From the sequence record MK327931.1: a DNA stretch of 64,000 nucleotides; one strand, given 5' to 3'. Under the pieces are notes generated by a model that saw only the letters and a program-made list of their open reading frames with translations, searched no databases and was not told the origin of the DNA. The translations under genes were made by a program, and so were the position numbers. Numbering within the stretch: position 1 is the stretch's first letter; every line of letters starts with the position of its first letter. Of this stretch, positions 1 to 64,000 are shown one piece after another.

Positions 1-152
1 AGGTTACCCGCCCTTTAGCCCCCTACGCATTTTGCCATAGTCCAATCCCTTTTATTTCAAAAAAGTCAAGGGATTACCTATGCATTTTTTTAACGCATAA
101 TTTTAAAAACGCCTTGACTTTTTTCTGAATCAGTACTAGATCCCTTTACGCA

Positions 153-362
153 TTAATCCTTCGTTACGCTAACGATTATCTGTGTATCCCCGTAGTCCTG
201 CCATACTTCCACGCCATCGGTCGCCCTGGTTAGTCGTGCTGTCATCTGCTTAATGGTCTTAGGCTTTAGTGGAACCTGTTGCAGTACTGTACGCATAGCA
301 TCATTGACGTTATCATGTACGCCTGCAATAGTACCTAGAACGCTGTATACTGTATAGAACAT
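153..362 (-). CDS. hypothetical early protein (69 aa)
   Basis: ORF track; AGGAGG SD upstream. Confidence 0.8.
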   Translation of the reverse strand: MFYTVYSVLGTIAGVHDNVNDAMRTVLQQVPLKPKTIKQMTARLTRATDGVEVWQDYGDTQIIVSVTKD

Positions 363-430
363 ATGTATGCCCTCCTGATATAGTTAAGGCCGCTACAAGG
401 CGGCCTATGATGTTTGGTGATGTGTAACGC

Positions 431-832
431 TTACAGTCCTAAGATAGTGCGTGCTTCGTTACGTTCCGTACACAGCTGCATGATGTGAGCAAGTAAGTCC
501 TTGCTAATGTATCCGGTGTTCATAGCTTCACGAATAGATACATCATACGCACCGAACCCCGTGCGAACGATACGCACATCATTCAGGTTAGTATTATAGA
601 TACCGCCGAGATCAACGGCTTCGAATACTACATCAACAGAATATTCATTGTTGCCATCGTGGAAGTTTTCCAGTGCAATAGTATTGGATACCGCCCAACG
701 TTTGCAGTTTCCAATGATGCGGCACTGTTCCGGTTGGATAGTACCATTACTTACAGCGTACTCCAGTGCATCTTTACCAAAAGTCCGAGCCAGTACTAAA
801 ACGTCAGCGAAGGAATTGATTGAGAAGGTCAT
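431..832 (-). CDS. hypothetical early protein (133 aa, MTFSINSF)
   Basis: start moved to ATG after AAGGAG; own promoter and hairpin at 850-915. Confidence 0.85.
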   Translation of the reverse strand: MTFSINSFADVLVLARTFGKDALEYAVSNGTIQPEQCRIIGNCKRWAVSNTIALENFHDGNNEYSVDVVFEAVDLGGIYNTNLNDVRIVRTGFGAYDVSIREAMNTGYISKDLLAHIMQLCTERNEARTILGL

Positions 833-921
833 GATAAAACTCCTTAATTTAGGAGGGAGAACCATTTCCCCCTCTCTATGTAAAACATTATACTTGATTC
901 TAAGTACTATGCAAGTACTTT

Positions 922-1254
922 TTACATTTTAATACCTGGATTCAGGTAGCGGTGAGATCCATATTCTGGATCGGTTTCGGTCCAGTACTGTAAATCGATA
1001 GTACCTTTCGCGTTAATCTTGTCTACCAGCTTATTCATCTTAGTGTATACTACGTCAGCATCGATGCGTTTAAAGCCAGTAGCTTTAGTGAAGTAGTAGT
1101 GATTTGCTTCACTATCATTAAGGATATACCGAGCACCGTTTGCAGTCTGTGCGATAATGATTGAGTATTCTACTTCCCGATCCAGACCGTCGATGAATAC
1201 AGATGAAACATTGGTACGGATGAAAGCTTTAACGATAGCGATTGAAGTACTCAT
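922..1254 (-). CDS. hypothetical early protein (110 aa)
   Basis: AGGAG SD; own TTGACA-TAATAA/AATAAT promoter. Confidence 0.85.
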   Translation of the reverse strand: MSTSIAIVKAFIRTNVSSVFIDGLDREVEYSIIIAQTANGARYILNDSEANHYYFTKATGFKRIDADVVYTKMNKLVDKINAKGTIDLQYWTETDPEYGSHRYLNPGIKM

Positions 1255-1403
1255 TTTGAATCTCCTAACTTTGTGGGCCGTCGCACCATTGCCGCCCTAC
1301 GAGATACATTATTGCAGTACTGATATACTTTGTCAATACTTTTTTTATTAATAGTTTTCACCCCACCAGCAGATAGTTACTCACCGTTATTAACTATATA
1401 TTT

Positions 1404-1487
1404 TAGATACACTCCTGCACCCAGTGGGCTAGTTTTTGTCTATGCGTATATAATAGCAAAGGGACTGACCGGAGTCAATCCCTTTTT
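1404..1487 (-). ncRNA. promoter-driven two-hairpin RNA module, family A copy 1
   Basis: TTGACT-17-TATTAT then TAG-ACAAAAA-CTA, GCCCACTGGGTGCA-GGAG-TGTATCT; no ORF. Confidence 0.6.
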
Positions 1488-1500
1488 TTATTCTTTTTTG

Positions 1501-1701
1501 TTAGATGATTCTCCAATCTTCTACGATCATGGTAAGATAACGGACCATCGATTCAAGTGATTCGAATTCCCGATAGTCTGCCGCTCCACCAGCGGTACAA
1601 GTACAGCCGATTAAACCATTTTGTAATTCCTTAATCTGTACATCGATAAGGTTGGCTTTAGCTTCTTTCAGTACTTCAACCAGGGCGATAGCGATAGACA
1701 T
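1501..1701 (-). CDS. hypothetical early protein (66 aa)
   Basis: GGAG SD; promoter cassette upstream. Confidence 0.8.
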   Translation of the reverse strand: MSIAIALVEVLKEAKANLIDVQIKELQNGLIGCTCTAGGAADYREFESLESMVRYLTMIVEDWRII

Positions 1702-1790
1702 AATGTTTTACTCCAAACTATTGACGGGAGAACTATTCCCCCGCTCTATGTAAAACATTATACATTACTGGTTAGTACTGTCAAATAGTT

Positions 1791-2048
1791 TTATGAAATA
1801 TCTTCGATGTAGTCGGCCCATTTCATTTTTTCAGTACTGTCAATGGCTACCGGATTATTTGGATCAAACCATTCACCATTCCCGCAATACATACCCACGG
1901 CAACGGTTTTATATCCATCCTGTGCAGTACTCCACGACATAGCACGATAGATATGGCCTTTAACTGGTTGCAATACTGGTAATGTTTTATGGTCTTCTAC
2001 GTAGGCCATAGCTTGAGGATTTACCCGATATTGTGTGAACTGTTCCAT
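1791..2048 (-). CDS. hypothetical early protein (85 aa)
   Basis: SD and own promoter. Confidence 0.8.
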   Translation of the reverse strand: MEQFTQYRVNPQAMAYVEDHKTLPVLQPVKGHIYRAMSWSTAQDGYKTVAVGMYCGNGEWFDPNNPVAIDSTEKMKWADYIEDIS

Positions 2049-2124
2049 TATGTTTCCCCTTGTAGTTAGTAAAGTTATTACATCAGTACTATCAAGCTAT
2101 GTCAATAGTACTGAAATAAAACTT

Positions 2125-2349
2125 TTAGATTAGATTATTGATGCCGTTGATGGTAGACTCGCTTTCTTCTTTCTCCCATTGGCGGTAGTACTTCCATGCT
2201 TCATGATATGTGGCGATTAGTTCATCTTTTTGATCCTGAGTACATGCCAGTACTGAATCACGGTGAGCGGTTTTATAGATAGAATCGAATGATTTCTTCT
2301 CTTCTGCCAGGTTAGCTACTTCCCGCATCAGTTCATCAAAGTTAGCCAT
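2125..2349 (-). CDS. hypothetical early protein (74 aa)
   Basis: AAGGAG SD and promoter cassette. Confidence 0.8.
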   Translation of the reverse strand: MANFDELMREVANLAEEKKSFDSIYKTAHRDSVLACTQDQKDELIATYHEAWKYYRQWEKEESESTINGINNLI

Positions 2350-2416
2350 TTTATTACTCCTTTTAGTGGGGGAGGATATCTCCCCCTATGCAAAACATTA
2401 TACTTTGTTTTAGTTA

Positions 2417-2680
2417 TTATGCAAGTACTTTTTTCATATAAAGATTATATTCTACACCGCCGTAACCTTCTACGATGATATGTTTTGCGTTATCACGTTT
2501 GCACATAGTGAAACCGTTGTTGATGTGTTCTGCATTTTCCAGGGCGACATCACCGATAGCGGCACATACGGCACTAATAACAGTATTCCGCAAAGTACTG
2601 GTATCATTAGCGGTCATAGTAGTTTGCAGTACTACGTTGTCGTATACGTGTGCATTGATAGTGATTTCGATAGTGTTCAT
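2417..2680 (-). CDS. hypothetical early protein (87 aa)
   Basis: CAGGAG SD and promoter cassette. Confidence 0.8.
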   Translation of the reverse strand: MNTIEITINAHVYDNVVLQTTMTANDTSTLRNTVISAVCAAIGDVALENAEHINNGFTMCKRDNAKHIIVEGYGGVEYNLYMKKVLA

Positions 2681-2766
2681 GGTGTATCTCCTGGACTGGC
2701 GGGAGAACTATTCCCCCGCTCTATGTAAAACATTATACGTTAATCTAACTACAATGCAAGTACTTT

Positions 2767-2958
2767 TTAAATTTTATTTCCGATATAGTCCGGTCTATTC
2801 TTTTCGGTCATACGCTTTGCTAATGTTTGCATATGGCTTATTGCGTTTAATGTGTCTTCCTCCAGGGATGAATCAACATAATCAGGATCATTCTTCACCT
2901 TGCAATGATTATGATAGCGTAGTACTGCCAGTACTTTTTTAACTTCTTCTACTGTCAT
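2767..2958 (-). CDS. hypothetical early protein (63 aa)
   Basis: ATGA-type coupling with upstream gene. Confidence 0.75.
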   Translation of the reverse strand: MTVEEVKKVLAVLRYHNHCKVKNDPDYVDSSLEEDTLNAISHMQTLAKRMTEKNRPDYIGNKI

Positions 2959-3227
2959 AATAAGTACCCCACTTCGTTAGCTTTCAGGTTAGTATCAATC
3001 ATCAGTGGATTTTTGTAGTTCACAAAACGATTAGTTTTCTCGATAGCGAATCCCATATAATCCAGCTTACTAACAGTACATTCATTCTTAAAAACTTCTT
3101 TCGCTGCATCGATGGCTGATTGCATGGATAACCGACCATCTAAATTAATGTTTCCAAATGATCCACCAGCAGAAGTAGGATTACCGTTCATATCTTTAAT
3201 GATCATAGTAGCGGAGTAGCTGGACAT
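2955..3227 (-). CDS. hypothetical early protein (90 aa)
   Basis: AAGGA SD and promoter cassette. Confidence 0.8.
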   Translation of the reverse strand: MSSYSATMIIKDMNGNPTSAGGSFGNINLDGRLSMQSAIDAAKEVFKNECTVSKLDYMGFAIEKTNRFVNYKNPLMIDTNLKANEVGYLL

Positions 3228-3314
3228 AATTTTGTTTCCTTTTAGTATCGGGGAGAACTATTCTCCCCTTGATGTAAACTATTATACAGTACTGATATAC
3301 TTTGTCAAATACTT

Positions 3315-3722
3315 TTATTCGCCCATATAGATTAAGTTATCATCGCCTACATAGGGATCGCAAACGTTGATTTCTTCGCAGTACTTCGTGAATACATCGC
3401 CATAGTGACCTAAACCACGATCCCAAAAACCAGTTCCGTGACCTTCGCGGGTAAGGAACAGATCATGACCAGCTTGCTCATAACCGTAATCAATAAACAT
3501 ACCGCGAACTACTTCCAGATCATTACCGTGTTTCTCAATGAAGCGAGAACATGCAATCACCGCCGCTTGACGTGCTTCATCAGATAACTCATAATCTTCC
3601 AGGTAATCGCCGTTATCATTATGTACAGTACTGAATTGCATAGCTTCAATGTAAGCTACAACCATTGCAGCATGATTTTTATCGTTAGTGATGTTCCGAG
3701 CGAGATTAGTAGTAGTAGACAT
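3315..3722 (-). CDS. conserved phage hypothetical protein (GHDxxLTRxGHGxGFWDR motif)
   Basis: motif recalled from small phage proteins; own promoter cassette. Confidence 0.8.
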   Translation of the reverse strand: MSTTTNLARNITNDKNHAAMVVAYIEAMQFSTVHNDNGDYLEDYELSDEARQAAVIACSRFIEKHGNDLEVVRGMFIDYGYEQAGHDLFLTREGHGTGFWDRGLGHYGDVFTKYCEEINVCDPYVGDDNLIYMGE

Positions 3723-3805
3723 GATTTTATTCCTTATTGTATTGGGGAGAACTATTCTCCCCTTGATGTAAACTATTATACAGTACTGATATACTTTGTC
3801 AATAC

Positions 3806-4027
3806 TTAATTACGTTTAAAATGATATGTGCCTTTATCATCCTGTACGCCCCACACTGATTTACCATCAACACCAGTGAAACCGGATTGTAATTCAATAT
3901 GGAAACCATTATTATCAACTACAAAAACTTTTTTATTTTCATCCCGATAACATTGATATTCTGAATCAACATTAAAGGCCGCATCATTCAGAAGATTGGA
4001 AGCGTAAATGCAAGTCATTGTAGTCAT
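3806..4027 (-). CDS. hypothetical early protein (73 aa, MTTMTC)
   Basis: start moved to ATG after AAGGA SD. Confidence 0.8.
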   Translation of the reverse strand: MTTMTCIYASNLLNDAAFNVDSEYQCYRDENKKVFVVDNNGFHIELQSGFTGVDGKSVWGVQDDKGTYHFKRN

Positions 4028-4150
4028 GATTTTATTCCTTATTACCAGGGAGAACCATTTCCCCCTCTCTATGTAAAACATTATACTTGATTCTAAGTAC
4101 AATGCAAGTACTTTTTATCAAATAGTTTTCAGTACTGAATACTTATATAA

Positions 4151-4240
4151 TAGATACACTTCCGCACCCTATGGGTCAGTGAGTTATCTCTCAATGAATA
4201 TATAATAGCAAAGGGACTGACCGGAGTCAATCCCTTTTTT
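4151..4240 (-). ncRNA. two-hairpin RNA module, family A copy 2
   Basis: TTGACT-17-TATTAT; TGAG-AGATAA-CTCA; CCCATAGGGTGCG-GAAG-TGTATCT. Confidence 0.6.
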
Positions 4241-4248
4241 AATCTTTT

Positions 4249-4833
4249 TTATCGTGTTACCTTACTTGCTTCTACATCACGCTTTTTATAGTACTGATTC
4301 CAGATATTGCGGGTTAAACCGTAATCAAGTACTTTAATAAGGCCATTACGATCCTGGCCGATATTCTGTTTTCTGATATCTCTTATCGTTAGTGTTGATA
4401 ATGTATCATCAACGTGTTGTAGTGCATCAGCAAAGCGGTGCTGGCGTTCAATGGCATTACGTTTAATATTGTACTTTAATTCATTGCACGCGTTTACGTG
4501 CTTTACACTGCCTTTACTTGCAGTACTCAACCGATCCATAACGATAAACATATTATCAGGATCGCATAAATGCATATGCACCTTTGCAAAGTACTGTTTC
4601 AATTGAGGGCGGTCATAATCTAAAAAATTCCATACCTTACATTCAGTTTCATTTTGTTCTACACCCGCATCACAATTCGCGACCTTGATCACTAACCGAT
4701 CATTTAAAGCGAATACAATACGGGAAGAACCCGCACCGATGATCTCCAGACCAGCTAACCGACAAGCTGAAAGGATCTCTTTGTTGGTTTCCATTTCTGA
4801 CAGGGTACGGATGAATTTAGTATAATTACGCAT
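4249..4833 (-). CDS. Ser/Thr protein kinase-like protein (194 aa)
   Basis: IGAGSSRIVF Gly loop, VIKVA, NETE, DIRKQNIG catalytic loop, LDYG; start after AAGGAG. Confidence 0.75.
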   Translation of the reverse strand: MRNYTKFIRTLSEMETNKEILSACRLAGLEIIGAGSSRIVFALNDRLVIKVANCDAGVEQNETECKVWNFLDYDRPQLKQYFAKVHMHLCDPDNMFIVMDRLSTASKGSVKHVNACNELKYNIKRNAIERQHRFADALQHVDDTLSTLTIRDIRKQNIGQDRNGLIKVLDYGLTRNIWNQYYKKRDVEASKVTR

Positions 4834-4864
4834 TGCATGTTCTCCTTGAGTTAATGAAACTATC

Positions 4865-5107
4865 TTACAGTACTTTACTATCAATGGCAACTACTTTTTT
4901 AACATTAACGGCGTGGATCACCTCCTTAGTGTTTTTAGTACTGAATACTTTCGCCGCCCCATTCACGACCGTGATACGATAGCGACCATTAACATCAACC
5001 ATATTAATAAAGTCCGGCGTGCTGAATGGTGTTGTTTTACATTTGAGTACTGTTAACAATTCCACCAGCGATGTAGTTTCTTTGATACGTTTTTCTAAAG
5101 TAATCAT
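4865..5107 (-). CDS. hypothetical early protein (80 aa)
   Basis: SD; duplicated 60-bp promoter/RBS upstream. Confidence 0.8.
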   Translation of the reverse strand: MITLEKRIKETTSLVELLTVLKCKTTPFSTPDFINMVDVNGRYRITVVNGAAKVFSTKNTKEVIHAVNVKKVVAIDSKVL

Positions 5108-5165
5108 TTTGTTTTTCCCCGTGTTGGTATGTACATATAGTACTAAAACATTTGAGTACTGTCAA

Positions 5166-5384
5166 TTAGATAATATTATATTTCTTAAAATAAAATGCGT
5201 CCTGTGTTGGTTGATACTCAATGCCATTGCCGTTATTGACTTCAACTAATAAACCTTTGTCAATAAGTTTTTTAATAGTACGATACCCTTGTTGAAAATT
5301 GGTAAAATGTGAATCATTACGAAAGGTATAACCGTGCTTAACTGCTTCATCAATAGTTTTCTTTTCGATTTTAGATAATTTCAT
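5166..5384 (-). CDS. hypothetical early protein (72 aa, MKLSKIE)
   Basis: start moved to ATG after GGGAG; same 60-bp promoter/RBS repeat. Confidence 0.8.
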   Translation of the reverse strand: MKLSKIEKKTIDEAVKHGYTFRNDSHFTNFQQGYRTIKKLIDKGLLVEVNNGNGIEYQPTQDAFYFKKYNII

Positions 5385-5437
5385 TTTGTTTCTCCCGTGT
5401 TGGTATATGTACATAGTACTAAAACATTTGAGTACTG

Positions 5438-5692
5438 TCAACGTGATATTAGTTTTATTTTCTTATTATATTGTTGGTGTTCATATAGGTTTATCTTTCC
5501 TGTGTTCTCAATTACTATTCTGTTGTTAGTGTCCACATCGATTACACGCAGTTTCCCGTTGCTTAACTTCCTTGGTAATAGGTTACCATTAATAAACTCA
5601 TTAGCAAGCTGTACGGCCTTTGTGATGATTCTCTTCGGTGCTTTATAGTGTACCCGTAAGATGTTATCTTTATATAGTTGAACCTTAATCAT
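5438..5692 (-). CDS. hypothetical protein, possibly RelE/ParE-like fold (84 aa)
   Basis: pattern KAVQL..F..G...PRKL..G.L...V....RIV......LYEHQQYN resembles a ParE-like family from memory. Confidence 0.6.
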   Translation of the reverse strand: MIKVQLYKDNILRVHYKAPKRIITKAVQLANEFINGNLLPRKLSNGKLRVIDVDTNNRIVIENTGKINLYEHQQYNKKIKLISR

Positions 5693-5753
5693 TTTGTTTG
5701 TCCTATAAAAAAGGCGGGAACTGATCCCGCCGTGTTGTTAGTACTGCAAGTTA

Positions 5754-6149
5754 TTAGATAACCTGGCGGCGTTTACTGAATACTGTTACACGATTACCCT
5801 TACGGTCGTGTCGGATCTCTTTCTGGTTGCGAATCAGTTCACTTGGACGCTTAAGGTTTGCCAGGTGATCCGCGTGAGTCCATGCGGTGTGGTTTACCTG
5901 TACTTTGATATCAGAATCAGCGATAAACTCATCTTGTGCGTCAAGTATTGCCGCCAGCATATCCGCTCGTTTTAGTTCTGCTGCTGTCAGTACTGGCTCA
6001 GGTGAATTCACAATATCAGAGATTTCTTTGAACTGTACGGCCCAGCGTTGACCTTTCGGTGCATCTTTGCCCATGTCTTTAAATGCTGCTCCTTCCTCGC
6101 GTGCAACAATACGGGCAGCTTCACGGGTAGCGTAGAATTTAGTAATCAT
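5754..6149 (-). CDS. hypothetical early protein, paralogue of 17936-18202
   Basis: shares (F/Y)ATRE.AR..AR..GA.FKDMG, G.RWA and DRKGNRVTV. Confidence 0.85.
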   Translation of the reverse strand: MITKFYATREAARIVAREEGAAFKDMGKDAPKGQRWAVQFKEISDIVNSPEPVLTAAELKRADMLAAILDAQDEFIADSDIKVQVNHTAWTHADHLANLKRPSELIRNQKEIRHDRKGNRVTVFSKRRQVI

Positions 6150-6244
6150 GGTATACATCCTATTAGTTGAGATAGTACTACAAGTTAGAGTCTATTATAA
6201 AGTACTATCTGGGCAATGTCAAATAGTACTTTAAATGGATTCTA

Positions 6245-6568
6245 TTACATGTCTTTCTTACGTTTTACATCGTAGTATCGAACTGTAATTTCTTTGTTGA
6301 TCTCTTCCTCGATGCGGTGAATAACTTTTTCTTTCGGGTTGAAACCTATAACGGTTTCTTTAATGATCTCCAAGCCCGTGTATTCGCCTTGTGTACCGTA
6401 ACCGTATGTAAAGGTTTCGTGTCCCAGGTCTTCCCAGCGGTCGCCAATTAACGCTGACACGTAGCAAGAGTGGTAAGTATTGCCGTTCCGATCAGTCCAG
6501 CGATTAACTTTAATGTCAAAGGAGGTTACAATTTTCAGTTCTACTTTCTGGGTAAGGATCATAGCCAT
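6245..6568 (-). CDS. hypothetical early protein, paralogue of 12363-12686
   Basis: shares RWTD..GNTYHSC.VS, E.FTYGY and RKKD. Confidence 0.85.
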   Translation of the reverse strand: MAMILTQKVELKIVTSFDIKVNRWTDRNGNTYHSCYVSALIGDRWEDLGHETFTYGYGTQGEYTGLEIIKETVIGFNPKEKVIHRIEEEINKEITVRYYDVKRKKDM

Positions 6569-6929
6569 TTTTATTTCTCTCTCTTTGTTAGGAGGGGAAC
6601 CATTCCCCTCGCTTGATGTAAACTATTATACAGTACTAAGATACTTTGTCAATACTTATTTTTTGGAAAGTTTACGCATTAATTCTACGCTTTCTTGTGA
6701 ACGTTTTGCTACCTGGCAAGCTGTATGGGCAGTAAACATTTTTGTATAGTCTGACGCTTTGCCACCAAACCGAGCGGCACGTTCACGGGCACTTGGAACT
6801 AATACTATTTCTTTCTTGCAGATAGTGCACTTAGCCATTTTTATTTCTCTCTCTTTGTTAGGAGGGGAACCGTTTCCCCTCACTTGATGTAAACTATTAT
6901 ACAGTACTAAGATACTTTATCAATACTTA
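6563..6929. repeat. about 95-bp near-identical direct repeats (6563-6657, 6833-6929) flanking one gene
   Basis: agccattttt(t)atttctctctctttgttaggaggggaacc...gatgtaaactattatacagtactaagatacttt in both. Confidence 0.9.
6656..6838 (-). CDS. small putative Zn-binding protein (60 aa; CxxC...HxxC)
   Basis: MAKCTIC...AHTACQ; start after GAGAG SD. Confidence 0.75.
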   Translation of the reverse strand: MAKCTICKKEIVLVPSARERAARFGGKASDYTKMFTAHTACQVAKRSQESVELMRKLSKK

Positions 6930-7202
6930 AGTATTGTAAATGTCGTGAATAGTGATAAAGTTTTTACGACCGTAAACCTGCAAATCAATATCAATGTAGT
7001 GCTTATCTAGTACATCCTCGACGCTTAACGCGGTGTCGTGGATATCTTCGTAGAATTGAGGATCTACAATCTTGCTTAAGTCATCCGGCGTTAACTTATC
7101 GTTAAGCCATTGAACCGCCTGGATATCTGCTTCACGTTTCCAGTCTTCCAGGTTAGTAGTCAGTACTTGTTCGATTTCGTTAGCTGTCAGTAGAATCCGC
7201 AT
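6927..7202 (-). CDS. hypothetical acidic early protein (91 aa)
   Basis: AAGGA SD and promoter. Confidence 0.8.
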   Translation of the reverse strand: MRILLTANEIEQVLTTNLEDWKREADIQAVQWLNDKLTPDDLSKIVDPQFYEDIHDTALSVEDVLDKHYIDIDLQVYGRKNFITIHDIYNT

Positions 7203-7271
7203 TTTTATGTTTCCTTATCAGTGGTTGATGTAAGTATTATACTCGTTTACTTTCTATTGTCAAACTATTTT

Positions 7272-7379
7272 ATCAGGGGAGTTTTTCGTATGTCTTACTC
7301 CTGGACTACTTAACAGGGTTACTTATTTCGTTCCCCGTCCTGATGTAAAACATTATACTTGATTCTAAGTACAATGCAA
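7272..7379 (-). ncRNA. promoter-driven 73-nt structured RNA, family B copy 1
   Basis: TTGCAT-17-TATAAT; ATCAGG..CCTGAT ends; GGAGT-AAGACATACGAAAA-ACTCC; no start codon. Confidence 0.6.
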
Positions 7380-7424
7380 GTACTTTTTTAAAAATAGTTT
7401 TCAGTACTAGCCACCAGCAAACAA

Positions 7425-7508
7425 TAGATACATTTATGCACCCTGTGGGCTGATTTGTTTCTATGCGTATATAATAGCAAAGGGACTGACCGGAGTCAAT
7501 CCCTTTTT
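7425..7508 (-). ncRNA. two-hairpin RNA module, family A copy 3
   Basis: TTGACT-17-TATTAT; GCCCACAGGGTGCA-TAAA-TGTATCT. Confidence 0.6.
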
Positions 7509-7517
7509 CAAATATTT

Positions 7518-7667
7518 TTAAACTTCTTTCGGGTTGCGATAGGTGATAGCGTTCGGGTACATTTGTTTAATGTTATTCCATGCCTGGTTAACATTATAAC
7601 CACTTGAGCGAATCAGTTGGTTACTACCGACACCTTGAAACACTACTTCGAATAAGAATTCTTTCAT
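7518..7667 (-). CDS. small hypothetical protein (49 aa, MKEFLFEV)
   Basis: read by hand; GAGGTG SD; coupled to upstream ORF. Confidence 0.7.
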   Translation of the reverse strand: MKEFLFEVVFQGVGSNQLIRSSGYNVNQAWNNIKQMYPNAITYRNPKEV

Positions 7668-7837
7668 GCTTTCACCTCGCTATCTGCTTTACCTTTACGC
7701 CAGGACATTACTAATTGTTCGCGTTGCCATAAGTCGAGTGATACAAAAAGTTTTGCGGTATCACTTTTAGGATACTCGCCAGTAGTACCTAACCGATAAA
7801 ACAGATCTTTCAGTACTGATAATTCTACTTGAATCAT
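7664..7837 (-). CDS. small hypothetical protein (57 aa, MIQVELS)
   Basis: read by hand; CAGGAG SD. Confidence 0.7.
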   Translation of the reverse strand: MIQVELSVLKDLFYRLGTTGEYPKSDTAKLFVSLDLWQREQLVMSWRKGKADSEVKA

Positions 7838-7926
7838 TTTATTACTCCTGATTGCGTTAATACTTCTACTATTGCATGAATGATCATAAGTACAGCTAAC
7901 ACAATAATCATCGGATTCATTTGCAT
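7834..7926 (-). CDS. small hydrophobic peptide (30 aa)
   Basis: read by hand; AAGGAG SD; single TM-like stretch. Confidence 0.6.
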   Translation of the reverse strand: MQMNPMIIVLAVLMIIHAIVEVLTQSGVIK

Positions 7927-7943
7927 AAGCTGTACTCCTTATA

Positions 7944-8156
7944 TTAATCTTTCAGCCAATGATCTTGAATGAATTTTTCACCGTATCCCTGTTTCATGGA
8001 TTCTAACAGGCGTTCGCGGTGAGCGGCGGCATATTGCTCAGTACTATGCGTTACGCCAGGCTGATAACGTGATACCCCATCCGGTCCGATGTATTGTACA
8101 TCCCACGGTTTTTCGTTAGTATCAGACCATTTACGAACGATTAGTTGACCTTGCAT
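7944..8156 (-). CDS. hypothetical early protein (70 aa)
   Basis: GAGG SD; promoter cassette. Confidence 0.8.
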   Translation of the reverse strand: MQGQLIVRKWSDTNEKPWDVQYIGPDGVSRYQPGVTHSTEQYAAAHRERLLESMKQGYGEKFIQDHWLKD

Positions 8157-8239
8157 TTTTCTTTCCTCTCAGTGGGGAGAATCATTTCTCCCCTTCATGT
8201 AACTTATTATACAGTACTAGATTATCTTGTCAATAGTTT

Positions 8240-8563
8240 TTATTCACCTTGTTTGAATTTAGTTTTCTCCATTGATTCCATGATTGCAACCAATACGCTG
8301 TGGATCTCGCTTAACGCGGAATCACTGAAAGCATTAATGAATAGTCGATCATTCTCGCGAATATTTTTAATGTACTTTTCAGCAGTAGTTGCGAATTCAT
8401 TCAACGGTAGATCAAATGCTTTATCCCATGATGGATGGCGTAATTGTAACAGTACTGGATTATCACGATCACCAGGGGAAAACGTACCAGTGATGAAACA
8501 TACGCCCGGAATACTTTCGAACTGGCAACGGACTTCCTTTGTGATAGTAGTATGAATGTACAT
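8240..8563 (-). CDS. hypothetical early protein (107 aa)
   Basis: GAGGA SD. Confidence 0.8.
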   Translation of the reverse strand: MYIHTTITKEVRCQFESIPGVCFITGTFSPGDRDNPVLLQLRHPSWDKAFDLPLNEFATTAEKYIKNIRENDRLFINAFSDSALSEIHSVLVAIMESMEKTKFKQGE

Positions 8564-8590
8564 TTATTGTTATCCTCTATTAAATTAATA

Positions 8591-8779
8591 TTACAGTTTA
8601 TGAATCAATTCTTTATCTAAGCGATAGCGTACATTATTAATAGTAACGGCATTGTTTTTAATGCTACGCTGTACAGGTCCACCAGCAATAACAAATGTTG
8701 CTTTATTACCCCGAACAATGATAGCACTTCCAGGATTACCGAAATCATCTTGTACTAAAATACTTGATAAGTTTTCCAT
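8591..8779 (-). CDS. hypothetical early protein (62 aa)
   Basis: GAGG SD; promoter cassette. Confidence 0.75.
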   Translation of the reverse strand: MENLSSILVQDDFGNPGSAIIVRGNKATFVIAGGPVQRSIKNNAVTINNVRYRLDKELIHKL

Positions 8780-8860
8780 TTTCATTTCCTCTTAGTAGGG
8801 GAAGATGTTTCCCCTTGATGTAAGTACTATAACACTACTGGATAGTACTGTCAATACTTT

Positions 8861-9118
8861 TTATCTCATAGATCTATGCCAACAATTACGCGGGGGACGT
8901 TTAAAAGTACTATCATGATCCTCCTGGCAAGTTATGCAGTACTTACATCCCTTAACAGCCTGGCGGCGATTCTCAGGGATTTTATCGCCACAGTCGAGGC
9001 AATGTATCAGTGATTCTATTTGTGCGTTAATTTGCTTTCTAGCGTGGTTTACGGCGGCCTGAATCACTGCGTTAATCTCGTCTTGTTCGGCCCCGTCTTT
9101 CGCGAATCCTACAGCCAT
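8861..9118 (-). CDS. TraR/DksA C4-type zinc-finger protein, YbiI-like
   Basis: MAVGFAKDGAEQDEI..., CLDCGDKIPENRRQAVKGCKYCITCQ matches the YbiI/TraR pattern. Confidence 0.9.
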   Translation of the reverse strand: MAVGFAKDGAEQDEINAVIQAAVNHARKQINAQIESLIHCLDCGDKIPENRRQAVKGCKYCITCQEDHDSTFKRPPRNCWHRSMR

Positions 9119-9315
9119 TATTTTAACCTTTTTCTATCATTAATTAATGCTTTCAGTACTATACTAATAACTTGCAATGATTCATCAATGACTATAAAAT
9201 TATTTTCTTTCATTAGATGATAGTTACCATTGATATTATATTCTAACGAGTACTGTTTACGTTTAATTTTTGATAATGTTTCTATTTGTTTTTGTACTGA
9301 TTTCATGCTAATCAT
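9118..9315 (-). CDS. hypothetical basic protein (65 aa)
   Basis: ORF track; TAATG coupling. Confidence 0.7.
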   Translation of the reverse strand: MISMKSVQKQIETLSKIKRKQYSLEYNINGNYHLMKENNFIVIDESLQVISIVLKALINDRKRLK

Positions 9316-9384
9316 TGTTAAACGTCCTGTAACGCATTCTAACGAGATAAACGGTTTAGTACTGGCATTGTATAGGGTAATGAA

Positions 9385-9415
9385 TTAAAGCCCACCAGCG
9401 TTAACCAGTGGGCTA
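9385..9415 (-). terminator. intrinsic terminator-like hairpin containing a Chi site
   Basis: agcccac..gtgggct stem followed by T-run on minus strand; CCACCAGC at 9392. Confidence 0.6.
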
Positions 9416-9420
9416 TAATC

Positions 9421-9564
9421 TTACATCTTGCGGATAATCTTAACAGTATCTTTCACCGATTTACCGTCTTGCTGGCATTGCTCGATCATTGCGTATTGTT
9501 CTGCGGTCAGATCCTCGCCAGTTTTTGCCAGTACTGCGTCGATGAATGAATCCAGTGCGATCAT
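9421..9564 (-). CDS. small hypothetical protein (47 aa), paralogue of 13303-13455
   Basis: read by hand; GKSVKDTVKII vs GKTINETASII. Confidence 0.7.
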   Translation of the reverse strand: MIALDSFIDAVLAKTGEDLTAEQYAMIEQCQQDGKSVKDTVKIIRKM

Positions 9565-9663
9565 TTTATTTCTCTCTTAGGTTAAGTTAACTACTGTTTA
9601 TAAAACTTATTATACAGTACTATCAAACGTTGTCAATATATTTAATAGTACTGGTAATATATT

Positions 9664-9843
9664 TTAGCGGTAATCGTCGTATGCTTTATTCACCTGGCGA
9701 ATGTAACTTTCAAAGGCTTCGTCTACCGTTTCATACTCCCGAACATAATCACCATAGGAAACTACATACATACCTTTTTGATCTTCAAACGTCATGATGA
9801 TAGAATCCAGACCAACGATTTCAGTTTTTGCGATGATAGCCAT
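9664..9843 (-). CDS. small hypothetical protein (59 aa, MAIIAKTE)
   Basis: read by hand; AAGGA SD and promoter. Confidence 0.75.
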   Translation of the reverse strand: MAIIAKTEIVGLDSIIMTFEDQKGMYVVSYGDYVREYETVDEAFESYIRQVNKAYDDYR

Positions 9844-9936
9844 TTTTTTAATTCCTTAGTAGTGTAGTTGATAAAACTTATTATGCCAGTACTATCAATC
9901 ATTGTCAATAGCTTTGATAGTACTGTGATAATATTT

Positions 9937-10149
9937 TTAGTTAATGATAGTCAGTGTAAAATTGTAATCACCACAGCGATATAGCACGTTATTCCCAAAT
10001 GTTCCAACTAATCGCACATCACACAAAACGCCGGTTTTTTCTTTTACTTCCTTGATACTTGTAACTCCTGTAATATCTTTATTAAAGTATTCATGATCTG
10101 AAAATAAAACTTGTTTTGCATTTTTTAATTTCGACCGGATATTAGCCAT
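9937..10149 (-). CDS. hypothetical early protein (70 aa)
   Basis: GAGAG SD; promoter cassette. Confidence 0.8.
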   Translation of the reverse strand: MANIRSKLKNAKQVLFSDHEYFNKDITGVTSIKEVKEKTGVLCDVRLVGTFGNNVLYRCGDYNFTLTIIN

Positions 10150-10244
10150 TTTGTTTTCTCTCTGTTAGTGGGGAGAAGTTTTTCTCCCCTTGATGTAAAC
10201 TATTATACAGTACTATAATCTATTGTCAAACTATTTTTTTTATA

Positions 10245-10586
10245 TTATTCGAAATCTTCTGGACCGGACTGATAATCATCTTCACCGTATGCACTTTCTA
10301 ACTTCTCGCCAGTGTGGTCATCAGTTAGTGAGTCATCCTCATAGTTCACGTCTACGCCAGTGATGTAAAACTGGCTATCGTCTGGATCATTGAAATTAAT
10401 TTTCTGTATGTTTACAATAACTGTATTGATGCCCAGGACACCGCCATCAGCCGTTACAAAGTACTGATATTTTTCACAACCGCCTGAATTGAAACCGTAA
10501 TTAATTTCGGCCCGACCATCATTTAAACGCAGTGCCTGAGCGATGATTTCATTTTCAAAGTTAGATTGAGCAATTGAGATAGTCAT
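10245..10586 (-). CDS. acidic conserved phage hypothetical protein (113 aa)
   Basis: DGGVL...NYED..L.DH....ESAYGE pattern; promoter cassette. Confidence 0.8.
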   Translation of the reverse strand: MTISIAQSNFENEIIAQALRLNDGRAEINYGFNSGGCEKYQYFVTADGGVLGINTVIVNIQKINFNDPDDSQFYITGVDVNYEDDSLTDDHTGEKLESAYGEDDYQSGPEDFE

Positions 10587-10707
10587 GATTTGTTTCCTTA
10601 TTACCAGGGGAAACCGTTTCCCCTTTCGATGTAAAACATTATACGCTTATTGAGATAGTTTGCAAGTACTTTTTAAAAATAGTTTTCAGTACTCAAACAT
10701 TATACAA

Positions 10708-10797
10708 TAGATACACTCCTGCACCCTGTGGGCTAGTGAGCTATCTCTCAATGAATATATAATAGCAAAATGGCTGACCGAAGTCAACCACTTTTTT
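10708..10797 (-). ncRNA. two-hairpin RNA module, family A copy 4
   Basis: TTGACT-17-TATTAT; TGAG-AGATAG-CTCA; GCCCACAGGGTGCA-GGAG-TGTATCT. Confidence 0.6.
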
Positions 10798-10934
10798 CAT
10801 TTATTTTTAGCTTTTAGAATCGCCGCCTTTCGTGTCATTCCTTGTTTGATGTACTCCTTTACTTTCGCTTTTTTAGCGTTTACCTTGTCTGCTTTCGTTT
10901 TAGGAGTACTGTAAATTATACCGTTAGGATTCAT
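10797..10934 (-). CDS. small very basic protein (45 aa)
   Basis: read by hand; MNPNGIIYSTPKTKADKVNAKKAK... Confidence 0.65.
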   Translation of the reverse strand: MNPNGIIYSTPKTKADKVNAKKAKVKEYIKQGMTRKAAILKAKNK

Positions 10935-11024
10935 TTAAATCACCATAAAGAATAGATAGGTTACTAACAACGCCGCGATCAATGCACCGACCAGGGCCGA
11001 ACTATAGTAAGCTAATGTTTTCAT
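10935..11024 (-). CDS. small hydrophobic peptide (29 aa)
   Basis: read by hand; coupled to neighbours. Confidence 0.55.
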   Translation of the reverse strand: MKTLAYYSSALVGALIAALLVTYLFFMVI

Positions 11025-11173
11025 TTTTTAGCCTGAAAATAATGTTTAATTTGTGCGGCGGTCAATGCACAATTACGCAGGAAGTTTTCTGTATAACTGC
11101 GGCGAGTACTGAAAGAGAATTGACCTTTGCCGTTGCCGATAGTAACATCAAACCGAGCGTTGTATTGTTTCAT
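11021..11173 (-). CDS. small hypothetical protein (50 aa, MKQYNARF)
   Basis: read by hand; AAGGAG SD; promoter cassette. Confidence 0.75.
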   Translation of the reverse strand: MKQYNARFDVTIGNGKGQFSFSTRRSYTENFLRNCALTAAQIKHYFQAKK

Positions 11174-11257
11174 TTTGATTCTCCTTGTATCAGGGGAGAA
11201 CCATTTCCCCCCCCTCTATGTAAACAATTATACAGTACTGGAAACTAATTGCAAGTA

Positions 11258-11404
11258 CTATTTTTTAGATTTACGCAAACTTTCTACCATCTCAGGAGTA
11301 AGGCCCGGCGGGTAGGAAACCACTTCATCCACAAAACGCAAAGGGAATACCCCAGCGAAAGGTGAACGTGCTTTCTTGTTAGTACTCTTTTTTGATGCTT
11401 TCAT
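11258..11404 (-). CDS. small basic protein (48 aa)
   Basis: read by hand; AAGGA SD; promoter cassette. Confidence 0.65.
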   Translation of the reverse strand: MKASKKSTNKKARSPFAGVFPLRFVDEVVSYPPGLTPEMVESLRKSKK

Positions 11405-11473
11405 TTCATATTCCTTAATTAGTGGGGAGAATCATTTCTCCCCTTCATGTAAAACATTATACAGTACTGAAAA

Positions 11474-11683
11474 CTAATTGCAAGTACTATTTGAAAGTAA
11501 ATGCTCATACGCTGCATTAACTACGTTTTCAATAACCGACTGTACAGAAAGATCCCCCACGTCCCGGCTATAGTAGAAATCGCTTACAGTGGTGTCATCG
11601 TATGCAAATACTTTACCAGGTACGGCATCAATCACATACATATTAACCTTTAAGATGTCGATCTTATCCTGTACAGTAAGCAT
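11474..11683 (-). CDS. hypothetical early protein (69 aa)
   Basis: ORF track; AAGG SD. Confidence 0.75.
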   Translation of the reverse strand: MLTVQDKIDILKVNMYVIDAVPGKVFAYDDTTVSDFYYSRDVGDLSVQSVIENVVNAAYEHLLSNSTCN

Positions 11684-11688
11684 ATTAA

Positions 11689-11961
11689 TTAACCTTTTAA
11701 GTACTGGCTTAAGTAGTCTTGTTGATCTTCGGTGATTGCAGCCATCTTCCCTAGTACTGGATTGATGATATAATCCCCTGTAACGTCCTGTAACGCATTC
11801 TCAGGCGGTTTAACGGCTGGGGTAGCCATAGCCATTGCCTGGACTTGTTCGACGCTGTAACGCTCATAAAGGCGGCATTCTTCCGGTGTTAACATAGCAT
11901 CAGTACGCTTCATCGGTTTAATGATGCTTTCGATCTCATTCAGTACTTGATTAACGTTCAT
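11689..11961 (-). CDS. hypothetical early protein (90 aa)
   Basis: ORF track; GGGA SD. Confidence 0.75.
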   Translation of the reverse strand: MNVNQVLNEIESIIKPMKRTDAMLTPEECRLYERYSVEQVQAMAMATPAVKPPENALQDVTGDYIINPVLGKMAAITEDQQDYLSQYLKG

Positions 11962-12012
11962 GGTATAATCCCCAATATAAGCGGCCTGAATCGACCGCTA
12001 ACGATGTTTTGA

Positions 12013-12282
12013 TTAATAGGTGTATGGTTGACGTTCAAACAATGATTGCACGTTGTACGCCCCACTAATGGGCTTTGCTGGTAAATCAATTTTATATTGT
12101 TCACGCTTAAAGATAATAAAACGGCAATTGTTTTTTACATCAAAATTGATTGAACGTTCCAGGAGTTTTCCATCGTGTACAAATACAAGATAACCGCTTG
12201 CTACTTGTTTTGTAGTACTGGTTGCAACCATAGACCGACGAACATGCGTACCTGCATCGATTAAAGTACTGATATTTTTCAT
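12013..12282 (-). CDS. hypothetical early protein (89 aa)
   Basis: GAGGA SD; own promoter. Confidence 0.8.
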   Translation of the reverse strand: MKNISTLIDAGTHVRRSMVATSTTKQVASGYLVFVHDGKLLERSINFDVKNNCRFIIFKREQYKIDLPAKPISGAYNVQSLFERQPYTY

Positions 12283-12362
12283 TATACGATCCTCTTAAGT
12301 TAATTTAATTTCTTTCCCCTATGCAGACACTATATCAAAGTATCTGCATAAAGTAAAGCTAA

Positions 12363-12686
12363 TTAAAGATCTTTTTTGCGTTTAACATTCTGTACAGTAC
12401 AATGCAACGGGATATTAAGATCATTGCACACACGAGTAAGGGAGGTTTCATCAGTATTAAGCCCGTCTACTGATTCCTTTAAGAGAGATAACGCCGTTTG
12501 TTGATATGCATCTTCATAGCCATAAGTAAATGATTCAACCGCCAGATCATTCAAACCGTTATCCAGTTCAACGCTTACATGACAAGAATGATAAGTATTG
12601 CCATATGAATCAGTCCAACGTTTACCGTCAACATTGATTGCACGGATTGCAGCCAGGGAAACGGTGTTAATGATAGTTTTAGCCAT
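12363..12686 (-). CDS. hypothetical early protein, paralogue of 6245-6568
   Basis: shared RWTD..GNTYHSC motif. Confidence 0.85.
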   Translation of the reverse strand: MAKTIINTVSLAAIRAINVDGKRWTDSYGNTYHSCHVSVELDNGLNDLAVESFTYGYEDAYQQTALSLLKESVDGLNTDETSLTRVCNDLNIPLHCTVQNVKRKKDL

Positions 12687-12775
12687 TTTTGTATTCCTTA
12701 AATTAATATGTTGTCTTGATAAAATCTATTATGCCAGTACTATCAAACTATGTCAATAGTACTGTGATAATATTT

Positions 12776-12919
12776 TTACTTACTTTTTGCTTTCTTTGCT
12801 GCTTCCACCTGGTCGGCCCATTCTTTACCCCATACTTGTAAATTATAATGGTACTGGCAAAGAGCAACGCCCCGCTTTAAACCCGTAATAGATTTCTGAC
12901 CACATTGACAAGTTTTCAT
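12776..12919 (-). CDS. small putative Zn-binding protein (47 aa; CxC...CxxH)
   Basis: read by hand; AAGGA SD; promoter cassette. Confidence 0.7.
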   Translation of the reverse strand: MKTCQCGQKSITGLKRGVALCQYHYNLQVWGKEWADQVEAAKKAKSK

Positions 12920-13005
12920 TTTAGTTTCCTTGTAGTGGGGAGAACCATTTCTCCCCTTGATGTAATGTATTATACTTTATTCGATTTACTTTGCAAGTAC
13001 TTTTT

Positions 13006-13233
13006 TTAATTTAATTCATCCAGGCAAAGGATACGCTCAACGCCCAAATCAGTTAAACTAATCGACGGCACTTGATAGGTTTCAATGTATGCTACACTTG
13101 CCCACTGACCGAACTCATTAACGGCCCAGGTATTCATTGCATTTTGCAATTCCGCACCTTCCTTGTTGGTAATTACAGCAACAGTAGAAGAATTACCAGT
13201 AGTACCAGATACGCGAGTGATTACGATAGCCAT
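13006..13233 (-). CDS. hypothetical early protein (75 aa)
   Basis: AGGA SD; own promoter. Confidence 0.8.
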   Translation of the reverse strand: MAIVITRVSGTTGNSSTVAVITNKEGAELQNAMNTWAVNEFGQWASVAYIETYQVPSISLTDLGVERILCLDELN

Positions 13234-13302
13234 TTTTTAATTCCTATTCAGTAGTTGATGTATGTATTATGTCAGTACTTAAAACTATTGTCAAACTATT
13301 TT

Positions 13303-13455
13303 TTAAAGTTTATCAATGATTGATGCCGTTTCATTGATAGTCTTGCCGTGTTTTGCACACGCGATAACTGCTTTAAATTCCTTTGATGACCAATCTTTCT
13401 TGCTGCATACTGACATTACTTGTAAAGTAAAACAATCCAGTTCATAAGTATTCAT
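13303..13455 (-). CDS. small hypothetical protein (50 aa), paralogue of 9421-9564
   Basis: read by hand; GAGGA SD. Confidence 0.7.
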   Translation of the reverse strand: MNTYELDCFTLQVMSVCSKKDWSSKEFKAVIACAKHGKTINETASIIDKL

Positions 13456-13669
13456 CTTTAAATCCTCAGTTAGTTAAGGTGTCTCGCCTTGATGTAATTA
13501 ATTATACGCTAATCTCTTAATCGTGCAAGTACTTTTTATTACTTTTTGCAAAATACTTTAAACGCTCTCAATCGCATTCTAACGACCTTAACTCCACCAG
13601 CTAGGGCGATGTATCAGATAATCAGTTTAATGCGTTAGGCGGTGCTAGTGGACTGGAATACTATAGACA

Positions 13670-13711
13670 CAAAAAAGCCCACTGTTTAAGGTGGGCTAGT
13701 GATTCAGTACT
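13670..13711 (-). terminator. intrinsic terminator, identical to 14406-14447
   Basis: agcccac-cttaaaca-gtgggct plus T6 on minus strand; 42-bp exact duplicate. Confidence 0.85.
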
Positions 13712-13718
13712 TTAATTT

Positions 13719-14201
13719 TTATGCTTCAACTTTGCGATGAGCTTCGATCCATTCCTCGCGAGTCATACCGCTTTCTTTGATAGCGTCCAGTACTACCGCA
13801 ATGCAGTTACCGCGTACAGGAATCAAATGTTCTTCCCCGTTATCAAGTACTACCGCTACACGTTCCTGAATCCATTTTTTAGGCTTAGATTCCGGCTTAT
13901 CTTCACCATACTTAACCGCCAGGGCTTTATGTGCCATTTCCACAACCACTTCCAGATCCAATCCAGACACTGCCGCCTGAATACTTTCAATTGTTGCTTG
14001 TAGTTCTGCTTCACGGGCTTTTTTCTGTTCTTCCAGTTCTGCTACCTTTTTGGCTTGCAGTTCTTTCGCAGTACTGTACGCAATGTTAAAATTGTTGCGT
14101 ACCGCTTTCATGGTATCGCTATCCAGTTCAGCCAGGATTTCTGCCGCTACGTTAGTTTCATTTGCTACCAGTGCTTTGATGAATGATTTTACATTAGCCA
14201 T
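13719..14201 (-). CDS. H-NS/StpA-like protein (160 aa) with divergent DNA-binding loop
   Basis: coiled coil plus GLDLEVVV; C-terminal VLDNGEEHLIPVRGNCIAVVLDAIKESGMTREEWI aligns by eye to H-NS [35 protein letters not shown]. Confidence 0.6.
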   Translation of the reverse strand: MANVKSFIKALVANETNVAAEILAELDSDTMKAVRNNFNIAYSTAKELQAKKVAELEEQKKAREAELQATIESIQAAVSGLDLEVVVEMAHKALAVKYGEDKPESKPKKWIQERVAVVLDNGEEHLIPVRGNCIAVVLDAIKESGMTREEWIEAHRKVEA

Positions 14202-14263
14202 TTTATAAATCCTCAATTAAAGTTTAGTTTACGTTAGATAGTGTATCAAAGTTTTCTCGACGT

Positions 14264-14352
14264 GTCCAGTTTTTCGTTCGACTTACTGGCGGTCTACTTA
14301 GTGCTCCCCGTCTTGATGTAATACATTCTACGCTTTTCTGTGGTAATGTCAA
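14264..14352 (-). promoter_or_regulatory. sigma70 promoter and structured 5' leader (family B RNA motif) of the H-NS-like gene
   Basis: TTGACA-17-TAGAAT; ACATCAAGACGGGGA..TAAGTAG..CCAGT-AAGTCGAACGAAAA-ACTGG. Confidence 0.65.
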
Positions 14353-14405
14353 CTACTTTTTTAAAACTATTTTTAAAGTATCTCAGTACTACGATACTAC
14401 AAAAA

Positions 14406-14447
14406 CAAAAAAGCCCACTGTTTAAGGTGGGCTAGTGATTCAGTACT
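14406..14447 (-). terminator. intrinsic terminator, identical to 13670-13711
   Basis: exact 42-bp duplicate. Confidence 0.85.
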
Positions 14448-14450
14448 AGA

Positions 14451-14750
14451 TTATAAACAGTTAATTACTCCGGTGTGCGTTACTTTCTCAGTATCCATAA
14501 CCGTGACCGATCCACGCTTAGTACTGGCATCATAATAAATTGTGGTGCTACCGTTTTCGTCTTCTTCATGGAACGGGCCGTTTTTAAATGCTTCCGGCTG
14601 GATCTCTAAATCCTTTAATACAATCTCGCCAGTTCTTTCATCGGTCATTGCAACAGTGCACTGAATGAATTTTTCATTACTTACATCTAATGACGCATTA
14701 ACAGCGAAAGAGGAAACAGATAAAGCCAGGGCGATGATTGCAATTTTCAT
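14451..14750 (-). CDS. putative exported protein (99 aa)
   Basis: signal peptide MKIAIIALALSVSSFAVNA. Confidence 0.8.
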   Translation of the reverse strand: MKIAIIALALSVSSFAVNASLDVSNEKFIQCTVAMTDERTGEIVLKDLEIQPEAFKNGPFHEEDENGSTTIYYDASTKRGSVTVMDTEKVTHTGVINCL

Positions 14751-14834
14751 TTGATTATCCTTAGTTACCAGGGGGAACCGCTCCCCCTTGCTATGTAAAA
14801 TATTATACAGTACTAAAAACTAATTGCAAGTACT

Positions 14835-15071
14835 TTATGATTTTTTATAAAACATTTCGGCAGTGATATTTTTACCCGTTGGCTGTACTTTATCCAGAAT
14901 TTTTTGATGCCCTGGCCGTCCAAATGAATATGATCCGTAAACCGTAAACCAGTAGTTACCCTCAGTGTTTACATGTACAGCACAATAGGGAACGCCCCGC
15001 GATTCATCACTAGTAAAGTGTGCTACCGTTCCCGTTACATTCGAAGTCGTTGATTTGATTTGTTCAAGCAT
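14835..15071 (-). CDS. hypothetical early protein (78 aa)
   Basis: AAGGA SD; promoter cassette. Confidence 0.8.
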   Translation of the reverse strand: MLEQIKSTTSNVTGTVAHFTSDESRGVPYCAVHVNTEGNYWFTVYGSYSFGRPGHQKILDKVQPTGKNITAEMFYKKS

Positions 15072-15178
15072 TTTCTTATTCCTTAGTTACCAGGGGAACC
15101 GCTCCCCTATGCAAAACATTATACGCGTTTAAAAACTAATAGCAAGTATTTTAATAAAAAGTATTTGGAAAATAATTG

Positions 15179-15260
15179 TTGACAAGTGCATCCAGTACTG
15201 GCATAATTACTACATCAAGACGAAACAGTCACTAACCCACCGGGTGCATAGATCCGTCTA
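15179..15260 (+). ncRNA. two-hairpin RNA module, family A copy 5 (plus strand)
   Basis: TTGACA-17-CATAAT; GAC-GAAACA-GTC; CCCACCGGGTGCA-TAGA-TCCGTCT; no ORF downstream. Confidence 0.55.
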
Positions 15261-15313
15261 TTAAATGATTCAGTACTGAAAAAGTAACGGGGAGTTATTA
15301 TCTCCCCGCGTTG

Positions 15314-15535
15314 TTATTTTGTAAGGTATAAACAGAAGTCACCTTTATTTGCTACGCCGCCAGTGTAACGCGATGAATAGTTAGAAATATCTTGTACTTC
15401 TGCTATTACCAGTGTATCATCATTCATTTCGTCGCAGAAGCAAACGGCTGGATCTTTTACGCCGATATTGTCGGCATGTTCCCGCATAGATTTAACCAGT
15501 GCTTCCAGTTGAGAAAGAGTAGTGATATTAGCCAT
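15314..15535 (-). CDS. hypothetical early protein (73 aa)
   Basis: start moved to ATG after GAGGA. Confidence 0.8.
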   Translation of the reverse strand: MANITTLSQLEALVKSMREHADNIGVKDPAVCFCDEMNDDTLVIAEVQDISNYSSRYTGGVANKGDFCLYLTK

Positions 15536-15621
15536 TGTATTTTCCTCATTACCAGGGAGAACCATTTCTCCCCTCTATGTAAACTATTATACAGTACTGA
15601 AAACTAATTGCAAGTACTTTT

Positions 15622-15825
15622 TTAATTTAATTGCTTTAAAACATACTCAAAGACACCACGCACATCATTGATCATCGCCTGGCGGTTAGCAGGTAACGCA
15701 TCAGGATCGCCACTATCCCAGGCATTGATAAAACTCCCCAAATCATGATAGATTTTATTCTGTAAGCCGATTAACTGTAATTCTTTTTCTTCAAGCTCTT
15801 TGATGCGGTCGATTAAATCACTCAT
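15622..15825 (-). CDS. hypothetical early protein (67 aa)
   Basis: start moved to ATG after ACTGAGGATTATCTA, the same leader as the upstream gene. Confidence 0.75.
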   Translation of the reverse strand: MSDLIDRIKELEEKELQLIGLQNKIYHDLGSFINAWDSGDPDALPANRQAMINDVRGVFEYVLKQLN

Positions 15826-15842
15826 TAGATAATCCTCAGTAC

Positions 15843-16127
15843 TTAACTGTAAGATCCGCAACGGTCGCAGTAGTGCCCGTCCTCGTCATCGTCAACGAAT
15901 TGACCGACGAAATGATCTACTTTCGCTTTCAGGTTATTATAATCGTTTTCTACTTCATTTAAACGCTTCTGGTAGTATTCCAGTGCTTTAAGATATGCCG
16001 CATCAGCAGTTTTCTCCTGCATAGCTAAATTCATGCCACGCGTTTCATCGTACAGCCAAAAACCATCGGTGCACTGGCTAATAGATAATGACTTGCTTAG
16101 TACTGTATAGTTAATTACTTTACCCAT
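15843..16127 (-). CDS. hypothetical protein, coiled coil plus C-terminal CxxC (94 aa)
   Basis: GAGGA SD; YCDRCG end. Confidence 0.8.
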   Translation of the reverse strand: MGKVINYTVLSKSLSISQCTDGFWLYDETRGMNLAMQEKTADAAYLKALEYYQKRLNEVENDYNNLKAKVDHFVGQFVDDDEDGHYCDRCGSYS

Positions 16128-16219
16128 TAGATAATCCTCAGTAAAGGCGGGAACTATTCCCCGCCTCGATATAAAGTATTATACGTTAATCTAACTACAA
16201 TGCAAGTACTTTTTAAATT

Positions 16220-16486
16220 TTATAATCCTTTTACTGCATCAGGTGCGACTACTCCATCAATGTATTGAACATCGTTTTCAACTTCACGGGCGGCATCATT
16301 CAGCAGATCAAAATTAAATTCCATTTCTTCCAGATCATCGAAATCAGGCTCATAACCATTAATTGTTGAATAAGTCCAAGTACCTTTTTCATAAGTTACG
16401 ACACTTACATCAGGGAAGAAATCTTGCACATGATCCATCGCATCCCGAACCAATTGATGTGCAGTTGTGATATTTAAAGTTTTCAT
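16220..16486 (-). CDS. hypothetical acidic early protein (88 aa)
   Basis: promoter cassette; D/E rich. Confidence 0.8.
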   Translation of the reverse strand: MKTLNITTAHQLVRDAMDHVQDFFPDVSVVTYEKGTWTYSTINGYEPDFDDLEEMEFNFDLLNDAAREVENDVQYIDGVVAPDAVKGL

Positions 16487-16579
16487 TTTGTTGCCCTTTT
16501 AGTGTGAGCGGGGAACCACTCCCCGCCTCGATGTAAAGTATTATACGCTTTTAAACTTAGTTTGCAAGTACTTTTTAAA

Positions 16580-17191
16580 TTAATATGCGATTGATTCTAC
16601 TACGTCATCAATAACATTGAATTGATATTCGTTACCCTCAATCAGTGCCGTAATGTTTTCAGTAGTGAATTGATCCTCATATGCATTCTCTAAATCACGG
16701 TACAACTTGCGGGATAATTCACGAATAGTTTCAGTGAGTAGTTCCTCAAGCTCATTAACTAACGTTTCTTGTTTTGCGGTTAAATCAGTGTAAGCCGATT
16801 CAATGTACCCGCTTACAGTATTCTCATGCGAGTAGTGGGAGTGAGAACGCTTTACACTCATCGCCAAATCATCTTCATTCAGCAGGTGACGGATTGAGCG
16901 ATACTTAGTTAATGCTCTTACCTTGCGTAAAAACTTCACTGCGTCAACGTGGTCAGTACTGATTGATGCACCGTCACCCTGGGACCAAAAACCACTGAAT
17001 TGTATTTCAGCTTCATTAATGCCATATTCCGGTAGTACTGTTTCTTTATAGTATTCAATTTCACTTTCAGAAAAATAATTGTCGTTTGAGTTTTTTTCAC
17101 GTTCCCGAACCAGTTCGATAGCTGACGTTTTTTGTTCTGCGTTCAATTCAGAAAAATCCATAACGAAAGTAGTAGTAGTGATAGTTTTCAT
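16580..17191 (-). CDS. conserved phage hypothetical acidic protein (203 aa; FSGFWSQGDGA motif)
   Basis: ORF track; GAGG SD; own promoter. Confidence 0.85.
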   Translation of the reverse strand: MKTITTTTFVMDFSELNAEQKTSAIELVREREKNSNDNYFSESEIEYYKETVLPEYGINEAEIQFSGFWSQGDGASISTDHVDAVKFLRKVRALTKYRSIRHLLNEDDLAMSVKRSHSHYSHENTVSGYIESAYTDLTAKQETLVNELEELLTETIRELSRKLYRDLENAYEDQFTTENITALIEGNEYQFNVIDDVVESIAY

Positions 17192-17259
17192 TTTGTAACC
17201 CTCATTCAGTAGTTGATGTAAGTATTATACGCTTTTAAAAACATTTGTCAAACTATTTT

Positions 17260-17369
17260 ATCAGGGGAGTTTTTCGTGTGCCTTACTCCTGGGCTACTTA
17301 ACGGGAAGTTACTTATTTCGTTCCCCGTCCTGATGTAAAACATTATACGCCTTTAAACATAGTTTGCAA
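17260..17369 (-). ncRNA. promoter-driven 75-nt structured RNA, family B copy 2
   Basis: near-identical to 7272-7346; TAAC/GTTA stem with variable loop; GGAGT-AAGGCACACGAAAA-ACTCC. Confidence 0.6.
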
Positions 17370-17414
17370 GTACTTTTTAAAAATAGTTTTCAGTACTGAA
17401 TATTTAAAAAAGTA

Positions 17415-17488
17415 TTGACAGCATTATCAAGTACTGGCATAATATACCCCATGACAACAGCTAACCCACCGGGTGCACAATTGTAACT
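17415..17488 (+). ncRNA. two-hairpin RNA module, family A copy 6 (plus strand)
   Basis: TTGACA-17-CATAAT; CCCACCGGGTGCA-CAAT-TGTAACT. Confidence 0.55.
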
Positions 17489-17508
17489 ATACTAAACTAC
17501 TTTTTCTA

Positions 17509-17587
17509 TAGATACACTCCCGCACCCTATGGGCTACGGCTTATCTGCCAATGAATACATTATGCCAGTACTGACAAAATAAGTCAA
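17509..17587 (-). ncRNA. two-hairpin RNA module, family A copy 7, convergent with copy 6
   Basis: TTGACT-17-CATAAT; GGC-AGATAA-GCC; GCCCATAGGGTGCG-GGAG-TGTATCT. Confidence 0.6.
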
Positions 17588-17617
17588 TACCGGCAATTGT
17601 AAAGATTTGTAAACTGC

Positions 17618-17848
17618 TTATACTGCAATCGCGTCCAGGCTATAATAATAATAAGTGCCGTATTGGTGTACTTTATTACCTTTTATTTCAGTACTGAATG
17701 AATCCGAACGGTTTGCATATGATGTTAATTTAAAGTACTTTGATTTGCTGATACGTTGCCATACACCGCAGATCCGCTGTAAGTAAGTAGTTTTATTCGT
17801 GGTAGTATCTTTTACAGTTTTAACTTCAGTCATATACATATTAGTCAT
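17618..17848 (-). CDS. hypothetical early protein (76 aa)
   Basis: GGAG SD; promoter cassette. Confidence 0.8.
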   Translation of the reverse strand: MTNMYMTEVKTVKDTTTNKTTYLQRICGVWQRISKSKYFKLTSYANRSDSFSTEIKGNKVHQYGTYYYYSLDAIAV

Positions 17849-17935
17849 TTTTATTACTCCAGGTTATAGGCGGGAAGAGTTCCCGCTCTCGATGTAAAAC
17901 ATTATACGCCATTAAACATAGTTTGCAAGTACTTT

Positions 17936-18202
17936 TTATTCAAGTACTGCAATCTTTTTAGTACGGTACACGGTCACGCGGTTGCCCTTTCGGTCGAGCT
18001 TTATTTCTACCACTCGACGCGATACACTATCAGGACTTTTCAACGCCGCTAACCAGTACTGTAATGATCTGGCGGTACTACGCTTTATAATGGCCCAACG
18101 TTTACCACGTTCCGATTGTACGCCCATATCTTTAAACGTTGCCCCGTCCTGGCGTGCGGCGATCCGAGCTTGTTCACGCGTCGCAAAATACTTAATATTC
18201 AT
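17936..18202 (-). CDS. hypothetical early protein, paralogue of 5754-6149
   Basis: shared motifs; start at MNIKYF. Confidence 0.8.
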   Translation of the reverse strand: MNIKYFATREQARIAARQDGATFKDMGVQSERGKRWAIIKRSTARSLQYWLAALKSPDSVSRRVVEIKLDRKGNRVTVYRTKKIAVLE

Positions 18203-18287
18203 GCTGTTGCCCTTATCGTTGGTGTATGAATAAAACACTATTATAAAGTACTATCGCAAAAAATGATAGTACTTTAAATAAATTCTA

Positions 18288-18527
18288 TTACATTCCAACC
18301 ATTGCAGCACGGATCGCAGTAGTGCTATATTTGAATCCGTCCGGCGTTTTATCTTGTCCAGTCTGTTCTAAAAATAACATCATATGACGGGCCGCATCAT
18401 TACGATTAGTATTGGCGGCAATAAAGTCCTGGGCCAACCGGTATAATGATTCATCGTTATTAATCCAAAGGCTTACATTCCAATGAGTTTTGTTTTTGTG
18501 ACCTAAGAACATTTTTGATTTAGCCAT
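18288..18527 (-). CDS. conserved phage hypothetical protein (79 aa; THWNVSLWINND motif)
   Basis: start moved to ATG after GAGGA. Confidence 0.8.
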   Translation of the reverse strand: MAKSKMFLGHKNKTHWNVSLWINNDESLYRLAQDFIAANTNRNDAARHMMLFLEQTGQDKTPDGFKYSTTAIRAAMVGM

Positions 18528-18620
18528 TTTTTTAATCCTCTTATATAGTGGGGAACTATTCCCCACCTGATGTAAAACATTATACGCTTTTAAACATAGT
18601 TTGCAAGTACTTTATTAAAC

Positions 18621-18983
18621 TTATTCGTAAATTTTGCCACTGTCAGCCCATACCAGGAAACGAGGCATATTATCCCATGCATCTTGTTTTAAATTTAAAC
18701 CGTGTAATACTTCTGTACTTTCCATTCCTGGTACTGGTTTACTATACACCGCGAAATTTTCGCCCATATACTGATAAACCATCGTCAAATCACTGGCGAT
18801 CATCTTATGGATCATCGCATCAAGCATCACGGTAGCGGCGTATTGTTCACGCTTAAGCGGCAACATTGTAATAAGTTCCCGATAAGCTGAAATGTGAATT
18901 TTTACCGTTTCAGCCGGAAGACCTTTCATCTCTTCACGGAAGTTGACCAGGTTAGAAATAATTTTATTGATTTGGGTCGCCAT
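18621..18983 (-). CDS. hypothetical early protein (120 aa)
   Basis: start moved to MATQIN; first promoter cassette of the zone at 19007-19072. Confidence 0.75.
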   Translation of the reverse strand: MATQINKIISNLVNFREEMKGLPAETVKIHISAYRELITMLPLKREQYAATVMLDAMIHKMIASDLTMVYQYMGENFAVYSKPVPGMESTEVLHGLNLKQDAWDNMPRFLVWADSGKIYE

Positions 18984-19302
18984 CGTATTAATCTCTTTTA
19001 AAGTGTAGCGGGAAGTGTTCCCGCTCTCGATGTAAAACATTATACGCCTTTAAACATAGTTTGCAAGTACTTTCTACATGTACTTTTAAAATAGTTTTCT
19101 TTCTATATAGGGGAACTATCATTCAGTACTATTATTCAGTACTGAATCAACCAAATCACTACTACACCCCATAAAACGGCCTCAGACGCATTCTAACGCA
19201 TTAATACACCTAAGCTATACATTTGCACCATTCCAATCATTCCAGGGCTTTACGGGCCGTTTAAACGCGTTAAATTATTTTCAATTATTTTGTTTTTAGC
19301 TA

Positions 19303-19382
19303 TTGACTCAGTACAGAAAAAGCGTATAATTACTACATAGACGCGAGAAAGCGGAAACCCCAGAGGGTGCGGAATTACGCCC
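19303..19382 (+). ncRNA. two-hairpin RNA module, family A copy 8
   Basis: TTGACT-16-TATAAT; CGC-GAGAAA-GCG; CCCAGAGGGTGCG-GAAT-TACGCCC. Confidence 0.55.
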
Positions 19383-19402
19383 AAAATTCAAGATATAAAA
19401 AA

Positions 19403-19485
19403 AGGATACACTCCCGCACCCTAGCAGGTAAACGCACTTTCTCAGTACTGAAATATAGTACCATAGTCCGGCCCAGGATAGCAAG
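19403..19485 (-). ncRNA. degenerate family A copy 9, convergent with copy 8
   Basis: GGGTGCG-GGAG-TGTATCC hairpin; weak promoter upstream. Confidence 0.4.
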
Positions 19486-19518
19486 CAAATTAATTAAAAC
19501 TTTTTTGCTTCCAGGGTA

Positions 19519-19598
19519 TTGCTTTATTTTTTCAGTACTGTATAATAGTTCCATCAAGTCGAGAAAGACTCAAGCCCACCGGGTGCATAGTTACGCCC
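19519..19598 (+). ncRNA. two-hairpin RNA module, family A copy 10
   Basis: TTGCTT-16-TATAAT; GTC-GAGAAA-GAC; GCCCACCGGGTGCA-TAGT-TACGCCC. Confidence 0.55.
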
Positions 19599-19643
19599 AA
19601 AATTCAGTACTGAAAAAATTTTTAAAAATATCCGTCCAGGCCG

Positions 19644-19675
19644 TTGACATTGCCCCCAGTTTATAAGATAATGAT
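19644..19675 (+). promoter_or_regulatory. rightward sigma70 promoter with no downstream ORF
   Basis: TTGACA-17-GATAAT. Confidence 0.6.
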
Positions 19676-19769
19676 TCCAGATTCAGAAAAATCTAACTCC
19701 AGATACTGCGGGGAAACTATCCCCACGCGGTAGGGGAACTATTGGAAAAAACAAAATAAAATTTTGATT

Positions 19770-19897
19770 TAGCCGTCTATACTTCCAGACGTGTAACCAT
19801 CTAGCCGTTTAGCCGTCCAAACGTCTAGCCATCCAGAAATCTAGCCGTCTAGATGGATAGCCATCTTTACTTCCAGACTTCTGGAGGGCTAGACATA
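19770..19897. repeat. degenerate 8-bp-period tandem array (TAGCCRTC / CARACGTC units)
   Basis: TAGCCRT at 19770, 19802, 19810, 19826, 19842, 19858, all multiples of 8 apart. Confidence 0.85.
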
Positions 19898-20933
19898 TCT
19901 ACGCCCAAAATCCATCCAGGGTAACTACACCCAAAATCCGTCAGTACTATACCATAGATCTATCTTTTGAAAGGGAGTATTCAGTACTGCCATCATAGCC
20001 CTCACTATGTTACCCTAGGAGGATGAAGACCATCATGTAGTACTGAATACTGTTAGAGGGAATCCACCAGCACAAGCTGGTGGTATAATGCTTTAGATTA
20101 AAATCAGTACTGACACCATTCTGTTAATATCAGTACTGTTATTACGATTTTCATATGAGGTTCAAAAAGATGTACCACCACAGGAGGAACTATCTTTTCT
20201 GTACTGTCTCACGACAGGAGGTAGAGTAAATGAATTGTTCGCAGCAACTCATCACCCCTTGAAGCTATGTAGAACATTATACAGTACTGAATCATAATGT
20301 CAATAGCTTTCTTTCATTATTCAGTACTGATATTCTTGAGAACTACCCGACTACAAACATCATTATATCCCACAAATCATAAACGTCCCAACGTAAATTT
20401 CAACTTTCGAAGATCCAACTTTTATTTCATAGGTACTCCAAAATTTTTAGGATCGAGATTTAGGATGGAGTACTAACCAACTTTTTGCTGGAGCCTCAAG
20501 GGGTAATTGAATTTTACCCCGAAGGGTAAAAGGGTAATTGTAATTAAGGTGAAAGTAATAATTCAGTACTAATCATTGCGTGATTACTTTTGATTACATT
20601 TGATGTAATTTGCAAAATGGAAAAGGAGCTTGGAAACTACAAAGTACGGCAGACTTCCTCTGCCTACTTAGTGGCATATCAGTACTGAATCATTCACACA
20701 CATTTCCGTGCATTCTTGTCTATACTAATCAGTACTGAATCATATATAATCATTCTGTGATTCTACGGTGCTCATATAAATGTTTATATATGATTACTTA
20801 TGACTACCTATGATTACGGGGTTTAGCCTGGGGAGAATCCTAGTGATCGCATTTGTCCAGGCTGAATTTTAACATATGCAACATATGTTAAAGCCTGTAT
20901 AATGCTTCCACTACGGAGCTTCCCCTAGCTATA

Positions 20934-21125
20934 TTACTTCCTATATATAATCATTAAGATATAGTAGTACTGATTATACTGTACATTCTCTTTAATATTA
21001 TAAGGGTCTATAGCAATCTCGGTACATCTATTAAATGCATATCTATTAAATGCCAGTGGAATTATAGATCTAATCCATACTTGTTCATTTTCTTTTAGTT
21101 TACTTATATAGAAGTTTTTATACAT
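20934..21125 (-). CDS. HKEYY-family tandem paralogue (63 aa)
   Basis: MYKNFYI...YYILMIIYRK. Confidence 0.8.
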   Translation of the reverse strand: MYKNFYISKLKENEQVWIRSIIPLAFNRYAFNRCTEIAIDPYNIKENVQYNQYYYILMIIYRK

Positions 21126-21140
21126 AGTATTCTCTATTAA

Positions 21141-21323
21141 TTAATATGATAGTACTAGTGTTAGTACTGAGCACAATTGTTCTTTGTAGTTCTTAGGGTA
21201 TATAGAATCTTTTATGCACTCATTGAAGTGCCATAGGTATAATCTTGGGTCGCATTCTTTATATATTCTTACGGGGACGAATGTTAGTTTTCTTATATAG
21301 AATTCTTTATGTTCTTTATTCAT
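21141..21323 (-). CDS. HKEYY-family tandem paralogue (60 aa)
   Basis: HKEFYI. Confidence 0.8.
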   Translation of the reverse strand: MNKEHKEFYIRKLTFVPVRIYKECDPRLYLWHFNECIKDSIYPKNYKEQLCSVLTLVLSY

Positions 21324-21328
21324 ATTAG

Positions 21329-21514
21329 TTAGTGTCTGTATATAAGTAATAGTAAGAATACGTACTGCACATCTTCATCTTTAGTATTGAGTACTGTACG
21401 TATTGCGTCATGGAACAAGAATATAGTACTTGGGTCATGAAAATTTAAAGGGGTTCTGGGTACGGCATGTTTGTAGTTCCCTTTAACAAATTGTGTGTAG
21501 TATTCTCTATGCAT
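21329..21514 (-). CDS. HKEYY-family tandem paralogue (61 aa)
   Basis: MHREYY...LLLIYRH. Confidence 0.85.
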   Translation of the reverse strand: MHREYYTQFVKGNYKHAVPRTPLNFHDPSTIFLFHDAIRTVLNTKDEDVQYVFLLLLIYRH

Positions 21515-21515
21515 A

Positions 21516-21701
21516 TTAGTACCTATATATTAGGGCGAGAATGTAGTACAATTCATATGGAATGTAATTTGGGGTGATCGCACACTGTGTATGGTAAATG
21601 AATTGTTCGGTATTTTTCTTATCCTTGATATCTATTGGGATTAGTGGTATAAGCATTTGGGAGTTTAGATCCAGATGGCTTAAGTAGAATTCTTTATGCA
21701 T
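21516..21701 (-). CDS. HKEYY-family tandem paralogue (61 aa)
   Basis: MHKEFY...LALIYRY. Confidence 0.85.
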   Translation of the reverse strand: MHKEFYLSHLDLNSQMLIPLIPIDIKDKKNTEQFIYHTQCAITPNYIPYELYYILALIYRY

Positions 21702-21710
21702 ATTGTTCTC

Positions 21711-21899
21711 TTAGAATACGAAAGCTAGGTACAGGGTATGATACAGTACTCGATGGTAGCTGTCAAAATCTAGTATACATGCTTTAGTGCACATAGTAAA
21801 ATACACTTTATCATTTTGTGCATTGATACCGCGAGGTTTATCTAATAGATTAGTTCTGAGGTACATTGGGAAATATTTTGTGTAGTATTCTTTATGCAT
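21711..21899 (-). CDS. HKEYY-family tandem paralogue (62 aa)
   Basis: start moved to MHKEYY. Confidence 0.85.
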   Translation of the reverse strand: MHKEYYTKYFPMYLRTNLLDKPRGINAQNDKVYFTMCTKACILDFDSYHRVLYHTLYLAFVF

Positions 21900-21900
21900 G

Positions 21901-22083
21901 TTAGTACCTGAATATAAGTAGGATAGTGTTATATAGCTGGTCATAACTACTACTATTTTCTATACTTCGTTCTATGCAGTTATTGAATCCCAGTACTGCC
22001 AAATCGTTATCCAGAGGGACTTTATATCTGGCGTAGTGTACAAAAATGCTGGGGAGAAATTGTGTGTAGTATTCTTTGTGCAT
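21901..22083 (-). CDS. HKEYY-family tandem paralogue (60 aa)
   Basis: MHKEYY...LLIFRY. Confidence 0.85.
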   Translation of the reverse strand: MHKEYYTQFLPSIFVHYARYKVPLDNDLAVLGFNNCIERSIENSSSYDQLYNTILLIFRY

Positions 22084-22084
22084 A

Positions 22085-22276
22085 TTAGTACCTATATATT
22101 AGTAAAAGGATGTGATACAGTACTCGATTATAGTCTTCAATATATATCGAGGATTTAGTGCACTGAATGAAGTAGTCTTTTTCGTAGTTTTTTTCTATAC
22201 CCAATGGTTCTGTTGGTACAAGGTGTTGGAGATACATTGGGAGTTTCTCTATGTAGTATTCTTTGTGGTTATTCAT
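22085..22276 (-). CDS. HKEYY-family tandem paralogue (63 aa)
   Basis: MNNHKEYY...LLLIYRY. Confidence 0.85.
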   Translation of the reverse strand: MNNHKEYYIEKLPMYLQHLVPTEPLGIEKNYEKDYFIQCTKSSIYIEDYNRVLYHILLLIYRY

Positions 22277-22277
22277 A

Positions 22278-22460
22278 TTAGTACCTGAATGTTAGCATTA
22301 CTACGTAGTACAGCATATATGGATTATCATCGTATATGAGCGTGTACTTAGTACATTGTTGGAACATTATCTTTGCGTGATCTTTTATTCCTATTGGTTC
22401 TGTTGGTATATGGTGCTGGAGATGCATAGGGATTTTATCCCTGTAGTATTCTTTGTGCAT
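22278..22460 (-). CDS. HKEYY-family tandem paralogue (60 aa)
   Basis: MHKEYY...MLTFRY. Confidence 0.85.
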   Translation of the reverse strand: MHKEYYRDKIPMHLQHHIPTEPIGIKDHAKIMFQQCTKYTLIYDDNPYMLYYVVMLTFRY

Positions 22461-22470
22461 GTTGTTCTCT

Positions 22471-22653
22471 TTAGTACTTATATATTAGGAGTAAAATGTT
22501 ATAGTACTGGTTCATTGCGTCATCATTTTCTATAGCACGTTTTACGCTATTCATGTAGTTAGATCGAGCGGCACGAGTTATGAGAAGAACTTTGTATGCA
22601 GCAAAGTATTTTTGCTGCACGGGTAGTTTAGAGATATAGTATTCTTTATACAT
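22471..22653 (-). CDS. HKEYY-family tandem paralogue (60 aa)
   Basis: start moved to MYKEYY; ends LLLIYKY. Confidence 0.85.
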   Translation of the reverse strand: MYKEYYISKLPVQQKYFAAYKVLLITRAARSNYMNSVKRAIENDDAMNQYYNILLLIYKY

Positions 22654-23317
22654 AGTTTGTAATATACGTAATGAGGTGATGCATTTTCTTATTAGTACTG
22701 ATAATTTCCTGTACATGTTTTGTCAGATTGTACGCGTTTTTATAGAGTACTGGATTATCGATTACAGTACTGTACATGAATAGTTCTTCTTCCTGTAGTT
22801 CTTTGTGTTCTAGTTCTTTGAGGAAATCTACAATTGATTTAGTTTCTTCTGAACGTTGTGCTTGCCAGAAGTGCATATTCTCGTGTACTTTTTCTGCATC
22901 AGTAGAGTATATGCCACCCATTTGGAATTGTGCTGTATTGACATCGTGGGAGGTGTTACAATTCCCGAAGAAGTATGTATTCCCGAAGTATAGCATTAAA
23001 GTGCACGGGGTATTATCCAACTGCATATTGATGATGAAGGATGCGTTCTTTAGTACCTTTGTGCTCGTATTAGTACTCAATACTTTTAAATCAGTATTAT
23101 AGATATTCATATAATGAACAGCTATATTATTTTTCTTCATGTACAATTCAAGGTTCTTTGATACGTTAACTCCATTTGTACTGGATTTTTCCTTTTTATT
23201 TCGTTTCTTTAGTACATTCGGGTGATACGTATATGCAGATGTAACTGATTCTGCCTGAATACTATTGAGGTACTTAAAGTGCTTAAGGTATTGTTTGCTG
23301 TGTGCATTAAGTTTCAT
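22646..23317 (-). CDS. hypothetical protein (223 aa) interrupting the paralogue array
   Basis: ORF track; AAGGA SD. Confidence 0.8.
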   Translation of the reverse strand: MKLNAHSKQYLKHFKYLNSIQAESVTSAYTYHPNVLKKRNKKEKSSTNGVNVSKNLELYMKKNNIAVHYMNIYNTDLKVLSTNTSTKVLKNASFIINMQLDNTPCTLMLYFGNTYFFGNCNTSHDVNTAQFQMGGIYSTDAEKVHENMHFWQAQRSEETKSIVDFLKELEHKELQEEELFMYSTVIDNPVLYKNAYNLTKHVQEIISTNKKMHHLITYITNYV

Positions 23318-23327
23318 TTGGTTTCCT

Positions 23328-23507
23328 TTATATAGATGCCAGGGCGAGGATTTCCCTGTAGGGATTATCTTGTGTTAGTACAGCATAAATGCAGCTATTG
23401 AGATTAATATTTTTAGTACTTTTTGTTCCTAGTTTGTAGTACTTCACGAAGGTGTCGTACATGAAACGGTCTTTTATGGTTATACGTTCTCTATAGAATT
23501 GTTGCAT
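23328..23507 (-). CDS. HKEYY-related paralogue (59 aa, MQQFYRE...YREILALASI)
   Basis: read by hand; AAGGA SD. Confidence 0.75.
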   Translation of the reverse strand: MQQFYRERITIKDRFMYDTFVKYYKLGTKSTKNINLNSCIYAVLTQDNPYREILALASI

Positions 23508-23515
23508 AGTATTCC

Positions 23516-23698
23516 TTAAATAGCGATTAGTTTCATTACTTCTCTGTATGTGTACTTTTCGTTTTGTGCATCTCTTGTGACGACATATAGGAAGGTGTGT
23601 TTATCTTTTTTGTTCCCGCAATTGTAGAAAATATTGAACTTATTGAAGTTGAATCTTTCGGCGTGTTGTAGTTTAGTTAAATAGAATTCTATGTTCAT
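23516..23698 (-). CDS. HKEYY-related paralogue (60 aa)
   Basis: MNIEFYL...YTYREVMKLIAI. Confidence 0.8.
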   Translation of the reverse strand: MNIEFYLTKLQHAERFNFNKFNIFYNCGNKKDKHTFLYVVTRDAQNEKYTYREVMKLIAI

Positions 23699-23706
23699 TT
23701 TCTTCC

Positions 23707-23892
23707 TTACATTTCAATAAGTTTAAGTACTGCTCGGTACGTGTACTTAGTTGTTAGTGCTTCTTTAATAGAAATGCAGAAGTAATGTTGTTTGTCTCTT
23801 ATACTGCCGCGTTTGTAGTACCACACATGGGAGTTGTGACTGTACTTGTCTCTGTCGGATAGTTGTTGGTAGTAGTAGCTTATATGATTCAT
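23707..23892 (-). CDS. HKEYY-related paralogue (61 aa)
   Basis: ...YTYRAVLKLIEM. Confidence 0.8.
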   Translation of the reverse strand: MNHISYYYQQLSDRDKYSHNSHVWYYKRGSIRDKQHYFCISIKEALTTKYTYRAVLKLIEM

Positions 23893-24101
23893 TATAATGT
23901 AATTAGCCTTACTATATTAAAGTACTCGGTCCCTGGTGTACCTTGTAGTATATTACGCACGACATTTTTTTGGTGCTGGATGATTGCTGAAGGTGCGGTT
24001 CTTTTTAGTTTTTTTAAAGTACTGAATTCTTGTTTAAGTATGAACTGTACATCTTTAGGGAGAATATCTATGTAGTACTGATGAATGTTTGTAGTTTTCA
24101 T
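23892..24101 (-). CDS. HKEYY-related paralogue (69 aa)
   Basis: HQYYIDILP...YFNIVRLITL. Confidence 0.8.
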   Translation of the reverse strand: MKTTNIHQYYIDILPKDVQFILKQEFSTLKKLKRTAPSAIIQHQKNVVRNILQGTPGTEYFNIVRLITL

Positions 24102-24111
24102 ATAGCACCTT

Positions 24112-24306
24112 TTAGAACTTAAAGATGAGGTTCAGGATAGAGCGGTACTTAGTTTCAGGGAACTGATGTTCTATTGCATAACGTGTCGCCATCCTGAAAT
24201 CGTAATTGTAATATAGATTATCCTTTCTCATAGGTGGTGCTAAAGAGAATGATAGCTGGTCTTGCTTGTGTAGTTTACTACCATAGAAATCTTTATGATT
24301 ATTCAT
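24112..24306 (-). CDS. HKEYY-related paralogue (64 aa)
   Basis: MNNHKDFY...YRSILNLIFKF. Confidence 0.8.
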   Translation of the reverse strand: MNNHKDFYGSKLHKQDQLSFSLAPPMRKDNLYYNYDFRMATRYAIEHQFPETKYRSILNLIFKF

Positions 24307-24508
24307 AGAAGTAGATTAGTCCTATTAAACCTGAGTACATAATATTTTTGTTATTGCATTCGATTGCTTCTAGAGTACTACGTATACAATTATTAAAGCA
24401 ATCTCTACCGAAGTGAGTATTGGTACTTACAGGTGATACACTCCTTAGAAACAATTGTTCTTCGTTGCTAAGGTATTTGGTGTAGAATTCTTTATGTTCA
24501 GTATTCAT
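24299..24508 (-). CDS. HKEYY-related paralogue (69 aa)
   Basis: HKEFYT...LIGLIYFY. Confidence 0.8.
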   Translation of the reverse strand: MNTEHKEFYTKYLSNEEQLFLRSVSPVSTNTHFGRDCFNNCIRSTLEAIECNNKNIMYSGLIGLIYFYE

Positions 24509-24509
24509 A

Positions 24510-24713
24510 TTAGTACTCGATTAAAAGGGCAAGGATATAATAGTATTGCATACTTTCTGCCCCTTGTAAAGCATTTCTTATGATATTACTCCTGTACGAG
24601 TTCAGGAGTTTAGGACAACGTTTGTAGTGTATAAAAGTATTTTGTGTATACAGTAGGCTTTCTCGTAGACCTTTTGTTGGTAGTGCATCGATGTAGTACT
24701 GTTCAATGTTCAT
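24510..24713 (-). CDS. HKEYY-related paralogue (67 aa)
   Basis: EQYYIDALP...YYYILALLIEY. Confidence 0.8.
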   Translation of the reverse strand: MNIEQYYIDALPTKGLRESLLYTQNTFIHYKRCPKLLNSYRSNIIRNALQGAESMQYYYILALLIEY

Positions 24714-24937
24714 ATAGATAGCAGTACTAAGATTTTTGATAATTGTTTATTGCTATCCCCGCAGATGTTGCTGTGTAAAATACTCACAATGAGGGTATCA
24801 ATTGCATTGTTCATCATAAGGGTGCATCTTGGACTATTATAATTTTTTAGCTCAATTAGCCACGAACTATCCGAGAGAAATTCCCCGTACTCTAGTTCAT
24901 TTAGAGTATTGAGGTAGTACTTAAGAGTATTTGTCAT
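24710..24937 (-). CDS. HKEYY-related paralogue (75 aa), first gene of the operon
   Basis: GGAG SD; KYYL...ILVLLSI. Confidence 0.75.
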   Translation of the reverse strand: MTNTLKYYLNTLNELEYGEFLSDSSWLIELKNYNSPRCTLMMNNAIDTLIVSILHSNICGDSNKQLSKILVLLSI

Positions 24938-24959
24938 GTGTAGTTCTCCTTATATTCCT

Positions 24960-24992
24960 TCTATAGTACACCAGTACTGAAAGGATGTCAAG
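24960..24992 (-). promoter_or_regulatory. sigma70 promoter driving the HKEYY operon
   Basis: TTGACA-17-TACTAT with AGTACT in spacer. Confidence 0.75.
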
Positions 24993-25039
24993 GGTTTTCT
25001 TTATGGGGTAAATATGATATAATGAATAAGGAGGGATTT

Positions 25040-26176
25040 ATGTTACCTTTTGTTAGAATGTTAAATTATGGGAACGTAGCACCAGAAAAACTAAAAGTTC
25101 GTGATATTGTTGCAGGTGCTAATTCATTATTACTAATAACCGAGGATAATGAATTATGGGTGCGTGGTAATAATTCGTATGGCAAATTAGGTATAGGAAC
25201 TGATACTATAGTGAATGTAACCGAGTGGACTAAAGTTAGAGATGATGTTAAGTTTGCTTGTGCTAGTAATTTAGTATGCGTTGTATTAACTGTAGATAAT
25301 AAAATTTTCTACTGTGGTGATGAATGGTTTGAATCTGGTGGTTCGACAAGTTCTAAAGTTGTTACATGGAAAGATGTTACGACACAATTTAGTGCAGTGA
25401 ATCTAAGCACAGTACGTGAAATGAAAATGACTTCTTATTGTGTAGGATTACTTACAAATGATAATAGATTATATGCTAAAGGATATGATAATAACCAATC
25501 ATTTGGTGGTTCAACAAGCAAAGTTAATGCTGTATTAGTTGCGTCAAATGTTTCAAAATTCTACACTTCTCTATCTGGTACTATATATTCTAGTACTACT
25601 GGTGGTTACTACCGCTGTGGTATAAGCAATACTGGAGCATTGGGTACTAGCACAAATTTAACTTCTTATAATTTGTACTCTGCTCCCGAATTTGCATCCG
25701 AATGTGCAGTTGGTATGTCAACATTAAACTCTGGTATATTATATTATGATACTAATGGTAGCACTAGATATGTTATAGCAGGTCAAAATAGATATTATCA
25801 ACTAGGTAATTCTTCTTCAAATACCACAAACGTATATTCGTATACAGAATTAACCGGATATAGAGGCAGGTTTAGGGATTTGTGGAGTGATATGAATAAC
25901 TCTGTTCTTTCTTTTGCTATAAGCACAGATGGCAATACTTTATATTATGCTGGTACTAACACTACACTATCTTCTGGTGACCCTGGTGTTGAATATTCAT
26001 CTACATTTAAAGAAGTACCACACGGGTTTAATGATATAACAAAGGCGGCATCGTTAGCCTATCTATCTATAGTGCAAGATTCAACGGGATGGTATTATTC
26101 TGGAAATGCAACTACGTTATATGGTTTGCCATCGAGTGATGAATTTATACCATTACCATTACCAACAATAATTTAA
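25040..26176 (+). CDS. MLPF-leader RCC1/BLIP-II-like beta-propeller 1 (378 aa)
   Basis: LWVRGNNSYGKLGIG repeats; start at MLPFVRM after AAGGAGG. Confidence 0.85.
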   Translation: MLPFVRMLNYGNVAPEKLKVRDIVAGANSLLLITEDNELWVRGNNSYGKLGIGTDTIVNVTEWTKVRDDVKFACASNLVCVVLTVDNKIFYCGDEWFESGGSTSSKVVTWKDVTTQFSAVNLSTVREMKMTSYCVGLLTNDNRLYAKGYDNNQSFGGSTSKVNAVLVASNVSKFYTSLSGTIYSSTTGGYYRCGISNTGALGTSTNLTSYNLYSAPEFASECAVGMSTLNSGILYYDTNGSTRYVIAGQNRYYQLGNSSSNTTNVYSYTELTGYRGRFRDLWSDMNNSVLSFAISTDGNTLYYAGTNTTLSSGDPGVEYSSTFKEVPHGFNDITKAASLAYLSIVQDSTGWYYSGNATTLYGLPSSDEFIPLPLPTII

Positions 26177-26247
26177 ATACAGGCCAGTACTTGATACTGG
26201 CTTTTCTTTTTTGTATTAAATATAGTATAATGAATAAGGAGGGAAAT

Positions 26248-27450
26248 ATGTTACCTTTTGGAAGAATGGTTAAGTACGCAAATATTGCACCAGGTCCAGA
26301 ACCTGTAGAGTTCTCAGATGTTTTACAACAACATTATACAAACTGTATGTATCTCCATAACCCAACTAATACTTTATATGGTTATGGTAGTAATAACTTT
26401 TACCAATTTGGTCTTGGGAATTCAGCAGCAGTTTCGTCATTTACAGTACTTGCAAGGAACTGTGCAGCCTTTTGGCTTGGTGTTCAAGGTTCATTGATGA
26501 TTGATTTGGATAATAAAATATACTACACTGGGTCGGTTGGTGCATTTTCTGATTATGGAGATGCAACACCTGTTAATGGTTATTTGACAACATGGACTGA
26601 TGTTACTGTTGCATTTAATAAAATAGGTGTTATGGCTAATATGATCAAGAGTGTATATATAGGTGAAAGTACTAGAATATTATTAACCGATGGTAGAGTA
26701 ATTGCGTGTGGAAGAAATACTAATGGTGAATGTGGCTCTGGTAATAAAAATTCCATCCCTACACTCACAGTTATGACTAATATGGGTGAAGTTACACATA
26801 TGGCATGTTCATTACAAGGAACGCACTATATCAAATCAAATAAAGATGCATGGTTTTGTGGTAAGGATAACTTTGGTGAAAGTGGATGTGGTGGTAGTTT
26901 TGTTGTATATTTGAACAAATTCGTGATTAGTAATGTAGAACATATTAGTACTACATACGATGTTACTTGGTGGTTTACTACTGGTGGGCCTGTATATTAT
27001 AGCGGGGCTAACAGTTCTGGACAAGCTGGTAATGGTACGACTACATCGGTAAATCAGCTAACACCAATTAGGAACACATCGGTCACGGTTGATGTAAGTA
27101 AGTACAGTACTTTTATTTGTCCAAGTAATATGGGAAATGCATCAATTGGTGCACCTATGGCACAATACGCACCATATGTTAGAAGTAGTGGTGCTAACTC
27201 ATATGGTCAAGAAGGTAATGGAACTAATACATTAGTTAGAACTTGGAATATTTTTAATCTTAGTGCAATAAGTGGTGGTTATGACAATGTTCTTATGGCA
27301 TCTAAAGATTGGAGCAGAACCATAATAATTACTAAAGATTATAAATTATATGCATGTGGTGGCTGGAATGGTAGTGGTGGTAGATTACCTGATGGCACTT
27401 ATAGTATTACTACACTAACATTAATGCCAACGCAGTTATGGCAACAATAG
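26248..27450 (+). CDS. MLPF-leader RCC1-like beta-propeller 2 (400 aa)
   Basis: YGYGSNNFYQFGLG, SGANSSGQAGNG repeats. Confidence 0.85.
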   Translation: MLPFGRMVKYANIAPGPEPVEFSDVLQQHYTNCMYLHNPTNTLYGYGSNNFYQFGLGNSAAVSSFTVLARNCAAFWLGVQGSLMIDLDNKIYYTGSVGAFSDYGDATPVNGYLTTWTDVTVAFNKIGVMANMIKSVYIGESTRILLTDGRVIACGRNTNGECGSGNKNSIPTLTVMTNMGEVTHMACSLQGTHYIKSNKDAWFCGKDNFGESGCGGSFVVYLNKFVISNVEHISTTYDVTWWFTTGGPVYYSGANSSGQAGNGTTTSVNQLTPIRNTSVTVDVSKYSTFICPSNMGNASIGAPMAQYAPYVRSSGANSYGQEGNGTNTLVRTWNIFNLSAISGGYDNVLMASKDWSRTIIITKDYKLYACGGWNGSGGRLPDGTYSITTLTLMPTQLWQQ

Positions 27451-27458
27451 GAGGGAAT

Positions 27459-28568
27459 ATGTTACCTTTTGGAAGAATGATTAGGTATGGAAATATTGTC
27501 CCTGGTCCTAAAAAAATAATTAAAGTTGGTGCTTCTACCCAAGGCCAATTCTTATTGACTGATTCACATGATTTATATTACATAGGTAGAAATCAAGGTG
27601 GTGAATCTGGAAATGGTAATACCAACACGGTGTCTTCGTGGACATTAGTAAGTGCAGATGTTTCTAATTTTTTCGTGGGTGATCGTACACTTGTTATTAT
27701 TAAAAATGATAATACGATATGGACATCAGGTCAAACGTACTGGTTCTCATCTTCTACAACTACTTCTTACAGTACTGTATTAGTTGAAAGAACTAATTGG
27801 TTTACCAATGCTATACCAGTAAGTGAAATTGCTAATATTGTATGCACAAATGGTTTAATATTTGTACTTAGCACTAATTCAGTACTCTATGGTGCAGGAG
27901 ATAATGGATATCGTGGTTCTTTGGGTATTGGTTCATCATCAATTTACACATTAACTCAATGTGCTACGAACGTTCGTAAAGTAATGACCAATGCGAATGA
28001 TAGTATGTATCTTACATTAGATAATAAGCTATATAGTTCTGGATGGAATAGTAGTGGGCAGCATGGTACGGGGAACCAAACACAAATTAACACTTGGGGA
28101 TTGCGTAGTTCTGGTGTAATCGATGCAGCCATTGGTGGTAATGCATTAAATTACTATAATGGTACATCATATTTCGTATGTGGTCAAACTCCAAACTTTC
28201 TTAGTTCAGGTACGACTACATTCCGTGCAGTTCCTTTAAGTACTTTGCCTAATAGTTCTCCATTGTTTATGACGAATTCACCTGCCTTAAATACTGCTAC
28301 ACAAATGGTAATTACTAGTACATATCAGAAGGGTGTTGGGGCGAACCGTGGTTTGGGATTAAACAATTCTCAAACTGGTGCTATATATAGTGCTACCAAT
28401 TTACAATTACCCGTTGAAGTTAGTGAGATTAGGGATGTTCTTTTTAGTGATGGTTTGACATCGATATTAACCAAAAATGGAGACGTGTATAGTACTGGAT
28501 CGTATTACGCCATTCCAGGTGCAATCGAGGATGTTGCAGTCTTTACTAAAATTGATTTACCAAAATAA
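27459..28568 (+). CDS. MLPF-leader RCC1-like beta-propeller 3 (369 aa)
   Basis: SSGWNSSGQHGTG repeats. Confidence 0.85.
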   Translation: MLPFGRMIRYGNIVPGPKKIIKVGASTQGQFLLTDSHDLYYIGRNQGGESGNGNTNTVSSWTLVSADVSNFFVGDRTLVIIKNDNTIWTSGQTYWFSSSTTTSYSTVLVERTNWFTNAIPVSEIANIVCTNGLIFVLSTNSVLYGAGDNGYRGSLGIGSSSIYTLTQCATNVRKVMTNANDSMYLTLDNKLYSSGWNSSGQHGTGNQTQINTWGLRSSGVIDAAIGGNALNYYNGTSYFVCGQTPNFLSSGTTTFRAVPLSTLPNSSPLFMTNSPALNTATQMVITSTYQKGVGANRGLGLNNSQTGAIYSATNLQLPVEVSEIRDVLFSDGLTSILTKNGDVYSTGSYYAIPGAIEDVAVFTKIDLPK

Positions 28569-28638
28569 CATAATGCCAGTACTCTGTACTGGCTTTCTTA
28601 TTTGTATTAAATATAGTATAATGAATAAAGGAGGGAAT

Positions 28639-29808
28639 ATGTTACCTTTTGGAAGAATGATTAAGTACGGAAATATTGCACCTGCTAAACCAAATATTAA
28701 AAAAATACTTGCTAACAACTATAATGTTGCTGTTTTAACAAACAGTGGTGATTTATATGTGCGTGGTGAGAATGCAAATGGTCTTTTGGGTTTAGGTCAC
28801 AAAAATACTGTTACTACATGGACTTATAGTACTTCTGGTGTTCAAGATTTTTGGATGGGAGCCACGACGATAGTTCTTAAGAAAAGCAATGATGAAATAT
28901 GGTACAGTGGAAGTTCAACAACTGTTGGTATGAAAGGGGCAGCAGTATCAATATGGACTTCTGCTATGCCAACATTCGATACATTAACATTACCAATATT
29001 AGATATAGCAGTTAGTTATCAGACTACAAGTGTGTTACTGTCAGACCAAACAATATGGAGTACTGGAGTGGGGTCAGATGGTCAGTTGGGTGATGGGACA
29101 ACAACTAACAATATTGCTGGTAAATTCGTCAAAAGTACTGTTCCGGCCGCAGCAAATCAATTACCTGTTAAATTGTTTGCAAGTAATTTAATGCACGGTT
29201 ATGTTACAAACCAAGGATGGCTATTTTATACAGGAAGAGTAAATGCAGTTACAAGTTCAGGAAGTAAGTTATATACTATATATTATGGTGCTCCTACCAG
29301 CTTAAGAAATACAATTAATATCAAGTACTACACGGAGAATGGTACTTCAATGGCAATGGCAATTGGTACTGATCCAAATGGAAAAACCATCATCGCAAAT
29401 GGCGGTTCGAGAATATTTGGTGCACAAGCAGATGGGACAAATGGTTCTCTCAATGATTATAGAGCATTTGAGGTTCAAACTGCTTCACTAATGCCACCCG
29501 GTGATGTAGTAAGCATTGCTAACAATACTTCATATTATAACCAAGTTATTGCTACAACAGATGGTATATATTGTTGCGGCTACAATCAATCTTCAGAAGC
29601 TGGTATGTTAGGTATTGGTACATCTACCAATGCATTGGTATATACCAAAGCAATCGTGCCTGATGGGTTTGATTATAGTAAGTCGCAGATGGCAGGTGGG
29701 TATAACCGAACTTATATAACTGATGGTAATTTTGTATATAGCACAGGGACAAATGTCACATATGGTGGCGTTAGTAGCTTAGAATTTGTATTAGATTCAC
29801 CAGTTTAA
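28639..29808 (+). CDS. MLPF-leader RCC1-like beta-propeller 4 (389 aa)
   Basis: LYVRGENANGLLGLG, WSTGVGSDGQLGDG. Confidence 0.85.
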   Translation: MLPFGRMIKYGNIAPAKPNIKKILANNYNVAVLTNSGDLYVRGENANGLLGLGHKNTVTTWTYSTSGVQDFWMGATTIVLKKSNDEIWYSGSSTTVGMKGAAVSIWTSAMPTFDTLTLPILDIAVSYQTTSVLLSDQTIWSTGVGSDGQLGDGTTTNNIAGKFVKSTVPAAANQLPVKLFASNLMHGYVTNQGWLFYTGRVNAVTSSGSKLYTIYYGAPTSLRNTINIKYYTENGTSMAMAIGTDPNGKTIIANGGSRIFGAQADGTNGSLNDYRAFEVQTASLMPPGDVVSIANNTSYYNQVIATTDGIYCCGYNQSSEAGMLGIGTSTNALVYTKAIVPDGFDYSKSQMAGGYNRTYITDGNFVYSTGTNVTYGGVSSLEFVLDSPV

Positions 29809-29879
29809 ATATATGCCAGTACTCTGTACTGGCATTCTTATTTGTATTAAATATAGTATAATGAATAAAGGAGGGAAAT

Positions 29880-31028
29880 ATGTTACCTTTTGCAAGAATG
29901 ATGAATTATGGGAATATTGCCCCTGGTAAGGATAGGCGTTTTAAAATATATTCAAGTGATTCTATGTATCTTCATGATACTTATACTAATAAGTTGTATG
30001 CATCTTCTGCGACGAATTGGGGTACTGGAACAGGTGTAGCATCGAGTAAATTTATTCTTTGTGCAGAGAATGTTAAACGAGTTCTATTGGAAGATAACAG
30101 TAGTAGTTGTCAATTGTATGAAGAGAAAGGTACTGGAAAAGTTTTTATCACTGGTAACACGAAGGCATTCACTGGTGTAACTGATACAAAAACTTTGTGG
30201 ACGGACTGTACTACGTGGATAACATCAGGTGGTATTAATGTTTCTGATATAAAATACATGAGTAGTTTTAATGATATGAAGGTGAATTTGATAACAAACG
30301 ATGGTACGTTGTATTGTTGTGGAGTTAACAATAACTCGAACCTATCATCATTTGGTGATGGTACAAACATTAATTCTTTTAACACATTCAAAAGGGTAGA
30401 TACTATAACTTCGGTTAAAAAGGCAGTTGGTAACATATACCTAAAAGAAGATAATACTTTATGGGGTTGTGGTTTTAACTATTACTATCAGTTAGGTACA
30501 GGTAATCAAACTTCTATTACTGGGGTGACGATGATTGCTTCGGATGTTATAGATTTTGATGTAAGTTATCAAAGTACATTTTTTATTAAATCGGATAATA
30601 ATTTGTACGCTTGTGGTAAACAGTTCGGTGCACAATACGGGAACGAATTTGGCACAGGTGGTACTTCTTCATCTACCGATATACAATACAAAACTCCGAC
30701 ATTATTGAGTTCAGGAGTTTATACTCTATATACTTGTGTTAGTAACATGGCATCACATATAGCTAAAGGTGATGAAGTTCTATACGCATCTGGGTCGAAT
30801 GGATTTGGTCAATTAGGTGTTGGTAATAATATTAATCAGTACTCATATACTCCTTCGTATACTTCGTTTAATAGTTCGTGTAATTTGGTACGCACTCCAT
30901 CTGGTTCACTTATACTTACGGACACTGAGCAATTATATTATTGTGGGTATGCTATGGTAGTAATGGGGGGAATTGCTGGACAAAACATTCTTAGTTATAC
31001 AGAAGTTGATATGTCATTTATACAATGA
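29880..31028 (+). CDS. MLPF-leader RCC1-like beta-propeller 5 (382 aa)
   Basis: WGCGFNYYYQLGTG, ASGSNGFGQLGVG. Confidence 0.85.
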   Translation: MLPFARMMNYGNIAPGKDRRFKIYSSDSMYLHDTYTNKLYASSATNWGTGTGVASSKFILCAENVKRVLLEDNSSSCQLYEEKGTGKVFITGNTKAFTGVTDTKTLWTDCTTWITSGGINVSDIKYMSSFNDMKVNLITNDGTLYCCGVNNNSNLSSFGDGTNINSFNTFKRVDTITSVKKAVGNIYLKEDNTLWGCGFNYYYQLGTGNQTSITGVTMIASDVIDFDVSYQSTFFIKSDNNLYACGKQFGAQYGNEFGTGGTSSSTDIQYKTPTLLSSGVYTLYTCVSNMASHIAKGDEVLYASGSNGFGQLGVGNNINQYSYTPSYTSFNSSCNLVRTPSGSLILTDTEQLYYCGYAMVVMGGIAGQNILSYTEVDMSFIQ

Positions 31029-31099
31029 TTTAATGCCAGTACACTGTACTGGCTTTCTTATTTGTATTAAATATAGTATAATGAATAAAGGAGGAATTT

Positions 31100-32242
31100 A
31101 TGTTACCTTTTGCAAGAATGATGAATTATGGGAATATTGCACCAGAACCAAAACCTCTATTTAAAAATAGATTACAAGCAAATTATAATACTCGTTTTTA
31201 TTTGCATGTTAATGGTGACTTGTACTGGTATGGTTCATCTTCATTTGGACAAGGTGGTAATGGTTCATTACAATCATCCACCGTATGGACCCGTGTGAAT
31301 AATAATATTGAACGTTACTGGGGTGGTGTTCTTGGTTCCATTGCCATTAAGAATGATGGAACTATTTGGTTCACAGGTGCTAGTATAGTAATGCCACAAA
31401 TCGGAACAAATACAAATGGGGTTTGGATTGATGTAACCCAGTACTTCACTGATTTTGGTGTCAGTGCTGATGATATTGATGGTATTGCTGTTGGGCAGAA
31501 TTTGCGTGTATTTTTAAAAAATGGAAAATGGTTCTACTGTGGTACTGGCGAAGCTGGTGTATTTGGTAACGCGTCAACAGCTAATGTCACATCGTTCAGA
31601 TACAGCACTATAGAAAATGTTAAAAGTTATGGCTGTTCTTTGCTCAGTACTGGGTTAGTACTTGATGATGGCTCCTATTGGTATGCAGGAAATACTGTTG
31701 CTCCTGGTAGTACAAAAACATCAAATATATTAAGTTTTACAAAAGACAATACGATCACCAATGCTATACAAGCTGTAAATACATACCGTACTTCATATAT
31801 ATTTCTTAATGATGGTTCAGTGAAGGTTGCTTCACCAAATGCATATGGTCAAGCTGGTGTAGGTACAGTATCAGCAGTACCAATGAGTACATTAATTCCC
31901 AATTTATCATTCCAAGGTGAAATAGAGTTGGTGGGTGGTTTATCCAACAACGAAGGGAATGGATGTGTTGTTAAAAATAATAATAAGTTATATACTTGTG
32001 GTCGAAATACCTATGGTCTATGTGGTGTTAATCAAACATCCGAAAATATACTAACTTTCACCGAAATGGTTCTTGATGCATTAGAAGGAAGACGAATTTC
32101 AGGCTTCGTAAATGATAATTTCTATTCAATGATAATTGATGAAAATAACAATTTGTATATGTGTGGTTTGGCTGAACTTGGAAATGTTCCAGTCAATAGA
32201 GTTCCAACAAGGGTTCCTGATTCACTTCTACCGTGGAAATAA
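31100..32242 (+). CDS. MLPF-leader RCC1-like beta-propeller 6 (380 aa)
   Basis: LYTCGRNTYGLCG. Confidence 0.85.
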   Translation: MLPFARMMNYGNIAPEPKPLFKNRLQANYNTRFYLHVNGDLYWYGSSSFGQGGNGSLQSSTVWTRVNNNIERYWGGVLGSIAIKNDGTIWFTGASIVMPQIGTNTNGVWIDVTQYFTDFGVSADDIDGIAVGQNLRVFLKNGKWFYCGTGEAGVFGNASTANVTSFRYSTIENVKSYGCSLLSTGLVLDDGSYWYAGNTVAPGSTKTSNILSFTKDNTITNAIQAVNTYRTSYIFLNDGSVKVASPNAYGQAGVGTVSAVPMSTLIPNLSFQGEIELVGGLSNNEGNGCVVKNNNKLYTCGRNTYGLCGVNQTSENILTFTEMVLDALEGRRISGFVNDNFYSMIIDENNNLYMCGLAELGNVPVNRVPTRVPDSLLPWK

Positions 32243-32312
32243 TATAATGCCAGTATCAAGTACTGGCATTTCTTTTTGATTAAATATAGTATAACAAATA
32301 AAGGAGGGAATT

Positions 32313-33500
32313 ATGTTACCTTTTGCAAGAATGATGAATTATGGGAATATTGCCCCAGTACCACTTCAAATTAAGAAAATAATCCCAACTGATTTAGATG
32401 TTGTGGTTCTGTATACGGATGGTCAACTATATGCACGTGGGAATAATAGTTTTGGGAAATTCGGTAGAGGAAACAACACTGCATTAAAATCATGGACATT
32501 AATTAGAGAAAACGTTAACGATTGCTGGCTTACACAAGGAACTTTATTAGTAAAAGACAATGACTCAAATTATTATTACTGTGGATATGGTAGTCATATT
32601 GGTTTATCAACTAGTACTACTACGTTTTTAAGTTATAACCAATATATTCAAAATTTGTACACACAAAGTTCAAGTACTTCAATTAAACAGATGTATGGAG
32701 GTACTACGTGGTTTACTTTCTTAATGGACAATAATACAATATGGAGTACAGGGTGGAACAGTGCTAGACAATTCGCCGATGGAACGGGAACTACTTATGA
32801 AATAACCGATGGTTCATTTGTAAAAGCGGTCACACCTAATGTTGATATTGCACAAATACAGTCAACAAATAACTGTGTATTGTTGTTTGATAAACAAAAT
32901 AATTTATATATTGGTGGTGTTACATCCGGTATAAGTTCCGCGACTACATGGACTTCATATAATCAATATACTTTATATCAACCAAATACAACATACACAA
33001 AAACGTTACAATACACAGGATGCTCAACTGGTGCAGTAAGTGCTTTAGTTGAAAATCCAAATACAGGAGCACGTCAGTTCCTTGTCGGTGGGTTAGCTAA
33101 TAATGGGGCATGGGGAAATAACACTACATCTAGCTCTGTTAATGGAGTTTTAGGAAATAACAGTACGACGTTACCACCCGGTACTTTGTATTCAATTCAT
33201 ACTGGATACCCACCACAATCTAGTATACTAATTACGAGTACTGGTGTATATGCAACTGGTTTAAATGCCAGTAGTTATGCTGGTTCATTGGGTATTGGTA
33301 CTAGTGCAACTGTTGGTAAGTTTACTGCATGTCCAATGCCTACACAAATAACATATTCTATGTATGATAAAATAAAAATATATAGAGGTTCATATCGTAC
33401 ATTTCTAACTGATATGAAAAATATATATTCAACCGGAACTTATGATGATGGTGGTCCTAGTACAACTAGATATGTACTAGATACACCCCGACAATTATAA
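32313..33500 (+). CDS. MLPF-leader RCC1-like beta-propeller 7 (395 aa)
   Basis: LYARGNNSFGKFGRG. Confidence 0.85.
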   Translation: MLPFARMMNYGNIAPVPLQIKKIIPTDLDVVVLYTDGQLYARGNNSFGKFGRGNNTALKSWTLIRENVNDCWLTQGTLLVKDNDSNYYYCGYGSHIGLSTSTTTFLSYNQYIQNLYTQSSSTSIKQMYGGTTWFTFLMDNNTIWSTGWNSARQFADGTGTTYEITDGSFVKAVTPNVDIAQIQSTNNCVLLFDKQNNLYIGGVTSGISSATTWTSYNQYTLYQPNTTYTKTLQYTGCSTGAVSALVENPNTGARQFLVGGLANNGAWGNNTTSSSVNGVLGNNSTTLPPGTLYSIHTGYPPQSSILITSTGVYATGLNASSYAGSLGIGTSATVGKFTACPMPTQITYSMYDKIKIYRGSYRTFLTDMKNIYSTGTYDDGGPSTTRYVLDTPRQL

Positions 33501-33572
33501 TATAATAGCCAGTACTCAGTACTGGCTTTTCTTTTTGTATTAAATATATTATAATGAATAAAGGAGGGAATT

Positions 33573-34310
33573 ATGTTACCTTTTGGAAGAATGATTAAGT
33601 ACGGGAATGAAATTGAATATAAGCCACATGGTGAACAATTAATCACGACAATAGGAACAACACAATTTACAGTTCCTGCTGGCGTTACCGAAATATCAGT
33701 ATGTGTTATTTCGCCGGGTGGTCAACGTGGTGCTGGCGGCGGCTTATCGTGGCGTAATAATATTCCGGTTACTAGTGGTGAGTACTTAAGTGTTTCTCTT
33801 ACGCATACCAACACTACTACACCAGTTGAAAACGGTTTATATCGTGGAACTGAAAAACTATGTGTTAGCTTCACTGGTGCATATACGGTTGGTGGACTAG
33901 GTGGAAAAGCTGCTAACGCTATTAATGATGGTGGTGGTAATGGTGGCAATACTGGTGTAAGTGGTGGTGCAGTCATTGGTGGTGGTGCTGGTGGCTACAC
34001 AGGTAAAGGTGGTAACGGAGATGCAATCACTGGTGAAAATGGTGCTGGCGGCGGCGGGGGCGGTGGTACATTCTATAATACCTCGTTCATTGGTACGGGT
34101 GGTGGTACTGGTATCATTGTTCAAGGTGCTAATGGTATTGGTGGTAGCTACGGTGGTTCATATAATGGTGGTGCTGGTAGTGGTGGTGCTGGTAAGATGT
34201 ATGGTGGTGGTGGTAGTATATGGGATAATTCTTCTTATACGGCTGCTGGTGGTGGTGCTGTGCGAATAATATGGGGAAATGGGAGATATTATCCTAACAA
34301 TTCAGTATAA
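33573..34310 (+). CDS. MLPF-leader glycine-rich protein (tail-fibre-type Gly-rich domain, 245 aa)
   Basis: FTVPAGVTEISVCVISPGG...GGGAVRIIWG pattern; same leader, no propeller repeats. Confidence 0.8.
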   Translation: MLPFGRMIKYGNEIEYKPHGEQLITTIGTTQFTVPAGVTEISVCVISPGGQRGAGGGLSWRNNIPVTSGEYLSVSLTHTNTTTPVENGLYRGTEKLCVSFTGAYTVGGLGGKAANAINDGGGNGGNTGVSGGAVIGGGAGGYTGKGGNGDAITGENGAGGGGGGGTFYNTSFIGTGGGTGIIVQGANGIGGSYGGSYNGGAGSGGAGKMYGGGGSIWDNSSYTAAGGGAVRIIWGNGRYYPNNSV

Positions 34311-34380
34311 AATATAGGCCAGTACAGAGTACTGGCTTTTCTTTTTGATTAAATATAGTATAATGAATAAAGGAGGAAAT

Positions 34381-35556
34381 ATGTTACCTTTTGCAAGAAT
34401 GGTTAAGTATGGAAATATTAAACCTGCACCTTCTGGTGTATTAAAGATTAGTACATCGTCATCACATATGGGTATGTTATTTGATAGTGGTAACTTATAT
34501 CTACGTGGAAGTGGTGCACATTATAGGCTAGGAAATAATAGTACGGAGTATGTACAAAATGGGTGGGTACAGTGTCCATATAAAGTTTCTAATGTTTGGT
34601 GTTTATTCGCAGGGACAATTATACTTACGACTGACGGAGAATTTTACTTAGCAGGGCAAATGAACTATGTCGGTGTATCTGCATCACCTGTTCCCGGATG
34701 GACTAATATTACATCTATATTGTCTACAATTCCAAGCCTTACTACAGTTCAAGATATAGCTTCTACCGAAACTACCGCATCCAATGGTTCTTTGTTAATT
34801 CTGTTAAGTGATGGTAACTTATATGGGATAGGCCGTAATGCTGGGGGTGAATTGGGTGTTACTGGAATAAAATCAACACCTATTTTGATTAACACGGGTG
34901 TTACTTTAATCGCAGGAACACAGTCGGGTGGTGCTTTCCATTTTGTAAAAAATGGACAATATTACAGATGTGGTAATAATGCAAGTTATAACCTAGGTTC
35001 AAGTTCATCTAAACTATCCACATTTACAGTAAGTACTGATATATCTGGAACAGTTATTGGTATTTCATGTACTCCTGAAACCACTTCAGTACTTACATCC
35101 AATAGAAATAAGATTAATGTATATACTGCTGGAAAAAACACTGATTATTGTTTAGGAATAGGGTATGGCGACACTACTATTATCATGAGTCCATTTAGTA
35201 CCACTCCTGTAATTAGTGGTATTATACCAGATGCTGGGTCGATGAACAATCACAGTTTGAATTATTTTATAATGGCAATGACACAGAATGGTAAACTTTA
35301 TACATGTGGTAGTGGTGTTCCTCTTGGTTGGCCTGTTACTACTGCATCAGAAAGATCTTATTACCACCAGGTACAATATGAGGATATGGATGTTGCACCA
35401 GATGTTAATGCATTTTCAGTACAAGGTGGTTCTGGTGTGTTATACGCGTTAGTAGGGACTAATGAGGTGTACTGGTGTGGTAACGGGTCTATGTTTCAGG
35501 AACAGAGTCCAGGTACACAACAAGTTAAAATGAAGAAAATGATTTTACCAGAATAG
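34381..35556 (+). CDS. MLPF-leader RCC1-like beta-propeller 8 (391 aa)
   Basis: LYGIGRNAGGELG; close to 37908-39077. Confidence 0.85.
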   Translation: MLPFARMVKYGNIKPAPSGVLKISTSSSHMGMLFDSGNLYLRGSGAHYRLGNNSTEYVQNGWVQCPYKVSNVWCLFAGTIILTTDGEFYLAGQMNYVGVSASPVPGWTNITSILSTIPSLTTVQDIASTETTASNGSLLILLSDGNLYGIGRNAGGELGVTGIKSTPILINTGVTLIAGTQSGGAFHFVKNGQYYRCGNNASYNLGSSSSKLSTFTVSTDISGTVIGISCTPETTSVLTSNRNKINVYTAGKNTDYCLGIGYGDTTIIMSPFSTTPVISGIIPDAGSMNNHSLNYFIMAMTQNGKLYTCGSGVPLGWPVTTASERSYYHQVQYEDMDVAPDVNAFSVQGGSGVLYALVGTNEVYWCGNGSMFQEQSPGTQQVKMKKMILPE

Positions 35557-35564
35557 GAGTGAAT

Positions 35565-36707
35565 ATGTTACCTTTTGGAAGAATGGTTAAGTACGGGAAT
35601 ATTATAATCCCACTTGATATAAAAAAAGTGGATTTAACAATAAATGGTTGTATAATACTTACAAGTGATGGTAAATTATATGCAAGTGGGACTCAATCAG
35701 CAGGTCAATTTGGATTAGGAAATAGAACAACACTTACAGTACGTACATTAATAGCCGAAAATGTGGTTAATTTTTGGTTTAGTCAGTCTGGATTAACTAT
35801 TTTAAAAAATGATAGTTCATATTGGTTTAGTGGAGCAGCATATGCCTATGGAGATAGTGGTAATGTTTTTATTAACATTGATAGTTTAATCAAAGACAAA
35901 TTTGACAATGCGAGTGAAATATATGTTGCACGTGATCATGCAACTATTATTGTAAACTCAGATGGTTCAGTTTGGGTTTTAGGTTCTAATTTATATAGTA
36001 TGATTGGGTTAGCAAGTACTACAACAAACGCCCCTACATGGACACAAAATACAAACCTTACTGGTGTTTCTAAAATGCAATTTGGTCATCTGAACGCATG
36101 TGGAATAAGATCGAATGGCGACGTTGTTGCGTGGGGTGAGAACAGATTCAACTGCTTCACAACTGTGGGCGGTACTGGTTACCTGACACCAAGAGTAGTT
36201 AAGTCAAATGTGATTGATTTTTATTTAACTGCAACATCTTGTTTTATGTGGAGTGATGCTACTTCTGTTTATTTTAGTGGCTATACTGGGGACACTGGAT
36301 TATTAAATTCTGCGGCTGGTACTACCTTTCAGTCATACAATATATACAGTGTAGCTCAACCGGAAACATATGTAAGTTCAGAGTTTCGTTTTATAAAGCA
36401 TACAAACTACAACTATGGTAATGCTGTTAACTTACCAGTATACGTTAAATTTAGAATTAATGGTGAAGTTTATAGTAGTGGATATAACTTAAGTAGTAGT
36501 TTGGGGGTAAATTCCGTTTCCACCAGCGTAAAAAATACAACTTTAGTTCCAGGTGCATCAAAAATGACATCGTGGGTGGCTGGTGATACTAATGTTAAAT
36601 TAGCTACTATTGATGGTAGTTTATATGGTGCAGGTAACGTACAATATATTTTAGATAAACCAAGTCAAGAAATTTATCCCACATATCAAAATTTAAATAT
36701 AATATAA
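35565..36707 (+). CDS. MLPF-leader RCC1-like beta-propeller 9 (380 aa)
   Basis: LYASGTQSAGQFGLG, VVAWGENRF. Confidence 0.85.
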   Translation: MLPFGRMVKYGNIIIPLDIKKVDLTINGCIILTSDGKLYASGTQSAGQFGLGNRTTLTVRTLIAENVVNFWFSQSGLTILKNDSSYWFSGAAYAYGDSGNVFINIDSLIKDKFDNASEIYVARDHATIIVNSDGSVWVLGSNLYSMIGLASTTTNAPTWTQNTNLTGVSKMQFGHLNACGIRSNGDVVAWGENRFNCFTTVGGTGYLTPRVVKSNVIDFYLTATSCFMWSDATSVYFSGYTGDTGLLNSAAGTTFQSYNIYSVAQPETYVSSEFRFIKHTNYNYGNAVNLPVYVKFRINGEVYSSGYNLSSSLGVNSVSTSVKNTTLVPGASKMTSWVAGDTNVKLATIDGSLYGAGNVQYILDKPSQEIYPTYQNLNII

Positions 36708-36717
36708 AGGAGGGAAT

Positions 36718-37897
36718 ATGTTACCTTTTTCTAGAATGGTTAAGTACGGGAATATAGCACCTGTATATGAATCTAGTGTGATTAAAATGCAAGCACCATC
36801 AGCTTTTACCAACAACACATTGATGATTCTGTATAAGAACGGTGATTTGTGGGGTATTGGCGGTAACAATGCTGGTATATTCGGTCTTGGAAATACAACG
36901 ACACAGACCAAATGGGGTCGCTTAATGCAAAATGTGAAAAATTTTTGGTGCACAAGGAATGCTTCATATAGCTTAGTTCAGACCAATGATAATAAATTTT
37001 ATTATGCAGGTTGGAACCTTTGGACTGGTACATCTAGTGCAGTTCAAAGTACTACATTTGTTGATTGTACGTCTTATTTTTCAGGTTTTAATGTGGATAA
37101 TATCAAGGAGATATATCCAAATGTTCGTAATATGTTTTTACTAACAAATGATAGTGTTCTTTACGCAATAGGTGATAATTCGACCTATGAGTTGGGTAGT
37201 AGTTCATCTACACTTACATCATTTACACAGGTTAATATTAATGTTAAAAAGGTTAGTTCATTTTTCAATAGTCCGACTTGGATAATTAAAAATGATAATT
37301 CAGTATGGCGATGTGGTAAAACTAGTACTGGTACATTGTTAACTGGTTCTGCTACTGATACGTTGACGATTTGGACAAAGTATAGTTTTCCTACAGGACA
37401 GTACCCCGTTGATATAATTTCATATAACAATATGTTGGGTATAGTTCTTAATGTAGATAATACTTATCCGCTATATGGTGTAGGGTCACAAAATTCACGG
37501 ACAATTAGGAAATGGTGTTCTATCTAATACTAATAAGATATCTTTAACGCCACAAAGTACTTATTTACAATTAACTAATGTTTCCGATTTTGAATTTATA
37601 CAAACATATTCACAAAATCCTAGGGGATTATTATATAGAAATGGAAGTCGTATTTTTGGAACAGGGTATAATAATTATGGACAGCTTGGTAACAATTCAT
37701 CTAATAATGCTTCAATTTTCGTCCAAGCACAATTTCCAAATTCTGTAGTTTATGATCCGTCAACATCGTTGGTTGCTGCGAATGACAATGCATTATTTGC
37801 ATATGTGAATGGGAAATTATACTACACTGGTATGTCTCCAGTAGGGACAGTTGTTGGTACATGGACTTTAACTGAATACCAATTGCCACAAATTTAA
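36718..37897 (+). pseudogene. MLPF-leader beta-propeller with a single +1 frameshift near 37490-37498
   Basis: ORF stops at 37527 but the +1 frame continues GQLGNG...GTGYNNYGQLGNN...LPQI to TAA 37897; span 1180 nt = 3n+1. Confidence 0.8.
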
Positions 37898-37907
37898 GGA
37901 GAAAATT

Positions 37908-39077
37908 ATGTTACCTTTTGGAAGAATGTTAAAGTACGGAAATATTAAACCAACTCTTCCTGAAATAAAGAAATTGGATGGTAGTCAATTACATGTCGGA
38001 TTACTTTATAGTACAGGGAATATGTACATGCGTGGTTCTGGTTCGAACTATAAATTAGGTACAGGGGATGCTAGTGATGTATTAGGTGGTTGGGTACATG
38101 TACCCTATGAAGTTGATGATTTTTGGGCGTGTGTATCCGGTACATTAATAAAGACTGTTGATAATAAATTATATTGTGCAGGTCTATACATGGGTGGATA
38201 TTTTGGGGCTAGTGGTTCATATGTTAACTGGACTGAAGTAACTTCATTATTTGTAGGTATTGACGTGTCGCAAATAAAGAATATAGAATTTACGTCAGCG
38301 GGTACTTCCGGTAGTACACTAATATTGATGTTAGATGGTCGTTTATATGGGTTCGGTATGAACAGTAGATCTGAGTTAGGTGTTAATAACAAAGTTGTAT
38401 CTCCCATTCTTATAGATACTGGGGTAAGTGCAATAGGAGCACATAAGTTAGGCGGTTCATCGTTCCATTATATAAAAGGCGGTAAGTACTACAGATGTGG
38501 AACATCGGTTGGTAGTAATATTGGAAGTTCTTCTTTAACTACTTTTACGGTATTGAGTATTCCTGATAACGTTATATCTATGCAAATATTATATGACAAC
38601 GTACAGTTATTATGTTTAGGAAGTTCTGGATATAGTATCTATATGGCTGGTTCTAATGATTATGGTGGAAGAGGTGTTGGCGGTTCTACGGTTTATACTA
38701 CATTCAGGAAAATAGATCTTACAGGATTTGGTGTTGTTCCCAGTGAAATACTATTTGAAAATGCTGGAAATGGTTATGTTAATATATCAACTGATAGTAC
38801 TGGAGTATATACATGTGGTGGTGGAGCGGGTGTTAACGGTTTAGGTAGACCAACTAATGTAATACCAAGTTCACAGTTGGGAGTAGTTCAGTTCAGTACT
38901 GGAGTAGAACAATCAAATATAAGTCGTGTGTATTCACAGAGTTCGAGTTCTGTTATATATTGTATAGTCAATAATGAATTGTACTGGGCTGGTAGTAATT
39001 CATATTTTACTGATCAAACCACAAATACTGGTACACAATTTTCATTTATTAAGATGAAGGATATGCCTTCTGCTTAG
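37908..39077 (+). CDS. MLPF-leader RCC1-like beta-propeller 10 (389 aa)
   Basis: LYGFGMNSRSELG. Confidence 0.85.
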   Translation: MLPFGRMLKYGNIKPTLPEIKKLDGSQLHVGLLYSTGNMYMRGSGSNYKLGTGDASDVLGGWVHVPYEVDDFWACVSGTLIKTVDNKLYCAGLYMGGYFGASGSYVNWTEVTSLFVGIDVSQIKNIEFTSAGTSGSTLILMLDGRLYGFGMNSRSELGVNNKVVSPILIDTGVSAIGAHKLGGSSFHYIKGGKYYRCGTSVGSNIGSSSLTTFTVLSIPDNVISMQILYDNVQLLCLGSSGYSIYMAGSNDYGGRGVGGSTVYTTFRKIDLTGFGVVPSEILFENAGNGYVNISTDSTGVYTCGGGAGVNGLGRPTNVIPSSQLGVVQFSTGVEQSNISRVYSQSSSSVIYCIVNNELYWAGSNSYFTDQTTNTGTQFSFIKMKDMPSA

Positions 39078-39148
39078 ATTTTATGCCAGTGCCTTGTACT
39101 GGCATTTTTTGTCCTAAATATAATAACGATTTACATTTGGAGGATACA

Positions 39149-39554
39149 ATGCTACCCTTTCGAAGAATTATCACATCATCAAAAAAGAACATACAACCTT
39201 CTGTTACAAAAATAGCTTCATCTGATAAGACAGTTTTTGCCCTTATGTCAGATGGTACGTTGTACAGTAGAGGTTCTCAATAGTTTGGGTTATTAATATT
39301 TTTCTAATCATATTATAACTTTATTAGGTGTTTACTCAACTGGTTATAACACAAGACAATTAGGTATAGGTACACAAACCGATGCGTCGGCCTATACCAA
39401 ATGTGTACTACCAATAGAGATGAATAACGTATATGTTACAGCAACTTTATACAGAACTTACTTAACCGATGGTATACAAATTTACAGTACTGGACAAAAT
39501 ATTACAGACGGTGGAGTTGCCAGTACTGTATTTGTCAAAGATTCACCATTTTAG
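39149..39554 (+). pseudogene. internally deleted MLPF-leader propeller relic
   Basis: MLPFRR...LYSRGSQ* then, in another frame, GVYSTGYNTRQLGIG...RTYLTDG..YSTG...DSPF*, like the C-termini of propellers 4 and 7. Confidence 0.8.
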
Positions 39555-40197
39555 GAATATTGTACAGAGTGTATGCAGTTATTTTAGAACTCTTTTTAAA
39601 TTCATCATAGAGAAAATTCAAAATTCTGGAGCATTCAATATACTTTTCAATATCTTTATGGATTAATGAGTACTGAAACATTAAATCAGATGATATATTG
39701 TAGGTACTACCTTTTAAACTGTTTAAAATATCACAGATTTCAGGGTTTACGGGTACTTCGTCAAAATTATCATCTAAAACATTTATTTCAAAATCAAAGC
39801 CATCTTTGTTTTTGATTAATTTGATAATAGAATCACCATAAACATTATATTGTTTTAATGGATTTACTACAATGTTAAAAAGATTGGATGTATTACAATC
39901 AATATCCATAAAGTATGTATTATCATTGTACTTAATATTGAAACATCCGTACTCAATAAAATCACCAGGAGTTATTGATGAGTTTCTTCTCGTTTCAACA
40001 TAAGAAGCTTTAATTTTGTTTTTATGTAAAAGAGTAATAAATTTCTTAGACTGTTTAGCACCAGCTAAGTAAGTATTATAACTTGGTCTTTTAAAGATTA
40101 TAGGACTAGACTTCTCGCCAGAGAAATATTTTTTTATAAATTTACGTTGTTTAAAAAAATAGTTTTTATAAAACAAACCTAATTTTGATTTCATCAT
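39535..40197 (-). CDS. hypothetical protein (220 aa)
   Basis: ORF track; AAGGAG SD. Confidence 0.8.
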   Translation of the reverse strand: MMKSKLGLFYKNYFFKQRKFIKKYFSGEKSSPIIFKRPSYNTYLAGAKQSKKFITLLHKNKIKASYVETRRNSSITPGDFIEYGCFNIKYNDNTYFMDIDCNTSNLFNIVVNPLKQYNVYGDSIIKLIKNKDGFDFEINVLDDNFDEVPVNPEICDILNSLKGSTYNISSDLMFQYSLIHKDIEKYIECSRILNFLYDEFKKSSKITAYTLYNIPKMVNL

Positions 40198-40238
40198 AAC
40201 TCCTTATACATCCAGTACTTAATAGTACTGGATTTTTA

Positions 40239-40610
40239 TTATGACATACGCTTATTATGAATGGAATTATGAATGGATTTTAAATAATTATATAATTTTA
40301 TCAATCCACTACCAGTAGCTACAAACAGTAGTGCTGTTGGTATCATACATCCAAACATGGTTATTAATTCATGTATTTCCATACCATCACTATTTGGTCC
40401 CACATCAAATATAACAACCAAAACAACACCTAAAATGCTTAGACAATAATATCCCATAAAGACCATAAAAGTGATATATCCGGCACTTGATTTAATATTA
40501 CATAACATATTATACACTGGATTAATACAGAAGAAGTATAATAACCATACCAGTGTTCCAGTACTGAACATAATAATTGAAATAATGGAAAATATCTCAC
40601 GGTAACTCAT
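40239..40610 (-). CDS. small 3-TM membrane paralogue
   Basis: three hydrophobic segments, basic C-terminus. Confidence 0.8.
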   Translation of the reverse strand: MSYREIFSIISIIMFSTGTLVWLLYFFCINPVYNMLCNIKSSAGYITFMVFMGYYCLSILGVVLVVIFDVGPNSDGMEIHELITMFGCMIPTALLFVATGSGLIKLYNYLKSIHNSIHNKRMS

Positions 40611-40611
40611 A

Positions 40612-40974
40612 TTATTTCCTCATACCCAAACGTTGGTGGATTTCAGAGATCTTTATATACAATAGTACCACAAGGTGCAGTACTAAACAACATATAATTA
40701 CGGCTAATACCAATGAACATATCATAAGACCGAAGGTTATTGTATTCAAAGAGGATGTGAACAGTCCAATTATTAATACAATAAAACCAAAATTGAATAC
40801 TGTACCCAACACAGTATATGCTGGACTATATCTCTTTTGGATTACATCATATATATTTGATAATGGTCGCTTATGGAAGTACTTCCCAATGCACACGAAT
40901 GCATTCAGTGAGAAGATAAATGTATACGCCATTACTAGTAATTGACCAACGAAAGATAATTCTATCCCGTTCAT
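40612..40974 (-). CDS. small 3-TM membrane paralogue
   Basis: start moved to MNGIEL after GAGG; GKYFHKR. Confidence 0.8.
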   Translation of the reverse strand: MNGIELSFVGQLLVMAYTFIFSLNAFVCIGKYFHKRPLSNIYDVIQKRYSPAYTVLGTVFNFGFIVLIIGLFTSSLNTITFGLMICSLVLAVIICCLVLHLVVLLYIKISEIHQRLGMRK

Positions 40975-40975
40975 A

Positions 40976-41344
40976 CTAACCTCGTTTACGTTTTTTAATT
41001 GTACTGTGCATCTTTTCGAAATAGGGAACCAAAACATATTGAACAGTTTGCCAGATAACCATTAGATTATGCACTGCACCACCAAGGATACCAAACACTA
41101 GAACAATAATTGCCATAATAGGATCACCGTCTACCATACCCCATTTAAAGATATGTAAAATCCAAGCAATGACTAGACAAAATAAACTAAGCCAATACGT
41201 AATGAAAAATCCGGCTTGTAATTCATAATCATCAGCAATTTCATCGTATACCGTTTCTAAAAATGATACACAAAAGAATTTACCAATTATAACCACAGTA
41301 CTAATAAACAGCATAGCAGTTAAGATAATAAGAGCAATTTCCAT
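40976..41344 (-). CDS. small 3-TM membrane paralogue
   Basis: GKFF motif, ends KKRKRG. Confidence 0.8.
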   Translation of the reverse strand: MEIALIILTAMLFISTVVIIGKFFCVSFLETVYDEIADDYELQAGFFITYWLSLFCLVIAWILHIFKWGMVDGDPIMAIIVLVFGILGGAVHNLMVIWQTVQYVLVPYFEKMHSTIKKRKRG

Positions 41345-41658
41345 TACATCCCTCGTTTACGCTTTTGATTGCGTCTAAATTCTGTTAGTCCACGGCTAAT
41401 CGGCGGCATCAGACTACATAAAAAAGTAACAGTTGTTGGTAGTAACATCAAGTCAATCATTGCTGTATTATCAGGTGGATCACATACCAAATAATACAAA
41501 CAAGTAATACTAATAATGGTTGACCCAATAAAAGGAATACAAAATTCTTTTATCTGTTTTTCAACATAATCAAACATCTTCAGTACAAATAAAAATCCAA
41601 CCCAACACATAATGAAATAGAATGAATACAACGTGTAAATCAATGTTACGATATCCAT
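41344..41658 (-). CDS. small 3-TM membrane paralogue
   Basis: ends QKRKRGM; TAATG coupling. Confidence 0.8.
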   Translation of the reverse strand: MDIVTLIYTLYSFYFIMCWVGFLFVLKMFDYVEKQIKEFCIPFIGSTIISITCLYYLVCDPPDNTAMIDLMLLPTTVTFLCSLMPPISRGLTEFRRNQKRKRGM

Positions 41659-41996
41659 TAGTACCTCGCATCAGGAACTTTAGCACGTAATTTATGAACG
41701 ACTGGGAACAACAACAAACTTACATATGCAATAGTTGAACCCCAATAGAATACTAATACAATTGGTTCACCATTAGAACGGAAACCTCTACTAATCATTG
41801 AGTAGTGAATAATAGGCATAATCATCGCCATACCAAACCATGCGTGTAATTTTAATTGCAGCATGTTATCAGCGATGAATACTGAAATTGGTCGTTTGAA
41901 GAACCACATCAGAAAGTAGAATCCAGCACTAATAATATAGTACAAAGTACTAACTTTCATATACCACGGCAGTAAATCAATAAAGTACTCCATCAT
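41658..41996 (-). CDS. small 3-TM membrane paralogue
   Basis: WFFKR; ends LRAKVP. Confidence 0.8.
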   Translation of the reverse strand: MMEYFIDLLPWYMKVSTLYYIISAGFYFLMWFFKRPISVFIADNMLQLKLHAWFGMAMIMPIIHYSMISRGFRSNGEPIVLVFYWGSTIAYVSLLLFPVVHKLRAKVPDARY

Positions 41997-42340
41997 TCCT
42001 CCGGTATCTTATTTCGAAGTTCAATCATAACACAACAAATTTTAATGGTCAATATAAAAGTTAAACATATCATCCCAAGTGTGCCGTAAACTGCGGAAAA
42101 AGCTGGTAGTACCTTTCCTGTGAGTGTTGCTACAATACATGCAATCAATGTTGATGCAAACAACGATTGATTAATGACAGAATTCATAAAATCTTCACCA
42201 TTACGTTTATAGAATTGTCGTTTAAAATACCATCCTAGAAACATAACTACCCAAAATGATACATAAGTTGTTAGAATAATCCCTGCAAGTGAATGTGCAA
42301 CTGGACTACTCCTTAAAAACTCAAGATAAGCTTCAAACAT
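41993..42340 (-). CDS. small 3-TM membrane paralogue
   Basis: WYFKR; ends LRNKIPEE. Confidence 0.8.
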   Translation of the reverse strand: MFEAYLEFLRSSPVAHSLAGIILTTYVSFWVVMFLGWYFKRQFYKRNGEDFMNSVINQSLFASTLIACIVATLTGKVLPAFSAVYGTLGMICLTFILTIKICCVMIELRNKIPEE

Positions 42341-42678
42341 TAGAAGTCTCCGCGAATTTTATCTCTACCATGAATAATGAGATGGATTAAGTATACAACT
42401 AACCAAATGAACAACCCAAAGAATACAATATATTGTGAGATTGAGTTCAAGTGAGGATTAGCACAATAAATTAAGTGTGCCATAAGACCAACAATTGCAA
42501 ACAAACCTTGAACAAGTGTGTAAAGAACTAGTGATGAATTCCTCACTGGATACAGTTTAAAAACAATTTTCTTTTTAAAATACCATAGTACTACAACTAG
42601 TGCATGATAAAAGAAAAAACCAAACAGATAAATCAAAGTAATACTAATCATTGTATCTGATTTAAAAAATTCTAACAT
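42340..42678 (-). CDS. small 3-TM membrane paralogue
   Basis: start at TAATG overlap; WYFKKKIVFKLY. Confidence 0.8.
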   Translation of the reverse strand: MLEFFKSDTMISITLIYLFGFFFYHALVVVLWYFKKKIVFKLYPVRNSSLVLYTLVQGLFAIVGLMAHLIYCANPHLNSISQYIVFFGLFIWLVVYLIHLIIHGRDKIRGDF

Positions 42679-43019
42679 TAGAATCCCCATTTAAAGTTAT
42701 TACGAGCTTTAATAATAAAGTACATAGTACACACCAATAACCAGACGATTAGTCCTGAAAACACAACATATTGTGTAATGTGTGGTGTGTTATCAATTTG
42801 TAACATGTAAATCACATATGTCATCACACCAAATAAAATAAACCCACCTTGTATAATGCTATATACAACTAAGAATACATTATCATACGAATACAATTTA
42901 AAAACAACTTTCCTTTTAAAATACCAAAGACTAATTACAATTGAATGATAAAACAAGAATACAAACATGTATATCAGTGTAATACCAAGCATTATATTAG
43001 ATTCAAAAAACTCACGCAT
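42678..43019 (-). CDS. small 3-TM membrane paralogue
   Basis: WYFKRKVVFKLY; closest to the downstream neighbour. Confidence 0.8.
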   Translation of the reverse strand: MREFFESNIMLGITLIYMFVFLFYHSIVISLWYFKRKVVFKLYSYDNVFLVVYSIIQGGFILFGVMTYVIYMLQIDNTPHITQYVVFSGLIVWLLVCTMYFIIKARNNFKWGF

Positions 43020-43084
43020 TGGGTGTCTCCAGTGATTAAACTTTTGTTATAGTACTACACATTGTTAGTACTGTCAATATTGAA

Positions 43085-43855
43085 TTAAATTTTCTCAAGG
43101 AACAAGTTTTCGCACTGTTCTTCCCAATCGTATGGGTTGTTGTTATATACTGCCGAAATCAACAGTGGCATACGCAGTGAAGGTGAACGAAGAGAATCTT
43201 CATGTTTTAACATCCAGTTCAGAATTGCTTTACTACCGTTACTGTTAACACCTTTAGATGCAAGGATATTAGTCTTAGTCATTACATTTTCAATATGAAT
43301 CATGATATCACTTTTAGTCTGAATCTGTAAATCCACGTACACAGAACGAGACATAAGAGCAGCATAATGAGCAGACATTTTAGTTTTAGCTTTAGCATCT
43401 AACGCTAAATCTTTGTTAGTAATGAATACGATGCGACCATTAAAATCAAAGCTATTAGGAATTCCGTTAGTGCTCAAGTACTTAGAGCTAGTCATATAAG
43501 ACACGGTACGCTTACCACTATCCAGTACTGCTTTGAGCAGGTTCATACCGTCTTCAGAATCAAAAATACTGTCCATATCGTCCAGTACTAACACGTTGGT
43601 GCTGTGACGATTCTTGTACAGAACTTCGTACAGAGCCAGTGTAGTCATCTTACCACTGATAGTAGCTACGTTCCATTCTGCTGCGTCATGAGCCTTCTGG
43701 AGACGTTGGGACAAGGTGTAAGTCTTACCAACACCAGGAGCACCACTGACAACCATACTTTTTACAGTACTGCTATCATCGAGCAAACACTCAAGAGCAA
43801 CCATCATGGAGTTGAAGTTTTTCTGAATTTGAATGCTGCGTGCTTCTCTGGTCAT
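43085..43855 (-). CDS. AAA+/P-loop ATPase (256 aa)
   Basis: Walker A GAPGVGKT, Walker B LVLDD, IVFITN sensor, ALMSR. Confidence 0.9.
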   Translation of the reverse strand: MTREARSIQIQKNFNSMMVALECLLDDSSTVKSMVVSGAPGVGKTYTLSQRLQKAHDAAEWNVATISGKMTTLALYEVLYKNRHSTNVLVLDDMDSIFDSEDGMNLLKAVLDSGKRTVSYMTSSKYLSTNGIPNSFDFNGRIVFITNKDLALDAKAKTKMSAHYAALMSRSVYVDLQIQTKSDIMIHIENVMTKTNILASKGVNSNGSKAILNWMLKHEDSLRSPSLRMPLLISAVYNNNPYDWEEQCENLFLEKI

Positions 43856-43923
43856 TTCTTTACCCTCTTCAGTTGATGAAATGATTATAGCAAAAAGGGC
43901 TGACCGAAGTCAACCCTTTTGTT

Positions 43924-45042
43924 TTAGATAATTTGTACTTCACCATAGATCTGCACGATTTGCTTTCCTGGATTCTCTTCAATGAGTTTAAGGAAAGATT
44001 TCAATGCTCCAATATGGTCTTCATAATACGCAATACGAATGAAGTTATATCCATTTTTTATTGCGTATTCTGTTTTGATTTTATCGTGTTTTTTCCTCAT
44101 AAGTCCGTTTCCCCATCCTGATTCACGTTCTTCAAAGTGATTACTACCATCATATTCAAATAACGTATTAATATCACGAATATAAAAATCATATGGAAGT
44201 TTTGATTTATTTTTTAAATCAGGAAATGTTTTCTCTCTTTCAGTAACAAACATTCCTCTCAAAAACTCTTTACAATCATTATGACCAAATGAGTGTGTTT
44301 CTAATTGGGAACAACATCCACACTTTTGTGCTTGTTTACTAGTAAACGCATAATAGTCTTGATTACACTCGTGTCCTTTATCACATATATATTTTACATA
44401 ATAACGACCATTTGATTTCTTGTAAACTTCTTTTAATGTATATCCTAGTTCATTACAGCGTGTGTTAGCAATTGTTTCACGCATTTCAGGTGTTATAAAA
44501 TATCTAACGTTCATTGATGTTTTTGTAATTATATCATTTATTCTTCGTGGTTGTGTAAATCCATCGGAATATGTGAATTTAATATATGACATTATCCCAT
44601 TGTCTAAATGTTCATTTTCATATATATAGCATCCTCTTTCCTCAAGAGAACCCAATTTGGTTACATAGTAATAATAATTTTCATCTGTATAGGTAAATGA
44701 TGGCTTGAATTTATTGTTTGTTATTTTTTCAAGCTTTGTTTTTAAACCAGTTATTTTATAATTATCATACAATACCCCATTATACATAATCAGTAAATTG
44801 TTATTACTATTTCCGTTTTTACCAAACTCACGTGATGATTTAACTGATAATCCAATAATAGTAATATTGTCAATATCTTTGTTTTTTAATTTTGCTTCTA
44901 TGTCATCAACATGATCCTTAGCAGTGAGTCCTTTTGAAACCCTTTTTATATCTTCAGGCTTCATCCATTCAAAACGCATACCAAGTTCTTCATGAAAATA
45001 AACTTTTTCACCATCTTCATTTAAATAATACTGTTCAAACAT
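43924..45042 (-). CDS. putative free-standing (homing-type) endonuclease with Zn-ribbon and Vsr/DUF559-like C-terminus (372 aa)
   Basis: CDKGH...CGCC; EKTFPDL..K..LPYDFY...FEYDG..HF...HDKIK..YA..NG...IRI. Confidence 0.7.
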   Translation of the reverse strand: MFEQYYLNEDGEKVYFHEELGMRFEWMKPEDIKRVSKGLTAKDHVDDIEAKLKNKDIDNITIIGLSVKSSREFGKNGNSNNNLLIMYNGVLYDNYKITGLKTKLEKITNNKFKPSFTYTDENYYYYVTKLGSLEERGCYIYENEHLDNGIMSYIKFTYSDGFTQPRRINDIITKTSMNVRYFITPEMRETIANTRCNELGYTLKEVYKKSNGRYYVKYICDKGHECNQDYYAFTSKQAQKCGCCSQLETHSFGHNDCKEFLRGMFVTEREKTFPDLKNKSKLPYDFYIRDINTLFEYDGSNHFEERESGWGNGLMRKKHDKIKTEYAIKNGYNFIRIAYYEDHIGALKSFLKLIEENPGKQIVQIYGEVQII

Positions 45043-45271
45043 TACTTAATACTCCTTTCCAGTACTGAACCCGTCCAGCACCATTAATCTTAGCTTTAAT
45101 CTTATCTTTTTCGACAAGACCTTCTTTGAAATCGATGGAAGTATTATCGCACTGAATTACATCTAAGTCAAGTACTTCTTGTGTACTTAATGAAGTATTA
45201 TCTGCAATTTGTTGTAAAGTAATTACATCAGTACCGAAGAATTCAGCTAATCGTATAAAAGATAGTTTCAT
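45035..45271 (-). CDS. hypothetical protein (78 aa)
   Basis: GAGG SD; fused promoter upstream. Confidence 0.8.
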   Translation of the reverse strand: MKLSFIRLAEFFGTDVITLQQIADNTSLSTQEVLDLDVIQCDNTSIDFKEGLVEKDKIKAKINGAGRVQYWKGVLSNV

Positions 45272-45336
45272 TTGTTACCTCTTGTGTTGATGAAATAATT
45301 ATAGCAAAAAGGGCTGACCGAAGTCAACCCTTTATG

Positions 45337-45696
45337 TTATTCTAATTCACTCATAGTACTAATAGTTAATCCCATTTCTTCTGCAATGTTGCATAACATA
45401 CCAACTGCATTACGAAGAATATCAGTGTTGTCCACCGATAATGATGAGTTTTCATTTACAGTTGAAGACTCAATGTAGTACTCAAAATAACGAGAAGTTG
45501 AACGCACAACTTTAACACCTTCATAGTTCTGTAGTTCAGAGTTGATACGCTCGATGAGCGAATCTTCCAGTACTCGATAGTCACCATTCATTCCACGTTT
45601 CCATCCATCAGCAGGACGGAAATAAAAAGTTTTTGTACGTTGAATTGTTGAGATTGTTAGTGGGTTGTATTCTGCGATTTCACTTAAAGATGCCAT
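45337..45696 (-). CDS. hypothetical protein (119 aa)
   Basis: GAGGA SD; own promoter. Confidence 0.8.
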   Translation of the reverse strand: MASLSEIAEYNPLTISTIQRTKTFYFRPADGWKRGMNGDYRVLEDSLIERINSELQNYEGVKVVRSTSRYFEYYIESSTVNENSSLSVDNTDILRNAVGMLCNIAEEMGLTISTMSELE

Positions 45697-45802
45697 GTTG
45701 TATTCCTCATTTGGTGATGTACATAATACAGAAAGATAGAACAGGTGTCAATGTTTATATATCAAATATCCAAATACTTTGGTGTATCACATACTACATC
45801 AA

Positions 45803-45997
45803 CTAATCCTCGCTGAAGACAACAAGAAGGAATGACACGAACAATGCCGCATAACAAGGAGCTATCTTCATGTACCACGGGACTTCATAATACCATGTAC
45901 CTAATTCATCCCACGAAAAGAGTATACTCAAACCGAAGCCGATTAGCGATAGTACAATAAAAGAAATCCAGAAACGCGTTGAATATACTAATAACAT
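45803..45997 (-). CDS. small 2-TM membrane protein (64 aa)
   Basis: two hydrophobic segments; AAGGA SD. Confidence 0.75.
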   Translation of the reverse strand: MLLVYSTRFWISFIVLSLIGFGLSILFSWDELGTWYYEVPWYMKIAPCYAALFVSFLLVVFSED

Positions 45998-46035
45998 GTT
46001 ATGTTCCTTTGTGTAACCGAAGTCAACCCTTTCCT

Positions 46036-46551
46036 TTAATAATTATTCATTTCATCTTTGATTTGTTCTTCAATTTCGTCGAACATATCAGTACTAGATT
46101 CGTTCTTACTACTTACGTTCTGCATATCTTTAACGTACTGTGGACATTCAACATCAGTAAACTTATACCACGTAGGCTTCATCTGGAGCTTCTCAATCAA
46201 ACGATCACGAGACATTTTAATCTCTGACTCCGTTGGTACGTAGTCATTACAAAACTCAGTAGGGAAGCCGCTAATGTCGTTTACTTCAGTGTTTTGAATC
46301 TTCATACCACGACGCAGACATTCGTTGACAATATCAATATGACGCTTCTGTAAGTACAATAACTTGTCGTAAAAGAATGTCACATGACCTGAACCTAACA
46401 GATAAGTACTATTAATTTTGAAATCACGTACACGCTTACGTGCTTGAACGTGTTTTTGTACAGCACCAAATACACGTGGGAGTTCACGATATTCAGCCAT
46501 CAGATGTTGGTCAGCAAGTTCTTTAACGTGTACTAAGTTAATGCGTGTCAT
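46036..46551 (-). CDS. denV: pyrimidine-dimer DNA glycosylase / endonuclease V with acidic C-terminal extension
   Basis: [41 protein letters not shown] as in T4 DenV. Confidence 0.95.
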
Positions 46552-46618
46552 GTATTCATCCTCTCGTCTTGATGAAATAATTATAGCAAAAAGGGCTGAC
46601 CGAAGTCAACCCTTTTCT

Positions 46619-46888
46619 TTATTCAATGATCCCCAACTTCACAATCTCATACCCGTCCAGATAGCCGTAGGAACACTCAGGTGTTTCATAAGATGAACCA
46701 TCATGGATGCCCTGGCATTGACTTTTGGAATTCTCAAGCAATCGTTGCAGTACTGATACGTCATCAAGAACGTAATACAAGTTAGCATATAGGTCAGTTA
46801 CAATACAGTACTCCAACATATCAAATGTATCAATCGAAATTTCAACCTTAGCAAATCGTTTCTTTTCTTTATTATACAGTGCGTACAT
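46619..46888 (-). CDS. hypothetical protein (89 aa), paralogue of 48760-49014
   Basis: MYALYNK...YEIVKL vs MFALRNK...YEILQL. Confidence 0.75.
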   Translation of the reverse strand: MYALYNKEKKRFAKVEISIDTFDMLEYCIVTDLYANLYYVLDDVSVLQRLLENSKSQCQGIHDGSSYETPECSYGYLDGYEIVKLGIIE

Positions 46889-46889
46889 A

Positions 46890-47261
46890 TTAATCTCCAT
46901 AATCAAGTTTAACTAACTTACCACCCAGATACCCAAAGTTTTCTGGCTTCGCATCTGAATAGAAGAAGTCAGTACTTAACTCTGAATTCAATGCTAAAGC
47001 ACACAACTCCACCCAAAATAAACCCCTATGTTGAACTGGCTTACAACGTTTCTGTACAGTTACTAGTCCAGTACATGATGACCACAACGTAGGACAGATA
47101 CTACTATCACTACGATTGGAGTACTGCATCCACGAACGTTCATTGAGGTTAGCTATCATCCCTGTTAAGAATAGCTTCCAACTTTTAAAGGTTGGAATCT
47201 TGATAGCATATTCCCCAATGAGGATAACAGTTCGTGTTGCACCTTTCAAATCTATATTCAT
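46890..47261 (-). CDS. minimal protein-kinase-like protein (123 aa)
   Basis: GATRTV, YAIKIP, NE, DAKPENFG, LDYG. Confidence 0.65.
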   Translation of the reverse strand: MNIDLKGATRTVILIGEYAIKIPTFKSWKLFLTGMIANLNERSWMQYSNRSDSSICPTLWSSCTGLVTVQKRCKPVQHRGLFWVELCALALNSELSTDFFYSDAKPENFGYLGGKLVKLDYGD

Positions 47262-47269
47262 ATTTTTAA

Positions 47270-47521
47270 TTAGAAGAACACAAACCAAGTCCAGAACAAA
47301 TTCCACATTACAAATAAAGACATAGTGGTTTTATGTACAATATCAGCAGTACTGGTCCATCCTCCACCGTGTCCTATTCCATTTATGAATAGAACTAAGA
47401 ACAAGATACCATTTACTACAATAGTACATACTAAGTACACAAATACATTCCATGCAAGTCCAGGGGATACTAAAGTAAATGGTAAAACTATTAGTAGTAT
47501 TAGAACTAATAATATTTTCAT
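47270..47521 (-). CDS. small membrane protein (83 aa)
   Basis: hydrophobic segments; GAGG SD. Confidence 0.75.
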   Translation of the reverse strand: MKILLVLILLIVLPFTLVSPGLAWNVFVYLVCTIVVNGILFLVLFINGIGHGGGWTSTADIVHKTTMSLFVMWNLFWTWFVFF

Positions 47522-47560
47522 TTATCGCCTCACTTAATTAACGTGACATATCACGTAATA

Positions 47561-47737
47561 TTAGTACGAATCAGATTCCCAGTACTCGATTGCTTCTTTC
47601 AGCAATTCTTTAGCACGTTGTTTTGCAATGCGAGCGGGGAACTGATATGTGTACATTAACTGACGCTTCACTTCATTCAGTGAAAGCTGTTCATGGTACA
47701 GTGCATCCATCAGTCGATTACGAGTACGTAGTTTCAT
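47561..47737 (-). CDS. small hypothetical protein (58 aa, MKLRTRN)
   Basis: read by hand; AAGGA SD. Confidence 0.7.
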   Translation of the reverse strand: MKLRTRNRLMDALYHEQLSLNEVKRQLMYTYQFPARIAKQRAKELLKEAIEYWESDSY

Positions 47738-47748
47738 ATAAGTTATCC

Positions 47749-48303
47749 TTATTTCAAAGAATCATAGTAAGCAGTGTCAAAGATTGGAGTCATAATAACA
47801 TAGTCAATACGGTCAATGTAAGTTGAACTCCACATTTCTGGTTTGTCATATAACTGACGCTCGCGTTCATTCATACGAGTCAGTACTTCTTCCAATTTAC
47901 TACGTGAATCCATCAATGTATTACTCGAACCATAAGTGAAGTACTCAGTCCAATGATATTCATATTCAGTACTGATAGATTGAATAGTACCATCTTTGAA
48001 ATGAGCTAAGGCATAACCTTTCTCTACAAAGTTATCAGGTGGAAGAACACCATCTGGATTAGTTTTCAATGCTTGTGCTAACTTTTCTTTAATTTCATTT
48101 AACGTGCATACTGAACGAATGTTCTTCAGGTTTGATACTTGAAAATCACTGTACTTTCCAAAGAAAAAGACACGCCAATCTTTAGGTTCATTATCAGATA
48201 CGGTAGCATCAGGGTGATGGGCGAGTAAACGAAGAAGGCCAGCTTTGTGACCGTTAATGTAGATTTCATGGATGTGGTTAGCAGTTTTCTTAAAAGTAAT
48301 CAT
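47749..48303 (-). CDS. hypothetical protein (184 aa)
   Basis: GAGGA SD; promoter and hairpin cassette at 48322-48380. Confidence 0.8.
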   Translation of the reverse strand: MITFKKTANHIHEIYINGHKAGLLRLLAHHPDATVSDNEPKDWRVFFFGKYSDFQVSNLKNIRSVCTLNEIKEKLAQALKTNPDGVLPPDNFVEKGYALAHFKDGTIQSISTEYEYHWTEYFTYGSSNTLMDSRSKLEEVLTRMNERERQLYDKPEMWSSTYIDRIDYVIMTPIFDTAYYDSLK

Positions 48304-48379
48304 GGTAGTTCCTCGATTGTAGGGATGAGAAGTTCATCCCCTTGATAAGCATTATACAGTACTGAATGTGTTTGTCAAC

Positions 48380-48760
48380 TCAAAATAAATTCATTTCATG
48401 TGCGTATTGTGGTTCAAGATAAGATAAGTTTTTGAAACTGTCTTTCAATTCTGCATCATCTACGTACACAGTACCAGGTACATTCCCCATAGTGAAGCCA
48501 ACCCAAACAGTCATGTTTCCAGTTCCTAAGCGGGGCATTGATAGCGTCCCGTCAGGTGAAACATCAAACGCTACACTAAAGTCATCCGTTACAACTTCCG
48601 AACCATTTTCCAGAATAATACAACCACGTTCTTTAAGCTTCTGAATGTGGATAGAAGCCTCTACTGCACGTTTAAAGTTATAGTAAGACTCTTTATCCTC
48701 AAACATAGATTGTTTAACCAGACGCTTGTTTAGCTCGGTTACTTTGTACATTTGTCGCAT
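48380..48760 (-). CDS. hypothetical protein (126 aa)
   Basis: start at TAATG overlap. Confidence 0.75.
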   Translation of the reverse strand: MRQMYKVTELNKRLVKQSMFEDKESYYNFKRAVEASIHIQKLKERGCIILENGSEVVTDDFSVAFDVSPDGTLSMPRLGTGNMTVWVGFTMGNVPGTVYVDDAELKDSFKNLSYLEPQYAHEMNLF

Positions 48761-49014
48761 TACTTCAACTCCCACAGTTGTAGAATTTCATAAGAGCCTG
48801 GTGGTGCTGGATTGATAATCTCAGGGTATTCAGTACTGTTAGGATTACCACCAGCATTGAACTCAGCAAGTAATAATTCGAGTTCATTCCTATCATGTAC
48901 AACAAACACGCAATATCCAGTTCCTTCTTCAAGAACTGTAGTTGACCCCGCACAATCCCATACGGTATCAATACATAATAATTCTTTAGTGTTTTTATTA
49001 CGCAACGCAAACAT
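48760..49014 (-). CDS. hypothetical protein (84 aa), paralogue of 46619-46888
   Basis: AGGAG SD. Confidence 0.8.
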   Translation of the reverse strand: MFALRNKNTKELLCIDTVWDCAGSTTVLEEGTGYCVFVVHDRNELELLLAEFNAGGNPNSTEYPEIINPAPPGSYEILQLWELK

Positions 49015-49023
49015 ATTTGTCTC

Positions 49024-49368
49024 CTATCGATTCGGCATATTCTTTCGTAGTCGCAAGAGAAATTCAACCACTGACCATGTTGTAATGAAGGCAATATAAG
49101 TTGCAAGGAATCCAGTAAGAATAAATGCAACCAGCGTACTACCATTTGGGGAATCAGTTTTAATGCCGATGACACCATCGGCTACAGTGAAACATGTAGC
49201 CATTAATGTGTAACCTACGTACAACACAAAGAAAAACTCATTCTCCATTGAAGGATAGAAACGGTTAAACACTTTATAAAATTTAAAGTACAGTAGGATT
49301 ATACCAACAAAGGCATAGAATGTAAACAGTGTTGTTATAATATATGAGATTAGGTTCAAATTATACAT
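49024..49368 (-). CDS. small 3-TM membrane paralogue
   Basis: YFKFYKVFNRFYP; ends LRKNMPNR. Confidence 0.8.
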   Translation of the reverse strand: MYNLNLISYIITTLFTFYAFVGIILLYFKFYKVFNRFYPSMENEFFFVLYVGYTLMATCFTVADGVIGIKTDSPNGSTLVAFILTGFLATYIAFITTWSVVEFLLRLRKNMPNR

Positions 49369-49369
49369 A

Positions 49370-49717
49370 TCAACGCTCCGGTAGATTATCACGTAATGTT
49401 TTAATTCGATGATACATTTTCATACCAATATTACCAAAGATACCATATCCAAGTACTAAAATGTATGCGATAAGCATAGTAATAATTACTATAGTACCAA
49501 AACTATAATGTACACTACTGATACCCATTGTAGTTTCAACGATTATTTGAGAAACTGAAAGAATCAAAAGTACAACTACAATTGGATGATTTGGGTACAT
49601 TCGGTTGAACAACGTTTTGTACTTAAAGAAGCACAGTACTCCACCAAATAAGAAGTAAACAATGTAAATGCAAGCAACAGCATAGGCAAACATGTTAGTG
49701 TAATAAATCATTACCAA
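49370..49717 (-). CDS. small 3-TM membrane paralogue
   Basis: FFKYKTLFNRMYP; ends LRDNLPER. Confidence 0.8.
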   Translation of the reverse strand: MVMIYYTNMFAYAVACIYIVYFLFGGVLCFFKYKTLFNRMYPNHPIVVVLLILSVSQIIVETTMGISSVHYSFGTIVIITMLIAYILVLGYGIFGNIGMKMYHRIKTLRDNLPER

Positions 49718-49720
49718 TCC

Positions 49721-50059
49721 TTACTTTTCAGGGATATTAGAACGCCATATATCAATGCGATGAACTAGTCCAAAGAACAACCATACTGGAACGGCAGCTA
49801 TCATAACAACAAATGAAAACCCAGTCAAGACCGATACCAGATTTAATTCATCAGTACTATACCCACATATCAGTACTTCTAATATTCCCCACGTACATGC
49901 ACAAAACATCAAGAATGAAATTGGGGCATCATAGTAGATACGTTCATATAAAGTAGTGTATCGGAAGAATGCAATAATGTAGCAAAACATATAATACACC
50001 CAAACCAAAGATACTACATAAAATGATACTTTGTTTATTAATTCAAAATATTGTTCCAT
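49721..50059 (-). CDS. small 3-TM membrane paralogue
   Basis: FFRYTTLYERIY; ends WRSNIPEK. Confidence 0.8.
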   Translation of the reverse strand: MEQYFELINKVSFYVVSLVWVYYMFCYIIAFFRYTTLYERIYYDAPISFLMFCACTWGILEVLICGYSTDELNLVSVLTGFSFVVMIAAVPVWLFFGLVHRIDIWRSNIPEK

Positions 50060-50061
50060 TT

Positions 50062-50343
50062 TTACCCCAATATATATTCAGAGAGTAATGTATTAGCTTC
50101 ATCTTTGTTCTTAAGGTAATACATGTAATATAGATTCGGTTCACCATCTTTAGCACTCAAATCGAAGTACTTTAAACTATGTACTTTCATAGTAAAAACA
50201 AATAATGACTTAAAACCAATCTCACCGTACTTAATAAACAGTTCATCCAAATGAATGTAACTTTTTGATTTGGATAATTCTTTAACGTCTGCATCAATTT
50301 CAGATAAAAGATGCTTACCTATTAAGTTTTCAAATGAACGCAT
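50062..50343 (-). CDS. hypothetical protein (93 aa)
   Basis: AAGGA SD. Confidence 0.75.
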   Translation of the reverse strand: MRSFENLIGKHLLSEIDADVKELSKSKSYIHLDELFIKYGEIGFKSLFVFTMKVHSLKYFDLSAKDGEPNLYYMYYLKNKDEANTLLSEYILG

Positions 50344-50404
50344 GATTTTATCCTTTACCGCAATTTTTATGGTTTATTAAGAATACATCAGAACATCAGT
50401 TCTG

Positions 50405-51046
50405 TCAATAAAAAACTGGATCTTCTTCAGTAATTGGTATTTCTCTACGCACATCACACGAAAGAGGATCAGTAATGAATACATTCCCATCTTTATCCAT
50501 CATCACATTACTTGAATGAATGTCTGGTACAAAACGCCCGTGAAACTCTTTCATGATGTTAGCAGCGACCGTTGCAATAGCAATCTCTTCAGAATTTCCA
50601 CGCATATCATTCACTGAAGTTGCGTACTGACCAGCATGTGCATACGAATACAAATCTCCAATTTTAGTACTAACAAAGTCATCATAATTATTTTTTTGTT
50701 TAATTATAGGATAGTACTTGTCCATCTCATACCATCCAAAGTTTCCTTGTTCGTTTGCACTGTAGATCACAGGAAGAAACTTGGTTCCTGCGTTTTCAAT
50801 GCAGTACTTTGCATAAGCACGAAAACCATCCCAGCGTGAAGTGGTTACTTTAAATGCACTTCCAGGATAGTTTTTATGTTCAACTACTACAGAGTACATC
50901 CCCATTCCAAGCAAAGTAAGTCCAGCAGCTTTAACTTGTGGAAAGATTACGCGTTCAGCATAAGGAATATCAAACTCCATCGCACAACGAGTTTTTGATG
51001 GACGCAAAATGTCAATTAAAGTTTTGAATATTTCTTGCTTAGTCAT
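50405..51046 (-). CDS. T7 gp0.7-like Ser/Thr protein kinase
   Basis: LGMGMYSVV.EH...PGSAFKV....DG..AY..YC...LP.IY, DIHSSNVM, FITDPLS parallel T7 kinase LGNGHFSAAYSH..LPNRVIKV, DMHSGNIM, YITDPVS. Confidence 0.85.
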   Translation of the reverse strand: MTKQEIFKTLIDILRPSKTRCAMEFDIPYAERVIFPQVKAAGLTLLGMGMYSVVVEHKNYPGSAFKVTTSRWDGFRAYAKYCIENAGTKFLPVIYSANEQGNFGWYEMDKYYPIIKQKNNYDDFVSTKIGDLYSYAHAGQYATSVNDMRGNSEEIAIATVAANIMKEFHGRFVPDIHSSNVMMDKDGNVFITDPLSCDVRREIPITEEDPVFY

Positions 51047-51115
51047 TACTTTATCCTCTGTAGTTAATACCAACATCATAACAAAAAAGGCTGACCGAAG
51101 TCAACCCTTTTATTA

Positions 51116-51535
51116 TCATTTACAGTTTTCTATAACTATTGCACGTTTTAGTATTTTACTTTCATAAACATACTTAAGATGACCTTCTTCACGAATACGA
51201 TTGAACACATATCCTAGTTTATCTTTTAGTACTGAAGCGGTATCAATGTCAAGATTAACTTCAACCCCTCCTGTTAATTTAACTTTATATGTAAAGCTAA
51301 AAGCATCACCAGATTCAACCAATGGGACTACTTGTTCATACGTATTCAACATAACTCGTTCATCATTAACTAAATTATATATTACTATATCACAAGTTTT
51401 TACCCCAATTTCCTCTAAGGTAGGAGCATTGTCTACTATAACATCTTTTACTGTATTAGCAACCTGTTTAGCATCTGCTGCATATACATTAAAACTAAAA
51501 AGTACTAAAATAATACTTAAAAAAATCTTTTTCAT
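51116..51535 (-). CDS. putative exported protein (139 aa)
   Basis: signal peptide MKKIFLSIILVLFSFNVYA. Confidence 0.8.
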   Translation of the reverse strand: MKKIFLSIILVLFSFNVYAADAKQVANTVKDVIVDNAPTLEEIGVKTCDIVIYNLVNDERVMLNTYEQVVPLVESGDAFSFTYKVKLTGGVEVNLDIDTASVLKDKLGYVFNRIREEGHLKYVYESKILKRAIVIENCK

Positions 51536-51544
51536 TATATATCC

Positions 51545-51874
51545 TTATTTTATTTTACACGTCATATCGGGTTGTGCTGGTTTATTATTTTTAAACGGAT
51601 TAGGTTTTTTATCTTTCTTTTTATCTTTTAAAGGTTTTTTGTCTTCTTTTTTATCTTTATCTTTGTCTTTTTTATTTTTATCAGGTTCAGAGGGAGTATT
51701 ACATTGTGCTGGGGGTTGATTAGTTGGAGTACAGCTATTGTCTGATGGGAGTATTACTTCTTTACAATTGTAAAATAGTAAACTTTTATTTGTGGTTAAA
51801 TTATGAAAACGATAGTTACGTTCATTATTATAATAAATTGTTTTAGTACTTTCAATGTCATTACACATTGCCAC
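51545..51874 (-). CDS. Lys/Asp-rich low-complexity protein, possibly the 3' half of a frameshifted gene
   Basis: KDKDKDKKEDKK tract; GTG start, weak SD. Confidence 0.55.
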   Translation of the reverse strand: MAMCNDIESTKTIYYNNERNYRFHNLTTNKSLLFYNCKEVILPSDNSCTPTNQPPAQCNTPSEPDKNKKDKDKDKKEDKKPLKDKKKDKKPNPFKNNKPAQPDMTCKIK

Positions 51875-51878
51875 GGAA

Positions 51879-52130
51879 TCACCGAAACTCTTTTTCTATT
51901 CCCATTACATCAGTCTTACGCTCAGATAGTATACCTGAAGTATATGAATCTTTGTTGTCAAACGCATTAAATCCAATAGTTCTGTCGGTGTCGTGTATTA
52001 TTCCTTTTGTGTATGAGGTAGTATAGAACTCCCCATTTCTGAAATCCTGCCTTGCTACGGAGCAATGATAATCTGCACCATAAGCAGTACTGGAAAATAA
52101 TACAATTCCAAATATAATATATTTTTTCAT
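51879..52130 (-). CDS. putative exported protein (83 aa)
   Basis: start moved to MKKYIIFGIVLFSSTAYG after GAGGG. Confidence 0.75.
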   Translation of the reverse strand: MKKYIIFGIVLFSSTAYGADYHCSVARQDFRNGEFYTTSYTKGIIHDTDRTIGFNAFDNKDSYTSGILSERKTDVMGIEKEFR

Positions 52131-52201
52131 TGTAATCCCTCTTCTTAATTCCTCTTTTGTATTTACAAAAAAAGGCTGACCGAAGTCAACCTTTAGTTTT
52201 A

Positions 52202-53746
52202 TCATTTACCGTATTTGCTCATGATGTCCTTTTCCCAATGAGTTACGTTACCGTTATCGTAATCTTTAAAGGAATTATCAAGAGTAGTTAATGCATATTC
52301 GTATGCTTCAGGTGATTCAATGTCAACATCATCAGCACCATTTACTAAATCAGTCCATGCTTTTTGTAGTTTACGAGCATTTTTACCAACATTACTTTTA
52401 ATCCAACTAATGTTTTTGTTGATACTCTTATTATCAGCACCAGCTTTTTTACCAATATCGGATATCCACATCATTAGCTTTTGGAGTTCATGAATGGAGT
52501 TGTCGTTCATTTCACGATCTTTAGCCAATTCTGCTTCCATGCCATCAGTATCAGTACCATCTTTAGAACCTACATCAATTCCATGTTTAGCTAATAGTTT
52601 ACCAAGTTCAAAGAATGCTGCCTCAGCAGGGAAGTCATAACCTTTGTCTTTGTAGTTGTTCCATGCACTATCAAACTCATCTACAAATCGGTTGGCATAA
52701 TCTGGATTGTCCACGAGAGCTTTGTACACTGCCATTGCATGTTCAAATCCTTCTTTGTCAGAACCAAACTCTCCCATTTCTGGACGATGAATGTAACCAT
52801 CCATATCAACAGTATCAGGTAAATCATCATGAGATGTTTCAGCATCTTTCTGGTCAACTGCACCTTCTTCATCTGCACGAACTAAGTAACCATCTTTTGA
52901 TACTTTCTCACCATGTTCAGCTTCATACTTTTTCATAGTATTGAATGCAGAATTCATAACAGTGATGAATCGAGACTTCTCACCTGGTGAGTAAGAATCT
53001 AATGCTGCTTTAATAGCATCATGTACTAATTGAATCTTATCATCTTTGCCTTCAAGACGATTTTCTAACTTAGCAAGAACATTCTTAACTTGCTGGGCGT
53101 TAGCACGGTCTTCTTTACCTATACGGTTAACAGTATGGAGGATGCTTTCAAGACTTGCTTCTTCAGCAGTCGCTTCTTCTTGTCCTTCAAGTGCACGCAT
53201 GATAGTACTGAATACTTCAGTTGGTTCAGTACTGGTATTTCCACTCATTGCATCAAGTACAGCTTGTGCTTTGACTTTTAATTCTTCTTTAGGTACAGAT
53301 TGCAATTCTTTCACAATACCTTGGATAAGTTGTGGTTTATTAGCAAAAATCTTACCTAACTTATCAGACAATTCTTTGACAGGGTTAACCGCCTTTGGTG
53401 CTTCTTGTTTTGGTTCTTCTTTCGCAGGAGAAGACTTTTCTTTTTCTTCACGTTCCATATCAGCTAGGCGTTGTTTTTGTGTAGCATTAAGAAGTCCCAA
53501 TGAATTAACATAACGTAGCTTTTCTAGCTCAGTCATGTTCTCAGTACTCTTAACTTCACCTGCTTCTGCGTTTGCTTTACCAGCTAGACCAGTTCCTTGG
53601 TTACGTGATCCACGTGAACCTTGACCTGCTTGATAACTATTTGGTCGGCGGTTGCGTTCACTCCATTTATCCGAGTGACCAGCCATGTTACCACCATTTT
53701 TATCAGTAAAATTACTTGGCATTTGATTTCTCTCCATAGATTTCAT
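52202..53746 (-). CDS. acidic helical protein (514 aa), likely late/virion-associated
   Basis: TATAAATA late box upstream; shares YxxSLGLL and SLES..H..NR blocks with 53992-54375. Confidence 0.8.
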   Translation of the reverse strand: MKSMERNQMPSNFTDKNGGNMAGHSDKWSERNRRPNSYQAGQGSRGSRNQGTGLAGKANAEAGEVKSTENMTELEKLRYVNSLGLLNATQKQRLADMEREEKEKSSPAKEEPKQEAPKAVNPVKELSDKLGKIFANKPQLIQGIVKELQSVPKEELKVKAQAVLDAMSGNTSTEPTEVFSTIMRALEGQEEATAEEASLESILHTVNRIGKEDRANAQQVKNVLAKLENRLEGKDDKIQLVHDAIKAALDSYSPGEKSRFITVMNSAFNTMKKYEAEHGEKVSKDGYLVRADEEGAVDQKDAETSHDDLPDTVDMDGYIHRPEMGEFGSDKEGFEHAMAVYKALVDNPDYANRFVDEFDSAWNNYKDKGYDFPAEAAFFELGKLLAKHGIDVGSKDGTDTDGMEAELAKDREMNDNSIHELQKLMMWISDIGKKAGADNKSINKNISWIKSNVGKNARKLQKAWTDLVNGADDVDIESPEAYEYALTTLDNSFKDYDNGNVTHWEKDIMSKYGK

Positions 53747-53762
53747 TTTTTCTCTATGTCTA

Positions 53763-53770
53763 TATTTATA
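53763..53770 (-). promoter_or_regulatory. T4-type late promoter TATAAATA
   Basis: reverse complement of tatttata; overlaps a TTGACT-TATACT sigma70 promoter. Confidence 0.7.
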
Positions 53771-53808
53771 GTATAAAGAAAAGGCTGACCGAAGTCAACC
53801 TTATTTTG

Positions 53809-53922
53809 TTACTTAGATTGTTCTTGTGCAGGTGGATTTACTTTTTGATCCACTACATAGAATACACCACCAACCAGTACTGCGGCGATGAGTGCAGCAA
53901 CTACAAATTTCAAACCTTGCAT
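53809..53922 (-). CDS. small single-TM protein (37 aa)
   Basis: read by hand; GAGG SD. Confidence 0.7.
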   Translation of the reverse strand: MQGLKFVVAALIAAVLVGGVFYVVDQKVNPPAQEQSK

Positions 53923-53991
53923 ATATGATACCTCAGTTATATTGAGAAGTTATGATACAACAAAGGGCTGACCTTAGTCAACCCCTTTTTA

Positions 53992-54375
53992 TTACTTCTT
54001 GAACTTATGTTTTTCACTTTCGATTGCATTCACGATTTCATCATGAATTTTACGAAGATTGTGAGTTTTCTTGAGAGAATCATGCAATGCACGGAATGCA
54101 GAGTGTACAGTTGCTTTAAAGTGCTCTTTAGGAGTTACTTTAAGTTTCTCGATAATATCACGTACATAGATTGGGTGATCTTCAAACACACGGTTTAGCT
54201 CGTGGCCTAGAGACTCTAGACTAAACGCTTTTTCACGTGAAGGACGATCATGTGCAAGACTTTGGTCAGGTTTTAGAAGACCTAGTGAATCTAGATATTT
54301 GTGCTTATGTGCATTGTCTAGACCAGAAATATCAACATCATGGGATGGATCTTTCTTATTCCATTTATCAACCAT
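53992..54375 (-). CDS. His-rich short paralogue of 52202-53746 (127 aa)
   Basis: DKW, KYLDSLGLL, SLESLGHELNR; late box at 54412-54419. Confidence 0.8.
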   Translation of the reverse strand: MVDKWNKKDPSHDVDISGLDNAHKHKYLDSLGLLKPDQSLAHDRPSREKAFSLESLGHELNRVFEDHPIYVRDIIEKLKVTPKEHFKATVHSAFRALHDSLKKTHNLRKIHDEIVNAIESEKHKFKK

Positions 54376-54411
54376 TTTTATAACTCCTATAAGAGATAAA
54401 TTTTACTATAA

Positions 54412-54419
54412 TATTTATA
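54412..54419 (-). promoter_or_regulatory. T4-type late promoter TATAAATA
   Basis: reverse complement of tatttata upstream of 54375. Confidence 0.7.
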
Positions 54420-54490
54420 GTTCCTGTGTCATTTATATGAACTGACATAGAAAATTATATCATATTAAAAATGGTTGTCCCAAAGTTAAA

Positions 54491-54934
54491 TCAGTACTGA
54501 TCAAGTTCAGATGTAAAAATGAATGCATCCATGTCTTCCAACGTAAGTTTTAAGTCTGGTACGTACTTAAGAATAACGCACTCTGGCTTCTTAATAGCAG
54601 CTTGATAAGCAGCAATGGCAAGGGATTCCAACTGCTGTGCTGTATAATTTTTACGTTCTGCATTAAAAACTTTGTTTTTGATATCACCACCTGGGAGTTT
54701 TTCAAACTCACGCATAACTGCGGTAAGAACATCGTCAGCAGTGTTACTATATACCCATTGGGGTAATTGCATTACATTATAAATCACACCACTATCATCC
54801 ATCAAAGAGATCCATTTATATCCATCACTCGCACTAAACAAACGCCCTTTTAGTACTGTGTTATTAGTTAAATTTACAAATGCAAAAATATCTTGTTCGT
54901 TAAGTTCAATACTATTAACATTTACCCAACTCAT
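54491..54934 (-). CDS. hypothetical protein (147 aa)
   Basis: start moved to MSWV after GGGGA. Confidence 0.75.
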   Translation of the reverse strand: MSWVNVNSIELNEQDIFAFVNLTNNTVLKGRLFSASDGYKWISLMDDSGVIYNVMQLPQWVYSNTADDVLTAVMREFEKLPGGDIKNKVFNAERKNYTAQQLESLAIAAYQAAIKKPECVILKYVPDLKLTLEDMDAFIFTSELDQY

Positions 54935-54947
54935 TACGATTCCCCAT

Positions 54948-55520
54948 TCATAAATCACGAACAATATTCATTAAACACAATTTAGGTTTTATAGCATTCA
55001 ACACCCATATGCATTCTTTGTAAGTAGCTATTATATCATCTAAATGCTCAGTTACAATGCTTTCTTGAAAATATTCTTCATCATTGAGCTTTGCTAATTT
55101 AGTAACATCACACGTAGGCACTATAGGTCTGGATTGTACACCCATTCCATTATTGATATTAGTGAAATGTACAAAATGGTACTTCACAACACCTTTATCT
55201 AGATTTACTATACATGACAAGTTTTCCAACTCAGTTAGTTCTTTACTACAAGTAACATTAATGAAACCAGTATTATAGGCTCTATAATCATCTACTGATA
55301 TCTCAAAATCATTACGCTGAAATATAAGTGAAATGAGTTTGTCCAGTGGTTTTACATTCATATATTTTAATGAATTTACGTATGATACTTCAATCTTAGA
55401 TGAAATTATTTTTTTACTAAGTGCAGTCAATTCTTTATTAGATTTACCTGTTAATACTATAGGTTTAAACCTAGAACTCTTATTTTTCTTTGATACTTTA
55501 AAACGACCTTTACGATTCAT
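54948..55520 (-). CDS. hypothetical protein (190 aa)
   Basis: start moved to MNRK after GAGGA. Confidence 0.75.
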   Translation of the reverse strand: MNRKGRFKVSKKNKSSRFKPIVLTGKSNKELTALSKKIISSKIEVSYVNSLKYMNVKPLDKLISLIFQRNDFEISVDDYRAYNTGFINVTCSKELTELENLSCIVNLDKGVVKYHFVHFTNINNGMGVQSRPIVPTCDVTKLAKLNDEEYFQESIVTEHLDDIIATYKECIWVLNAIKPKLCLMNIVRDL

Positions 55521-55527
55521 ATTTTCC

Positions 55528-55749
55528 TCAATTAATAATTTCACATTTAACGTGTGGTTTATATAACATAATTAACCCATTTTTAAGTACAATGATTGTT
55601 CCTCGGTCAGTAATAGAAACGTTTTTAATTATACTTTTTTTATATGTTTCAACATATTTCTCTTCGTAATTTATACATTTAACATATTCTTTTTGTTTAG
55701 CACTTACAACAGTACTGAATAATATCAGTACAAGTACTATATATTTCAT
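55528..55749 (-). CDS. putative exported protein (73 aa)
   Basis: signal peptide MKYIVLVLILFSTVVSA. Confidence 0.75.
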   Translation of the reverse strand: MKYIVLVLILFSTVVSAKQKEYVKCINYEEKYVETYKKSIIKNVSITDRGTIIVLKNGLIMLYKPHVKCEIIN

Positions 55750-55801
55750 TACTATACCTTATAAACAAAAAGGAATTCATTTAAGAATTCCTATTTTACA
55801 A

Positions 55802-56095
55802 TCATTTATCTAACATACCATTGTGTAAACGTTCATATACTTCAGTTCGACGCAAATTCACAATATCTTCTGCGTATTTTAATGTAAATGCCCATGCTTT
55901 TGGATGTACGTTAAGCTTCATACGAATTCGATTTTTCATCAACTCTCCACTTAAACGAATAAATTCGTGTACACCACGACTACCGTATTCAGTAATTAAA
56001 TCATTAATGTACATATCACGAAGAGTTTCATCTGCACATTCTTTAACCATTTCTACGTCAGCGACGATGCTTTCATTAACTGAAGTACTGATCAT
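55802..56095 (-). CDS. hypothetical protein (97 aa)
   Basis: AAGG SD. Confidence 0.75.
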   Translation of the reverse strand: MISTSVNESIVADVEMVKECADETLRDMYINDLITEYGSRGVHEFIRLSGELMKNRIRMKLNVHPKAWAFTLKYAEDIVNLRRTEVYERLHNGMLDK

Positions 56096-56106
56096 TTTAA
56101 TTTACC

Positions 56107-56373
56107 TTATTTAAATTCGACTGTAATTTTATCACCTTCAACTACGAACTTACAGTTGTAGCGACGTGCCATATCCATGTACATATGCTCAGAGTACCAG
56201 GGAACATCAATAATCGGATGCTCTGCGTATTGTAGAACTTCACGGTCGCCAACTGTAGTGATGACGAAAGAAATGTTCATCTCTCGTAAAAACAGTTCAG
56301 CACCAGGAGAACGATTAATAAATTCAGTATCATTACGTAAAGTAAATCCATTATATTGTAATTTAAGCTTCAT
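56107..56373 (-). CDS. hypothetical protein (88 aa)
   Basis: GAGGA SD. Confidence 0.8.
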   Translation of the reverse strand: MKLKLQYNGFTLRNDTEFINRSPGAELFLREMNISFVITTVGDREVLQYAEHPIIDVPWYSEHMYMDMARRYNCKFVVEGDKITVEFK

Positions 56374-56387
56374 ATGTTATCCTCTAT

Positions 56388-56732
56388 TCAATACCATTCT
56401 TTAAAACCATTAAGTTCGGCTATGTGAGTAATTATAACACATATAACATTCAGGTCAAGTATAATTTGATCATAATTTAATTTTATACGATCATCATTAT
56501 ATGCCCTAAAGACTACATCGTAATCAAAGAAATTTGCGTTTTCATCATTCATTGAAACGATTCGGTATCTACGTCTTCCATCTGTATTGAATATTGTTAA
56601 ACACTGTTGAAACTTTCTCATTAACTGTTTAGATAGGATATTATAATATTCAATATCTTTTTGTGAATTACGTGGGTCATCAGGAAGATAGAATGAAACA
56701 AATTTCTTTAATTCTATTTGAGTTTTATCCAT
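56388..56732 (-). CDS. hypothetical protein (114 aa)
   Basis: GAGG SD. Confidence 0.8.
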   Translation of the reverse strand: MDKTQIELKKFVSFYLPDDPRNSQKDIEYYNILSKQLMRKFQQCLTIFNTDGRRRYRIVSMNDENANFFDYDVVFRAYNDDRIKLNYDQIILDLNVICVIITHIAELNGFKEWY

Positions 56733-57165
56733 ATATTACCTCATGTGTTTCTCTTTTACTTTGTCGGAACTCATCCTTTGCTTCCTTAACTGACATGATA
56801 CGAACTAATTTAGCACTACCGCAATAGTACTGAACCTGATTACGACCAATGTCTACATGGTGGTCTGGAACTTCATATACAGATATAGCAAACCCAGCAC
56901 GATGCAATTTACCTAAGTCCATAGTGAAGAATCTGAACAAATCTTTCAAACTTTGACAGCCAAATACCCATCCACTTTTGATTGAATAGATCCCATCCTC
57001 AGTTGGTTCAGGTTGGAATTGAGAAGGTGTAGTCATGAGCATACGGTCAAATCCATTTTTAGTACTGTATCTGGTTGAATACCGTGCAAACGGACCTACA
57101 GTTCGTGCAGGATCTAAGTTAGGTTCAATGTAACTAAATTTAAGTTCAAAACGATATACATACAT
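56725..57165 (-). CDS. conserved phage hypothetical protein (146 aa; GPF...P.P.ED...FG..S...FF...GF....YEV...G..QV)
   Basis: GAGGA SD; fused promoter upstream. Confidence 0.8.
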   Translation of the reverse strand: MYVYRFELKFSYIEPNLDPARTVGPFARYSTRYSTKNGFDRMLMTTPSQFQPEPTEDGIYSIKSGWVFGCQSLKDLFRFFTMDLGKLHRAGFAISVYEVPDHHVDIGRNQVQYYCGSAKLVRIMSVKEAKDEFRQSKRETHEVIYG

Positions 57166-57219
57166 AATTAAAATCCTCTAATTTATTAAGAGAATTATAA
57201 CAAAAAAGGCTGACCGAAG

Positions 57220-57411
57220 TCAACCTTTGTTTTGAAGTTCTTGAACTAATTGTCGTACTTCGTTAATATTTTTACACTGCTTTACAGTGAAGTAATCATA
57301 CTTACGACCATAGGTTCTTGGGTCATCACCTTCCATATACTGCTGCACATCAAAGATTTGTAAGTAGGGATGCTGCATAACACGAATATTATCACTTTGA
57401 TAAATCAACAT
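57220..57411 (-). CDS. hypothetical protein (63 aa)
   Basis: start moved to MLIYQ after AAGGA. Confidence 0.75.
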   Translation of the reverse strand: MLIYQSDNIRVMQHPYLQIFDVQQYMEGDDPRTYGRKYDYFTVKQCKNINEVRQLVQELQNKG

Positions 57412-57415
57412 AATA

Positions 57416-57766
57416 TCAATCCTTATATTTACACAAGCCACCAAAACTAGTTTCTTTAGCACCACGACGCATCATAACTAATTTAGCATATTGTGTGCCA
57501 TTACTATCTTCATATACATCTACTTCAATAAACGCTAAGAAGTTAGGGTCTGTGTCGTTAGAAAACTCAGTGAAGCTAATGTCGCCTACTGTATGCTCTT
57601 TAACAAACGTATATGATTGTCCATCAATATATACAATATCTCGATCGTCACTATCACCTTGATAGATATGTTTAATATTACCATCGGTACAAACTAAACC
57701 TTCCAATGGTTCAGCATATGACAATCCACACATTAACATACATACAAAAAATAAAATAATTTTCAT
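57416..57766 (-). CDS. putative exported protein, paralogue of 58158-58517
   Basis: signal peptide; C...G....DG..Y.F pattern. Confidence 0.8.
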   Translation of the reverse strand: MKIILFFVCMLMCGLSYAEPLEGLVCTDGNIKHIYQGDSDDRDIVYIDGQSYTFVKEHTVGDISFTEFSNDTDPNFLAFIEVDVYEDSNGTQYAKLVMMRRGAKETSFGGLCKYKD

Positions 57767-57768
57767 GA

Positions 57769-58146
57769 TTATTTTCCTCCAACGTTAAGTGATTTCTTGT
57801 ACTGATATTCTTTATAAGTACTATACCATATATCACCAACGTAAATCAAGTACCACGTAGCAGGATAAAGAGCCAATCCAGTACTGATATATACGAACTT
57901 TTGGTCAAGGACATCAAATACATACAGAAGGAAAGTTACTCCCATAATGCAAGAACAAATTAACCACAAGTTATAAGCAATCGAATCGCAAGCAAAAATA
58001 GAATCAAGCTTAGAAATTAGGACATATTTGTTTGTTAAAATGAAATGAATTACTGCAACTAAACAATATCCTGCCATAAAAATAGAAATTAAAAAAGACA
58101 GAATAATTGGAATATTCAACAACAAAAGTAAAATAGTGTTTACCAT
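57769..58146 (-). CDS. 3-TM membrane protein (125 aa)
   Basis: hydrophobic segments. Confidence 0.75.
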   Translation of the reverse strand: MVNTILLLLLNIPIILSFLISIFMAGYCLVAVIHFILTNKYVLISKLDSIFACDSIAYNLWLICSCIMGVTFLLYVFDVLDQKFVYISTGLALYPATWYLIYVGDIWYSTYKEYQYKKSLNVGGK

Positions 58147-58157
58147 TTTTTTAAGTC

Positions 58158-58517
58158 CTATATTTCACAGTGTAAGTTCAATTTATCTATATCTAGGTCA
58201 CGGCGTACCGATGAGTCCAAGTAAATTACTATATAGATATCACCATTACCAGTTCTTGGGTCTACAATTAATATTACGTTTGCTAATGTACCAGAATCAT
58301 CTCTATAAGTCGAGATTTTTTTATTACCGATAATACTTTCTACTTTAAAACGATAAATCACACCATCAACAACTATATTTTTACCATTTCTAGGGTCGTT
58401 AGTCAATACATGCCACGTTCCCTTAGTACTACGACAATATGTTTCTGCTGCTGCACCATAACTAAAACATGAAAATAATGCACACACAAGTGCTATTAAT
58501 TTTATATAACTCTTCAT
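58158..58517 (-). CDS. putative exported protein, paralogue of 57416-57766
   Basis: signal peptide; GAGG SD. Confidence 0.8.
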   Translation of the reverse strand: MKSYIKLIALVCALFSCFSYGAAAETYCRSTKGTWHVLTNDPRNGKNIVVDGVIYRFKVESIIGNKKISTYRDDSGTLANVILIVDPRTGNGDIYIVIYLDSSVRRDLDIDKLNLHCEI

Positions 58518-58595
58518 AACAAACCTCTAACGAGAAATACTTCTGTACTATATATATGTACAGAAGTATTTAATACTATAGAGATATTTTCACTG

Positions 58596-58922
58596 TTACA
58601 TCTTATTCGTGAACTTGAATTTGATAATATCAATCCAAATTTTAACATTTCCTGCAAATAGTGCTTTGATTAGCCACATAATTGCAACAAAGTTCTCAAC
58701 TAAATCCAAAGTTTTAACTACTGCACCGAGTGGGAAGATAAAACTCAAAACCCATACAATTACTGAAACCACAACGACTGTATAGAAAATACGCACAATC
58801 GGTGAATCAAGCATAAACAACTCAGAGAACTCTTTTTTATCATTATCATCAGTAATAAAGCATTCGTAAACCAGAAGCCAAATCAGAATTAAAGACGGAA
58901 TTGAAATTAGTACTGATAGCAT
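58596..58922 (-). CDS. 3-TM membrane protein (108 aa)
   Basis: hydrophobic segments; GAGG SD; own promoter. Confidence 0.8.
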   Translation of the reverse strand: MLSVLISIPSLILIWLLVYECFITDDNDKKEFSELFMLDSPIVRIFYTVVVVSVIVWVLSFIFPLGAVVKTLDLVENFVAIMWLIKALFAGNVKIWIDIIKFKFTNKM

Positions 58923-58979
58923 ATTTTTTACCTCAAGTTTAAGTGTTAAGTTTCAGACTACAGGAACCATTATACAGTA

Positions 58980-59222
58980 CTACGAACGTTTGTCAACATT
59001 TGTTTCTTCAATAAGCATAAGATAACTTAACACGAAGAGTAATACCGAAATAATATCAATAACTGTAAAGCTCACTGGAATGATAATAGACACCAGTACT
59101 AATGCCACGTTTAGCAAGAATACAGTAGTGAGATCTACCATCGTTCGTCTAGTGGCTAATGCCACTAGTGTAGGATAGAACATAAACAATAGTGCAACAA
59201 CAAAACTTAGTACTAGATACAT
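58980..59222 (-). CDS. small 2-3 TM protein, T4 Imm-like hydropathy (80 aa)
   Basis: FYPTLVALATRR...VFLLN pattern reminiscent of superinfection-immunity proteins. Confidence 0.55.
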   Translation of the reverse strand: MYLVLSFVVALLFMFYPTLVALATRRTMVDLTTVFLLNVALVLVSIIIPVSFTVIDIISVLLFVLSYLMLIEETNVDKRS

Positions 59223-59875
59223 TTCTTTTTCACCTTAATAAAATTATAACACAAAACCACATCAACATCTGGTTCATCATACAAGTACTCAAAACGTTCT
59301 TTACTTCGTTTAGTACCGATATACTCACCATTCTTATGCCAACGCCATCCACCATCCTTTGGTTGTTCAGACTTAAGTACTGGGTGATAGCACAGGACAA
59401 TTTCTTCTGGACCTTCAATTAGGTTCTTGTACTTATTCATAATCTGTTCAAGCGTATCTGCTACACCATAAGATGGATGCATAAGATAAGACTCAGGACG
59501 TGGACGTCCACTTGGTAGAATATCATCAGTACTATTAAAGATAGCACGGAAGTCTTCAGATGTGTATAGACTTCCATCTTCATGGATCATTGGGTATTCA
59601 TCCACTACATCGTAATCAGTGAAGTGTTCAATTGCATGTCCAGGTCGATAACCTGCAAGGATACCTGCATGTTTAGTCTGGACAATAGTCATAACAGATG
59701 TATTGTTGTTTACAGTTGGATCATGAATTTCAGCCCAGAACGGATGATTTGGGTCAAAAGTTGCATTTACCAATGTACACTCACCAATGTAATCAAACAT
59801 AGTTTCCTTGAAGTTTAAAGAAACCCCACGTAATGCCCAGTCAGGTGAAGTGATGAAATTAAGATTAACTAACAT
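59213..59875 (-). CDS. conserved phage hypothetical protein (GWRWHKxGxYIG motif)
   Basis: GAGGA SD before MLVNLN; alternative start 59800. Confidence 0.8.
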   Translation of the reverse strand: MLVNLNFITSPDWALRGVSLNFKETMFDYIGECTLVNATFDPNHPFWAEIHDPTVNNNTSVMTIVQTKHAGILAGYRPGHAIEHFTDYDVVDEYPMIHEDGSLYTSEDFRAIFNSTDDILPSGRPRPESYLMHPSYGVADTLEQIMNKYKNLIEGPEEIVLCYHPVLKSEQPKDGGWRWHKNGEYIGTKRSKERFEYLYDEPDVDVVLCYNFIKVKKKCI

Positions 59876-59906
59876 AAGTATCCTCAGATGCAATTTTTTG
59901 ATGTGG

Positions 59907-60122
59907 TTATTGTATCAAAGATGTATCTATTTGTACAACATTTATTGTAACTATTTCGTACATATAGTCAGGTGCATTGAACTCAGCATACCACTCAATG
60001 ATCTCACAGGCAGCATCAACTTGGTTGTTCGCATTAACACGTCTTGCATAGGTACTAGACATTTTATATCTACCATTTACATACACGTTATATACACCAT
60101 GACACCACCACATCTTAGTCAT
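59907..60122 (-). CDS. hypothetical protein (71 aa)
   Basis: ORF track; overlap coupling. Confidence 0.7.
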   Translation of the reverse strand: MTKMWWCHGVYNVYVNGRYKMSSTYARRVNANNQVDAACEIIEWYAEFNAPDYMYEIVTINVVQIDTSLIQ

Positions 60123-60333
60123 TTATGCTAGGCCATACTTTGTATTGTAAGTTCTGGTATTGAAATTTACCAATTTCATTTTTCTTACGGAATGATTCAT
60201 CTACTTGAATTTCCGCATCGTACTGACCATCAGCCTGTACAACGTACTTAAATTCTTCTACGTGTGAAAAACGTTGACCTTCACCTTCTGGTTTATAGAC
60301 TTGTACTAAACCTTCAACTAGATATAAATTCAT
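60115..60333 (-). CDS. hypothetical protein (72 aa)
   Basis: GAGGA SD. Confidence 0.75.
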   Translation of the reverse strand: MNLYLVEGLVQVYKPEGEGQRFSHVEEFKYVVQADGQYDAEIQVDESFRKKNEIGKFQYQNLQYKVWPSIND

Positions 60334-60336
60334 TTA

Positions 60337-60558
60337 TCATTCCTCATCACTTTCAGTTAGCATAATGCTATGTACAGTTTCCACATAGCGGTGTGTTTTG
60401 GGTGTGTTATACTTTGTAATTTCATCAAACAATTTAAACAGTGCATCTACTTCACTAAGAGCACGAATGAATACATCCATCTTGGTGACTACTCTGGAAA
60501 ACCCGCGTATGTTATTAAATTCAGAGACGTGTTCATACACAACATAGTATCTATTCAT
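60337..60558 (-). CDS. hypothetical protein (73 aa)
   Basis: ATGA coupling. Confidence 0.75.
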   Translation of the reverse strand: MNRYYVVYEHVSEFNNIRGFSRVVTKMDVFIRALSEVDALFKLFDEITKYNTPKTHRYVETVHSIMLTESDEE

Positions 60559-61073
60559 ATATTAAAAAGTTCCATGAATTCATTGAATAAAGAAGTTCTA
60601 ATGCACATAACAAATTCAAAGTCAACATCGATGGTGTCAAGTAGTTTGAACAACTTTGGTACTAATGGATCATTCACCTCAAAGTTATGAATCAAACTTT
60701 GTTGAAACACATTTTCTTCAGTACTATAATCAATAACAAAATATTCAGCAATACCAGGTGGTGTGTAAACATCATATAAAATATGGCGGTGATGATTTGT
60801 TTTAGAACTAGGGGAATATATAAGTTCTATTTCATAAGATTTATCAGCACTGCGTGCGTAACAAACAATATCAGTACTTGTTATTTCTGAACCATCACTT
60901 CTCTCTGAAAAACAAACATCAGCATAGCGTTTTCCAGAGAGATTCAAAAGATCATGAGTTGTTTTACCATAACAGAAATCAGTTTCAATGCGTATCACAT
61001 CTTGATATTCAATTGGTCTTGTATCGCGGCGTTCACGATTAAACACTAATTTCAACAACTCATTAATATCCAT
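60555..61073 (-). CDS. hypothetical protein (172 aa)
   Basis: TAATG coupling. Confidence 0.8.
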   Translation of the reverse strand: MDINELLKLVFNRERRDTRPIEYQDVIRIETDFCYGKTTHDLLNLSGKRYADVCFSERSDGSEITSTDIVCYARSADKSYEIELIYSPSSKTNHHRHILYDVYTPPGIAEYFVIDYSTEENVFQQSLIHNFEVNDPLVPKLFKLLDTIDVDFEFVMCIRTSLFNEFMELFNI

Positions 61074-61273
61074 TACTTAGTCTCAATAACCTTTAGATTT
61101 ACAAAGTCACCTTTAACCTTCATACATTTGTATTCAGTGCGAGTTTCATCACCAGCATCACGAGGCCAATGAGTTGCAGAGTAACACTGATCAGGTGTTT
61201 TATATACACCTTCACCAACGGTGCGAGTGATTTCACCATTAGTTAGTACTACTGCAAGATATAAAGTAAACAT
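61073..61273 (-). CDS. small exported/periplasmic protein with two Cys (66 aa)
   Basis: AAGGA SD. Confidence 0.7.
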   Translation of the reverse strand: MFTLYLAVVLTNGEITRTVGEGVYKTPDQCYSATHWPRDAGDETRTEYKCMKVKGDFVNLKVIETK

Positions 61274-61281
61274 ATTAGTCC

Positions 61282-61428
61282 TTAGAATAATTTATTAATA
61301 ATAATAGCACCCAAACCAAGTACTGCAATAATTGCAGATACCCACATTACCGCGTTCACTGCACCTGTGAGTTCTTTATCAAACTCTCGGCACTTCTTGC
61401 GGTAATCTTCCCACTCTTTGTTATTCAC
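61282..61428 (-). CDS. small C-terminally anchored membrane protein (48 aa)
   Basis: read by hand; AGGAG SD, GTG start overlapping upstream TGA. Confidence 0.7.
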   Translation of the reverse strand: MNNKEWEDYRKKCREFDKELTGAVNAVMWVSAIIAVLGLGAIIINKLF

Positions 61429-61640
61429 ACTACCACTCCTAATAGGTCGGTAGCTTTCTTGAGAACTACATCAATCGTTTCCAGTACTGCACCTTTGTGT
61501 TCAATTGATACAATATTATTATAAGTATCAAGGTCCAAGTACTCCATATATTCTGTTTTGAATACACGAACTTCAGTACTGGTGATTTTAATATCACAAC
61601 CTTTATCCCAAATAACCTGCATCATTTCATTGGTAGTCAT
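61425..61640 (-). CDS. hypothetical protein (71 aa)
   Basis: TAATG coupling. Confidence 0.75.
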   Translation of the reverse strand: MTTNEMMQVIWDKGCDIKITSTEVRVFKTEYMEYLDLDTYNNIVSIEHKGAVLETIDVVLKKATDLLGVVV

Positions 61641-61915
61641 TATTCAACCTTATCATAAACAAGTTTGTGTGTGCTTAGTACTTTGTTGTGATGTCCAGGG
61701 CATTCATATACATACAATCGCTCCTGACGTTTTTCCCAACCACCACAGATACGACCTGATTGTGTACATATTTCATACTCGTTAATAAAAGACTTGCCTG
61801 TGAATGTACAATCCTGACGAACTAAGTCTTTTGCACTAAACCTGCCGTCATCATTACATGCTGTAAGAAACATTGTACAGAATACAAAGACAACTGTCAA
61901 TAGTTTTTTAATCAT
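61640..61915 (-). CDS. putative lipoprotein (91 aa)
   Basis: lipobox LTAC; four further Cys. Confidence 0.8.
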   Translation of the reverse strand: MIKKLLTVVFVFCTMFLTACNDDGRFSAKDLVRQDCTFTGKSFINEYEICTQSGRICGGWEKRQERLYVYECPGHHNKVLSTHKLVYDKVE

Positions 61916-62280
61916 TGAATATCACCCCAACGGAAACCTTTCATATAATTCAAATTCACCTCAACTAGTTCATGTGTTTTTGTACACCAAATGGAGAGAG
62001 TTTTTGTAACATCACCAGGTTCAGATTCATAATTCACACAATAACCTTCAATGCGTAGAGTTTTGTTAGTCCAATGTTCCCACTCAATCCAAATTTCATT
62101 TGGATAATAAACCATATCTTCTTTGAACGTATGGAATTGATCCATTGGTAAATGACCTTTAACTTCAATTACTTCAGCACTTCGAGCCAGTTTTTCAAGC
62201 TTGTACTTTATTTCAGCAAGATATTCTTCATCATTCAGACGAGTGAATAAATCTGTTGCACGGGTTGTATCAAGGCTCAT
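61912..62280 (-). CDS. hypothetical protein (122 aa)
   Basis: GGAG SD; ATGA coupling. Confidence 0.8.
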   Translation of the reverse strand: MSLDTTRATDLFTRLNDEEYLAEIKYKLEKLARSAEVIEVKGHLPMDQFHTFKEDMVYYPNEIWIEWEHWTNKTLRIEGYCVNYESEPGDVTKTLSIWCTKTHELVEVNLNYMKGFRWGDIQ

Positions 62281-62528
62281 TGTTGTACTCCATTAATCAC
62301 TGAAGTGTTGATTCGTGTTTTTCCGCTAGTGTATCCAGTACTGGTGTTTGCATTAGGACAATAAACTGTATACAACGTTGCACCAGCACCTTCCTGTTGC
62401 ATACGATAAATCTTACATCCTGCTTCTTTTAATTCAGTAGGGAGTTCAAAATCACTTGTGCGTTCTTTGGTTGAAGCATCACATGCAGTGAGTAAAAATG
62501 CGACGAGTACTGCTACAATGTATTTCAT
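62277..62528 (-). CDS. putative lipoprotein (83 aa)
   Basis: lipobox LTAC; GGAGG SD. Confidence 0.85.
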   Translation of the reverse strand: MKYIVAVLVAFLLTACDASTKERTSDFELPTELKEAGCKIYRMQQEGAGATLYTVYCPNANTSTGYTSGKTRINTSVINGVQQ

Positions 62529-62836
62529 TAACGAACCTCCACTTCTTGAGAAAGAGCATGAGTCAGTGCATTTGAGTTCGAACCATTCATTTCACGCTGA
62601 CATACAAACATAATGGCATCTTGTACTGAACCTGCGATTTCATACTCACGACCTTCTGGATCAGTTACCAGATGTTCAACGATACAACCACCTCTCAGTA
62701 CAGAAGCACCAGTACTTACACTAATTCTGTAACCTAAGAAATCAAACTGCATACATGCGTCAGTAGGTTTCATCCAATAACCGCTGTTTTGATTCAAATC
62801 GATGATTACAAAACCTTGAGTGTTAGTTTGAAACAT
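62528..62836 (-). CDS. hypothetical protein (102 aa)
   Basis: GAGGA SD; structured leader upstream. Confidence 0.8.
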   Translation of the reverse strand: MFQTNTQGFVIIDLNQNSGYWMKPTDACMQFDFLGYRISVSTGASVLRGGCIVEHLVTDPEGREYEIAGSVQDAIMFVCQREMNGSNSNALTHALSQEVEVR

Positions 62837-62865
62837 AGTTAATTCCTCATTTAATTTAAAAGGGC

Positions 62866-62917
62866 GGGAACGCAGTGACGAGTACGATTATGCTGTCTTT
62901 CCTTTCACTGCATTCCC
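62866..62917 (-). promoter_or_regulatory. 13-bp stem leader hairpin with 26-nt loop
   Basis: GGGAATGCAGTGA pairs with TCACTGCGTTCCC directly after a TTGACA-TATAAT promoter. Confidence 0.65.
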
Positions 62918-62954
62918 TTTGATATAAACATTATACTGCTATTATTCAGTACTG

Positions 62955-63233
62955 TCAATCGATATAAGTACCTTTTTTAACATCACAGACTTCTTCCATC
63001 CAATGTGGATTTTCGTTTTTATCAGTGAAGATTTGTTCTGCTTCTTCTTTTGTTTCAGCTAGGACAATACGATCCCCTTCATCCAAATCACGGATACGAT
63101 ACACTTTCAGTTCTTGTTTCTTCTCAAGGATATTACACAGTTCACGTGCTTTTTCTTCATCGCACTTCCCTTCATTAGCATAAAACCAAATTGCTTTTTT
63201 AATAAGGTCACGTTCTTCTTTAGAAAAAGACAT
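62955..63233 (-). CDS. hypothetical protein (92 aa)
   Basis: start moved to MSFSKE after AGGA; own promoter. Confidence 0.75.
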   Translation of the reverse strand: MSFSKEERDLIKKAIWFYANEGKCDEEKARELCNILEKKQELKVYRIRDLDEGDRIVLAETKEEAEQIFTDKNENPHWMEEVCDVKKGTYID

Positions 63234-63403
63234 AATATTTCCTATCATTTGTTAAAGTGGATTTCGTTTGATATAAACATTATACAGTACTGATATCTTC
63301 TGTCAAGTATTAATCACCAAAAATCATCATATACCCAAAGCAAGCAACACAGATGACTAAAACTAACAATACCAACGATAGCCTCTAACATCATTTTATA
63401 TCC

Positions 63404-63604
63404 TTAATCGATAATTTTATATTCACGATGACCATAGAAGCCAGCTTCAAGGATGCGATTACCATCAGCATCTTCCAAGTCCCAACCACGGGATGTTTCG
63501 GCAATAATAGTCATGATGTGACCTCTTGGGAAAATTCCACTCAGAGTGGATACATCCTCAAGTAATTGAACTTTCTTTCCAACATTGGAATTCGGTTTAA
63601 ACAT
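63404..63604 (-). CDS. hypothetical protein (66 aa)
   Basis: start moved to MFKPN after AAGGG. Confidence 0.75.
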   Translation of the reverse strand: MFKPNSNVGKKVQLLEDVSTLSGIFPRGHIMTIIAETSRGWDLEDADGNRILEAGFYGHREYKIID

Positions 63605-63614
63605 TTTATGGCCC

Positions 63615-63797
63615 TTATTCATTGATCACATCAAGTACTTTGTCCAGCTTTTTACCAATACTTTCCTTTGGTTTCTCACCATTCTGGAATACATTAGTAC
63701 TGCAATACTCAGGACGCGTATTAGGAAACTTCTCGTTCATCCAGGAGTGACCGTAAACACCCAGCATGATGCCAACGATAAGAATGATAATTTGCAT
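63615..63797 (-). CDS. small N-anchored membrane protein (60 aa)
   Basis: GAGGA SD; hydrophobic N-terminus. Confidence 0.75.
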   Translation of the reverse strand: MQIIILIVGIMLGVYGHSWMNEKFPNTRPEYCSTNVFQNGEKPKESIGKKLDKVLDVINE

Positions 63798-63812
63798 GAT
63801 AATTTCCTCTGA

Positions 63813-64000
63813 TTAAATGTTAGTAGTATAGTACTTGATTTCGTTTTGAATTGCAAGTTCTATTTGTTTATTGAAAAGAATTCCAAACTCTTTAATTGAT
63901 TCACAATCGAATTCAATAGAAAAAGTATACTCTGGTACACGTACATTGTCAATACCCAAATACTCTTTTATGTAAATTTTAATGAGTTTACATAGTGCAG
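63813..64000 (-). CDS. partial hypothetical protein running in from beyond the window
   Basis: open frame ...LCKLIKIYIKEYLG...KYYTTNI*. Confidence 0.65.
   Translation of the reverse strand, partial: ALCKLIKIYIKEYLGIDNVRVPEYTFSIEFDCESIKEFGILFNKQIELAIQNEIKYYTTNI

What the first reader, a model, noticed from the sequence alone, without database searches (positions are those of the whole stretch)
1..64000. AGTACT is a highly iterated palindrome across coding and non-coding DNA
Seen: by hand about 22 copies in the first 3 kb and about 16 in the last 4 kb, against roughly 1 per 3 kb expected. It sits in the spacer or just upstream of the -35 of most early promoters, in the terminator stems of the propeller array, and in all reading frames of genes (ST, VL, QY/KY codons). 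Extended perfect forms occur in non-coding DNA (ATTCAGTACTGAAT 19134; TTCAGTACTGAA 4128, 15269, 17389, 19603). Established: phages normally deplete palindromic 6-mers because of restriction, and cyanobacterial HIP1 is the classic iterated palindrome. Inference: this is a genome-wide mark for a phage DNA-binding protein, methylase, packaging factor or recombination system.
Basis: partly seen in the sequence, partly recalled or inferred. Interest (0 to 1): 0.75.

Follow-up and report, generated by a model that had tools for sequence, protein, structure and literature searches.

The report
Iterated AGTACT palindrome in jumbo phages

Summary

The window is bases 1-64000 of Escherichia phage vB_EcoM_G17 (Asteriusvirus). 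Its first 20,668 bp are the long direct terminal repeat.

- **Count.** AGTACT occurs 282 times against 20.6 +/- 4.4 expected. It is the most frequent hexamer in the window and in the whole genome (902 against about 100).
- **Not a codon effect.** Coding sequence holds 180 sites against 56 +/- 6 after synonymous-codon shuffling, in all three frames.
- **Noncoding DNA is denser.** It holds 9.0 sites per kb against 3.4 per kb in genes.
- **Spread.** Every sampled RaK2/GAP32/121Q-like jumbo phage of Enterobacterales is enriched 5-23 fold. PA5oct and more distant relatives are not.
- **Selection.** Sites are retained across genera far above background, including at synonymous positions.
- **Specificity.** It is sharp: one-mismatch variants reach only 1.2-2.2 fold.
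- **Host contrast.** The E. coli sample has about 0.06 sites per kb.
- **Linked trait.** The same clade has no GCGC at all.

Best reading (about 40%): a selected self-DNA tag read by an unidentified phage-encoded symmetric DNA-recognising protein. Methylation, a Chi-like role and a mutational drive remain open. I found no published report of it.

The parts
1..64000 (.). Whole window (G17 bases 1-64000): 282 exact AGTACT sites, about 1 per 227 bp
   Evidence: The window is identical to MK327931.1 positions 1-64000.
1..20668 (.). Left copy of the 20,668-bp direct terminal repeat. This is the early-gene block and the densest part: 132 sites, 6.4 per kb.
   Evidence: bases 1-20668 equal 350150-370817 with 0 mismatches. 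Site count.
3228..3314 (-). Early promoter, class A: TTGACA-N9-AGTACT-G-TATAAT. The site at 3288-3293 fills the spacer next to the -10 element.
   Evidence: TATAAT lies at offset +7 in 16 noncoding sites.
2681..2766 (-). Early promoter, class B: AA-AGTACT-TGCAT...TATAAT. The site at 2759-2764 abuts and overlaps the -35 element (TTGCAT).
   Evidence: GCAAGTACTTTT occurs 13 times, all in the terminal repeat.
1702..1790 (-). Early promoter with -35 TTGAC-AGTACT. The site at 1774-1779 overlaps the -35 hexamer.
12736..12763 (.). Pair of sites 22 bp apart that bracket a promoter: one just upstream of the -35, one next to the -10.
   Evidence: Pair distances of 16-25 bp are enriched (42 against 28.5 expected).
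4107..4136 (.). Pair of sites 24 bp apart (TTCAGTACTGAA plus AAAAGTACTTGCA) upstream of an early promoter.
19134..19147 (.). Perfect 14-bp palindrome ATTCAGTACTGAAT in noncoding DNA near the inner end of the terminal repeat.
33508..33526 (+). Intrinsic terminator of the RCC1-like gene array, GCCAGTACTCAGTACTGGC, with two overlapping-arm sites at 33511 and 33518.
   Evidence: terminator annotation.
26183..26201 (+). Terminator hairpin GCCAGTACT..TACTGGC with a site at 26186.
25040..39077 (+). RCC1-like (beta-propeller) paralogue array: 29 coding sites (2.2 per kb) and 8 noncoding sites.
39535..63797 (-). Tightly packed small genes on the minus strand: 74 coding sites (3.3 per kb) with no promoter context.

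Best explanation
AGTACT is a positively selected, genome-wide self tag of the RaK2/GAP32/121Q-like jumbo phages. It is read on duplex DNA by a clade-specific, probably phage-encoded, two-fold-symmetric sequence-specific protein.

Shown here:
- The exact hexamer is 9-12 fold over-represented genome-wide, in every reading frame and in noncoding DNA.
- The pressure on synonymous codon choice is the same in early, middle and late genes.
- Sites are retained between genera well above background, and sites also turn over.
- Flank preferences are symmetric: C at -1 and G at +1.
- One-mismatch variants are barely enriched.
- Judging from two 50-kb stretches of the K-12 chromosome, the host carries about 40 times fewer sites per kb.

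Inferred:
- A dimeric reader is concentrated on phage DNA by this density contrast. One 371-kb genome holds 1,034 sites. The whole host chromosome would hold a few hundred by extrapolation from the 100-kb sample.
- In the terminal repeat, sites overlap the -35 and -10 elements of the strong early promoters. The same binding would there also shut off or time early transcription, in the way TF1 acts on SPO1 early promoters.

The reader protein has not been identified.
For: - Enrichment survives every null: window 282 against 20.6 +/- 4.4; window CDS 180 against 55.8 +/- 6.3 after synonymous shuffling; all genome ORFs 707 against 207.5 +/- 11, z = 45.
- Protein sequences are bent towards the motif. 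Ser-Thr dipeptides number 157 against 87 expected and Val-Leu 157 against 102.
- 52-62% of Ser-Thr dipeptides are written AGT-ACT in four of the five regions of ordinary dialect, core structural genes included, and 34% in the 20-40 kb stretch, where codon usage predicts 12-17%.
- Noncoding DNA is denser than coding DNA (9.0 against 3.4 per kb). This is what one expects if density is limited only by other constraints.
- The trait is clade-wide. O/E is 5-23 in 121Q, RaK2, Klebsiella phage OU509535 (945 against 80 over the whole genome), an Erwinia-like contig, GAP32, CBB, Serratia BF and Salmonella Munch. It is 0.3-2 in PA5oct and in contigs with 43-45% terminase identity.
- Sites are conserved. 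G17 coding sites are retained in other genera at 35-60%, against 17-20% for any hexamer. Where the amino acids are conserved the figures are 67-86% against 32-38%.
- Sites also turn over: 45 of 91 site positions are found in one genus only.
- The reading is symmetric. C at -1 and G at +1 each reach 46%, G at -1 and C at +1 each 8%. One-mismatch variants behave alike in both orientations (AGTACA 1.19 and TGTACT 1.30).
- Specificity is sharp: 9.0 fold for the exact word against 1.2-2.2 fold for neighbours.
- Host contrast: 6 sites in 100 kb of E. coli K-12.
- Paired sites 16-25 bp apart are enriched and pairs 6-15 bp apart are depleted. Sites overlap core promoter elements.
Against: - No reader protein was found. 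Pfam scans of 20 candidate proteins showed nothing with a plausible AGTACT specificity.
- A strict 6-bp palindrome with almost no information beyond +/-1 looks more like a type II restriction or modification enzyme site than a typical 14-20 bp operator.
- A 7.7-kb block at G17 334,743-342,463, outside the window, has 0 AGTACT but 41 TGTACT, all on one strand and in all three frames. It is conserved in two independent genomes. A symmetric duplex reader does not predict strand-exclusive half-variants.
- Promoter-embedded sites may be passengers that sit in the only unconstrained promoter positions and were copied along with a 24-copy cassette. The regulatory part of the model is therefore weak.
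- Even spacing is moderate in G17 (CV 0.77-0.89) and is not reproduced in the Klebsiella phage (CV 0.89-1.10).
Confidence: 0.4

Rival explanations
1. AGTACT is the target of a phage-encoded orphan DNA methyltransferase, and the methylated site is an epigenetic self mark. The mark could protect against AGTACT-specific (ScaI/Eco255I-type) restriction, or distinguish phage from host DNA, or replicated from unreplicated DNA. The most likely enzyme is the Dam-family adenine enzyme G17_00508.
For: - An exact 6-bp palindrome with little flank information and barely enriched neighbours is the signature of a type II enzyme site.
- The genome otherwise purges palindromes strongly. 22 of the 64 palindromic hexamers are absent from the window, and GCGC, GGTACC and CGTACG are absent genome-wide. 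An unprotected and abundant AGTACT therefore stands out.
- The phage encodes a PF05869 Dam-family methyltransferase.
- RaK2 DNA is reported to resist many restriction enzymes (PMC3622015).
- HIP1 of cyanobacteria overlaps methyltransferase targets (my own knowledge).
Against: - The C5 enzyme G17_00216 resembles DNMT3 catalytic domains over its whole length, and RaK2 is reported to carry CpG methylation. AGTACT contains no CpG.
- Characterised PF05869 enzymes act on GATC (my own knowledge). The family is widespread in unrelated phages and is only 42% identical within the clade, so it does not track the trait.
- Methylation alone does not explain why a phage should multiply the site tenfold.
Confidence: 0.2
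2. AGTACT is a Chi-like signal that works in both directions and tames a processive helicase-nuclease. That enzyme could be phage-encoded, for example the RecD-like helicase G17_00263 with the Cas4/PD-(D/E)XK nuclease G17_00277. The phage would thus spare its own linear DNA while GCGC-bearing host DNA is cut and degraded.
For: - Total absence of GCGC co-occurs with AGTACT enrichment in every clade member, and neither trait is present in outgroups.
- Density is highest at the genome ends.
- The terminal repeat is demonstrably under selection against end-entering nucleases. It holds 9 E. coli Chi octamers in the orientation active for entry from the left end, against 0.18 expected, and 1 in the other orientation.
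- The strand-exclusive TGTACT block suggests that the element can be read with a direction.
- Over-represented exact short words as self markers are what Chi is (my own knowledge).
Against: - Known Chi sequences are asymmetric and strand-biased (my own knowledge). Outside one block, this motif and its variants are symmetric.
- The density gradient is explained equally well by protein constraint, because the synonymous-level pressure is uniform.
- No nuclease activity or GCGC-specific enzyme has been shown.
- One site per 160-600 bp is far denser than any known Chi.
Confidence: 0.15
3. The enrichment is non-adaptive. It is produced by a biased repair or gene-conversion process, such as very-short-patch repair coupled to a site-specific enzyme, as has been proposed for HIP1.
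For: - The pressure is uniform over all gene classes.
- Sites turn over, with many lineage-specific positions.
- Transition neighbours AGTGCT and AGCACT are mildly raised, at 1.5 fold.
Against: - No donor neighbour word is depleted as a conversion drive predicts. The only low neighbour is AGGACT/AGTCCT at 0.54, which is a transversion away.
- Amino-acid sequences themselves are shifted towards the motif.
- Pairs of sites closer than 16 bp are avoided, and spacing in G17 is under-dispersed.
- One block uses a different, strand-specific word at equal density, which a single genome-wide mutational bias would not produce.
Confidence: 0.1
4. The sites are decoys or docking sites for a host protein of Enterobacterales. 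One candidate is the nucleoid-occlusion factor SlmA, whose binding site GTGAGTACTCAC has an AGTACT core. That would explain the cell filamentation seen with the near-identical phage Sharanji.
For: - All enriched phages infect Enterobacterales, and the Pseudomonas relative PA5oct is not enriched.
- Sharanji infection causes filamentation, phage DNA spreads through the cell, and no known division inhibitor was found (PMC11895373).
Against: - SlmA needs G1, T2, A4 and G5, and a purine at position 3 (PMC3020112).
- Phage sites prefer C at that position (46%) and avoid G (8%).
- GT.AGTACT.AC occurs only twice in 350 kb, and the full consensus never occurs.
- No other host factor with this site is known to me.
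Confidence: 0.05
5. AGTACT is only an operator or promoter element of the early genes. The coding copies would then be incidental.
For: - Sites sit at fixed positions relative to the -35 and -10 in about 40 early promoters.
- 39 of 44 early intergenic spacers carry a site.
Against: - 64% of window sites are inside genes and have no promoter context.
- Structural and replication genes show the same synonymous bias as early genes.
- The promoter copies belong to one repeated cassette.
Confidence: 0.05

Closest known systems
HIP1 (GCGATCGC), the highly iterated palindrome of cyanobacteria
   Same: An exact short palindrome that is over-represented by about an order of magnitude. It lies in coding DNA (all frames) and in noncoding DNA, is shared by a whole clade, has conserved sites, and its function is unresolved.
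   Different: - The word differs and is shorter (6 bp, AT-rich core).
- It is carried by lytic jumbo phages, where palindromes are normally purged, and not by a cellular genome.
- It is denser: 2.6-6.4 sites per kb.
- No cognate methyltransferase is evident.
Chi (GCTGGTGG) and other over-represented self-identity words (DUS/USS uptake sequences, KOPS)
   Same: An exact short word, strongly enriched in the owner's DNA relative to foreign DNA, that can let one protein tell self from non-self. DUS/USS also sit as inverted pairs in terminators, as AGTACT does in the RCC1-array terminators.
   Different: - Those words are asymmetric and polar, whereas AGTACT is palindromic and unpolarised except in one 7.7-kb block.
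- Their readers are known (RecBCD, ComP, FtsK). None is known here.
TF1 of Bacillus phage SPO1, and p6 of phi29 (phage-encoded genome-coating DNA-binding proteins that also repress early promoters)
   Same: The architecture matches SPO1: a long terminal repeat packed with strong early promoters and small host-takeover genes. The proposed logic is also the same: a phage protein binds phage DNA preferentially and overlaps early promoters.
   Different: TF1 recognises hydroxymethyluracil-containing DNA and p6 recognises DNA shape. Neither reads an exact hexamer. No homologue was identified here.
Stoperators of Cluster A mycobacteriophages (L5, Bxb1)
   Same: Dozens of copies of one repressor site are spread across a phage genome. 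The strand-exclusive TGTACT block resembles their strict orientation.
   Different: - Stoperators are 13-bp asymmetric sites, about 30 per genome.
- They lie in intergenic DNA and belong to temperate phages.
- Here there are about 900 sites, mostly palindromic and mostly inside genes of a lytic phage.
SlmA-binding sites (SBS, GTGAGTACTCAC) of E. coli
   Same: They share the central AGTACT and are palindromic.
   Different: The flanks that SlmA needs are absent or avoided.

Membership tests
Highly iterated palindrome (HIP1-type phenomenon) | An exact palindrome over-represented by about an order of magnitude after compositional correction | tested here: met
   Window 282 against 20.6. Unique genome 902 against 100 (M1). 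It is still the top z-score under the maximal-order Markov model.
Highly iterated palindrome (HIP1-type phenomenon) | Present in coding DNA in all frames and in noncoding DNA, beyond what codon usage gives | tested here: met
   Frames 77/42/61. 180 against 55.8 +/- 6.3 in the window and 707 against 207.5 +/- 11 genome-wide after synonymous shuffling.
Highly iterated palindrome (HIP1-type phenomenon) | Shared by a clade, with sites conserved above background | tested here: met
   Eight relatives in at least six genera are enriched. Retention where amino acids are conserved is 67-86% against 32-38%.
Highly iterated palindrome (HIP1-type phenomenon) | The sequence GCGATCGC itself, and overlap with known methyltransferase targets | tested here: not met
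   The word is different. The C5 methyltransferase is DNMT3-like and CpG-type, and the other is Dam-family. It is therefore an analogue of HIP1, not HIP1.
SlmA-binding site | G1, T2 and a purine at position 3 flanking the AG(T/C) core, on both sides | tested here: not met
   At -1, C is 46% and G is 8%. GT.AGTACT.AC occurs 2 times and the full consensus 0 times in 350 kb. Requirements are taken from PMC3020112.
Restriction-modification target (ScaI/Eco255I type, AGTACT) | The recognition sequence is AGTACT | tested here: met
   It is the same word. The specificity of ScaI and Eco255I is from my own knowledge.
Restriction-modification target (ScaI/Eco255I type, AGTACT) | A cognate methyltransferase or endonuclease is encoded, and the site is modified in virion DNA | not testable with these tools
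   Only a DNMT3-like C5 enzyme and a PF05869 adenine methyltransferase were found. No methylome data were found in the searched literature.
Chi-like recombination or nuclease-control sequence | Over-representation of an exact word in own DNA relative to foreign DNA | tested here: met
   2.6-6.4 sites per kb against 0.06 per kb in a 100-kb E. coli sample.
Chi-like recombination or nuclease-control sequence | An asymmetric word with strand polarity relative to ends or replication | tested here: not met
   The word is palindromic, and its variants are symmetric genome-wide. Only the block at 334.7-342.5 kb is polar.
Chi-like recombination or nuclease-control sequence | Recognised by a translocating helicase-nuclease | not testable with these tools
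   A RecD-like helicase and a Cas4-like nuclease are annotated, but there is no functional evidence.
Operator array of a phage repressor (stoperator-like) | Sites lie in intergenic DNA and are oriented with transcription | tested here: not met
   64% of sites are inside genes and are evenly spread along them. The word is palindromic.
Operator array of a phage repressor (stoperator-like) | A cognate DNA-binding protein is identified | tested here: inconclusive
   20 candidate proteins were scanned against Pfam without a convincing hit. Most of the roughly 660 proteins were not examined.
Sigma70 promoter element | A fixed distance to -10 and -35 hexamers at most copies | tested here: not met
   This holds for about 42 noncoding copies only. 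The 180 coding copies show no TATAAT or TTGAC association.

The most novel reading that the evidence does not exclude
AGTACT richness and total GCGC absence together form a two-part self/non-self code that needs no base modification.

- A phage-encoded nuclease would destroy GCGC-bearing host DNA. The host has about 7 GCGC per kb and the phage none.
- A second, AGTACT-reading factor would protect, organise or activate the phage genome. The phage has about 2.6-6.4 AGTACT per kb and the host about 0.06.
- The strand-exclusive TGTACT block would be a directional dialect of the same signal.

This would be a sequence-composition equivalent of what T4 achieves chemically with hydroxymethylcytosine.
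Probability: 0.2. Interest if true: 0.9.

Novelty: new variant of a known kind. Interest (0 to 1): 0.8.

Why it matters
Phages are textbook avoiders of short palindromes. This genome follows the rule: 22 of the 64 palindromic hexamers are missing from the window and GCGC is missing from the whole genome. A tenfold enriched, conserved palindrome shared across a whole clade of 350-kb phages therefore points to an undescribed system for reading DNA.

Three things follow if a dedicated reader exists:
- It would show how large phages with unmodified DNA tell their own genome from the host's.
- It would give a handle on host takeover in a poorly understood group of therapeutic-candidate phages that infect E. 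coli, Klebsiella, Salmonella, Cronobacter, Serratia and Erwinia.
- It would provide a tractable model for the long-standing puzzle of iterated palindromes such as HIP1.

The question can be tested directly with laboratory E. coli K-12 and phages G17 or Sharanji.

Tried and rejected
- **Codon or dinucleotide artefact: rejected.** Three codon-level nulls and Markov orders 1-4 all leave a large excess.
- **Repeat-family artefact: partly true.** It holds for about 40 promoter copies, which come from a 24-copy cassette. It does not hold for coding sites, whose contexts are unique.
- **Promoter element only: rejected**.
- **SlmA hijack: rejected on flank requirements**, despite the filamentation reported for Sharanji.
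It is DNMT3-like and the clade is reported to methylate CpG.
- **LexA and TrpR half-site resemblance:** considered from memory and dropped. The required spacing of 18 bp is not seen, and the TrpR operator is not an AGTACT palindrome.
- **RNA-level motif: unlikely.** The flanks and the one-mismatch variants are symmetric.
- **Sequencing artefact as the cause of the TGTACT block: rejected.** Two independently sequenced genomes, 96% and 86% identical, show the same block.
- **The same block in another genus: not found.** The Klebsiella phage has no such block and its genes have no homologues there.
- **Regular spacing as a general property: only moderate in G17** and not reproduced in the Klebsiella phage.
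- **Searches that found nothing useful:**
  - Rfam scan of the window: no hit.
  - Pfam scans of 20 candidate proteins: no plausible reader.
  - Distribution of the Dam-family methyltransferase: uninformative.
  - Literature searches: no report of AGTACT enrichment or of GCGC absence in these phages. Only open-access texts were searched.

Full report
**Identity of the window.** A megablast of 6 kb matched Escherichia phage vB_EcoM_G17 (MK327931.1, genus Asteriusvirus, 370,817 bp) and phage Sharanji at 99.9%. After I fetched the whole G17 record, the window proved identical to G17 positions 1-64000. G17 carries a 20,668-bp direct terminal repeat: bases 1-20668 equal 350150-370817 with no mismatch. 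The first third of the window is therefore the left terminal repeat. It is a block of about 55 small minus-strand genes, most with their own sigma70-like promoter and many with terminators.

- AGTACT occurs 282 times, against 20.6 +/- 4.4 in dinucleotide-preserving shuffles.
- It is the most frequent hexamer of all. Markov expectations are 21.8 (order 1), 48 (order 2), 107 (order 3) and 229 (order 4). Even the order-4 model, which is built from the motif's own pentamers, leaves the highest z-score of any hexamer.
- With the GenBank CDS table, 180 sites lie in genes (3.4 per kb; frames 77/42/61) and 99 in noncoding DNA (9.0 per kb).

**It is not a codon effect.**
- Shuffling synonymous codons within each gene gives 55.8 +/- 6.3 sites against 180 observed.
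- Shuffling codon order gives 24.7 +/- 4.7.
- Over all ORFs of the unique genome the figures are 707 against 207.5 +/- 11 (z = 45).
- Protein sequences are shifted too. Ser-Thr dipeptides number 157 against 87 expected and Val-Leu 157 against 102. Half of all Ser-Thr dipeptides are written AGT-ACT.
- That fraction is 52-62% in the terminal repeat, the 40-110 kb genes, the 130-kb core of replication and structural genes and the right arm, and 34% in the 20-40 kb stretch. Codon usage predicts 12-17%.
- The pressure is therefore broadly uniform across the genome. The density gradient (6.4 per kb in the repeat, 2.5-3 in the arms, 1.7 in the core) mostly reflects how much freedom each sequence has.

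**Anatomy of the site.**
- Only the positions next to the core carry information. C at -1 and G at +1 are each 46%, and G at -1 and C at +1 are each 8%.
- The 12-14-bp perfect forms are rare: 14 and 2 in the genome.
- One-mismatch neighbours are enriched only 1.2-2.2 fold, against 9.0 fold for the exact word. They behave alike in both orientations on coding strands. The reading is therefore sharp and symmetric.
- Sites are spread evenly along genes.
- Pairs closer than 16 bp are depleted and pairs 16-25 bp apart are enriched.
- Spacing in G17 is somewhat more regular than random (CV 0.77-0.89). The Klebsiella relative does not reproduce this.

**Promoters and terminators.**
- In the terminal repeat the site sits in the spacer directly before the -10 (TTGACA-N9-AGTACT-G-TATAAT).
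- It also abuts the -35 (AGTAC-TTGCA) or overlaps it (TTGAC-AGTACT), often as a pair 20-24 bp apart.
- These promoters form a 24-copy repeated cassette that also includes a conserved start region and a 5'-UTR hairpin. The roughly 40 promoter sites are therefore not independent. They may simply occupy the unconstrained positions of a promoter.
- Terminators of the RCC1-like array are built from the motif: GCCAGTACT...AGTACTGGC.

**Spread in relatives.**

| Genome | AGTACT observed / expected or O/E |
|---|---|
| G17, unique genome | 902 / about 100 |
| 121Q | 7.8 fold |
| RaK2 | 10.9 fold |
| Klebsiella phage OU509535, whole genome | 945 / 80 (again the top hexamer) |
| Erwinia-like 366-kb contig | 5.3 fold |
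| GAP32 | 8.4 fold |
| Serratia BF | 7.3 fold |
| Salmonella Munch | 5.4 fold |
| CBB | 96 / 12.3 |
| Pseudomonas phage PA5oct (terminase 43% identical) | 3 / 11.7 |
| Nine metagenomic contigs, 43-45% terminase identity | 0.5-2 fold |

The trait therefore belongs to the RaK2/GAP32/121Q-like clade of Enterobacterales phages.

**Selection on the sites.**
- I used codon alignments of 15 orthologous genes (15 kb) from six genera.
- G17 sites are retained in another genus in 35-60% of cases, against 17-20% for any hexamer.
- Where the amino acids are unchanged, retention is 67-86% against 32-38%.
- Of 91 site positions, 45 are found in one genus only and 5 in all six.
- There is thus both purifying selection and turnover.

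**Contrast with the host, and a linked trait.**
- Two 50-kb pieces of E. coli K-12 hold 6 sites, or 0.06 per kb. That is about 43 times less dense than the phage and about 100 times less dense than the terminal repeat.
- The tetramer GCGC is completely absent from the 350-kb unique genome (0 against 179 expected).
- GCGC is also absent from every AGTACT-rich relative sampled, including the whole Klebsiella phage genome (0 against 131). It is normal in PA5oct (43 against 43) and abundant in E. coli, at about 7 per kb.
- The two traits therefore co-occur.

**An exception outside the window.**
- G17 334,743-342,463 is a 7.7-kb stretch of about 20 small minus-strand genes. It has no AGTACT but 41 TGTACT, all on the plus strand, and none of the reverse word.
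- On the coding strand this reads AGTACA. It occurs in all three frames (14/14/11) and is three times the codon-shuffled expectation (z = 8.6).
- Two independently sequenced genomes, 96% and 86% identical, show the same pattern, with most positions conserved. It is not a sequencing artefact.
- The Klebsiella phage has neither the block nor homologues of its genes.
- A second, weaker block lies at 345.3-349.5 kb and carries AGTACA on the plus strand. It lies in a paralogue array and is partly explained by common descent.
- No explanation I considered accounts for this block.

**Weighing the mechanisms.**
- *Symmetric reader (preferred, about 0.4).* The data require a reader with exact, symmetric, 6-8-bp specificity that acts on the whole genome. 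The simplest candidate is a phage-encoded dimeric DNA-recognising protein that the density contrast concentrates on phage DNA. At early promoters the same binding would overlap core elements, as in SPO1's terminal repeat.
- *Methylation target (0.2).* The site looks like a type II enzyme site. However, the C5 enzyme is DNMT3-like and matches the CpG methylation reported for RaK2. The other methyltransferase belongs to the widespread Dam family.
- *Chi-like bidirectional signal linked to destruction of GCGC-bearing host DNA (0.15).* It fits the GCGC result, the density at the genome ends and the oriented Chi sites of the repeat. It does not fit the symmetry of the word.
- *Repair-driven, non-adaptive origin (0.1).* It lacks the expected depleted donor word.
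- *Host-factor hijack through SlmA (0.05).* It fails on the flanks.
- *Promoter-only role (0.05).* It is contradicted by the coding data.

**Prior knowledge.** The papers describing Sharanji, RaK2 and CBB, a 2026 review of jumbo phages, and full-text searches for the motif together with these phages do not mention AGTACT enrichment or GCGC absence. Only open-access texts were searched, so an earlier report cannot be excluded.

**Limits.**
- The host density rests on 100 kb of sequence.
- Most relatives were sampled over 20-50 kb.
- ORFs outside the window were called by a simple longest-ORF rule.
- The pairwise conservation comparisons share phylogeny.
- No reader protein was identified.

Noticed in passing
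whole G17 genome (window included); relatives L009-L012, L014, L025-L028, L033-L037: The tetramer GCGC is completely absent: 0 against 179 expected in the 350-kb unique genome, and 0 against 131 in a whole Klebsiella RaK2-like genome. It is also absent from every AGTACT-rich relative sampled. It is normal in PA5oct and abundant in E. coli (about 7 per kb). This suggests a GCGC-specific nuclease, either phage-encoded or widespread in the hosts.
   Followed up: partly
G17 334,743-342,463 (L008:2743-10463), outside the window; also L031 and L032: A 7.7-kb block of small genes has 0 AGTACT but 41 TGTACT, all on one strand (AGTACA on the coding strand, in all three frames). It is conserved in phages ECO103 4-12-1 and TH47. 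It is absent from the Klebsiella relative. It remains unexplained.
   Followed up: partly
window 1363, 1586, 3163, 5062, 7411, 8679, 9392, 13594, 20064 (CCACCAGC); 20076 (GCTGGTGG): The terminal repeat holds nine E. coli Chi octamers in the orientation that is active for RecBCD entering at the left genome end (0.18 expected), and one in the other orientation. Some are parts of terminator hairpins.
   Followed up: partly
window 1-20668: The first 20,668 bp are the left copy of an exact direct terminal repeat (equal to G17 350150-370817). It is packed with about 55 small genes with individual sigma70-like promoters. This is a host-takeover-module layout like that of SPO1 or T5.
   Followed up: yes
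window 868-19108, minus strand (24 copies, e.g. 12950-13012, 15541-15635): A repeated early-promoter cassette of 63-100 nt. It comprises the -35, the spacer, GTATAAT, a conserved TTTACAT start region, a GGGGAGAA...TTCTCCCC hairpin in the 5' UTR, and then the ribosome-binding site. The conserved 5' hairpin may stabilise early mRNAs.
   Followed up: partly
window 1404-1498, 4156-4250, 7425-7519, 10670-10807 and 17192-17617: Long intergenic spacers share a conserved element. It has a terminator hairpin (GGGATTGACTCCGGTCAGTCCC) that contains a TTGACT -35 box, then TATTAT, then a short conserved hairpin (CCCACnGGGTGC). It could encode a small RNA. There is no Rfam match.
   Followed up: partly
window, whole: 22 of the 64 palindromic hexamers are absent from the window (for example GGATCC, CTGCAG, CCATGG, GCATGC). 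GGTACC and CGTACG are absent from the whole genome. This is classic restriction avoidance and argues that the DNA is not hypermodified.
   Followed up: partly
G17 91405-92265 (L003:9405-10265, minus strand): The phage C5 DNA methyltransferase (286 aa) aligns over its full length with the catalytic domains of animal DNMT3A/B/C (E = 2e-23). That is better than its match to bacterial M.HhaI or M.HaeIII, and it fits the CpG methylation reported for RaK2.
   Followed up: partly
window 25040-39077, plus strand: An array of 12 RCC1-like (beta-propeller) paralogues, most followed by its own terminator built on the AGTACT motif.
   Followed up: no
window 8861-9118, minus strand: A DksA/TraR-type C4 zinc-finger protein (85 aa) is encoded in the terminal repeat. 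It is a candidate modulator of host RNA polymerase.
   Followed up: no
window 20934-24937, minus strand; G17 343.9-350.0 kb: Two long arrays of back-to-back paralogous genes of about 60-80 codons flank the terminal repeats on their inner sides.
   Followed up: no
L026, L027, L028 (GAP32, BF, Munch, around the terminase gene): AGCAGC, CAGCAG and GCAGCA are 6-8 fold over-represented in these stretches. This is probably a repetitive coding region. CAGCAG is also the EcoP15I site.
   Followed up: no

What the first reader, a model, noticed from the sequence alone, without database searches (positions are those of the whole stretch)
1363..20083. Polarised block of Chi sites ending in an inverted Chi pair
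Seen: GCTGGTGG occurs on the minus strand at 1363, 1586, 3163, 5062, 7411, 8679, 9392, 13594 and 20064, five of them intergenic. On the plus strand it occurs only at 20076, where it forms a CCACCAGC-acaa-GCTGGTGG hairpin with the last minus copy. About 0.1 copy is expected in 20 kb. In the other 44 kb I found only three (33987 and 34245 in Gly codons, and 48848). Established: RecBCD responds to Chi only when approaching from its 3' side, and Chi limits degradation and CRISPR spacer acquisition. Inference: these sites face a DNA end to the left of the window and the 20076 site faces an end to its right. That fits a lytic phage mimicking host self-marks across a terminal repeat of about 20 kb.
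Basis: partly seen in the sequence, partly recalled or inferred. Interest (0 to 1): 0.72.

Follow-up and report, generated by a model that had tools for sequence, protein, structure and literature searches.

The report
Chi sites packed into phage terminal repeat
The 20.7-kb repeat at each end of a giant E. coli virus, and of its relatives on other bacteria, is packed with the short DNA word that tames the host's DNA-end-chewing enzyme RecBCD, mostly pointing at one chromosome end, which suggests the virus uses the host's own repair signal to save or join its ends.

Summary
The window is bases 1-64000 of Escherichia jumbo phage vB_EcoM_G17. Bases 1-20668 are its direct terminal repeat (DTR), so window base 1 is a physical genome end. 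The DTR holds 10 Chi octamers (9 on the gene strand, 1 opposite), against 19 in the remaining 329 kb. About 0.1-0.3 are expected on the gene strand. The nine face the end at base 1. The tenth, in the hairpin, faces the other DTR boundary 585 bp away.

Chi is the only over-represented 8-mer there that is not part of a promoter or AGTACT motif. The same DTR-confined, gene-strand-biased excess occurs, mostly at non-homologous positions, in related phages of Klebsiella, Salmonella, Pectobacterium, Serratia and Xanthomonas. Pooled over six of these, it is 61 Chi in 134 kb of DTR against 21 in 419 kb outside. It is absent from the Pseudomonas relative PA5oct and from T5's repeat.

The best reading is that these are cis-acting RecBCD control sites. 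They would stop end degradation inside the redundant repeat and load RecA for repeat-to-repeat recombination. That function is inferred, not shown. Chi clustering near phage ends is known for P1 and LLS-type lambdoid phages. I found no report of it for virulent jumbo phages. I rate it a new variant of a known kind.

The parts
1..20668 (.). Direct terminal repeat (DTR) of phage G17. Base 1 is the physical genome end toward which all 53 DTR genes are transcribed (the 'D-end'). Base 20668 is the other boundary (the 'P-end'), which is the physical right end in the second copy.
   Evidence: An exact second copy lies at 350150-370817. PhageTerm gave 20,668 bp for the identical phage Sharanji. The boundary homolog reproduces the published DTR lengths of vB_Ec-M-J and fEgEco12. 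G17's authors saw about 20 kb of terminal redundancy from coverage.
1363..1370 (-). Chi, intergenic, the first site met by RecBCD entering at base 1. It lies about 27 bp upstream of a -35 TTGACA.
   Evidence: intact in 4 of 4 close relatives
1586..1593 (-). Chi inside CDS 1501-1701, read as Ala-Gly-Gly
   Evidence: intact in 3 relatives, locus deleted in BF17
3163..3170 (-). Chi inside CDS 2955-3227, read as Ala-Gly-Gly
5062..5069 (-). Chi inside CDS 4865-5107, in the Leu-Val frame
7411..7418 (-). Chi, intergenic, upstream of an early promoter
8679..8686 (-). Chi inside CDS 8591-8779, read as Ala-Gly-Gly
9392..9399 (-). Chi, intergenic, forming part of a predicted terminator stem (9390-9413)
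13594..13601 (-). Chi, intergenic. In four relatives it is paired with an opposite-strand Chi about 55 bp away.
13644..13651 (+). Degenerate Chi (GCTAGTGG) at the position where four relatives carry an intact plus-strand Chi
20064..20071 (-). Chi, left arm of the hairpin. It is the last gene-strand site before the inner DTR boundary.
20076..20083 (+). Chi, right arm of the hairpin. It is the only G17 site facing the P-end, 585 bp from the boundary.
   Evidence: the pair is conserved about 580 bp from the physical end in four Asteriusvirus relatives and at 484/496 in Salmonella phage Munch
19041..20668 (.). Non-coding leader next to the P-end. It contains the Chi hairpin, iteron-like (T)AGCC(G/A)TC repeats at about 19770-19875, and two plus-strand sigma70-like promoters.
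   Evidence: no Rfam match

Best explanation
The Chi octamers are cis-acting control sites for the host's RecBCD enzyme, placed in the one part of the linear virion DNA that is present twice. This is the proposed mechanism. RecBCD loads on a free double-strand end and degrades inward. On meeting a correctly oriented Chi it stops destroying the strand that ends 3' at Chi and loads RecA on it. Every such Chi lies inside the DTR, so the loss is limited to redundant sequence. The RecA-coated 3' end also has a homologous partner, the other DTR copy, on the same or a sister molecule. Invasion there would restore the end. It would also give circular, lariat or concatemeric forms that can start recombination-dependent replication before the phage's own recombination proteins exist. 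Nine G17 sites serve the end at window base 1, and one (20076) serves the other end.

Shown: the DTR and its ends; the enrichment; its specificity for the exact octamer; its confinement to the DTR; its polarity; and its independent recurrence in related phages. Established knowledge: the orientation rule and the RecBCD-Chi-RecA reaction. Inferred: that RecBCD acts on these sites during infection, and that the benefit is end rescue and repeat-to-repeat recombination.
For: The G17 DTR has 10 Chi in 20,668 bp (1 per 2.07 kb), denser than the E. coli chromosome's 1 per 4.6 kb (figure from PMC12315714). The other 329,481 bp have 19.

Chi ranks 20th of all 8-mers on the DTR gene strand. All 19 above it are slices of promoter, leader or AGTACT motifs, and the ten Chi contexts are unrelated to each other.

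Across five genomes, exact Chi occurs 41 times on DTR gene strands, against 4 or fewer for each of its 24 one-mismatch neighbours. Among the 168 permutations of its letters no other word exceeds 2 per DTR.

The same pattern occurs in Klebsiella Muenster (7+1, all inside the PhageTerm repeat 1-20030, none in the next 25 kb) and Salmonella Munch (11+2). It also occurs in Pectobacterium CBB (7+2 inside the annotated 22,456-bp repeat) and Xanthomonas XbC2 (7+2 inside 17,581 bp). Xanthomonas XaC1 has 9+3 inside 32,031 bp and none in the next 18 kb. Serratia BF has 6+0.

Pooled over six lineages, there are 61 sites in 134 kb of DTR against 21 in 419 kb outside (P about 1e-36). Polarity is 50:11 against a 66.5% composition-matched expectation (P = 0.006), and against 10:11 outside (P = 0.004).

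Between genera most sites lie in non-homologous sequence. Where the flanks do align, the other genus usually lacks Chi.

The Pseudomonas relative PA5oct has similar GC and a 39-kb DTR of early genes, but no GCTGGTGG in 50 kb.

The physical ends are supported experimentally in relatives. The orientation rule is as stated in PMC12315714. P1 and LLS-type phages are precedents for Chi clustered at packaged ends.
Against: No experiment bears on RecBCD in these phages.

Polarity is confounded with transcription direction, because all DTR genes point the same way.

G17 encodes its own UvsX-like recombinase, gp46/47-like nuclease, RecD-like helicase and Cas4-like nuclease. The 'no recombination module, hence Chi' logic of LLS phages therefore does not apply.

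The sites show no preference for A or purine at +4 to +7, the context that strengthens Chi (PMC5041463).

Only 0-3 sites per genome face the P-end, and Serratia BF has none.

PA5oct shows no excess of the proposed Pseudomonas octamer GCTGGCGC, so the strategy is not universal in the clade.

The two Xanthomonas phages carry the enteric octamer, but I do not know what Xanthomonas RecBCD recognises.

Conservation among close relatives is only weakly informative: 9 of 10 sites against a 53% background, P = 0.018.
Confidence: 0.6

Rival explanations
1. Self-mark mimicry aimed at CRISPR adaptation. Chi near the ends limits the RecBCD degradation products from which Cas1-Cas2 takes spacers, so the phage is sampled less.
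For: The geometry is the same as for the best explanation. It follows from the reported link between Chi and spacer acquisition, discussed in PMC5041463.
Against: It is a consequence of the same RecBCD-Chi event, not a separate mechanism. It does not explain why the sites are confined to the duplicated segment rather than simply lying near the ends. The 'Chi as self-mark' idea is contested. From my own knowledge, the type I-E system of E. coli K-12 is normally repressed. Nothing here tests it.
Confidence: 0.12
2. Replication-linked Chi, as on the bacterial chromosome. The sites are co-oriented with fork movement through the DTR, for example from an origin in the non-coding leader. RecBCD entering at a collapsed fork would then be stopped and the fork rebuilt.
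For: The polarity equals the direction of transcription, which is commonly also the direction of replication. Iteron-like repeats lie in the leader. The E. coli chromosome has a roughly threefold Chi orientation bias of this kind.
Against: The other 329 kb of G17 is also mostly minus-strand genes, yet it has 10:9 Chi and a tenfold lower density. Confinement to the repeat is not predicted. No origin has been mapped.
Confidence: 0.1
3. The octamer is a signal unrelated to RecBCD. It could be a binding site for a phage or host protein, or an RNA-level element on early transcripts, that happens to coincide with Chi.
For: There is strict gene-strand bias in seven lineages. There is an unexplained excess of A at +1 (33 of 61). 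There is no optimisation of the RecBCD-relevant 3' flank. The octamer is present in phages isolated on Xanthomonas.
Against: The word is exactly the RecBCD recognition octamer, with none of its 24 neighbours enriched. It is absent from the Pseudomonas relative. 11 of 61 sites lie on the other strand, several of them close to the P-end (215-585 bp in three genomes). About 40% of G17's sites are in coding sequence, with no fixed spacing to promoters. The Smith laboratory states that it knows of no function for the octamer other than with RecBCD.
Confidence: 0.08
4. There is no function. The excess is a by-product of base composition, codon use, G-rich coding strands, a longer repeat, or shared ancestry.
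For: The DTR is a little more GC-rich than the rest of the genome (0.384 against 0.338) and its gene strand is G-rich (skew +0.09). Three of the four coding sites use the Ala-Gly-Gly frame.
Against: Markov models up to order 4, composition-matched permutations and one-mismatch neighbours all fail to reproduce it. Six of ten G17 sites are intergenic, although 67% of the DTR is coding. The contexts are unrelated. Sites are non-orthologous between genera.
Confidence: 0.03

Closest known systems
Phage P1 and relatives (P7, D6): about 50 Chi concentrated in and near the terminally redundant ends (Subramaniam and Smith, bioRxiv 2021.07.08.451572)
   Same: Chi density is above that of the host and is concentrated where packaged DNA ends fall. 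The proposed role is RecBCD/RecA-mediated recombination between terminal repeats to circularise injected DNA.
   Different: P1 is temperate and packages by headful from a pac site, so its ends are spread over 20-40 kb and Chi is abundant on both strands. Here the phages are virulent jumbo myoviruses with fixed ends and an exact 17-32 kb DTR. The sites stop at the DTR boundary and about 80% share one orientation. RecBCD dependence is shown for P1 but not here.
LLS-class lambdoid phages (and Pseudomonas phage MD8) with many Chi near the right cos end (Genome Res 2025, PMC12315714)
   Same: There are many Chi, with a strong bias toward the orientation that is active for RecBCD entering at one end, clustered near that end.
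   Different: The LLS class lacks a phage recombination module and grows better with RecBCD. G17 encodes UvsX-like, gp46/47-like, RecD-like and Cas4-like proteins. Those phages are about 40-60 kb cos phages without long repeats.
Chi orientation bias on the E. coli chromosome
   Same: It is the same octamer with the same orientation logic relative to the end at which RecBCD enters.
   Different: On the chromosome the bias is genome-wide, about threefold, and tied to replication direction. In G17 it is restricted to 5.6% of the genome (the DTR), and the rest shows no bias (10:9).
Phage T5 terminal repeat (first-step-transfer DNA with pre-early genes)
   Same: Both have a long exact DTR (10,219 bp in T5) carrying host-takeover genes read by host RNA polymerase. 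T5's pre-early genes dmp, A1 and A2, like the G17 DTR genes, are transcribed toward the physical end. PhageTerm classes these jumbo-phage ends as T5-type.
   Different: The T5 repeat has only two Chi, both facing away from the first-entering left end. No first-step transfer is known for the jumbo phages.
Protein-based evasion of RecBCD (lambda Gam, T7 gp5.9, P22 Abc2, T4 gp2 end protector)
   Same: The problem being solved is the same: linear phage DNA ends are substrates for RecBCD (PMC9836394 listed; T4 gp2 from my own knowledge).
   Different: Those are trans-acting proteins that block or redirect the enzyme. Here the device would be cis-acting DNA that needs no gene expression. I found no homolog of those proteins, but my search was limited to 16 proteins.

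Membership tests
Chi (crossover hotspot instigator) sites of enteric RecBCD | Exact octamer 5'-GCTGGTGG-3' | tested here: met
   There are ten exact copies in the DTR. None of the 24 one-mismatch neighbours is enriched.
Chi (crossover hotspot instigator) sites of enteric RecBCD | Orientation such that RecBCD entering at a real double-strand end approaches from the 3' side | tested here: met
   The nine minus-strand sites face the physical end at base 1. The plus-strand site faces the other DTR boundary 585 bp away. The rule is as stated in PMC12315714. The ends are supported.
Chi (crossover hotspot instigator) sites of enteric RecBCD | The host enzyme recognises this octamer | tested here: inconclusive
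   This is established for E. coli and other enteric bacteria (literature cited). It is unknown to me for Xanthomonas, the host of XbC2 and XaC1. The Pseudomonas relative lacks the octamer.
Chi (crossover hotspot instigator) sites of enteric RecBCD | Hotspot activity: RecBCD nicking at the site, nuclease attenuation, RecA loading | not testable with these tools
   This needs genetics or biochemistry.
Chi (crossover hotspot instigator) sites of enteric RecBCD | Activity-enhancing 3' flank (A or G at +4 to +7) | tested here: not met
   A is 0.316 and purine 0.520 at +4 to +7, against backgrounds of 0.328 and 0.528. Only 1 of 61 sites has a best tetramer. This is a modifier of strength, not a requirement for Chi.
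Chi-enriched phage genomes (P1 type / LLS type) | Chi density above the host's and concentrated at packaged ends | tested here: met
   Density is 1 per 2.07 kb in the DTR, against 1 per 4.6 kb in E. coli and 1 per 17 kb in the rest of G17.
Chi-enriched phage genomes (P1 type / LLS type) | Orientation bias toward the exposed end | tested here: met
   The ratio is 9:1 in G17 and 50:11 pooled.
Chi-enriched phage genomes (P1 type / LLS type) | Absence of a phage-encoded recombination module (LLS class) | tested here: not met
   The G17 annotation lists a RecA/UvsX-like recombinase, SbcCD/gp46-47-like subunits, a RecD-like helicase and a Cas4-like nuclease.
Chi-enriched phage genomes (P1 type / LLS type) | Growth depends on or is enhanced by RecBCD and Chi recognition | not testable with these tools
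   No data were found in the literature searched.
Long direct terminal repeat of RaK2/PBECO4-like jumbo phages | The same sequence at both ends of the virion DNA, with fixed boundaries | tested here: met
   The 20,668 bp are identical at both ends of the record. PhageTerm, restriction digests and coverage support this in G17, Sharanji and fEgEco12. The boundary is homologous across relatives.
Long direct terminal repeat of RaK2/PBECO4-like jumbo phages | A co-directional block of small early genes read by host RNA polymerase | tested here: inconclusive
   There are ten perfect 12/12 sigma70 consensus promoters, all on the gene strand. RNA-seq shows early DTR transcription only in the relative PA5oct.
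Intrinsic terminator (as the record annotates 20064-20083) | GC-rich stem-loop | tested here: met
   It has an 8-bp stem and a 4-nt loop, at -15.1 kcal/mol.
Intrinsic terminator (as the record annotates 20064-20083) | A run of T (U) immediately after the stem | tested here: not met
   The tails are TATAATGCTT on the plus strand and ATTCCCTCTA on the minus strand. No gene ends nearby.

The most novel reading that the evidence does not exclude
In a whole clade of virulent jumbo phages (Asteriusvirus, Alcyoneusvirus, Mimasvirus, Eneladusvirus, and Munch- and XaC1-like phages), the long terminal repeat is a Chi-loaded 'recombination handle'. Under this reading the phage recruits host RecBCD and RecA, without expressing any gene, to rescue its ends and to launch circularisation or recombination-dependent replication. 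DTR-specific octamer enrichment would then report the host's Chi. That predicts that Xanthomonas RecBCD recognises GCTGGTGG.
Probability: 0.3. Interest if true: 0.75.

Novelty: new variant of a known kind. Interest (0 to 1): 0.62.

Why it matters
If the sites are functional, these phages answer RecBCD, one of the most general barriers to linear foreign DNA, with a signal written in the DNA itself. That signal would work the moment the end enters the cell, before any anti-defence protein can be made. It would also give the 17-39 kb terminal repeats of jumbo phages a role, which has so far only been guessed at ('probably circularises'). It offers a simple genetic handle: plating on rec mutants, and Chi-free repeats. 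It extends the idea that phages select for Chi from temperate P1 and lambdoid phages to large virulent phages that carry their own recombination machinery. For phage therapy candidates of this genus, it predicts a dependence on the host's rec genotype. The Xanthomonas cases give a testable prediction about Chi recognition outside the enteric bacteria.

Tried and rejected
1. A longer repeat containing Chi was rejected. The ten contexts are unrelated.

2. A composition, codon or strand-skew artefact was rejected by Markov models, 168 letter permutations and 24 one-mismatch neighbours.

3. Xanthomonas phage XbC2 was chosen as a negative control, and the control failed. It has 7+2 Chi in its DTR, only 3 shared with its relative CBB. 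The more distant XaC1 also has 9+3. I now count both as positive cases of unexplained host logic.

4. Pseudomonas PA5oct served as the working negative control for the enteric octamer. It did not show the reciprocal excess of GCTGGCGC.

5. T5's terminal repeat does not share the pattern.

6. The 3'-flank context test gave no signal.

7. Conservation among close Asteriusvirus relatives is only weakly informative at 95% identity (P = 0.018).

8. The hairpin as an intrinsic terminator: there is no T-run on either side.

9. PHROG scans of ten DTR proteins and six virion-module proteins found no RecBCD inhibitor or gp2-like end protector. This was not a whole-proteome search.

10. Rfam found nothing in the leader.

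11. A scan of IMG/VR for the inverted-Chi hairpin gave 46 contigs, mostly unrelated and roughly twice my rough chance estimate, so it was uninformative.

12. Literature searches found no paper that links Chi to these phages.

Full report
**What the window is.** Bases 1-22000 match the start of the GenBank record of Escherichia phage vB_EcoM_G17 at 100% identity (MK327931.1, 370,817 bp, genus Asteriusvirus, a virulent jumbo myovirus). They match phage Sharanji equally well. I fetched the rest of the record in pieces. Bases 1-20668 recur without a single mismatch at 350150-370817, the very end of the record. This is a direct terminal repeat (DTR). G17's authors reported about 20 kb of terminal redundancy from read coverage (PMC6563267). 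PhageTerm gave exactly 20,668 bp for Sharanji (PMC11895373). For the relative fEgEco12, PhageTerm gave a 20,993-bp DTR that was confirmed by restriction digests (PMC13070987). The homolog of window base 1 in vB_Ec-M-J and fEgEco12 reproduces their published DTR lengths, 21,525 and 20,993 bp. Window base 1 is therefore a physical genome end, not an arbitrary start.

**The observation.** All ten Chi positions in 1363-20083 are exact. The hairpin CCACCAGC-acaa-GCTGGTGG is present.

**Whole-genome census.** The DTR has 9 minus-strand and 1 plus-strand Chi. The 329,481-bp unique part has 10 minus and 9 plus. Density is 1 per 2.07 kb in the DTR and 1 per 17 kb elsewhere. In E. coli it is 1 per 4.6 kb (figure from PMC12315714). 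Markov models of order 0-4 predict 0.11-0.33 copies on the DTR gene strand. At the density of the unique part, P(10 or more) = 5e-7.

**Is it really Chi that is enriched?** On the DTR gene strand Chi ranks 20th of all 8-mers by Markov-Poisson P. The 19 words above it are overlapping slices of three longer motifs:
- the early-promoter -35 region (AAAGTACTTGCA or TATTGACA);
- the -10 and leader region (TGTATAATGTTTTACATCAAGGGGAGA);
- the palindrome CAGTACTG.

The ten Chi contexts share nothing else. Among the 168 permutations of Chi's letters, which control for composition and strand skew, no other word exceeds 2 copies per DTR. Across five genomes the exact octamer occurs 41 times on DTR gene strands, and each of its 24 one-mismatch neighbours occurs 4 times or fewer. 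Six of the ten G17 sites are intergenic, although 67% of the DTR is coding.

**Geometry.** All 53 annotated DTR genes are on the minus strand. Ten perfect 12/12 sigma70 consensus promoters lie on that strand. I call the boundary toward which the genes are read the D-end (window base 1). I call the boundary next to the 1.6-kb non-coding leader (19041-20668) the P-end. In virion DNA the left terminus is a D-end and the right terminus is a P-end. RecBCD recognises 5'-GCTGGTGG-3' only when it approaches from the 3' side, that is, on the strand that ends 3' at the entry end (PMC12315714). So the nine minus-strand sites are active for an enzyme entering at base 1, and the first is met after 1,362 bp. 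The plus-strand site at 20076 is active for an enzyme entering at the P-end, 585 bp away.

**Close relatives.** vB_Ec-M-J, fEgEco12, BAU.Micro_ELP-22 and BF17 are about 95% identical to G17 in the DTR.
- They carry 8-10 gene-strand and 2 opposite-strand Chi in the DTR, and none in the 5-6 kb of adjoining unique DNA.
- All nine G17 gene-strand sites are orthologous and intact wherever the locus exists.
- The inverted pair sits about 580 bp from the physical end in all of them.
- A second opposite-strand Chi in the four relatives is GCTAGTGG in G17, at 13644.
- At this divergence 53% of ordinary 8-mers are also invariant, so conservation alone is weak evidence (9 of 10 sites, P = 0.018).

**Distant relatives.** These are the stronger test. 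The non-coding leader and a DTR protein led me to other genera. With genes on the plus strand and the P-end first, the counts are gene strand / opposite strand:

| Phage (host) | Chi in DTR | DTR | Outside the DTR |
|---|---|---|---|
| Muenster (Klebsiella) | 7/1 | 20,030 bp, PhageTerm | 0 in the next 25 kb |
| Munch (Salmonella) | 11/2 | first ~21 kb, not determined | 0 in the next 19 kb |
| CBB (Pectobacterium) | 7/2 | 22,456 bp, annotated repeat | 1 in 13.5 kb |
| XbC2 (Xanthomonas) | 7/2 | 17,581 bp, PhageTerm | 1 in 14.4 kb |
| XaC1 (Xanthomonas) | 9/3 | 32,031 bp, PhageTerm | 0 in 18 kb |
| BF (Serratia) | 6/0 | terminal small-gene block, not determined | 1 in the next 25 kb |

Munch also has an inverted pair at 484/496. 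In each of Muenster, Munch and CBB, Chi is the most frequent GC-rich 8-mer on the DTR gene strand, and in G17 it ties for first.

Pooled over six lineages (BF not included), there are 61 Chi in 134 kb of DTR and 21 in 419 kb outside (Poisson P about 1e-36). Polarity is 50:11. The composition-matched expectation is 66.5% on the gene strand (P = 0.006), and the ratio outside the DTR is 10:11 (Fisher P = 0.004).

DTRs of different genera share little DNA similarity. Most Chi sites lie in non-homologous sequence, and where the flanks align the other genus usually has no Chi. Only the terminal pair (G17 and Munch) and three CBB/XbC2 sites are shared. The sites are therefore kept or gained independently, with the same polarity.

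**Controls.** I chose XbC2 as a negative control because of its host, and it was not negative. XaC1, from a different genus, is positive too. I do not know which octamer Xanthomonas RecBCD recognises. One paper notes that a Xanthomonas genome is rich in GCTGGTGG. XbC2 was tested only on Xanthomonas strains and is close to Cronobacter phage GAP32. The Pseudomonas relative PA5oct has a 39,080-bp DTR whose genes are early by RNA-seq (PMC7318152). It has no GCTGGTGG in 50 kb. It has only one copy of the proposed Pseudomonas octamer GCTGGCGC in its DTR and one more in the flank. Phage T5's 10,219-bp repeat has two Chi, both facing away from the first-entering left end. The pattern is therefore not a general property of long repeats.

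**Mechanism.** Confinement to the DTR is the most telling feature. The DTR is the only segment of an infecting monomer that is redundant and has a homologous partner. A RecBCD molecule entering at either terminus would, on recognising Chi, stop degrading the 3'-ended strand and load RecA (established biochemistry). The resulting 3' end lies in repeat sequence and can invade the other copy. Extension from there runs into unique DNA. That restores the end and gives a circular, lariat or concatemeric replication intermediate. This is the role proposed for Chi in P1. It also matches the circularisation that the fEgEco12 authors assumed without knowing of the Chi sites. It would work before any phage gene is expressed. 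That may explain why phages that encode their own recombinase still carry the sites. All of this is inference.

I cannot say why about 80% of sites serve the D-end. By analogy with T5, where the pre-early genes dmp, A1 and A2 are transcribed toward the first-entering end, the D-end might enter first. That is analogy only. Polarity is also confounded with transcription direction.

**Points against, or neutral.**
- The 3' flank that strengthens Chi (A or G at +4 to +7; PMC5041463) is not enriched.
- Serratia BF has no P-end-facing site.
- PA5oct lacks any equivalent enrichment.
- Ten DTR proteins are of unknown function, apart from a DksA-like zinc-finger protein. Six virion-module proteins I tried are not gp2-like.
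- The hairpin is annotated as a terminator but has no T-run on either side. It matches no Rfam family.

**Comparison with what is known.** Chi clustered and oriented at packaged ends is described for P1 and its relatives, and for LLS-class lambdoid phages. The present case differs in four ways:
- the lifestyle is virulent, and these are jumbo phages;
- the ends are fixed, with an exact 17-32 kb repeat;
- the sites are strictly confined to that repeat;
- a phage recombination module is present.

Full-text searches found no paper that mentions Chi together with G17, PBECO4, 121Q, RaK2, GAP32 or CBB, and none linking Chi, RecBCD and jumbo phages in this sense. The DTR itself is already published.

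**Verdict.**
- It is a new variant of a known kind.
- Confidence is about 0.6 that the sites act through RecBCD at the repeat. It is lower for any specific sub-model.

Noticed in passing
window, genome-wide; e.g. 19131-19150, 20041-20050, 20105-20112: Words centred on AGTACT are the most over-represented 8-mers. CAGTACTG occurs 33 times in the DTR and 166 times in the unique part of G17. AGTACTTG and AAAGTACT occur 20-40 times per DTR in four genera. Part of this is the -35 region of early promoters (AAAGTACTTGCA) and part is a free palindrome. The function is unknown.
   Followed up: partly
window 1458-1485, 4210-4237, 7479-7506 (variant at 10767-10794), minus strand: An identical 28-nt hairpin, AAAGGGATTGACTCCGGTCAGTCCCTTT, is followed by GCTATTATAT. 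The stem contains a TTGACT and the tail a TATTAT, so it looks like a repeated terminator-promoter cassette between early genes (annotated as -13.0 terminators).
   Followed up: no
window about 19770-19875: At least six iteron-like copies of (T)AGCC(G/A)TC lie in the non-coding leader next to the P-end. They may be protein-binding repeats for an origin or for packaging.
   Followed up: no
window 19303-19330 and 19644-19672, plus strand: Two near-consensus sigma70-like promoters in the leader point toward the Chi hairpin, opposite to all DTR genes. They may drive a non-coding RNA, as reported for the DTR of PA5oct. There is no Rfam match.
   Followed up: partly
window 1-1362; L013, L015, L016, L019 at the D-end of each DTR: The Chi nearest the D-end lies 1,089-1,429 bp from it in all five genomes with a defined DTR: G17 1362, Muenster 1089, CBB 1429, XbC2 1213, XaC1 1249. 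This is tighter than random placement would give, but I noticed it post hoc.
   Followed up: no
61 Chi sites in six DTRs (window, L013-L016, L019): The base after the octamer is A at 33 of 61 sites (GCTGGTGG-A). No other flank position stands out.
   Followed up: no
They look like codon-repeat by-products rather than placed sites.
   Followed up: no
window 20934-24101 and G17 344158-350052 (L009, L003): On both sides of the DTR there are long tandem runs of about 60-85-codon genes, often overlapping by a few bases. They look like paralog arrays.
   Followed up: no
L018 (PA5oct 1-50000): The Pseudomonas relative has neither the enteric Chi nor an excess of GCTGGCGC in its 39-kb DTR. Its most frequent GC-rich gene-strand 8-mers (GCAAGCAG, CGGCAGCA, CGGCAAGG, each 6 on the gene strand and 0-1 opposite) are strand-specific and unexplained.
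   Followed up: no

What the first reader, a model, noticed from the sequence alone, without database searches (positions are those of the whole stretch)
1404..19598. Ten promoter-proximal two-hairpin RNA modules with covarying stems (put-like antiterminators or decoy RNAs)
Seen: ten near-consensus sigma70 promoters with no ORF behind them (minus: 1404, 4151, 7425, 10708, 17509, 19403; plus: 15179, 17415, 19303, 19519). Each transcript begins with hairpin 1, whose stem changes but keeps pairing (TGAG/CTCA, GGC/GCC, TAG/CTA, CGC/GCG, GTC/GAC, GAC/GTC) around a purine-rich 6-7 nt loop. A nearly invariant CCCA(C/T)N follows, then hairpin 2: GGGTGC(A/G)-4-nt loop-TGTATCT or TACGCCC, with a fixed 5' arm and a compensating 3' arm. 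CCCA could also pair with GGG, giving an alternative fold. Established: HK022 put RNAs are two stem-loops just downstream of early promoters that bind the RNAP beta' zinc finger and suppress termination without a protein factor. Inference: this is either a multi-copy RNA device that modifies host RNAP, or a protein-sponge/anti-defence RNA. I know of no description of it.
Basis: partly seen in the sequence, partly recalled or inferred. Interest (0 to 1): 0.88.

Follow-up and report, generated by a model that had tools for sequence, protein, structure and literature searches.

The report
Repeated early-promoter RNA module, jumbo phage
The 20.7-kb terminal repeat of the jumbo coliphage G17 carries nine (plus one decayed) copies of a strong host-type promoter fused to a ~50-nt structured RNA; this RNA is conserved across the RaK2-like jumbo phages, matches no described RNA family, and has an unknown function.

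Summary
The window is the left end of Escherichia phage vB_EcoM_G17, and bases 1-20668 are its direct terminal repeat.

- **Copies:** nine units lie between 1399 and 19604. Each is a sigma70-type promoter followed at a fixed distance by a ~48-nt module. A tenth (19403-19470, minus) is a remnant.
- **Spread:** a covariance model finds 7-13 copies in each stretch examined from relatives in four named genera. One complete 350-kb relative has none outside its early block. Rfam, E. coli genomes and bacterial genomes hold nothing comparable.
- **Structure:** hairpin 1 covaries strongly.
- **Error:** "no ORF behind them" fails for the five minus-strand copies. Genes start 117-313 nt downstream, behind a second promoter.
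- **Orientation:** 31% of copies point against the genes. Many form convergent pairs with a fixed 9-nt gap.

This argues against a purely put-like antiterminator. I favour self-contained immediate-early non-coding RNA units displaying one protein-binding hairpin (confidence 0.35). The function remains untested.

The parts
1399..1478 (-). Unit 1. Promoter 1450-1478, with its -35 inside the terminator hairpin 1458-1485. Module 1399-1442, with a short 3-bp hairpin 1. Sense to gene G17_00003, which starts at 1254.
   Evidence: (37.2 bits)
4146..4230 (-). Unit 2. Promoter 4202-4230, with its -35 inside the terminator hairpin 4210-4237. Module 4146-4193. Sense to G17_00011, which starts at 4027.
   Evidence: (58.5 bits)
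7420..7499 (-). Unit 3. Promoter 7471-7499, with its -35 inside the terminator hairpin 7479-7506. Module 7420-7463, with a degenerate hairpin 1. Sense to G17_00019, which starts at 7202.
   Evidence: (33.6 bits)
10703..10787 (-). Unit 4. Promoter 10759-10787, with its -35 inside the terminator hairpin 10767-10794. Module 10703-10750. Sense to G17_00031, which starts at 10586.
   Evidence: (56.9 bits)
15179..15265 (+). Unit 5. Promoter 15179-15207. Module 15218-15265. Antisense to the local genes; it runs into the hairpin 15288-15308 that ends G17_00045.
   Evidence: (52.8 bits)
17415..17494 (+). Unit 6. Promoter 17415-17443. Module 17451-17494, with a degenerate hairpin 1. Antisense. Convergent partner of unit 7, with a 9-nt gap.
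   Evidence: (23.7 bits, E 1.2e-3)
17504..17587 (-). Unit 7. Promoter 17559-17587. Module 17504-17550. Sense to G17_00049, which starts at 17191.
   Evidence: (53.4 bits)
19303..19388 (+). Unit 8. Promoter 19303-19330. Module 19341-19388 (the core reads CCCAGA). Antisense. Faces the remnant copy.
   Evidence: (52.0 bits)
19519..19604 (+). Unit 9. Promoter-like TTGCTT...TATAAT from 19519, read by eye. Module 19557-19604. Points into the non-coding stretch at the inner edge of the terminal repeat.
   Evidence: 55.1 bits
19403..19470 (-). Remnant tenth copy. Only the hairpin-2 part (19404-19423) followed by seven T, which is terminator-like. It keeps the 9-nt pair geometry with unit 8.
   Evidence: (15 bits, E 0.21)
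1..20668 (.). Direct terminal repeat of phage G17. It contains every copy of the module.
   Evidence: identical to record 350150-370817, 0 mismatches; PMC6563267

Best explanation
**Proposal.** Each unit is a self-contained, immediate-early, non-coding transcription unit. Host RNA polymerase with sigma70 starts at the strong promoter, at the A of a conserved CAT. The first ~50 nt of the RNA fold into two parts.

1. **Hairpin 1.** It lies at the 5' end. Its sequence is free but its pairing is kept. I infer that it serves as a clamp protecting the 5' end.
2. **An almost invariant core.** It forms a small hairpin: purine-CCC, a 3-4-nt loop, then GGG-U. The same GGGU(G) can instead pair with pyrimidine/purine-restricted bases about 12 nt downstream, giving the G·U-rich hairpin 2.

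I propose that the core hairpin is a binding site for one protein, of the host or of the phage. The 9-10 units per terminal repeat (about 20 per genome) would make this RNA in bulk in the first minutes of infection, to titrate or recruit that protein. What lies downstream of a unit would be secondary: a gene that has its own promoter, a terminator, or a facing unit.

**Shown:** the units, their promoters, the pairing patterns, their conservation, their restriction to the terminal repeat, and their mixed orientation.
**Inferred:** that the units are transcribed, the 5'-clamp role, and protein binding in trans.
**Unknown:** the partner protein.
For: - **One RNA strand is under selection.**
  - Hairpin 1: all four pairs show changes on both sides, with 90.6% and 91.6% of cells paired in two independent sets; 0 of 500 shuffles reach the covariation score, and slid partners give 27-56% paired. 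There are 48 distinct stem variants in 109 distinct copies.
  - Loci sharing the same downstream protein family carry different paired stems: TGAG/CTCA, TGGC/GCCG, TCCA/TGGA.
  - Core hairpin: C-G 106 and U-A 3 with no mismatch at the loop-proximal pair; the outer pair is A-U 60 and G·U 47. RNAalifold predicts it on its own.
- **The units do not depend on downstream genes.**
  - 22 of 70 copies are antisense to the local genes.
  - Antisense single copies in the Klebsiella phages run into two-way terminators within about 45 nt.
  - There are 16 convergent pairs.
  - The genes after sense copies in the window have their own promoters.
- **Dosage and timing.**
  - There are 9 copies in 19 kb and none in the other 330 kb of a complete relative, and none in window 20-64 kb.
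  - All copies lie in the terminal repeat. In the distant relative PA5oct, the terminal repeat is highly transcribed early (PMC7318152).
- **The same core occurs in all copies and genera.** GGGTGC is found in 95 of 109 copies, and CCCACA, CCCATA or CCCACC in 88 of 109. This is what a shared ligand would require.
- **Both folds are weak.** Mean energies are -3.8 and -3.6 kcal/mol. That is typical of protein-recognition hairpins rather than stand-alone structures.
Against: - There are no expression data of any kind for these units.
- No partner protein has been identified.
- Sense copies have no terminator before the next promoter, so they need not give a discrete small RNA.
- Copies are kept at matching loci across genera. 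A pure dosage model does not require that; it would fit a local, cis role.
- 69% of copies are co-oriented with the genes, which is more than chance would give.
- In convergent pairs the core would be buried in a long perfect duplex once the full transcript is made. That is odd for a displayed binding site.
- The position is fixed relative to the transcription start. This also fits an action on the polymerase that is making the RNA.
Confidence: 0.35

Rival explanations
1. A cis-acting element of the nascent RNA that changes the polymerase making it. This would be processive antitermination or anti-pausing, either put-like (RNA alone) or nut-like (hairpin 1 with its purine-rich loop, plus the conserved core, recruiting a phage or host factor). 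Transcripts from these promoters would then cross the many terminators of the early region.
For: - The module always occupies about +3 to +50 of the transcript.
- 48 of 70 copies are co-oriented with the genes.
- The early region is full of predicted intrinsic terminators: 11 annotated on the minus strand in 20 kb and 23 terminator-like sites against 12.8 expected.
- Copies are kept at matching loci upstream of the same gene families across genera.
- The repeat encodes a DksA/TraR-type zinc-finger protein (Pfam E = 1e-11), so polymerase is a target of this region.
- The two competing folds could act as the RNA emerges.
Against: - 31% of copies are antisense, with nothing to express.
- Antisense copies in K64-1, Muenster and the unnamed Klebsiella phage are followed at once by hairpins with a T-run on the module's side. 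That only makes sense if those transcripts stop there.
- Convergent pairs have a fixed geometry.
- In the window, only 8-9 of the roughly 45 strong promoters carry the module, and the downstream genes have their own promoters.
- Size and architecture differ from put (PMC9378689).
- No N-like protein has been identified.
Confidence: 0.22
2. A regulatory cassette of the PeSL type: a terminator stem-loop plus an early promoter, which restarts transcription between gene modules and serves as a recombination point for shuffling small early genes. On this view the transcribed module is mainly a 5' stabiliser of the restarted RNA, and the mixed orientation comes from inversions between the flanking palindromic AGTACT sites.
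For: - Four window copies have their -35 inside the terminator hairpin of the upstream gene. The same arrangement appears in Klebsiella, Yersinia, Serratia and Cronobacter phages.
- PeSLs are composite stem-loop and sigma70-promoter motifs in regions of small variable genes of T4-like phages (PMC4122927).
- The gene content of this region varies strongly among close relatives: only 32-79% of the 20 kb is covered in most Asteriusvirus genomes.
- Inverted copies sit in the same kind of intergenic slot, between AGTACT-containing palindromes.
Against: - A stabiliser or recombination role does not explain the following:
  - a core conserved almost to the base across genera, together with compensatory changes;
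  - the exact 9-nt spacing of convergent pairs whose spacer sequences differ.
- PeSLs are followed directly by a Shine-Dalgarno sequence and a start codon. Here a conserved RNA and a second promoter intervene.
Confidence: 0.15
3. An element that acts through DNA or through the act of transcription. Examples are primer or R-loop promoters for replication of the terminal repeat, transcription-assisted entry of the DNA, or a protein-binding inverted repeat, with the convergent pair as the full site and single copies as half sites.
For: - Restriction to the terminal repeat.
- Convergent pairs with an invariant spacing behave like one symmetric DNA element.
- Pairs cluster near the non-coding, repeat-bearing stretch at the inner edge of the repeat, where the GC skew changes sign.
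- An A+T-rich tract follows each module.
Against: - Three of the five supported pairs of hairpin 2 are usually G·U, and 47 of 109 closing pairs of the core hairpin are G·U. These pair only in RNA of this strand.
- Compensatory changes in single copies of a multi-copy site are not expected for a protein-binding DNA palindrome.
- Copies point both ways, so they cannot all draw DNA inward.
Confidence: 0.1

Closest known systems
HK022 put RNAs (putL, putR)
   Same: Structured RNA with two stem-loops encoded just downstream of early sigma70 promoters of a coliphage. A possible action on host RNA polymerase without the need for a protein.
   Different: - put is about 70 nt, with two long stem-loops and a triplex, and occurs twice per genome, always upstream of the operons it serves (PMC9378689).
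- The G17 module is about 48 nt with two very short hairpins and occurs 9-10 times per repeat.
- One third of copies are antisense, some sit directly before terminators, and many form convergent pairs.
- No sequence or structural homology was shown.
Lambda-type nut sites (boxA plus boxB)
   Same: A small hairpin with a purine-rich loop, next to a conserved short sequence, near the start of early transcripts.
   Different: - The order is reversed: the hairpin comes first.
- The loop is 6-8 nt and variable.
- The conserved part is itself a hairpin.
- There are many copies in both orientations.
- No N-like protein has been identified.
PeSL cassettes of T4-like phages (promoter-early stem-loops; PMC2839356, PMC4122927)
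   Same: A composite of a terminator stem-loop and a sigma70-type early promoter, repeated between small variable early genes, with probable rearrangement at these sites.
   Different: - In a PeSL the stem-loop lies just upstream of the promoter, and a Shine-Dalgarno sequence and start codon follow.
- Here the -35 lies inside the stem.
- A conserved, covarying ~48-nt RNA and then a second promoter follow.
Non-coding RNAs of the terminal repeat of jumbo phage PA5oct (ncRNA001/002; PMC7318152)
   Same: Non-coding, highly transcribed units inside the long terminal repeat of a distantly related jumbo phage that uses host polymerase.
   Different: Those RNAs are 236-451 nt and single-copy, with no known promoters. 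The G17 model finds nothing in that region.

Membership tests
HK022 put RNA | An RNA of about 70 nt with two long stem-loops in a V shape, the first forming a triplex (PMC9378689) | tested here: not met
   The module is about 48 nt. Hairpin 1 has 4 bp. The core hairpin has 4 bp, or hairpin 2 has 5-7 bp.
HK022 put RNA | Lies downstream of an early promoter and upstream of the terminators and genes it serves, in cis | tested here: inconclusive
   All copies are promoter-proximal. However, 22 of 70 are antisense to the genes, and some are followed at once by terminators.
HK022 put RNA | Binds the zinc-binding domain of the polymerase beta' subunit and suppresses pausing and termination | not testable with these tools
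   No biochemical or expression data are available.
HK022 put RNA | Sequence or structure homology to putL/putR | not tested
   No put sequence was fetched. Rfam gave no match on any module, even at E up to 5.
Lambda-type nut site | A boxB hairpin with a conserved purine-rich loop bound by an N-type protein, plus a linear boxA | tested here: inconclusive
   The hairpin-1 loops are purine-rich but vary in length (6-8 nt) and in sequence. No N-like protein was sought or found. The proteins downstream of the modules have no known function.
PeSL cassette (T4-like phages) | A terminator-like stem-loop joined to a sigma70-type early promoter, repeated among small variable genes | tested here: met
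   Four window copies have their -35 inside a 12-bp terminator hairpin. The same is seen in other genera. The region consists of small genes of unknown function.
PeSL cassette (T4-like phages) | The promoter is followed directly by the Shine-Dalgarno sequence and start codon of the next gene (PMC4122927) | tested here: not met
   A conserved 48-nt module and a second promoter lie between. Genes start 117-313 nt after the module.
Any Rfam 15 family | Reaches the family's gathering score, or at least gives a weak match over the module | tested here: not met
   There are 0 matches at gathering thresholds in the 64 kb. The 4 weak matches at E up to 5 in 1-21000 do not overlap any module.
Terminated small RNA (promoter, body, intrinsic terminator) | A discrete 3' end at an intrinsic terminator | tested here: inconclusive
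   Present for antisense single copies in K64-1, Muenster and the unnamed Klebsiella phage. Weak in window unit 5. Absent for sense copies.
RNA mimic of a host sequence (for example a CRISPR-repeat decoy) | Sequence similarity to host DNA | tested here: not met
   blastn of an 81-nt unit against 5,426 E. coli genomes gives no match at E up to 1. This is sensitive only to matches of roughly 20 nt or more.

The most novel reading that the evidence does not exclude
The RaK2-like jumbo phages carry a previously unrecognised class of immediate-early RNA. It is made from about 20 strong host-type promoters per genome. Its near-invariant, two-state core hairpin captures or reprogrammes a central host machine, either RNA polymerase itself or a major RNA-binding protein. 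The fixed-geometry convergent pairs would be a second functional form, giving a long hairpin RNA from either strand.
Probability: 0.3. Interest if true: 0.85.

Novelty: new variant of a known kind. Interest (0 to 1): 0.66.

Why it matters
- **Biology of these phages.** Almost nothing is known about how RaK2-like jumbo phages (Asteriusvirus, Alcyoneusvirus, Eneladusvirus, Mimasvirus and relatives) take over their hosts. Several are being considered for therapy against E. coli and Klebsiella.
- **An unannotated conserved feature.** This RNA element sits on a specific subset of the first promoters to be used, shows clear covariation, and is conserved across the relatives examined. It is therefore one of the few non-protein features of these genomes that is visibly under selection, and current annotations miss it completely.
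- **If it acts on polymerase or titrates a host protein.** It would be a new example of RNA-based host takeover.
- **If it is only a stabiliser cassette.** It would still explain the layout of the early region and improve annotation of about 200 genomes.

Tried and rejected
- **Rfam.** Searches at gathering thresholds and at E up to 5 found nothing on the modules. No tRNA or tmRNA is present.
- **Host mimicry.** blastn against E. coli genomes gave no match.
- **Bacterial genomes.** An exact-pattern scan gave only single scattered hits in unrelated taxa. By my own arithmetic (about 32 bits of pattern over 596 Gb, both strands) this is roughly the chance number.
- **Viral contigs.**
  - The multi-copy matches come from 345-378-kb contigs, several with the record lengths of RaK2-like phages, plus one 109-kb fragment.
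  - The model hit 16 of the 20 stretches I re-searched.
  - The single pattern matches on four other contigs (13.9, 32.5, 53.6 and 608 kb) had no model hit, so I treat them as chance.
- **PA5oct.** Its terminal-repeat non-coding RNAs show no model hit.
- **Literature.** Searches on Asteriusvirus, phAPEC6, RaK2, GAP32, CBB and jumbo-phage non-coding RNAs found RpoD-like early promoters described (PMC5259590) but no such RNA.
- **Ideas considered and dropped.**
  - Pairing between the hairpin-1 loop AGATA and the hairpin-2 3' arm TATCT. It is present only in one subfamily and does not covary.
  - A tiny ORF started from the GGAG in the hairpin-2 loop. The loop is not conserved.
  - A DNA palindrome bound by a dimeric protein. 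G·U pairs and single-copy compensatory changes speak against it.
  - A specific gene family always downstream. The downstream proteins fall into many unrelated families of unknown function.
- **MAFFT alignment.** On its own it misaligned hairpin 1. I therefore used a gap-free subset to seed the model.

Full report
**Identity and setting**

The first 20 kb of the window are 100% identical to the start of Escherichia phage vB_EcoM_G17 (MK327931.1, Asteriusvirus, 370,817 bp), a RaK2-like jumbo phage. Window bases 1-20668 are identical, with no mismatch, to record positions 350150-370817. They are therefore the direct terminal repeat of about 20 kb reported for this phage (PMC6563267). The repeat holds 53 annotated small genes, all on the minus strand and nearly all of unknown function. 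There are no tRNAs and no Rfam matches.

**Check of the observation**

- The 12-mer CCCAYNGGGTGC is found exactly at eight sites and with one mismatch at a ninth, all between 1417 and 19586.
- I aligned six copies that share the same geometry and built a covariance model with hairpin 1 (4 pairs) and hairpin 2 (7 pairs).
- With filters off, the model finds the same nine sites in the 64 kb (58.5 to 23.7 bits) and nothing else of note. The claimed tenth copy matches only in its hairpin-2 part (15 bits, E = 0.21).
- Eight of the nine promoters appear in the promoter scan with 10 or 11 of 12 consensus positions. The ninth (19519) I read by eye.
- "No ORF behind them" does not hold for the five minus-strand copies. 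Annotated genes start 117-313 nt after the module, and a second sigma70-type promoter of the form TTGCAA-16-TATAAT, followed by a leader hairpin and a ribosome-binding site, lies in between.
- The region holds many more strong promoters, including 11 perfect 12-of-12 matches on the minus strand. The module therefore marks a special subset.
- In four copies the -35 hexamer lies inside the 12-bp terminator hairpin of the upstream gene.

**Distribution**

- A 71-nt unit finds matches in 60 phage records from Escherichia, Salmonella, Klebsiella, Yersinia, Serratia, Erwinia and Cronobacter phages.
- At E up to 1e-3, the model finds 7 to 13 copies in each stretch fetched from K64-1, Muenster, an unnamed Klebsiella phage, Yersinia phage fHe-Yen9-03, Serratia phage BF, Cronobacter phage GAP32 and coliphage TH47.
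- It finds 62 more copies in the stretches fetched from IMG/VR contigs. These include the 378-kb contig, whose length matches the size reported for phage CBB (PMC5259590).
- In 350 kb of the 352-kb relative EC22.5-2, all nine copies lie within one 19-kb block.
- Bacterial genomes give only scattered single pattern matches, at about the chance number by my arithmetic. E. coli genomes give none.
- The terminal-repeat region of the distant jumbo phage PA5oct that holds its two RNA-seq-defined non-coding RNAs gives none.

**Promoter link**

Of 114 distinct copies with a full upstream flank, 108 have a promoter match of at least 9 of 12, against 12% of random control positions. In 105 of these 108, the -10 hexamer ends 26-28 or 31-36 nt before the first G of GGGTGC. 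The two distance classes differ by a 4-nt shorter hairpin 1. The module therefore occupies roughly +3 to +50 of the predicted transcript in every genus.

**Structure**

- **Hairpin 1.** All four pairs show changes on both sides, with all four Watson-Crick pair types. For example, the second pair is G-C 35, C-G 13, A-U 4, U-A 3. Paired cells are 90.6% in the first set and 91.6% in the independent second set. No shuffle of 500 reaches the covariation score, and slid partners give 27-56% paired.
  - There are 48 distinct stem variants among 109 distinct copies.
  - These alignments were fitted to the model, which favours the structure. The pairing is nevertheless plain in the raw rows.
  - Loci that share the same downstream protein family carry different paired stems: TGAG/CTCA in the window, TGGC/GCCG in K64-1, TCCA/TGGA in fHe-Yen9-03.
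- **Core.** GGGTGC occurs in 95 of 109 copies. The six bases before it read CCCACA in 47, CCCATA in 32 and CCCACC in 9. Two mutually exclusive helices use its GGG.
  - **Core hairpin (purine-CCC, loop, GGG-U).** RNAalifold predicts this fold by itself.
    - The loop-proximal pair is C-G in 106 copies and U-A in 3. These three are double changes, in a Yersinia phage, the 378-kb contig and an uncultured contig. There is no mismatch at this pair.
    - The outer pair is A-U in 60, G·U in 47 and unpaired in 2.
The five outer pairs are 94-100% paired in both sets.
    - All changes are one-sided: G·U to G-C, or U-A to U·G.
    - Two positions of the 3' arm vary only by transitions (T 83/C 26 and A 75/G 34). 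The next position is G 55, A 26, C 28.
    - The two inner pairs are often unpaired.
  - **Stability.** The two folds are about equally weak, at -3.8 and -3.6 kcal/mol on average.
- **Conclusion on structure.** Because so many pairs are G·U, the selected structure is in RNA of this strand, not in DNA.

**Context**

By the strand of the surrounding long ORFs, 48 of 70 copies are sense and 22 antisense. In the window the split is 5 sense and 4 antisense, counting unit 6. Three settings recur.

- **(a) Sense.** Upstream terminator and promoter, then the module, an AGTACTG palindrome, a second promoter, a leader, and the gene.
- **(b) Antisense single copies.** These run within about 45 nt into the hairpin that ends the converging gene. 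In the Klebsiella phages that hairpin has a T-run on both sides.
- **(c) Convergent pairs.** There are 16 pairs in the sets examined. In 13 of them the two 48-nt model hits are exactly 9 nt apart, although the spacer sequences differ. The window pair 17451-17494 / 17504-17550 has the same 9-nt gap. The pair of unit 8 with the remnant copy has it too, if the remnant's 20-nt partial hit is extended to model length. A transcript crossing a pair would fold into a long, nearly perfect hairpin (-29 to -50 kcal/mol, z about -5).

**Interpretation**

- A purely cis antiterminator of the put type does not account for the antisense copies, the terminators placed right after them, the convergent pairs, or the separate promoters of the downstream genes. 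Size and architecture also differ from put (PMC9378689).
- A PeSL-type terminator-promoter cassette (PMC4122927) describes the DNA layout well. It does not explain the near-invariant, compensating RNA core.
- I therefore favour self-contained immediate-early non-coding units, whose 5' hairpin protects the RNA and whose core hairpin is a shared binding site for a protein. They would be made in bulk from about 20 promoters per genome.
- The points against this view are listed under the best explanation, and my confidence is only 0.35. The cis-acting reading remains a live rival at 0.22.
- No step beyond sequence conservation has been shown. Transcription itself is inferred from promoter quality and from the early, heavy transcription of terminal repeats in PA5oct (PMC7318152).

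**Novelty**

Nothing in Rfam 15, and nothing in the papers I could find on CBB, phAPEC6, G17, PA5oct or PeSLs, describes this module. The CBB paper notes RpoD-like early promoters with UP-like elements in the region of small genes and in the terminal repeat, but no RNA element.

I stopped when I noticed.

Noticed in passing
whole window; e.g. 4130-4137, 15271-15278, 17391-17398, 19605-19612: The hexamer AGTACT occurs 282 times in 64 kb, against roughly 22 expected from base composition (my arithmetic). Density is 12.0 per kb in intergenic DNA and 3.9 per kb in coding DNA of 1-19040. It often appears as CAGTACTG or TTCAGTACTGAA. It lies in promoter spacers, just 5' of -35 elements, 25-83 nt before start codons, and a few bases 3' of most modules. 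It may be the site of a phage transcription regulator or a DNA-modification or recognition site.
   Followed up: partly
window 19041-20933: A 1.9-kb non-coding stretch spans the inner edge of the terminal repeat (20668). It holds 16-nt and 32-nt direct repeats at 19770-19865 and many AGTACTG sites, and the GC skew changes sign near 20 kb. It is a candidate replication origin, packaging site or DNA-entry control region.
   Followed up: partly
window 1458-1485, 4210-4237, 7479-7506, 10767-10794 (minus): These are terminator hairpins of 12 bp whose 5' arm contains the -35 hexamer (TTGACT) of the next promoter, with the T-run lying in the spacer. The same design appears in Klebsiella, Yersinia, Serratia and Cronobacter relatives.
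   Followed up: partly
window 7225-7365 and 17215-17365 (minus): A second repeated non-coding unit of about 105 nt, 90% identical between its two copies. It is transcribed from a TTGCA-type promoter and followed by a perfect TTGACA-16-TATAAT promoter. It may be another non-coding RNA.
   Followed up: partly
window 1000-20900, minus strand: There are eleven perfect 12-of-12 sigma70 consensus promoters (TTGACA, 16-17 nt, TATAAT) and many 10-11-of-12 matches, roughly one per gene. Most lack the module.
   Followed up: no
window 4040-4075, 10596-10625, 15080-15112 (minus): The leaders of the second promoters share a G/C-rich hairpin (GGGG...CCCC type) directly before the ribosome-binding site.
   Followed up: no
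window 8861-9118 (minus): The terminal repeat encodes a DksA/TraR-type C4 zinc-finger protein (Pfam PF01258, E = 1e-11). It may bind the secondary channel of host RNA polymerase. The protein at 4249-4833 has weak protein-kinase matches, below the Pfam threshold.
   Followed up: partly
L006 (GAP32) 3771-3875, 6599-6704, 22880-22985; L005 (BF) 3416-3520; L004 2551-2656; window 17451-17550: Convergent module pairs keep exactly 9 nt between the 48-nt model hits in 13 of 16 pairs, even though the spacer sequences differ. The pair therefore behaves as one symmetric element that would give a similar long-hairpin RNA from either strand.
   Followed up: partly
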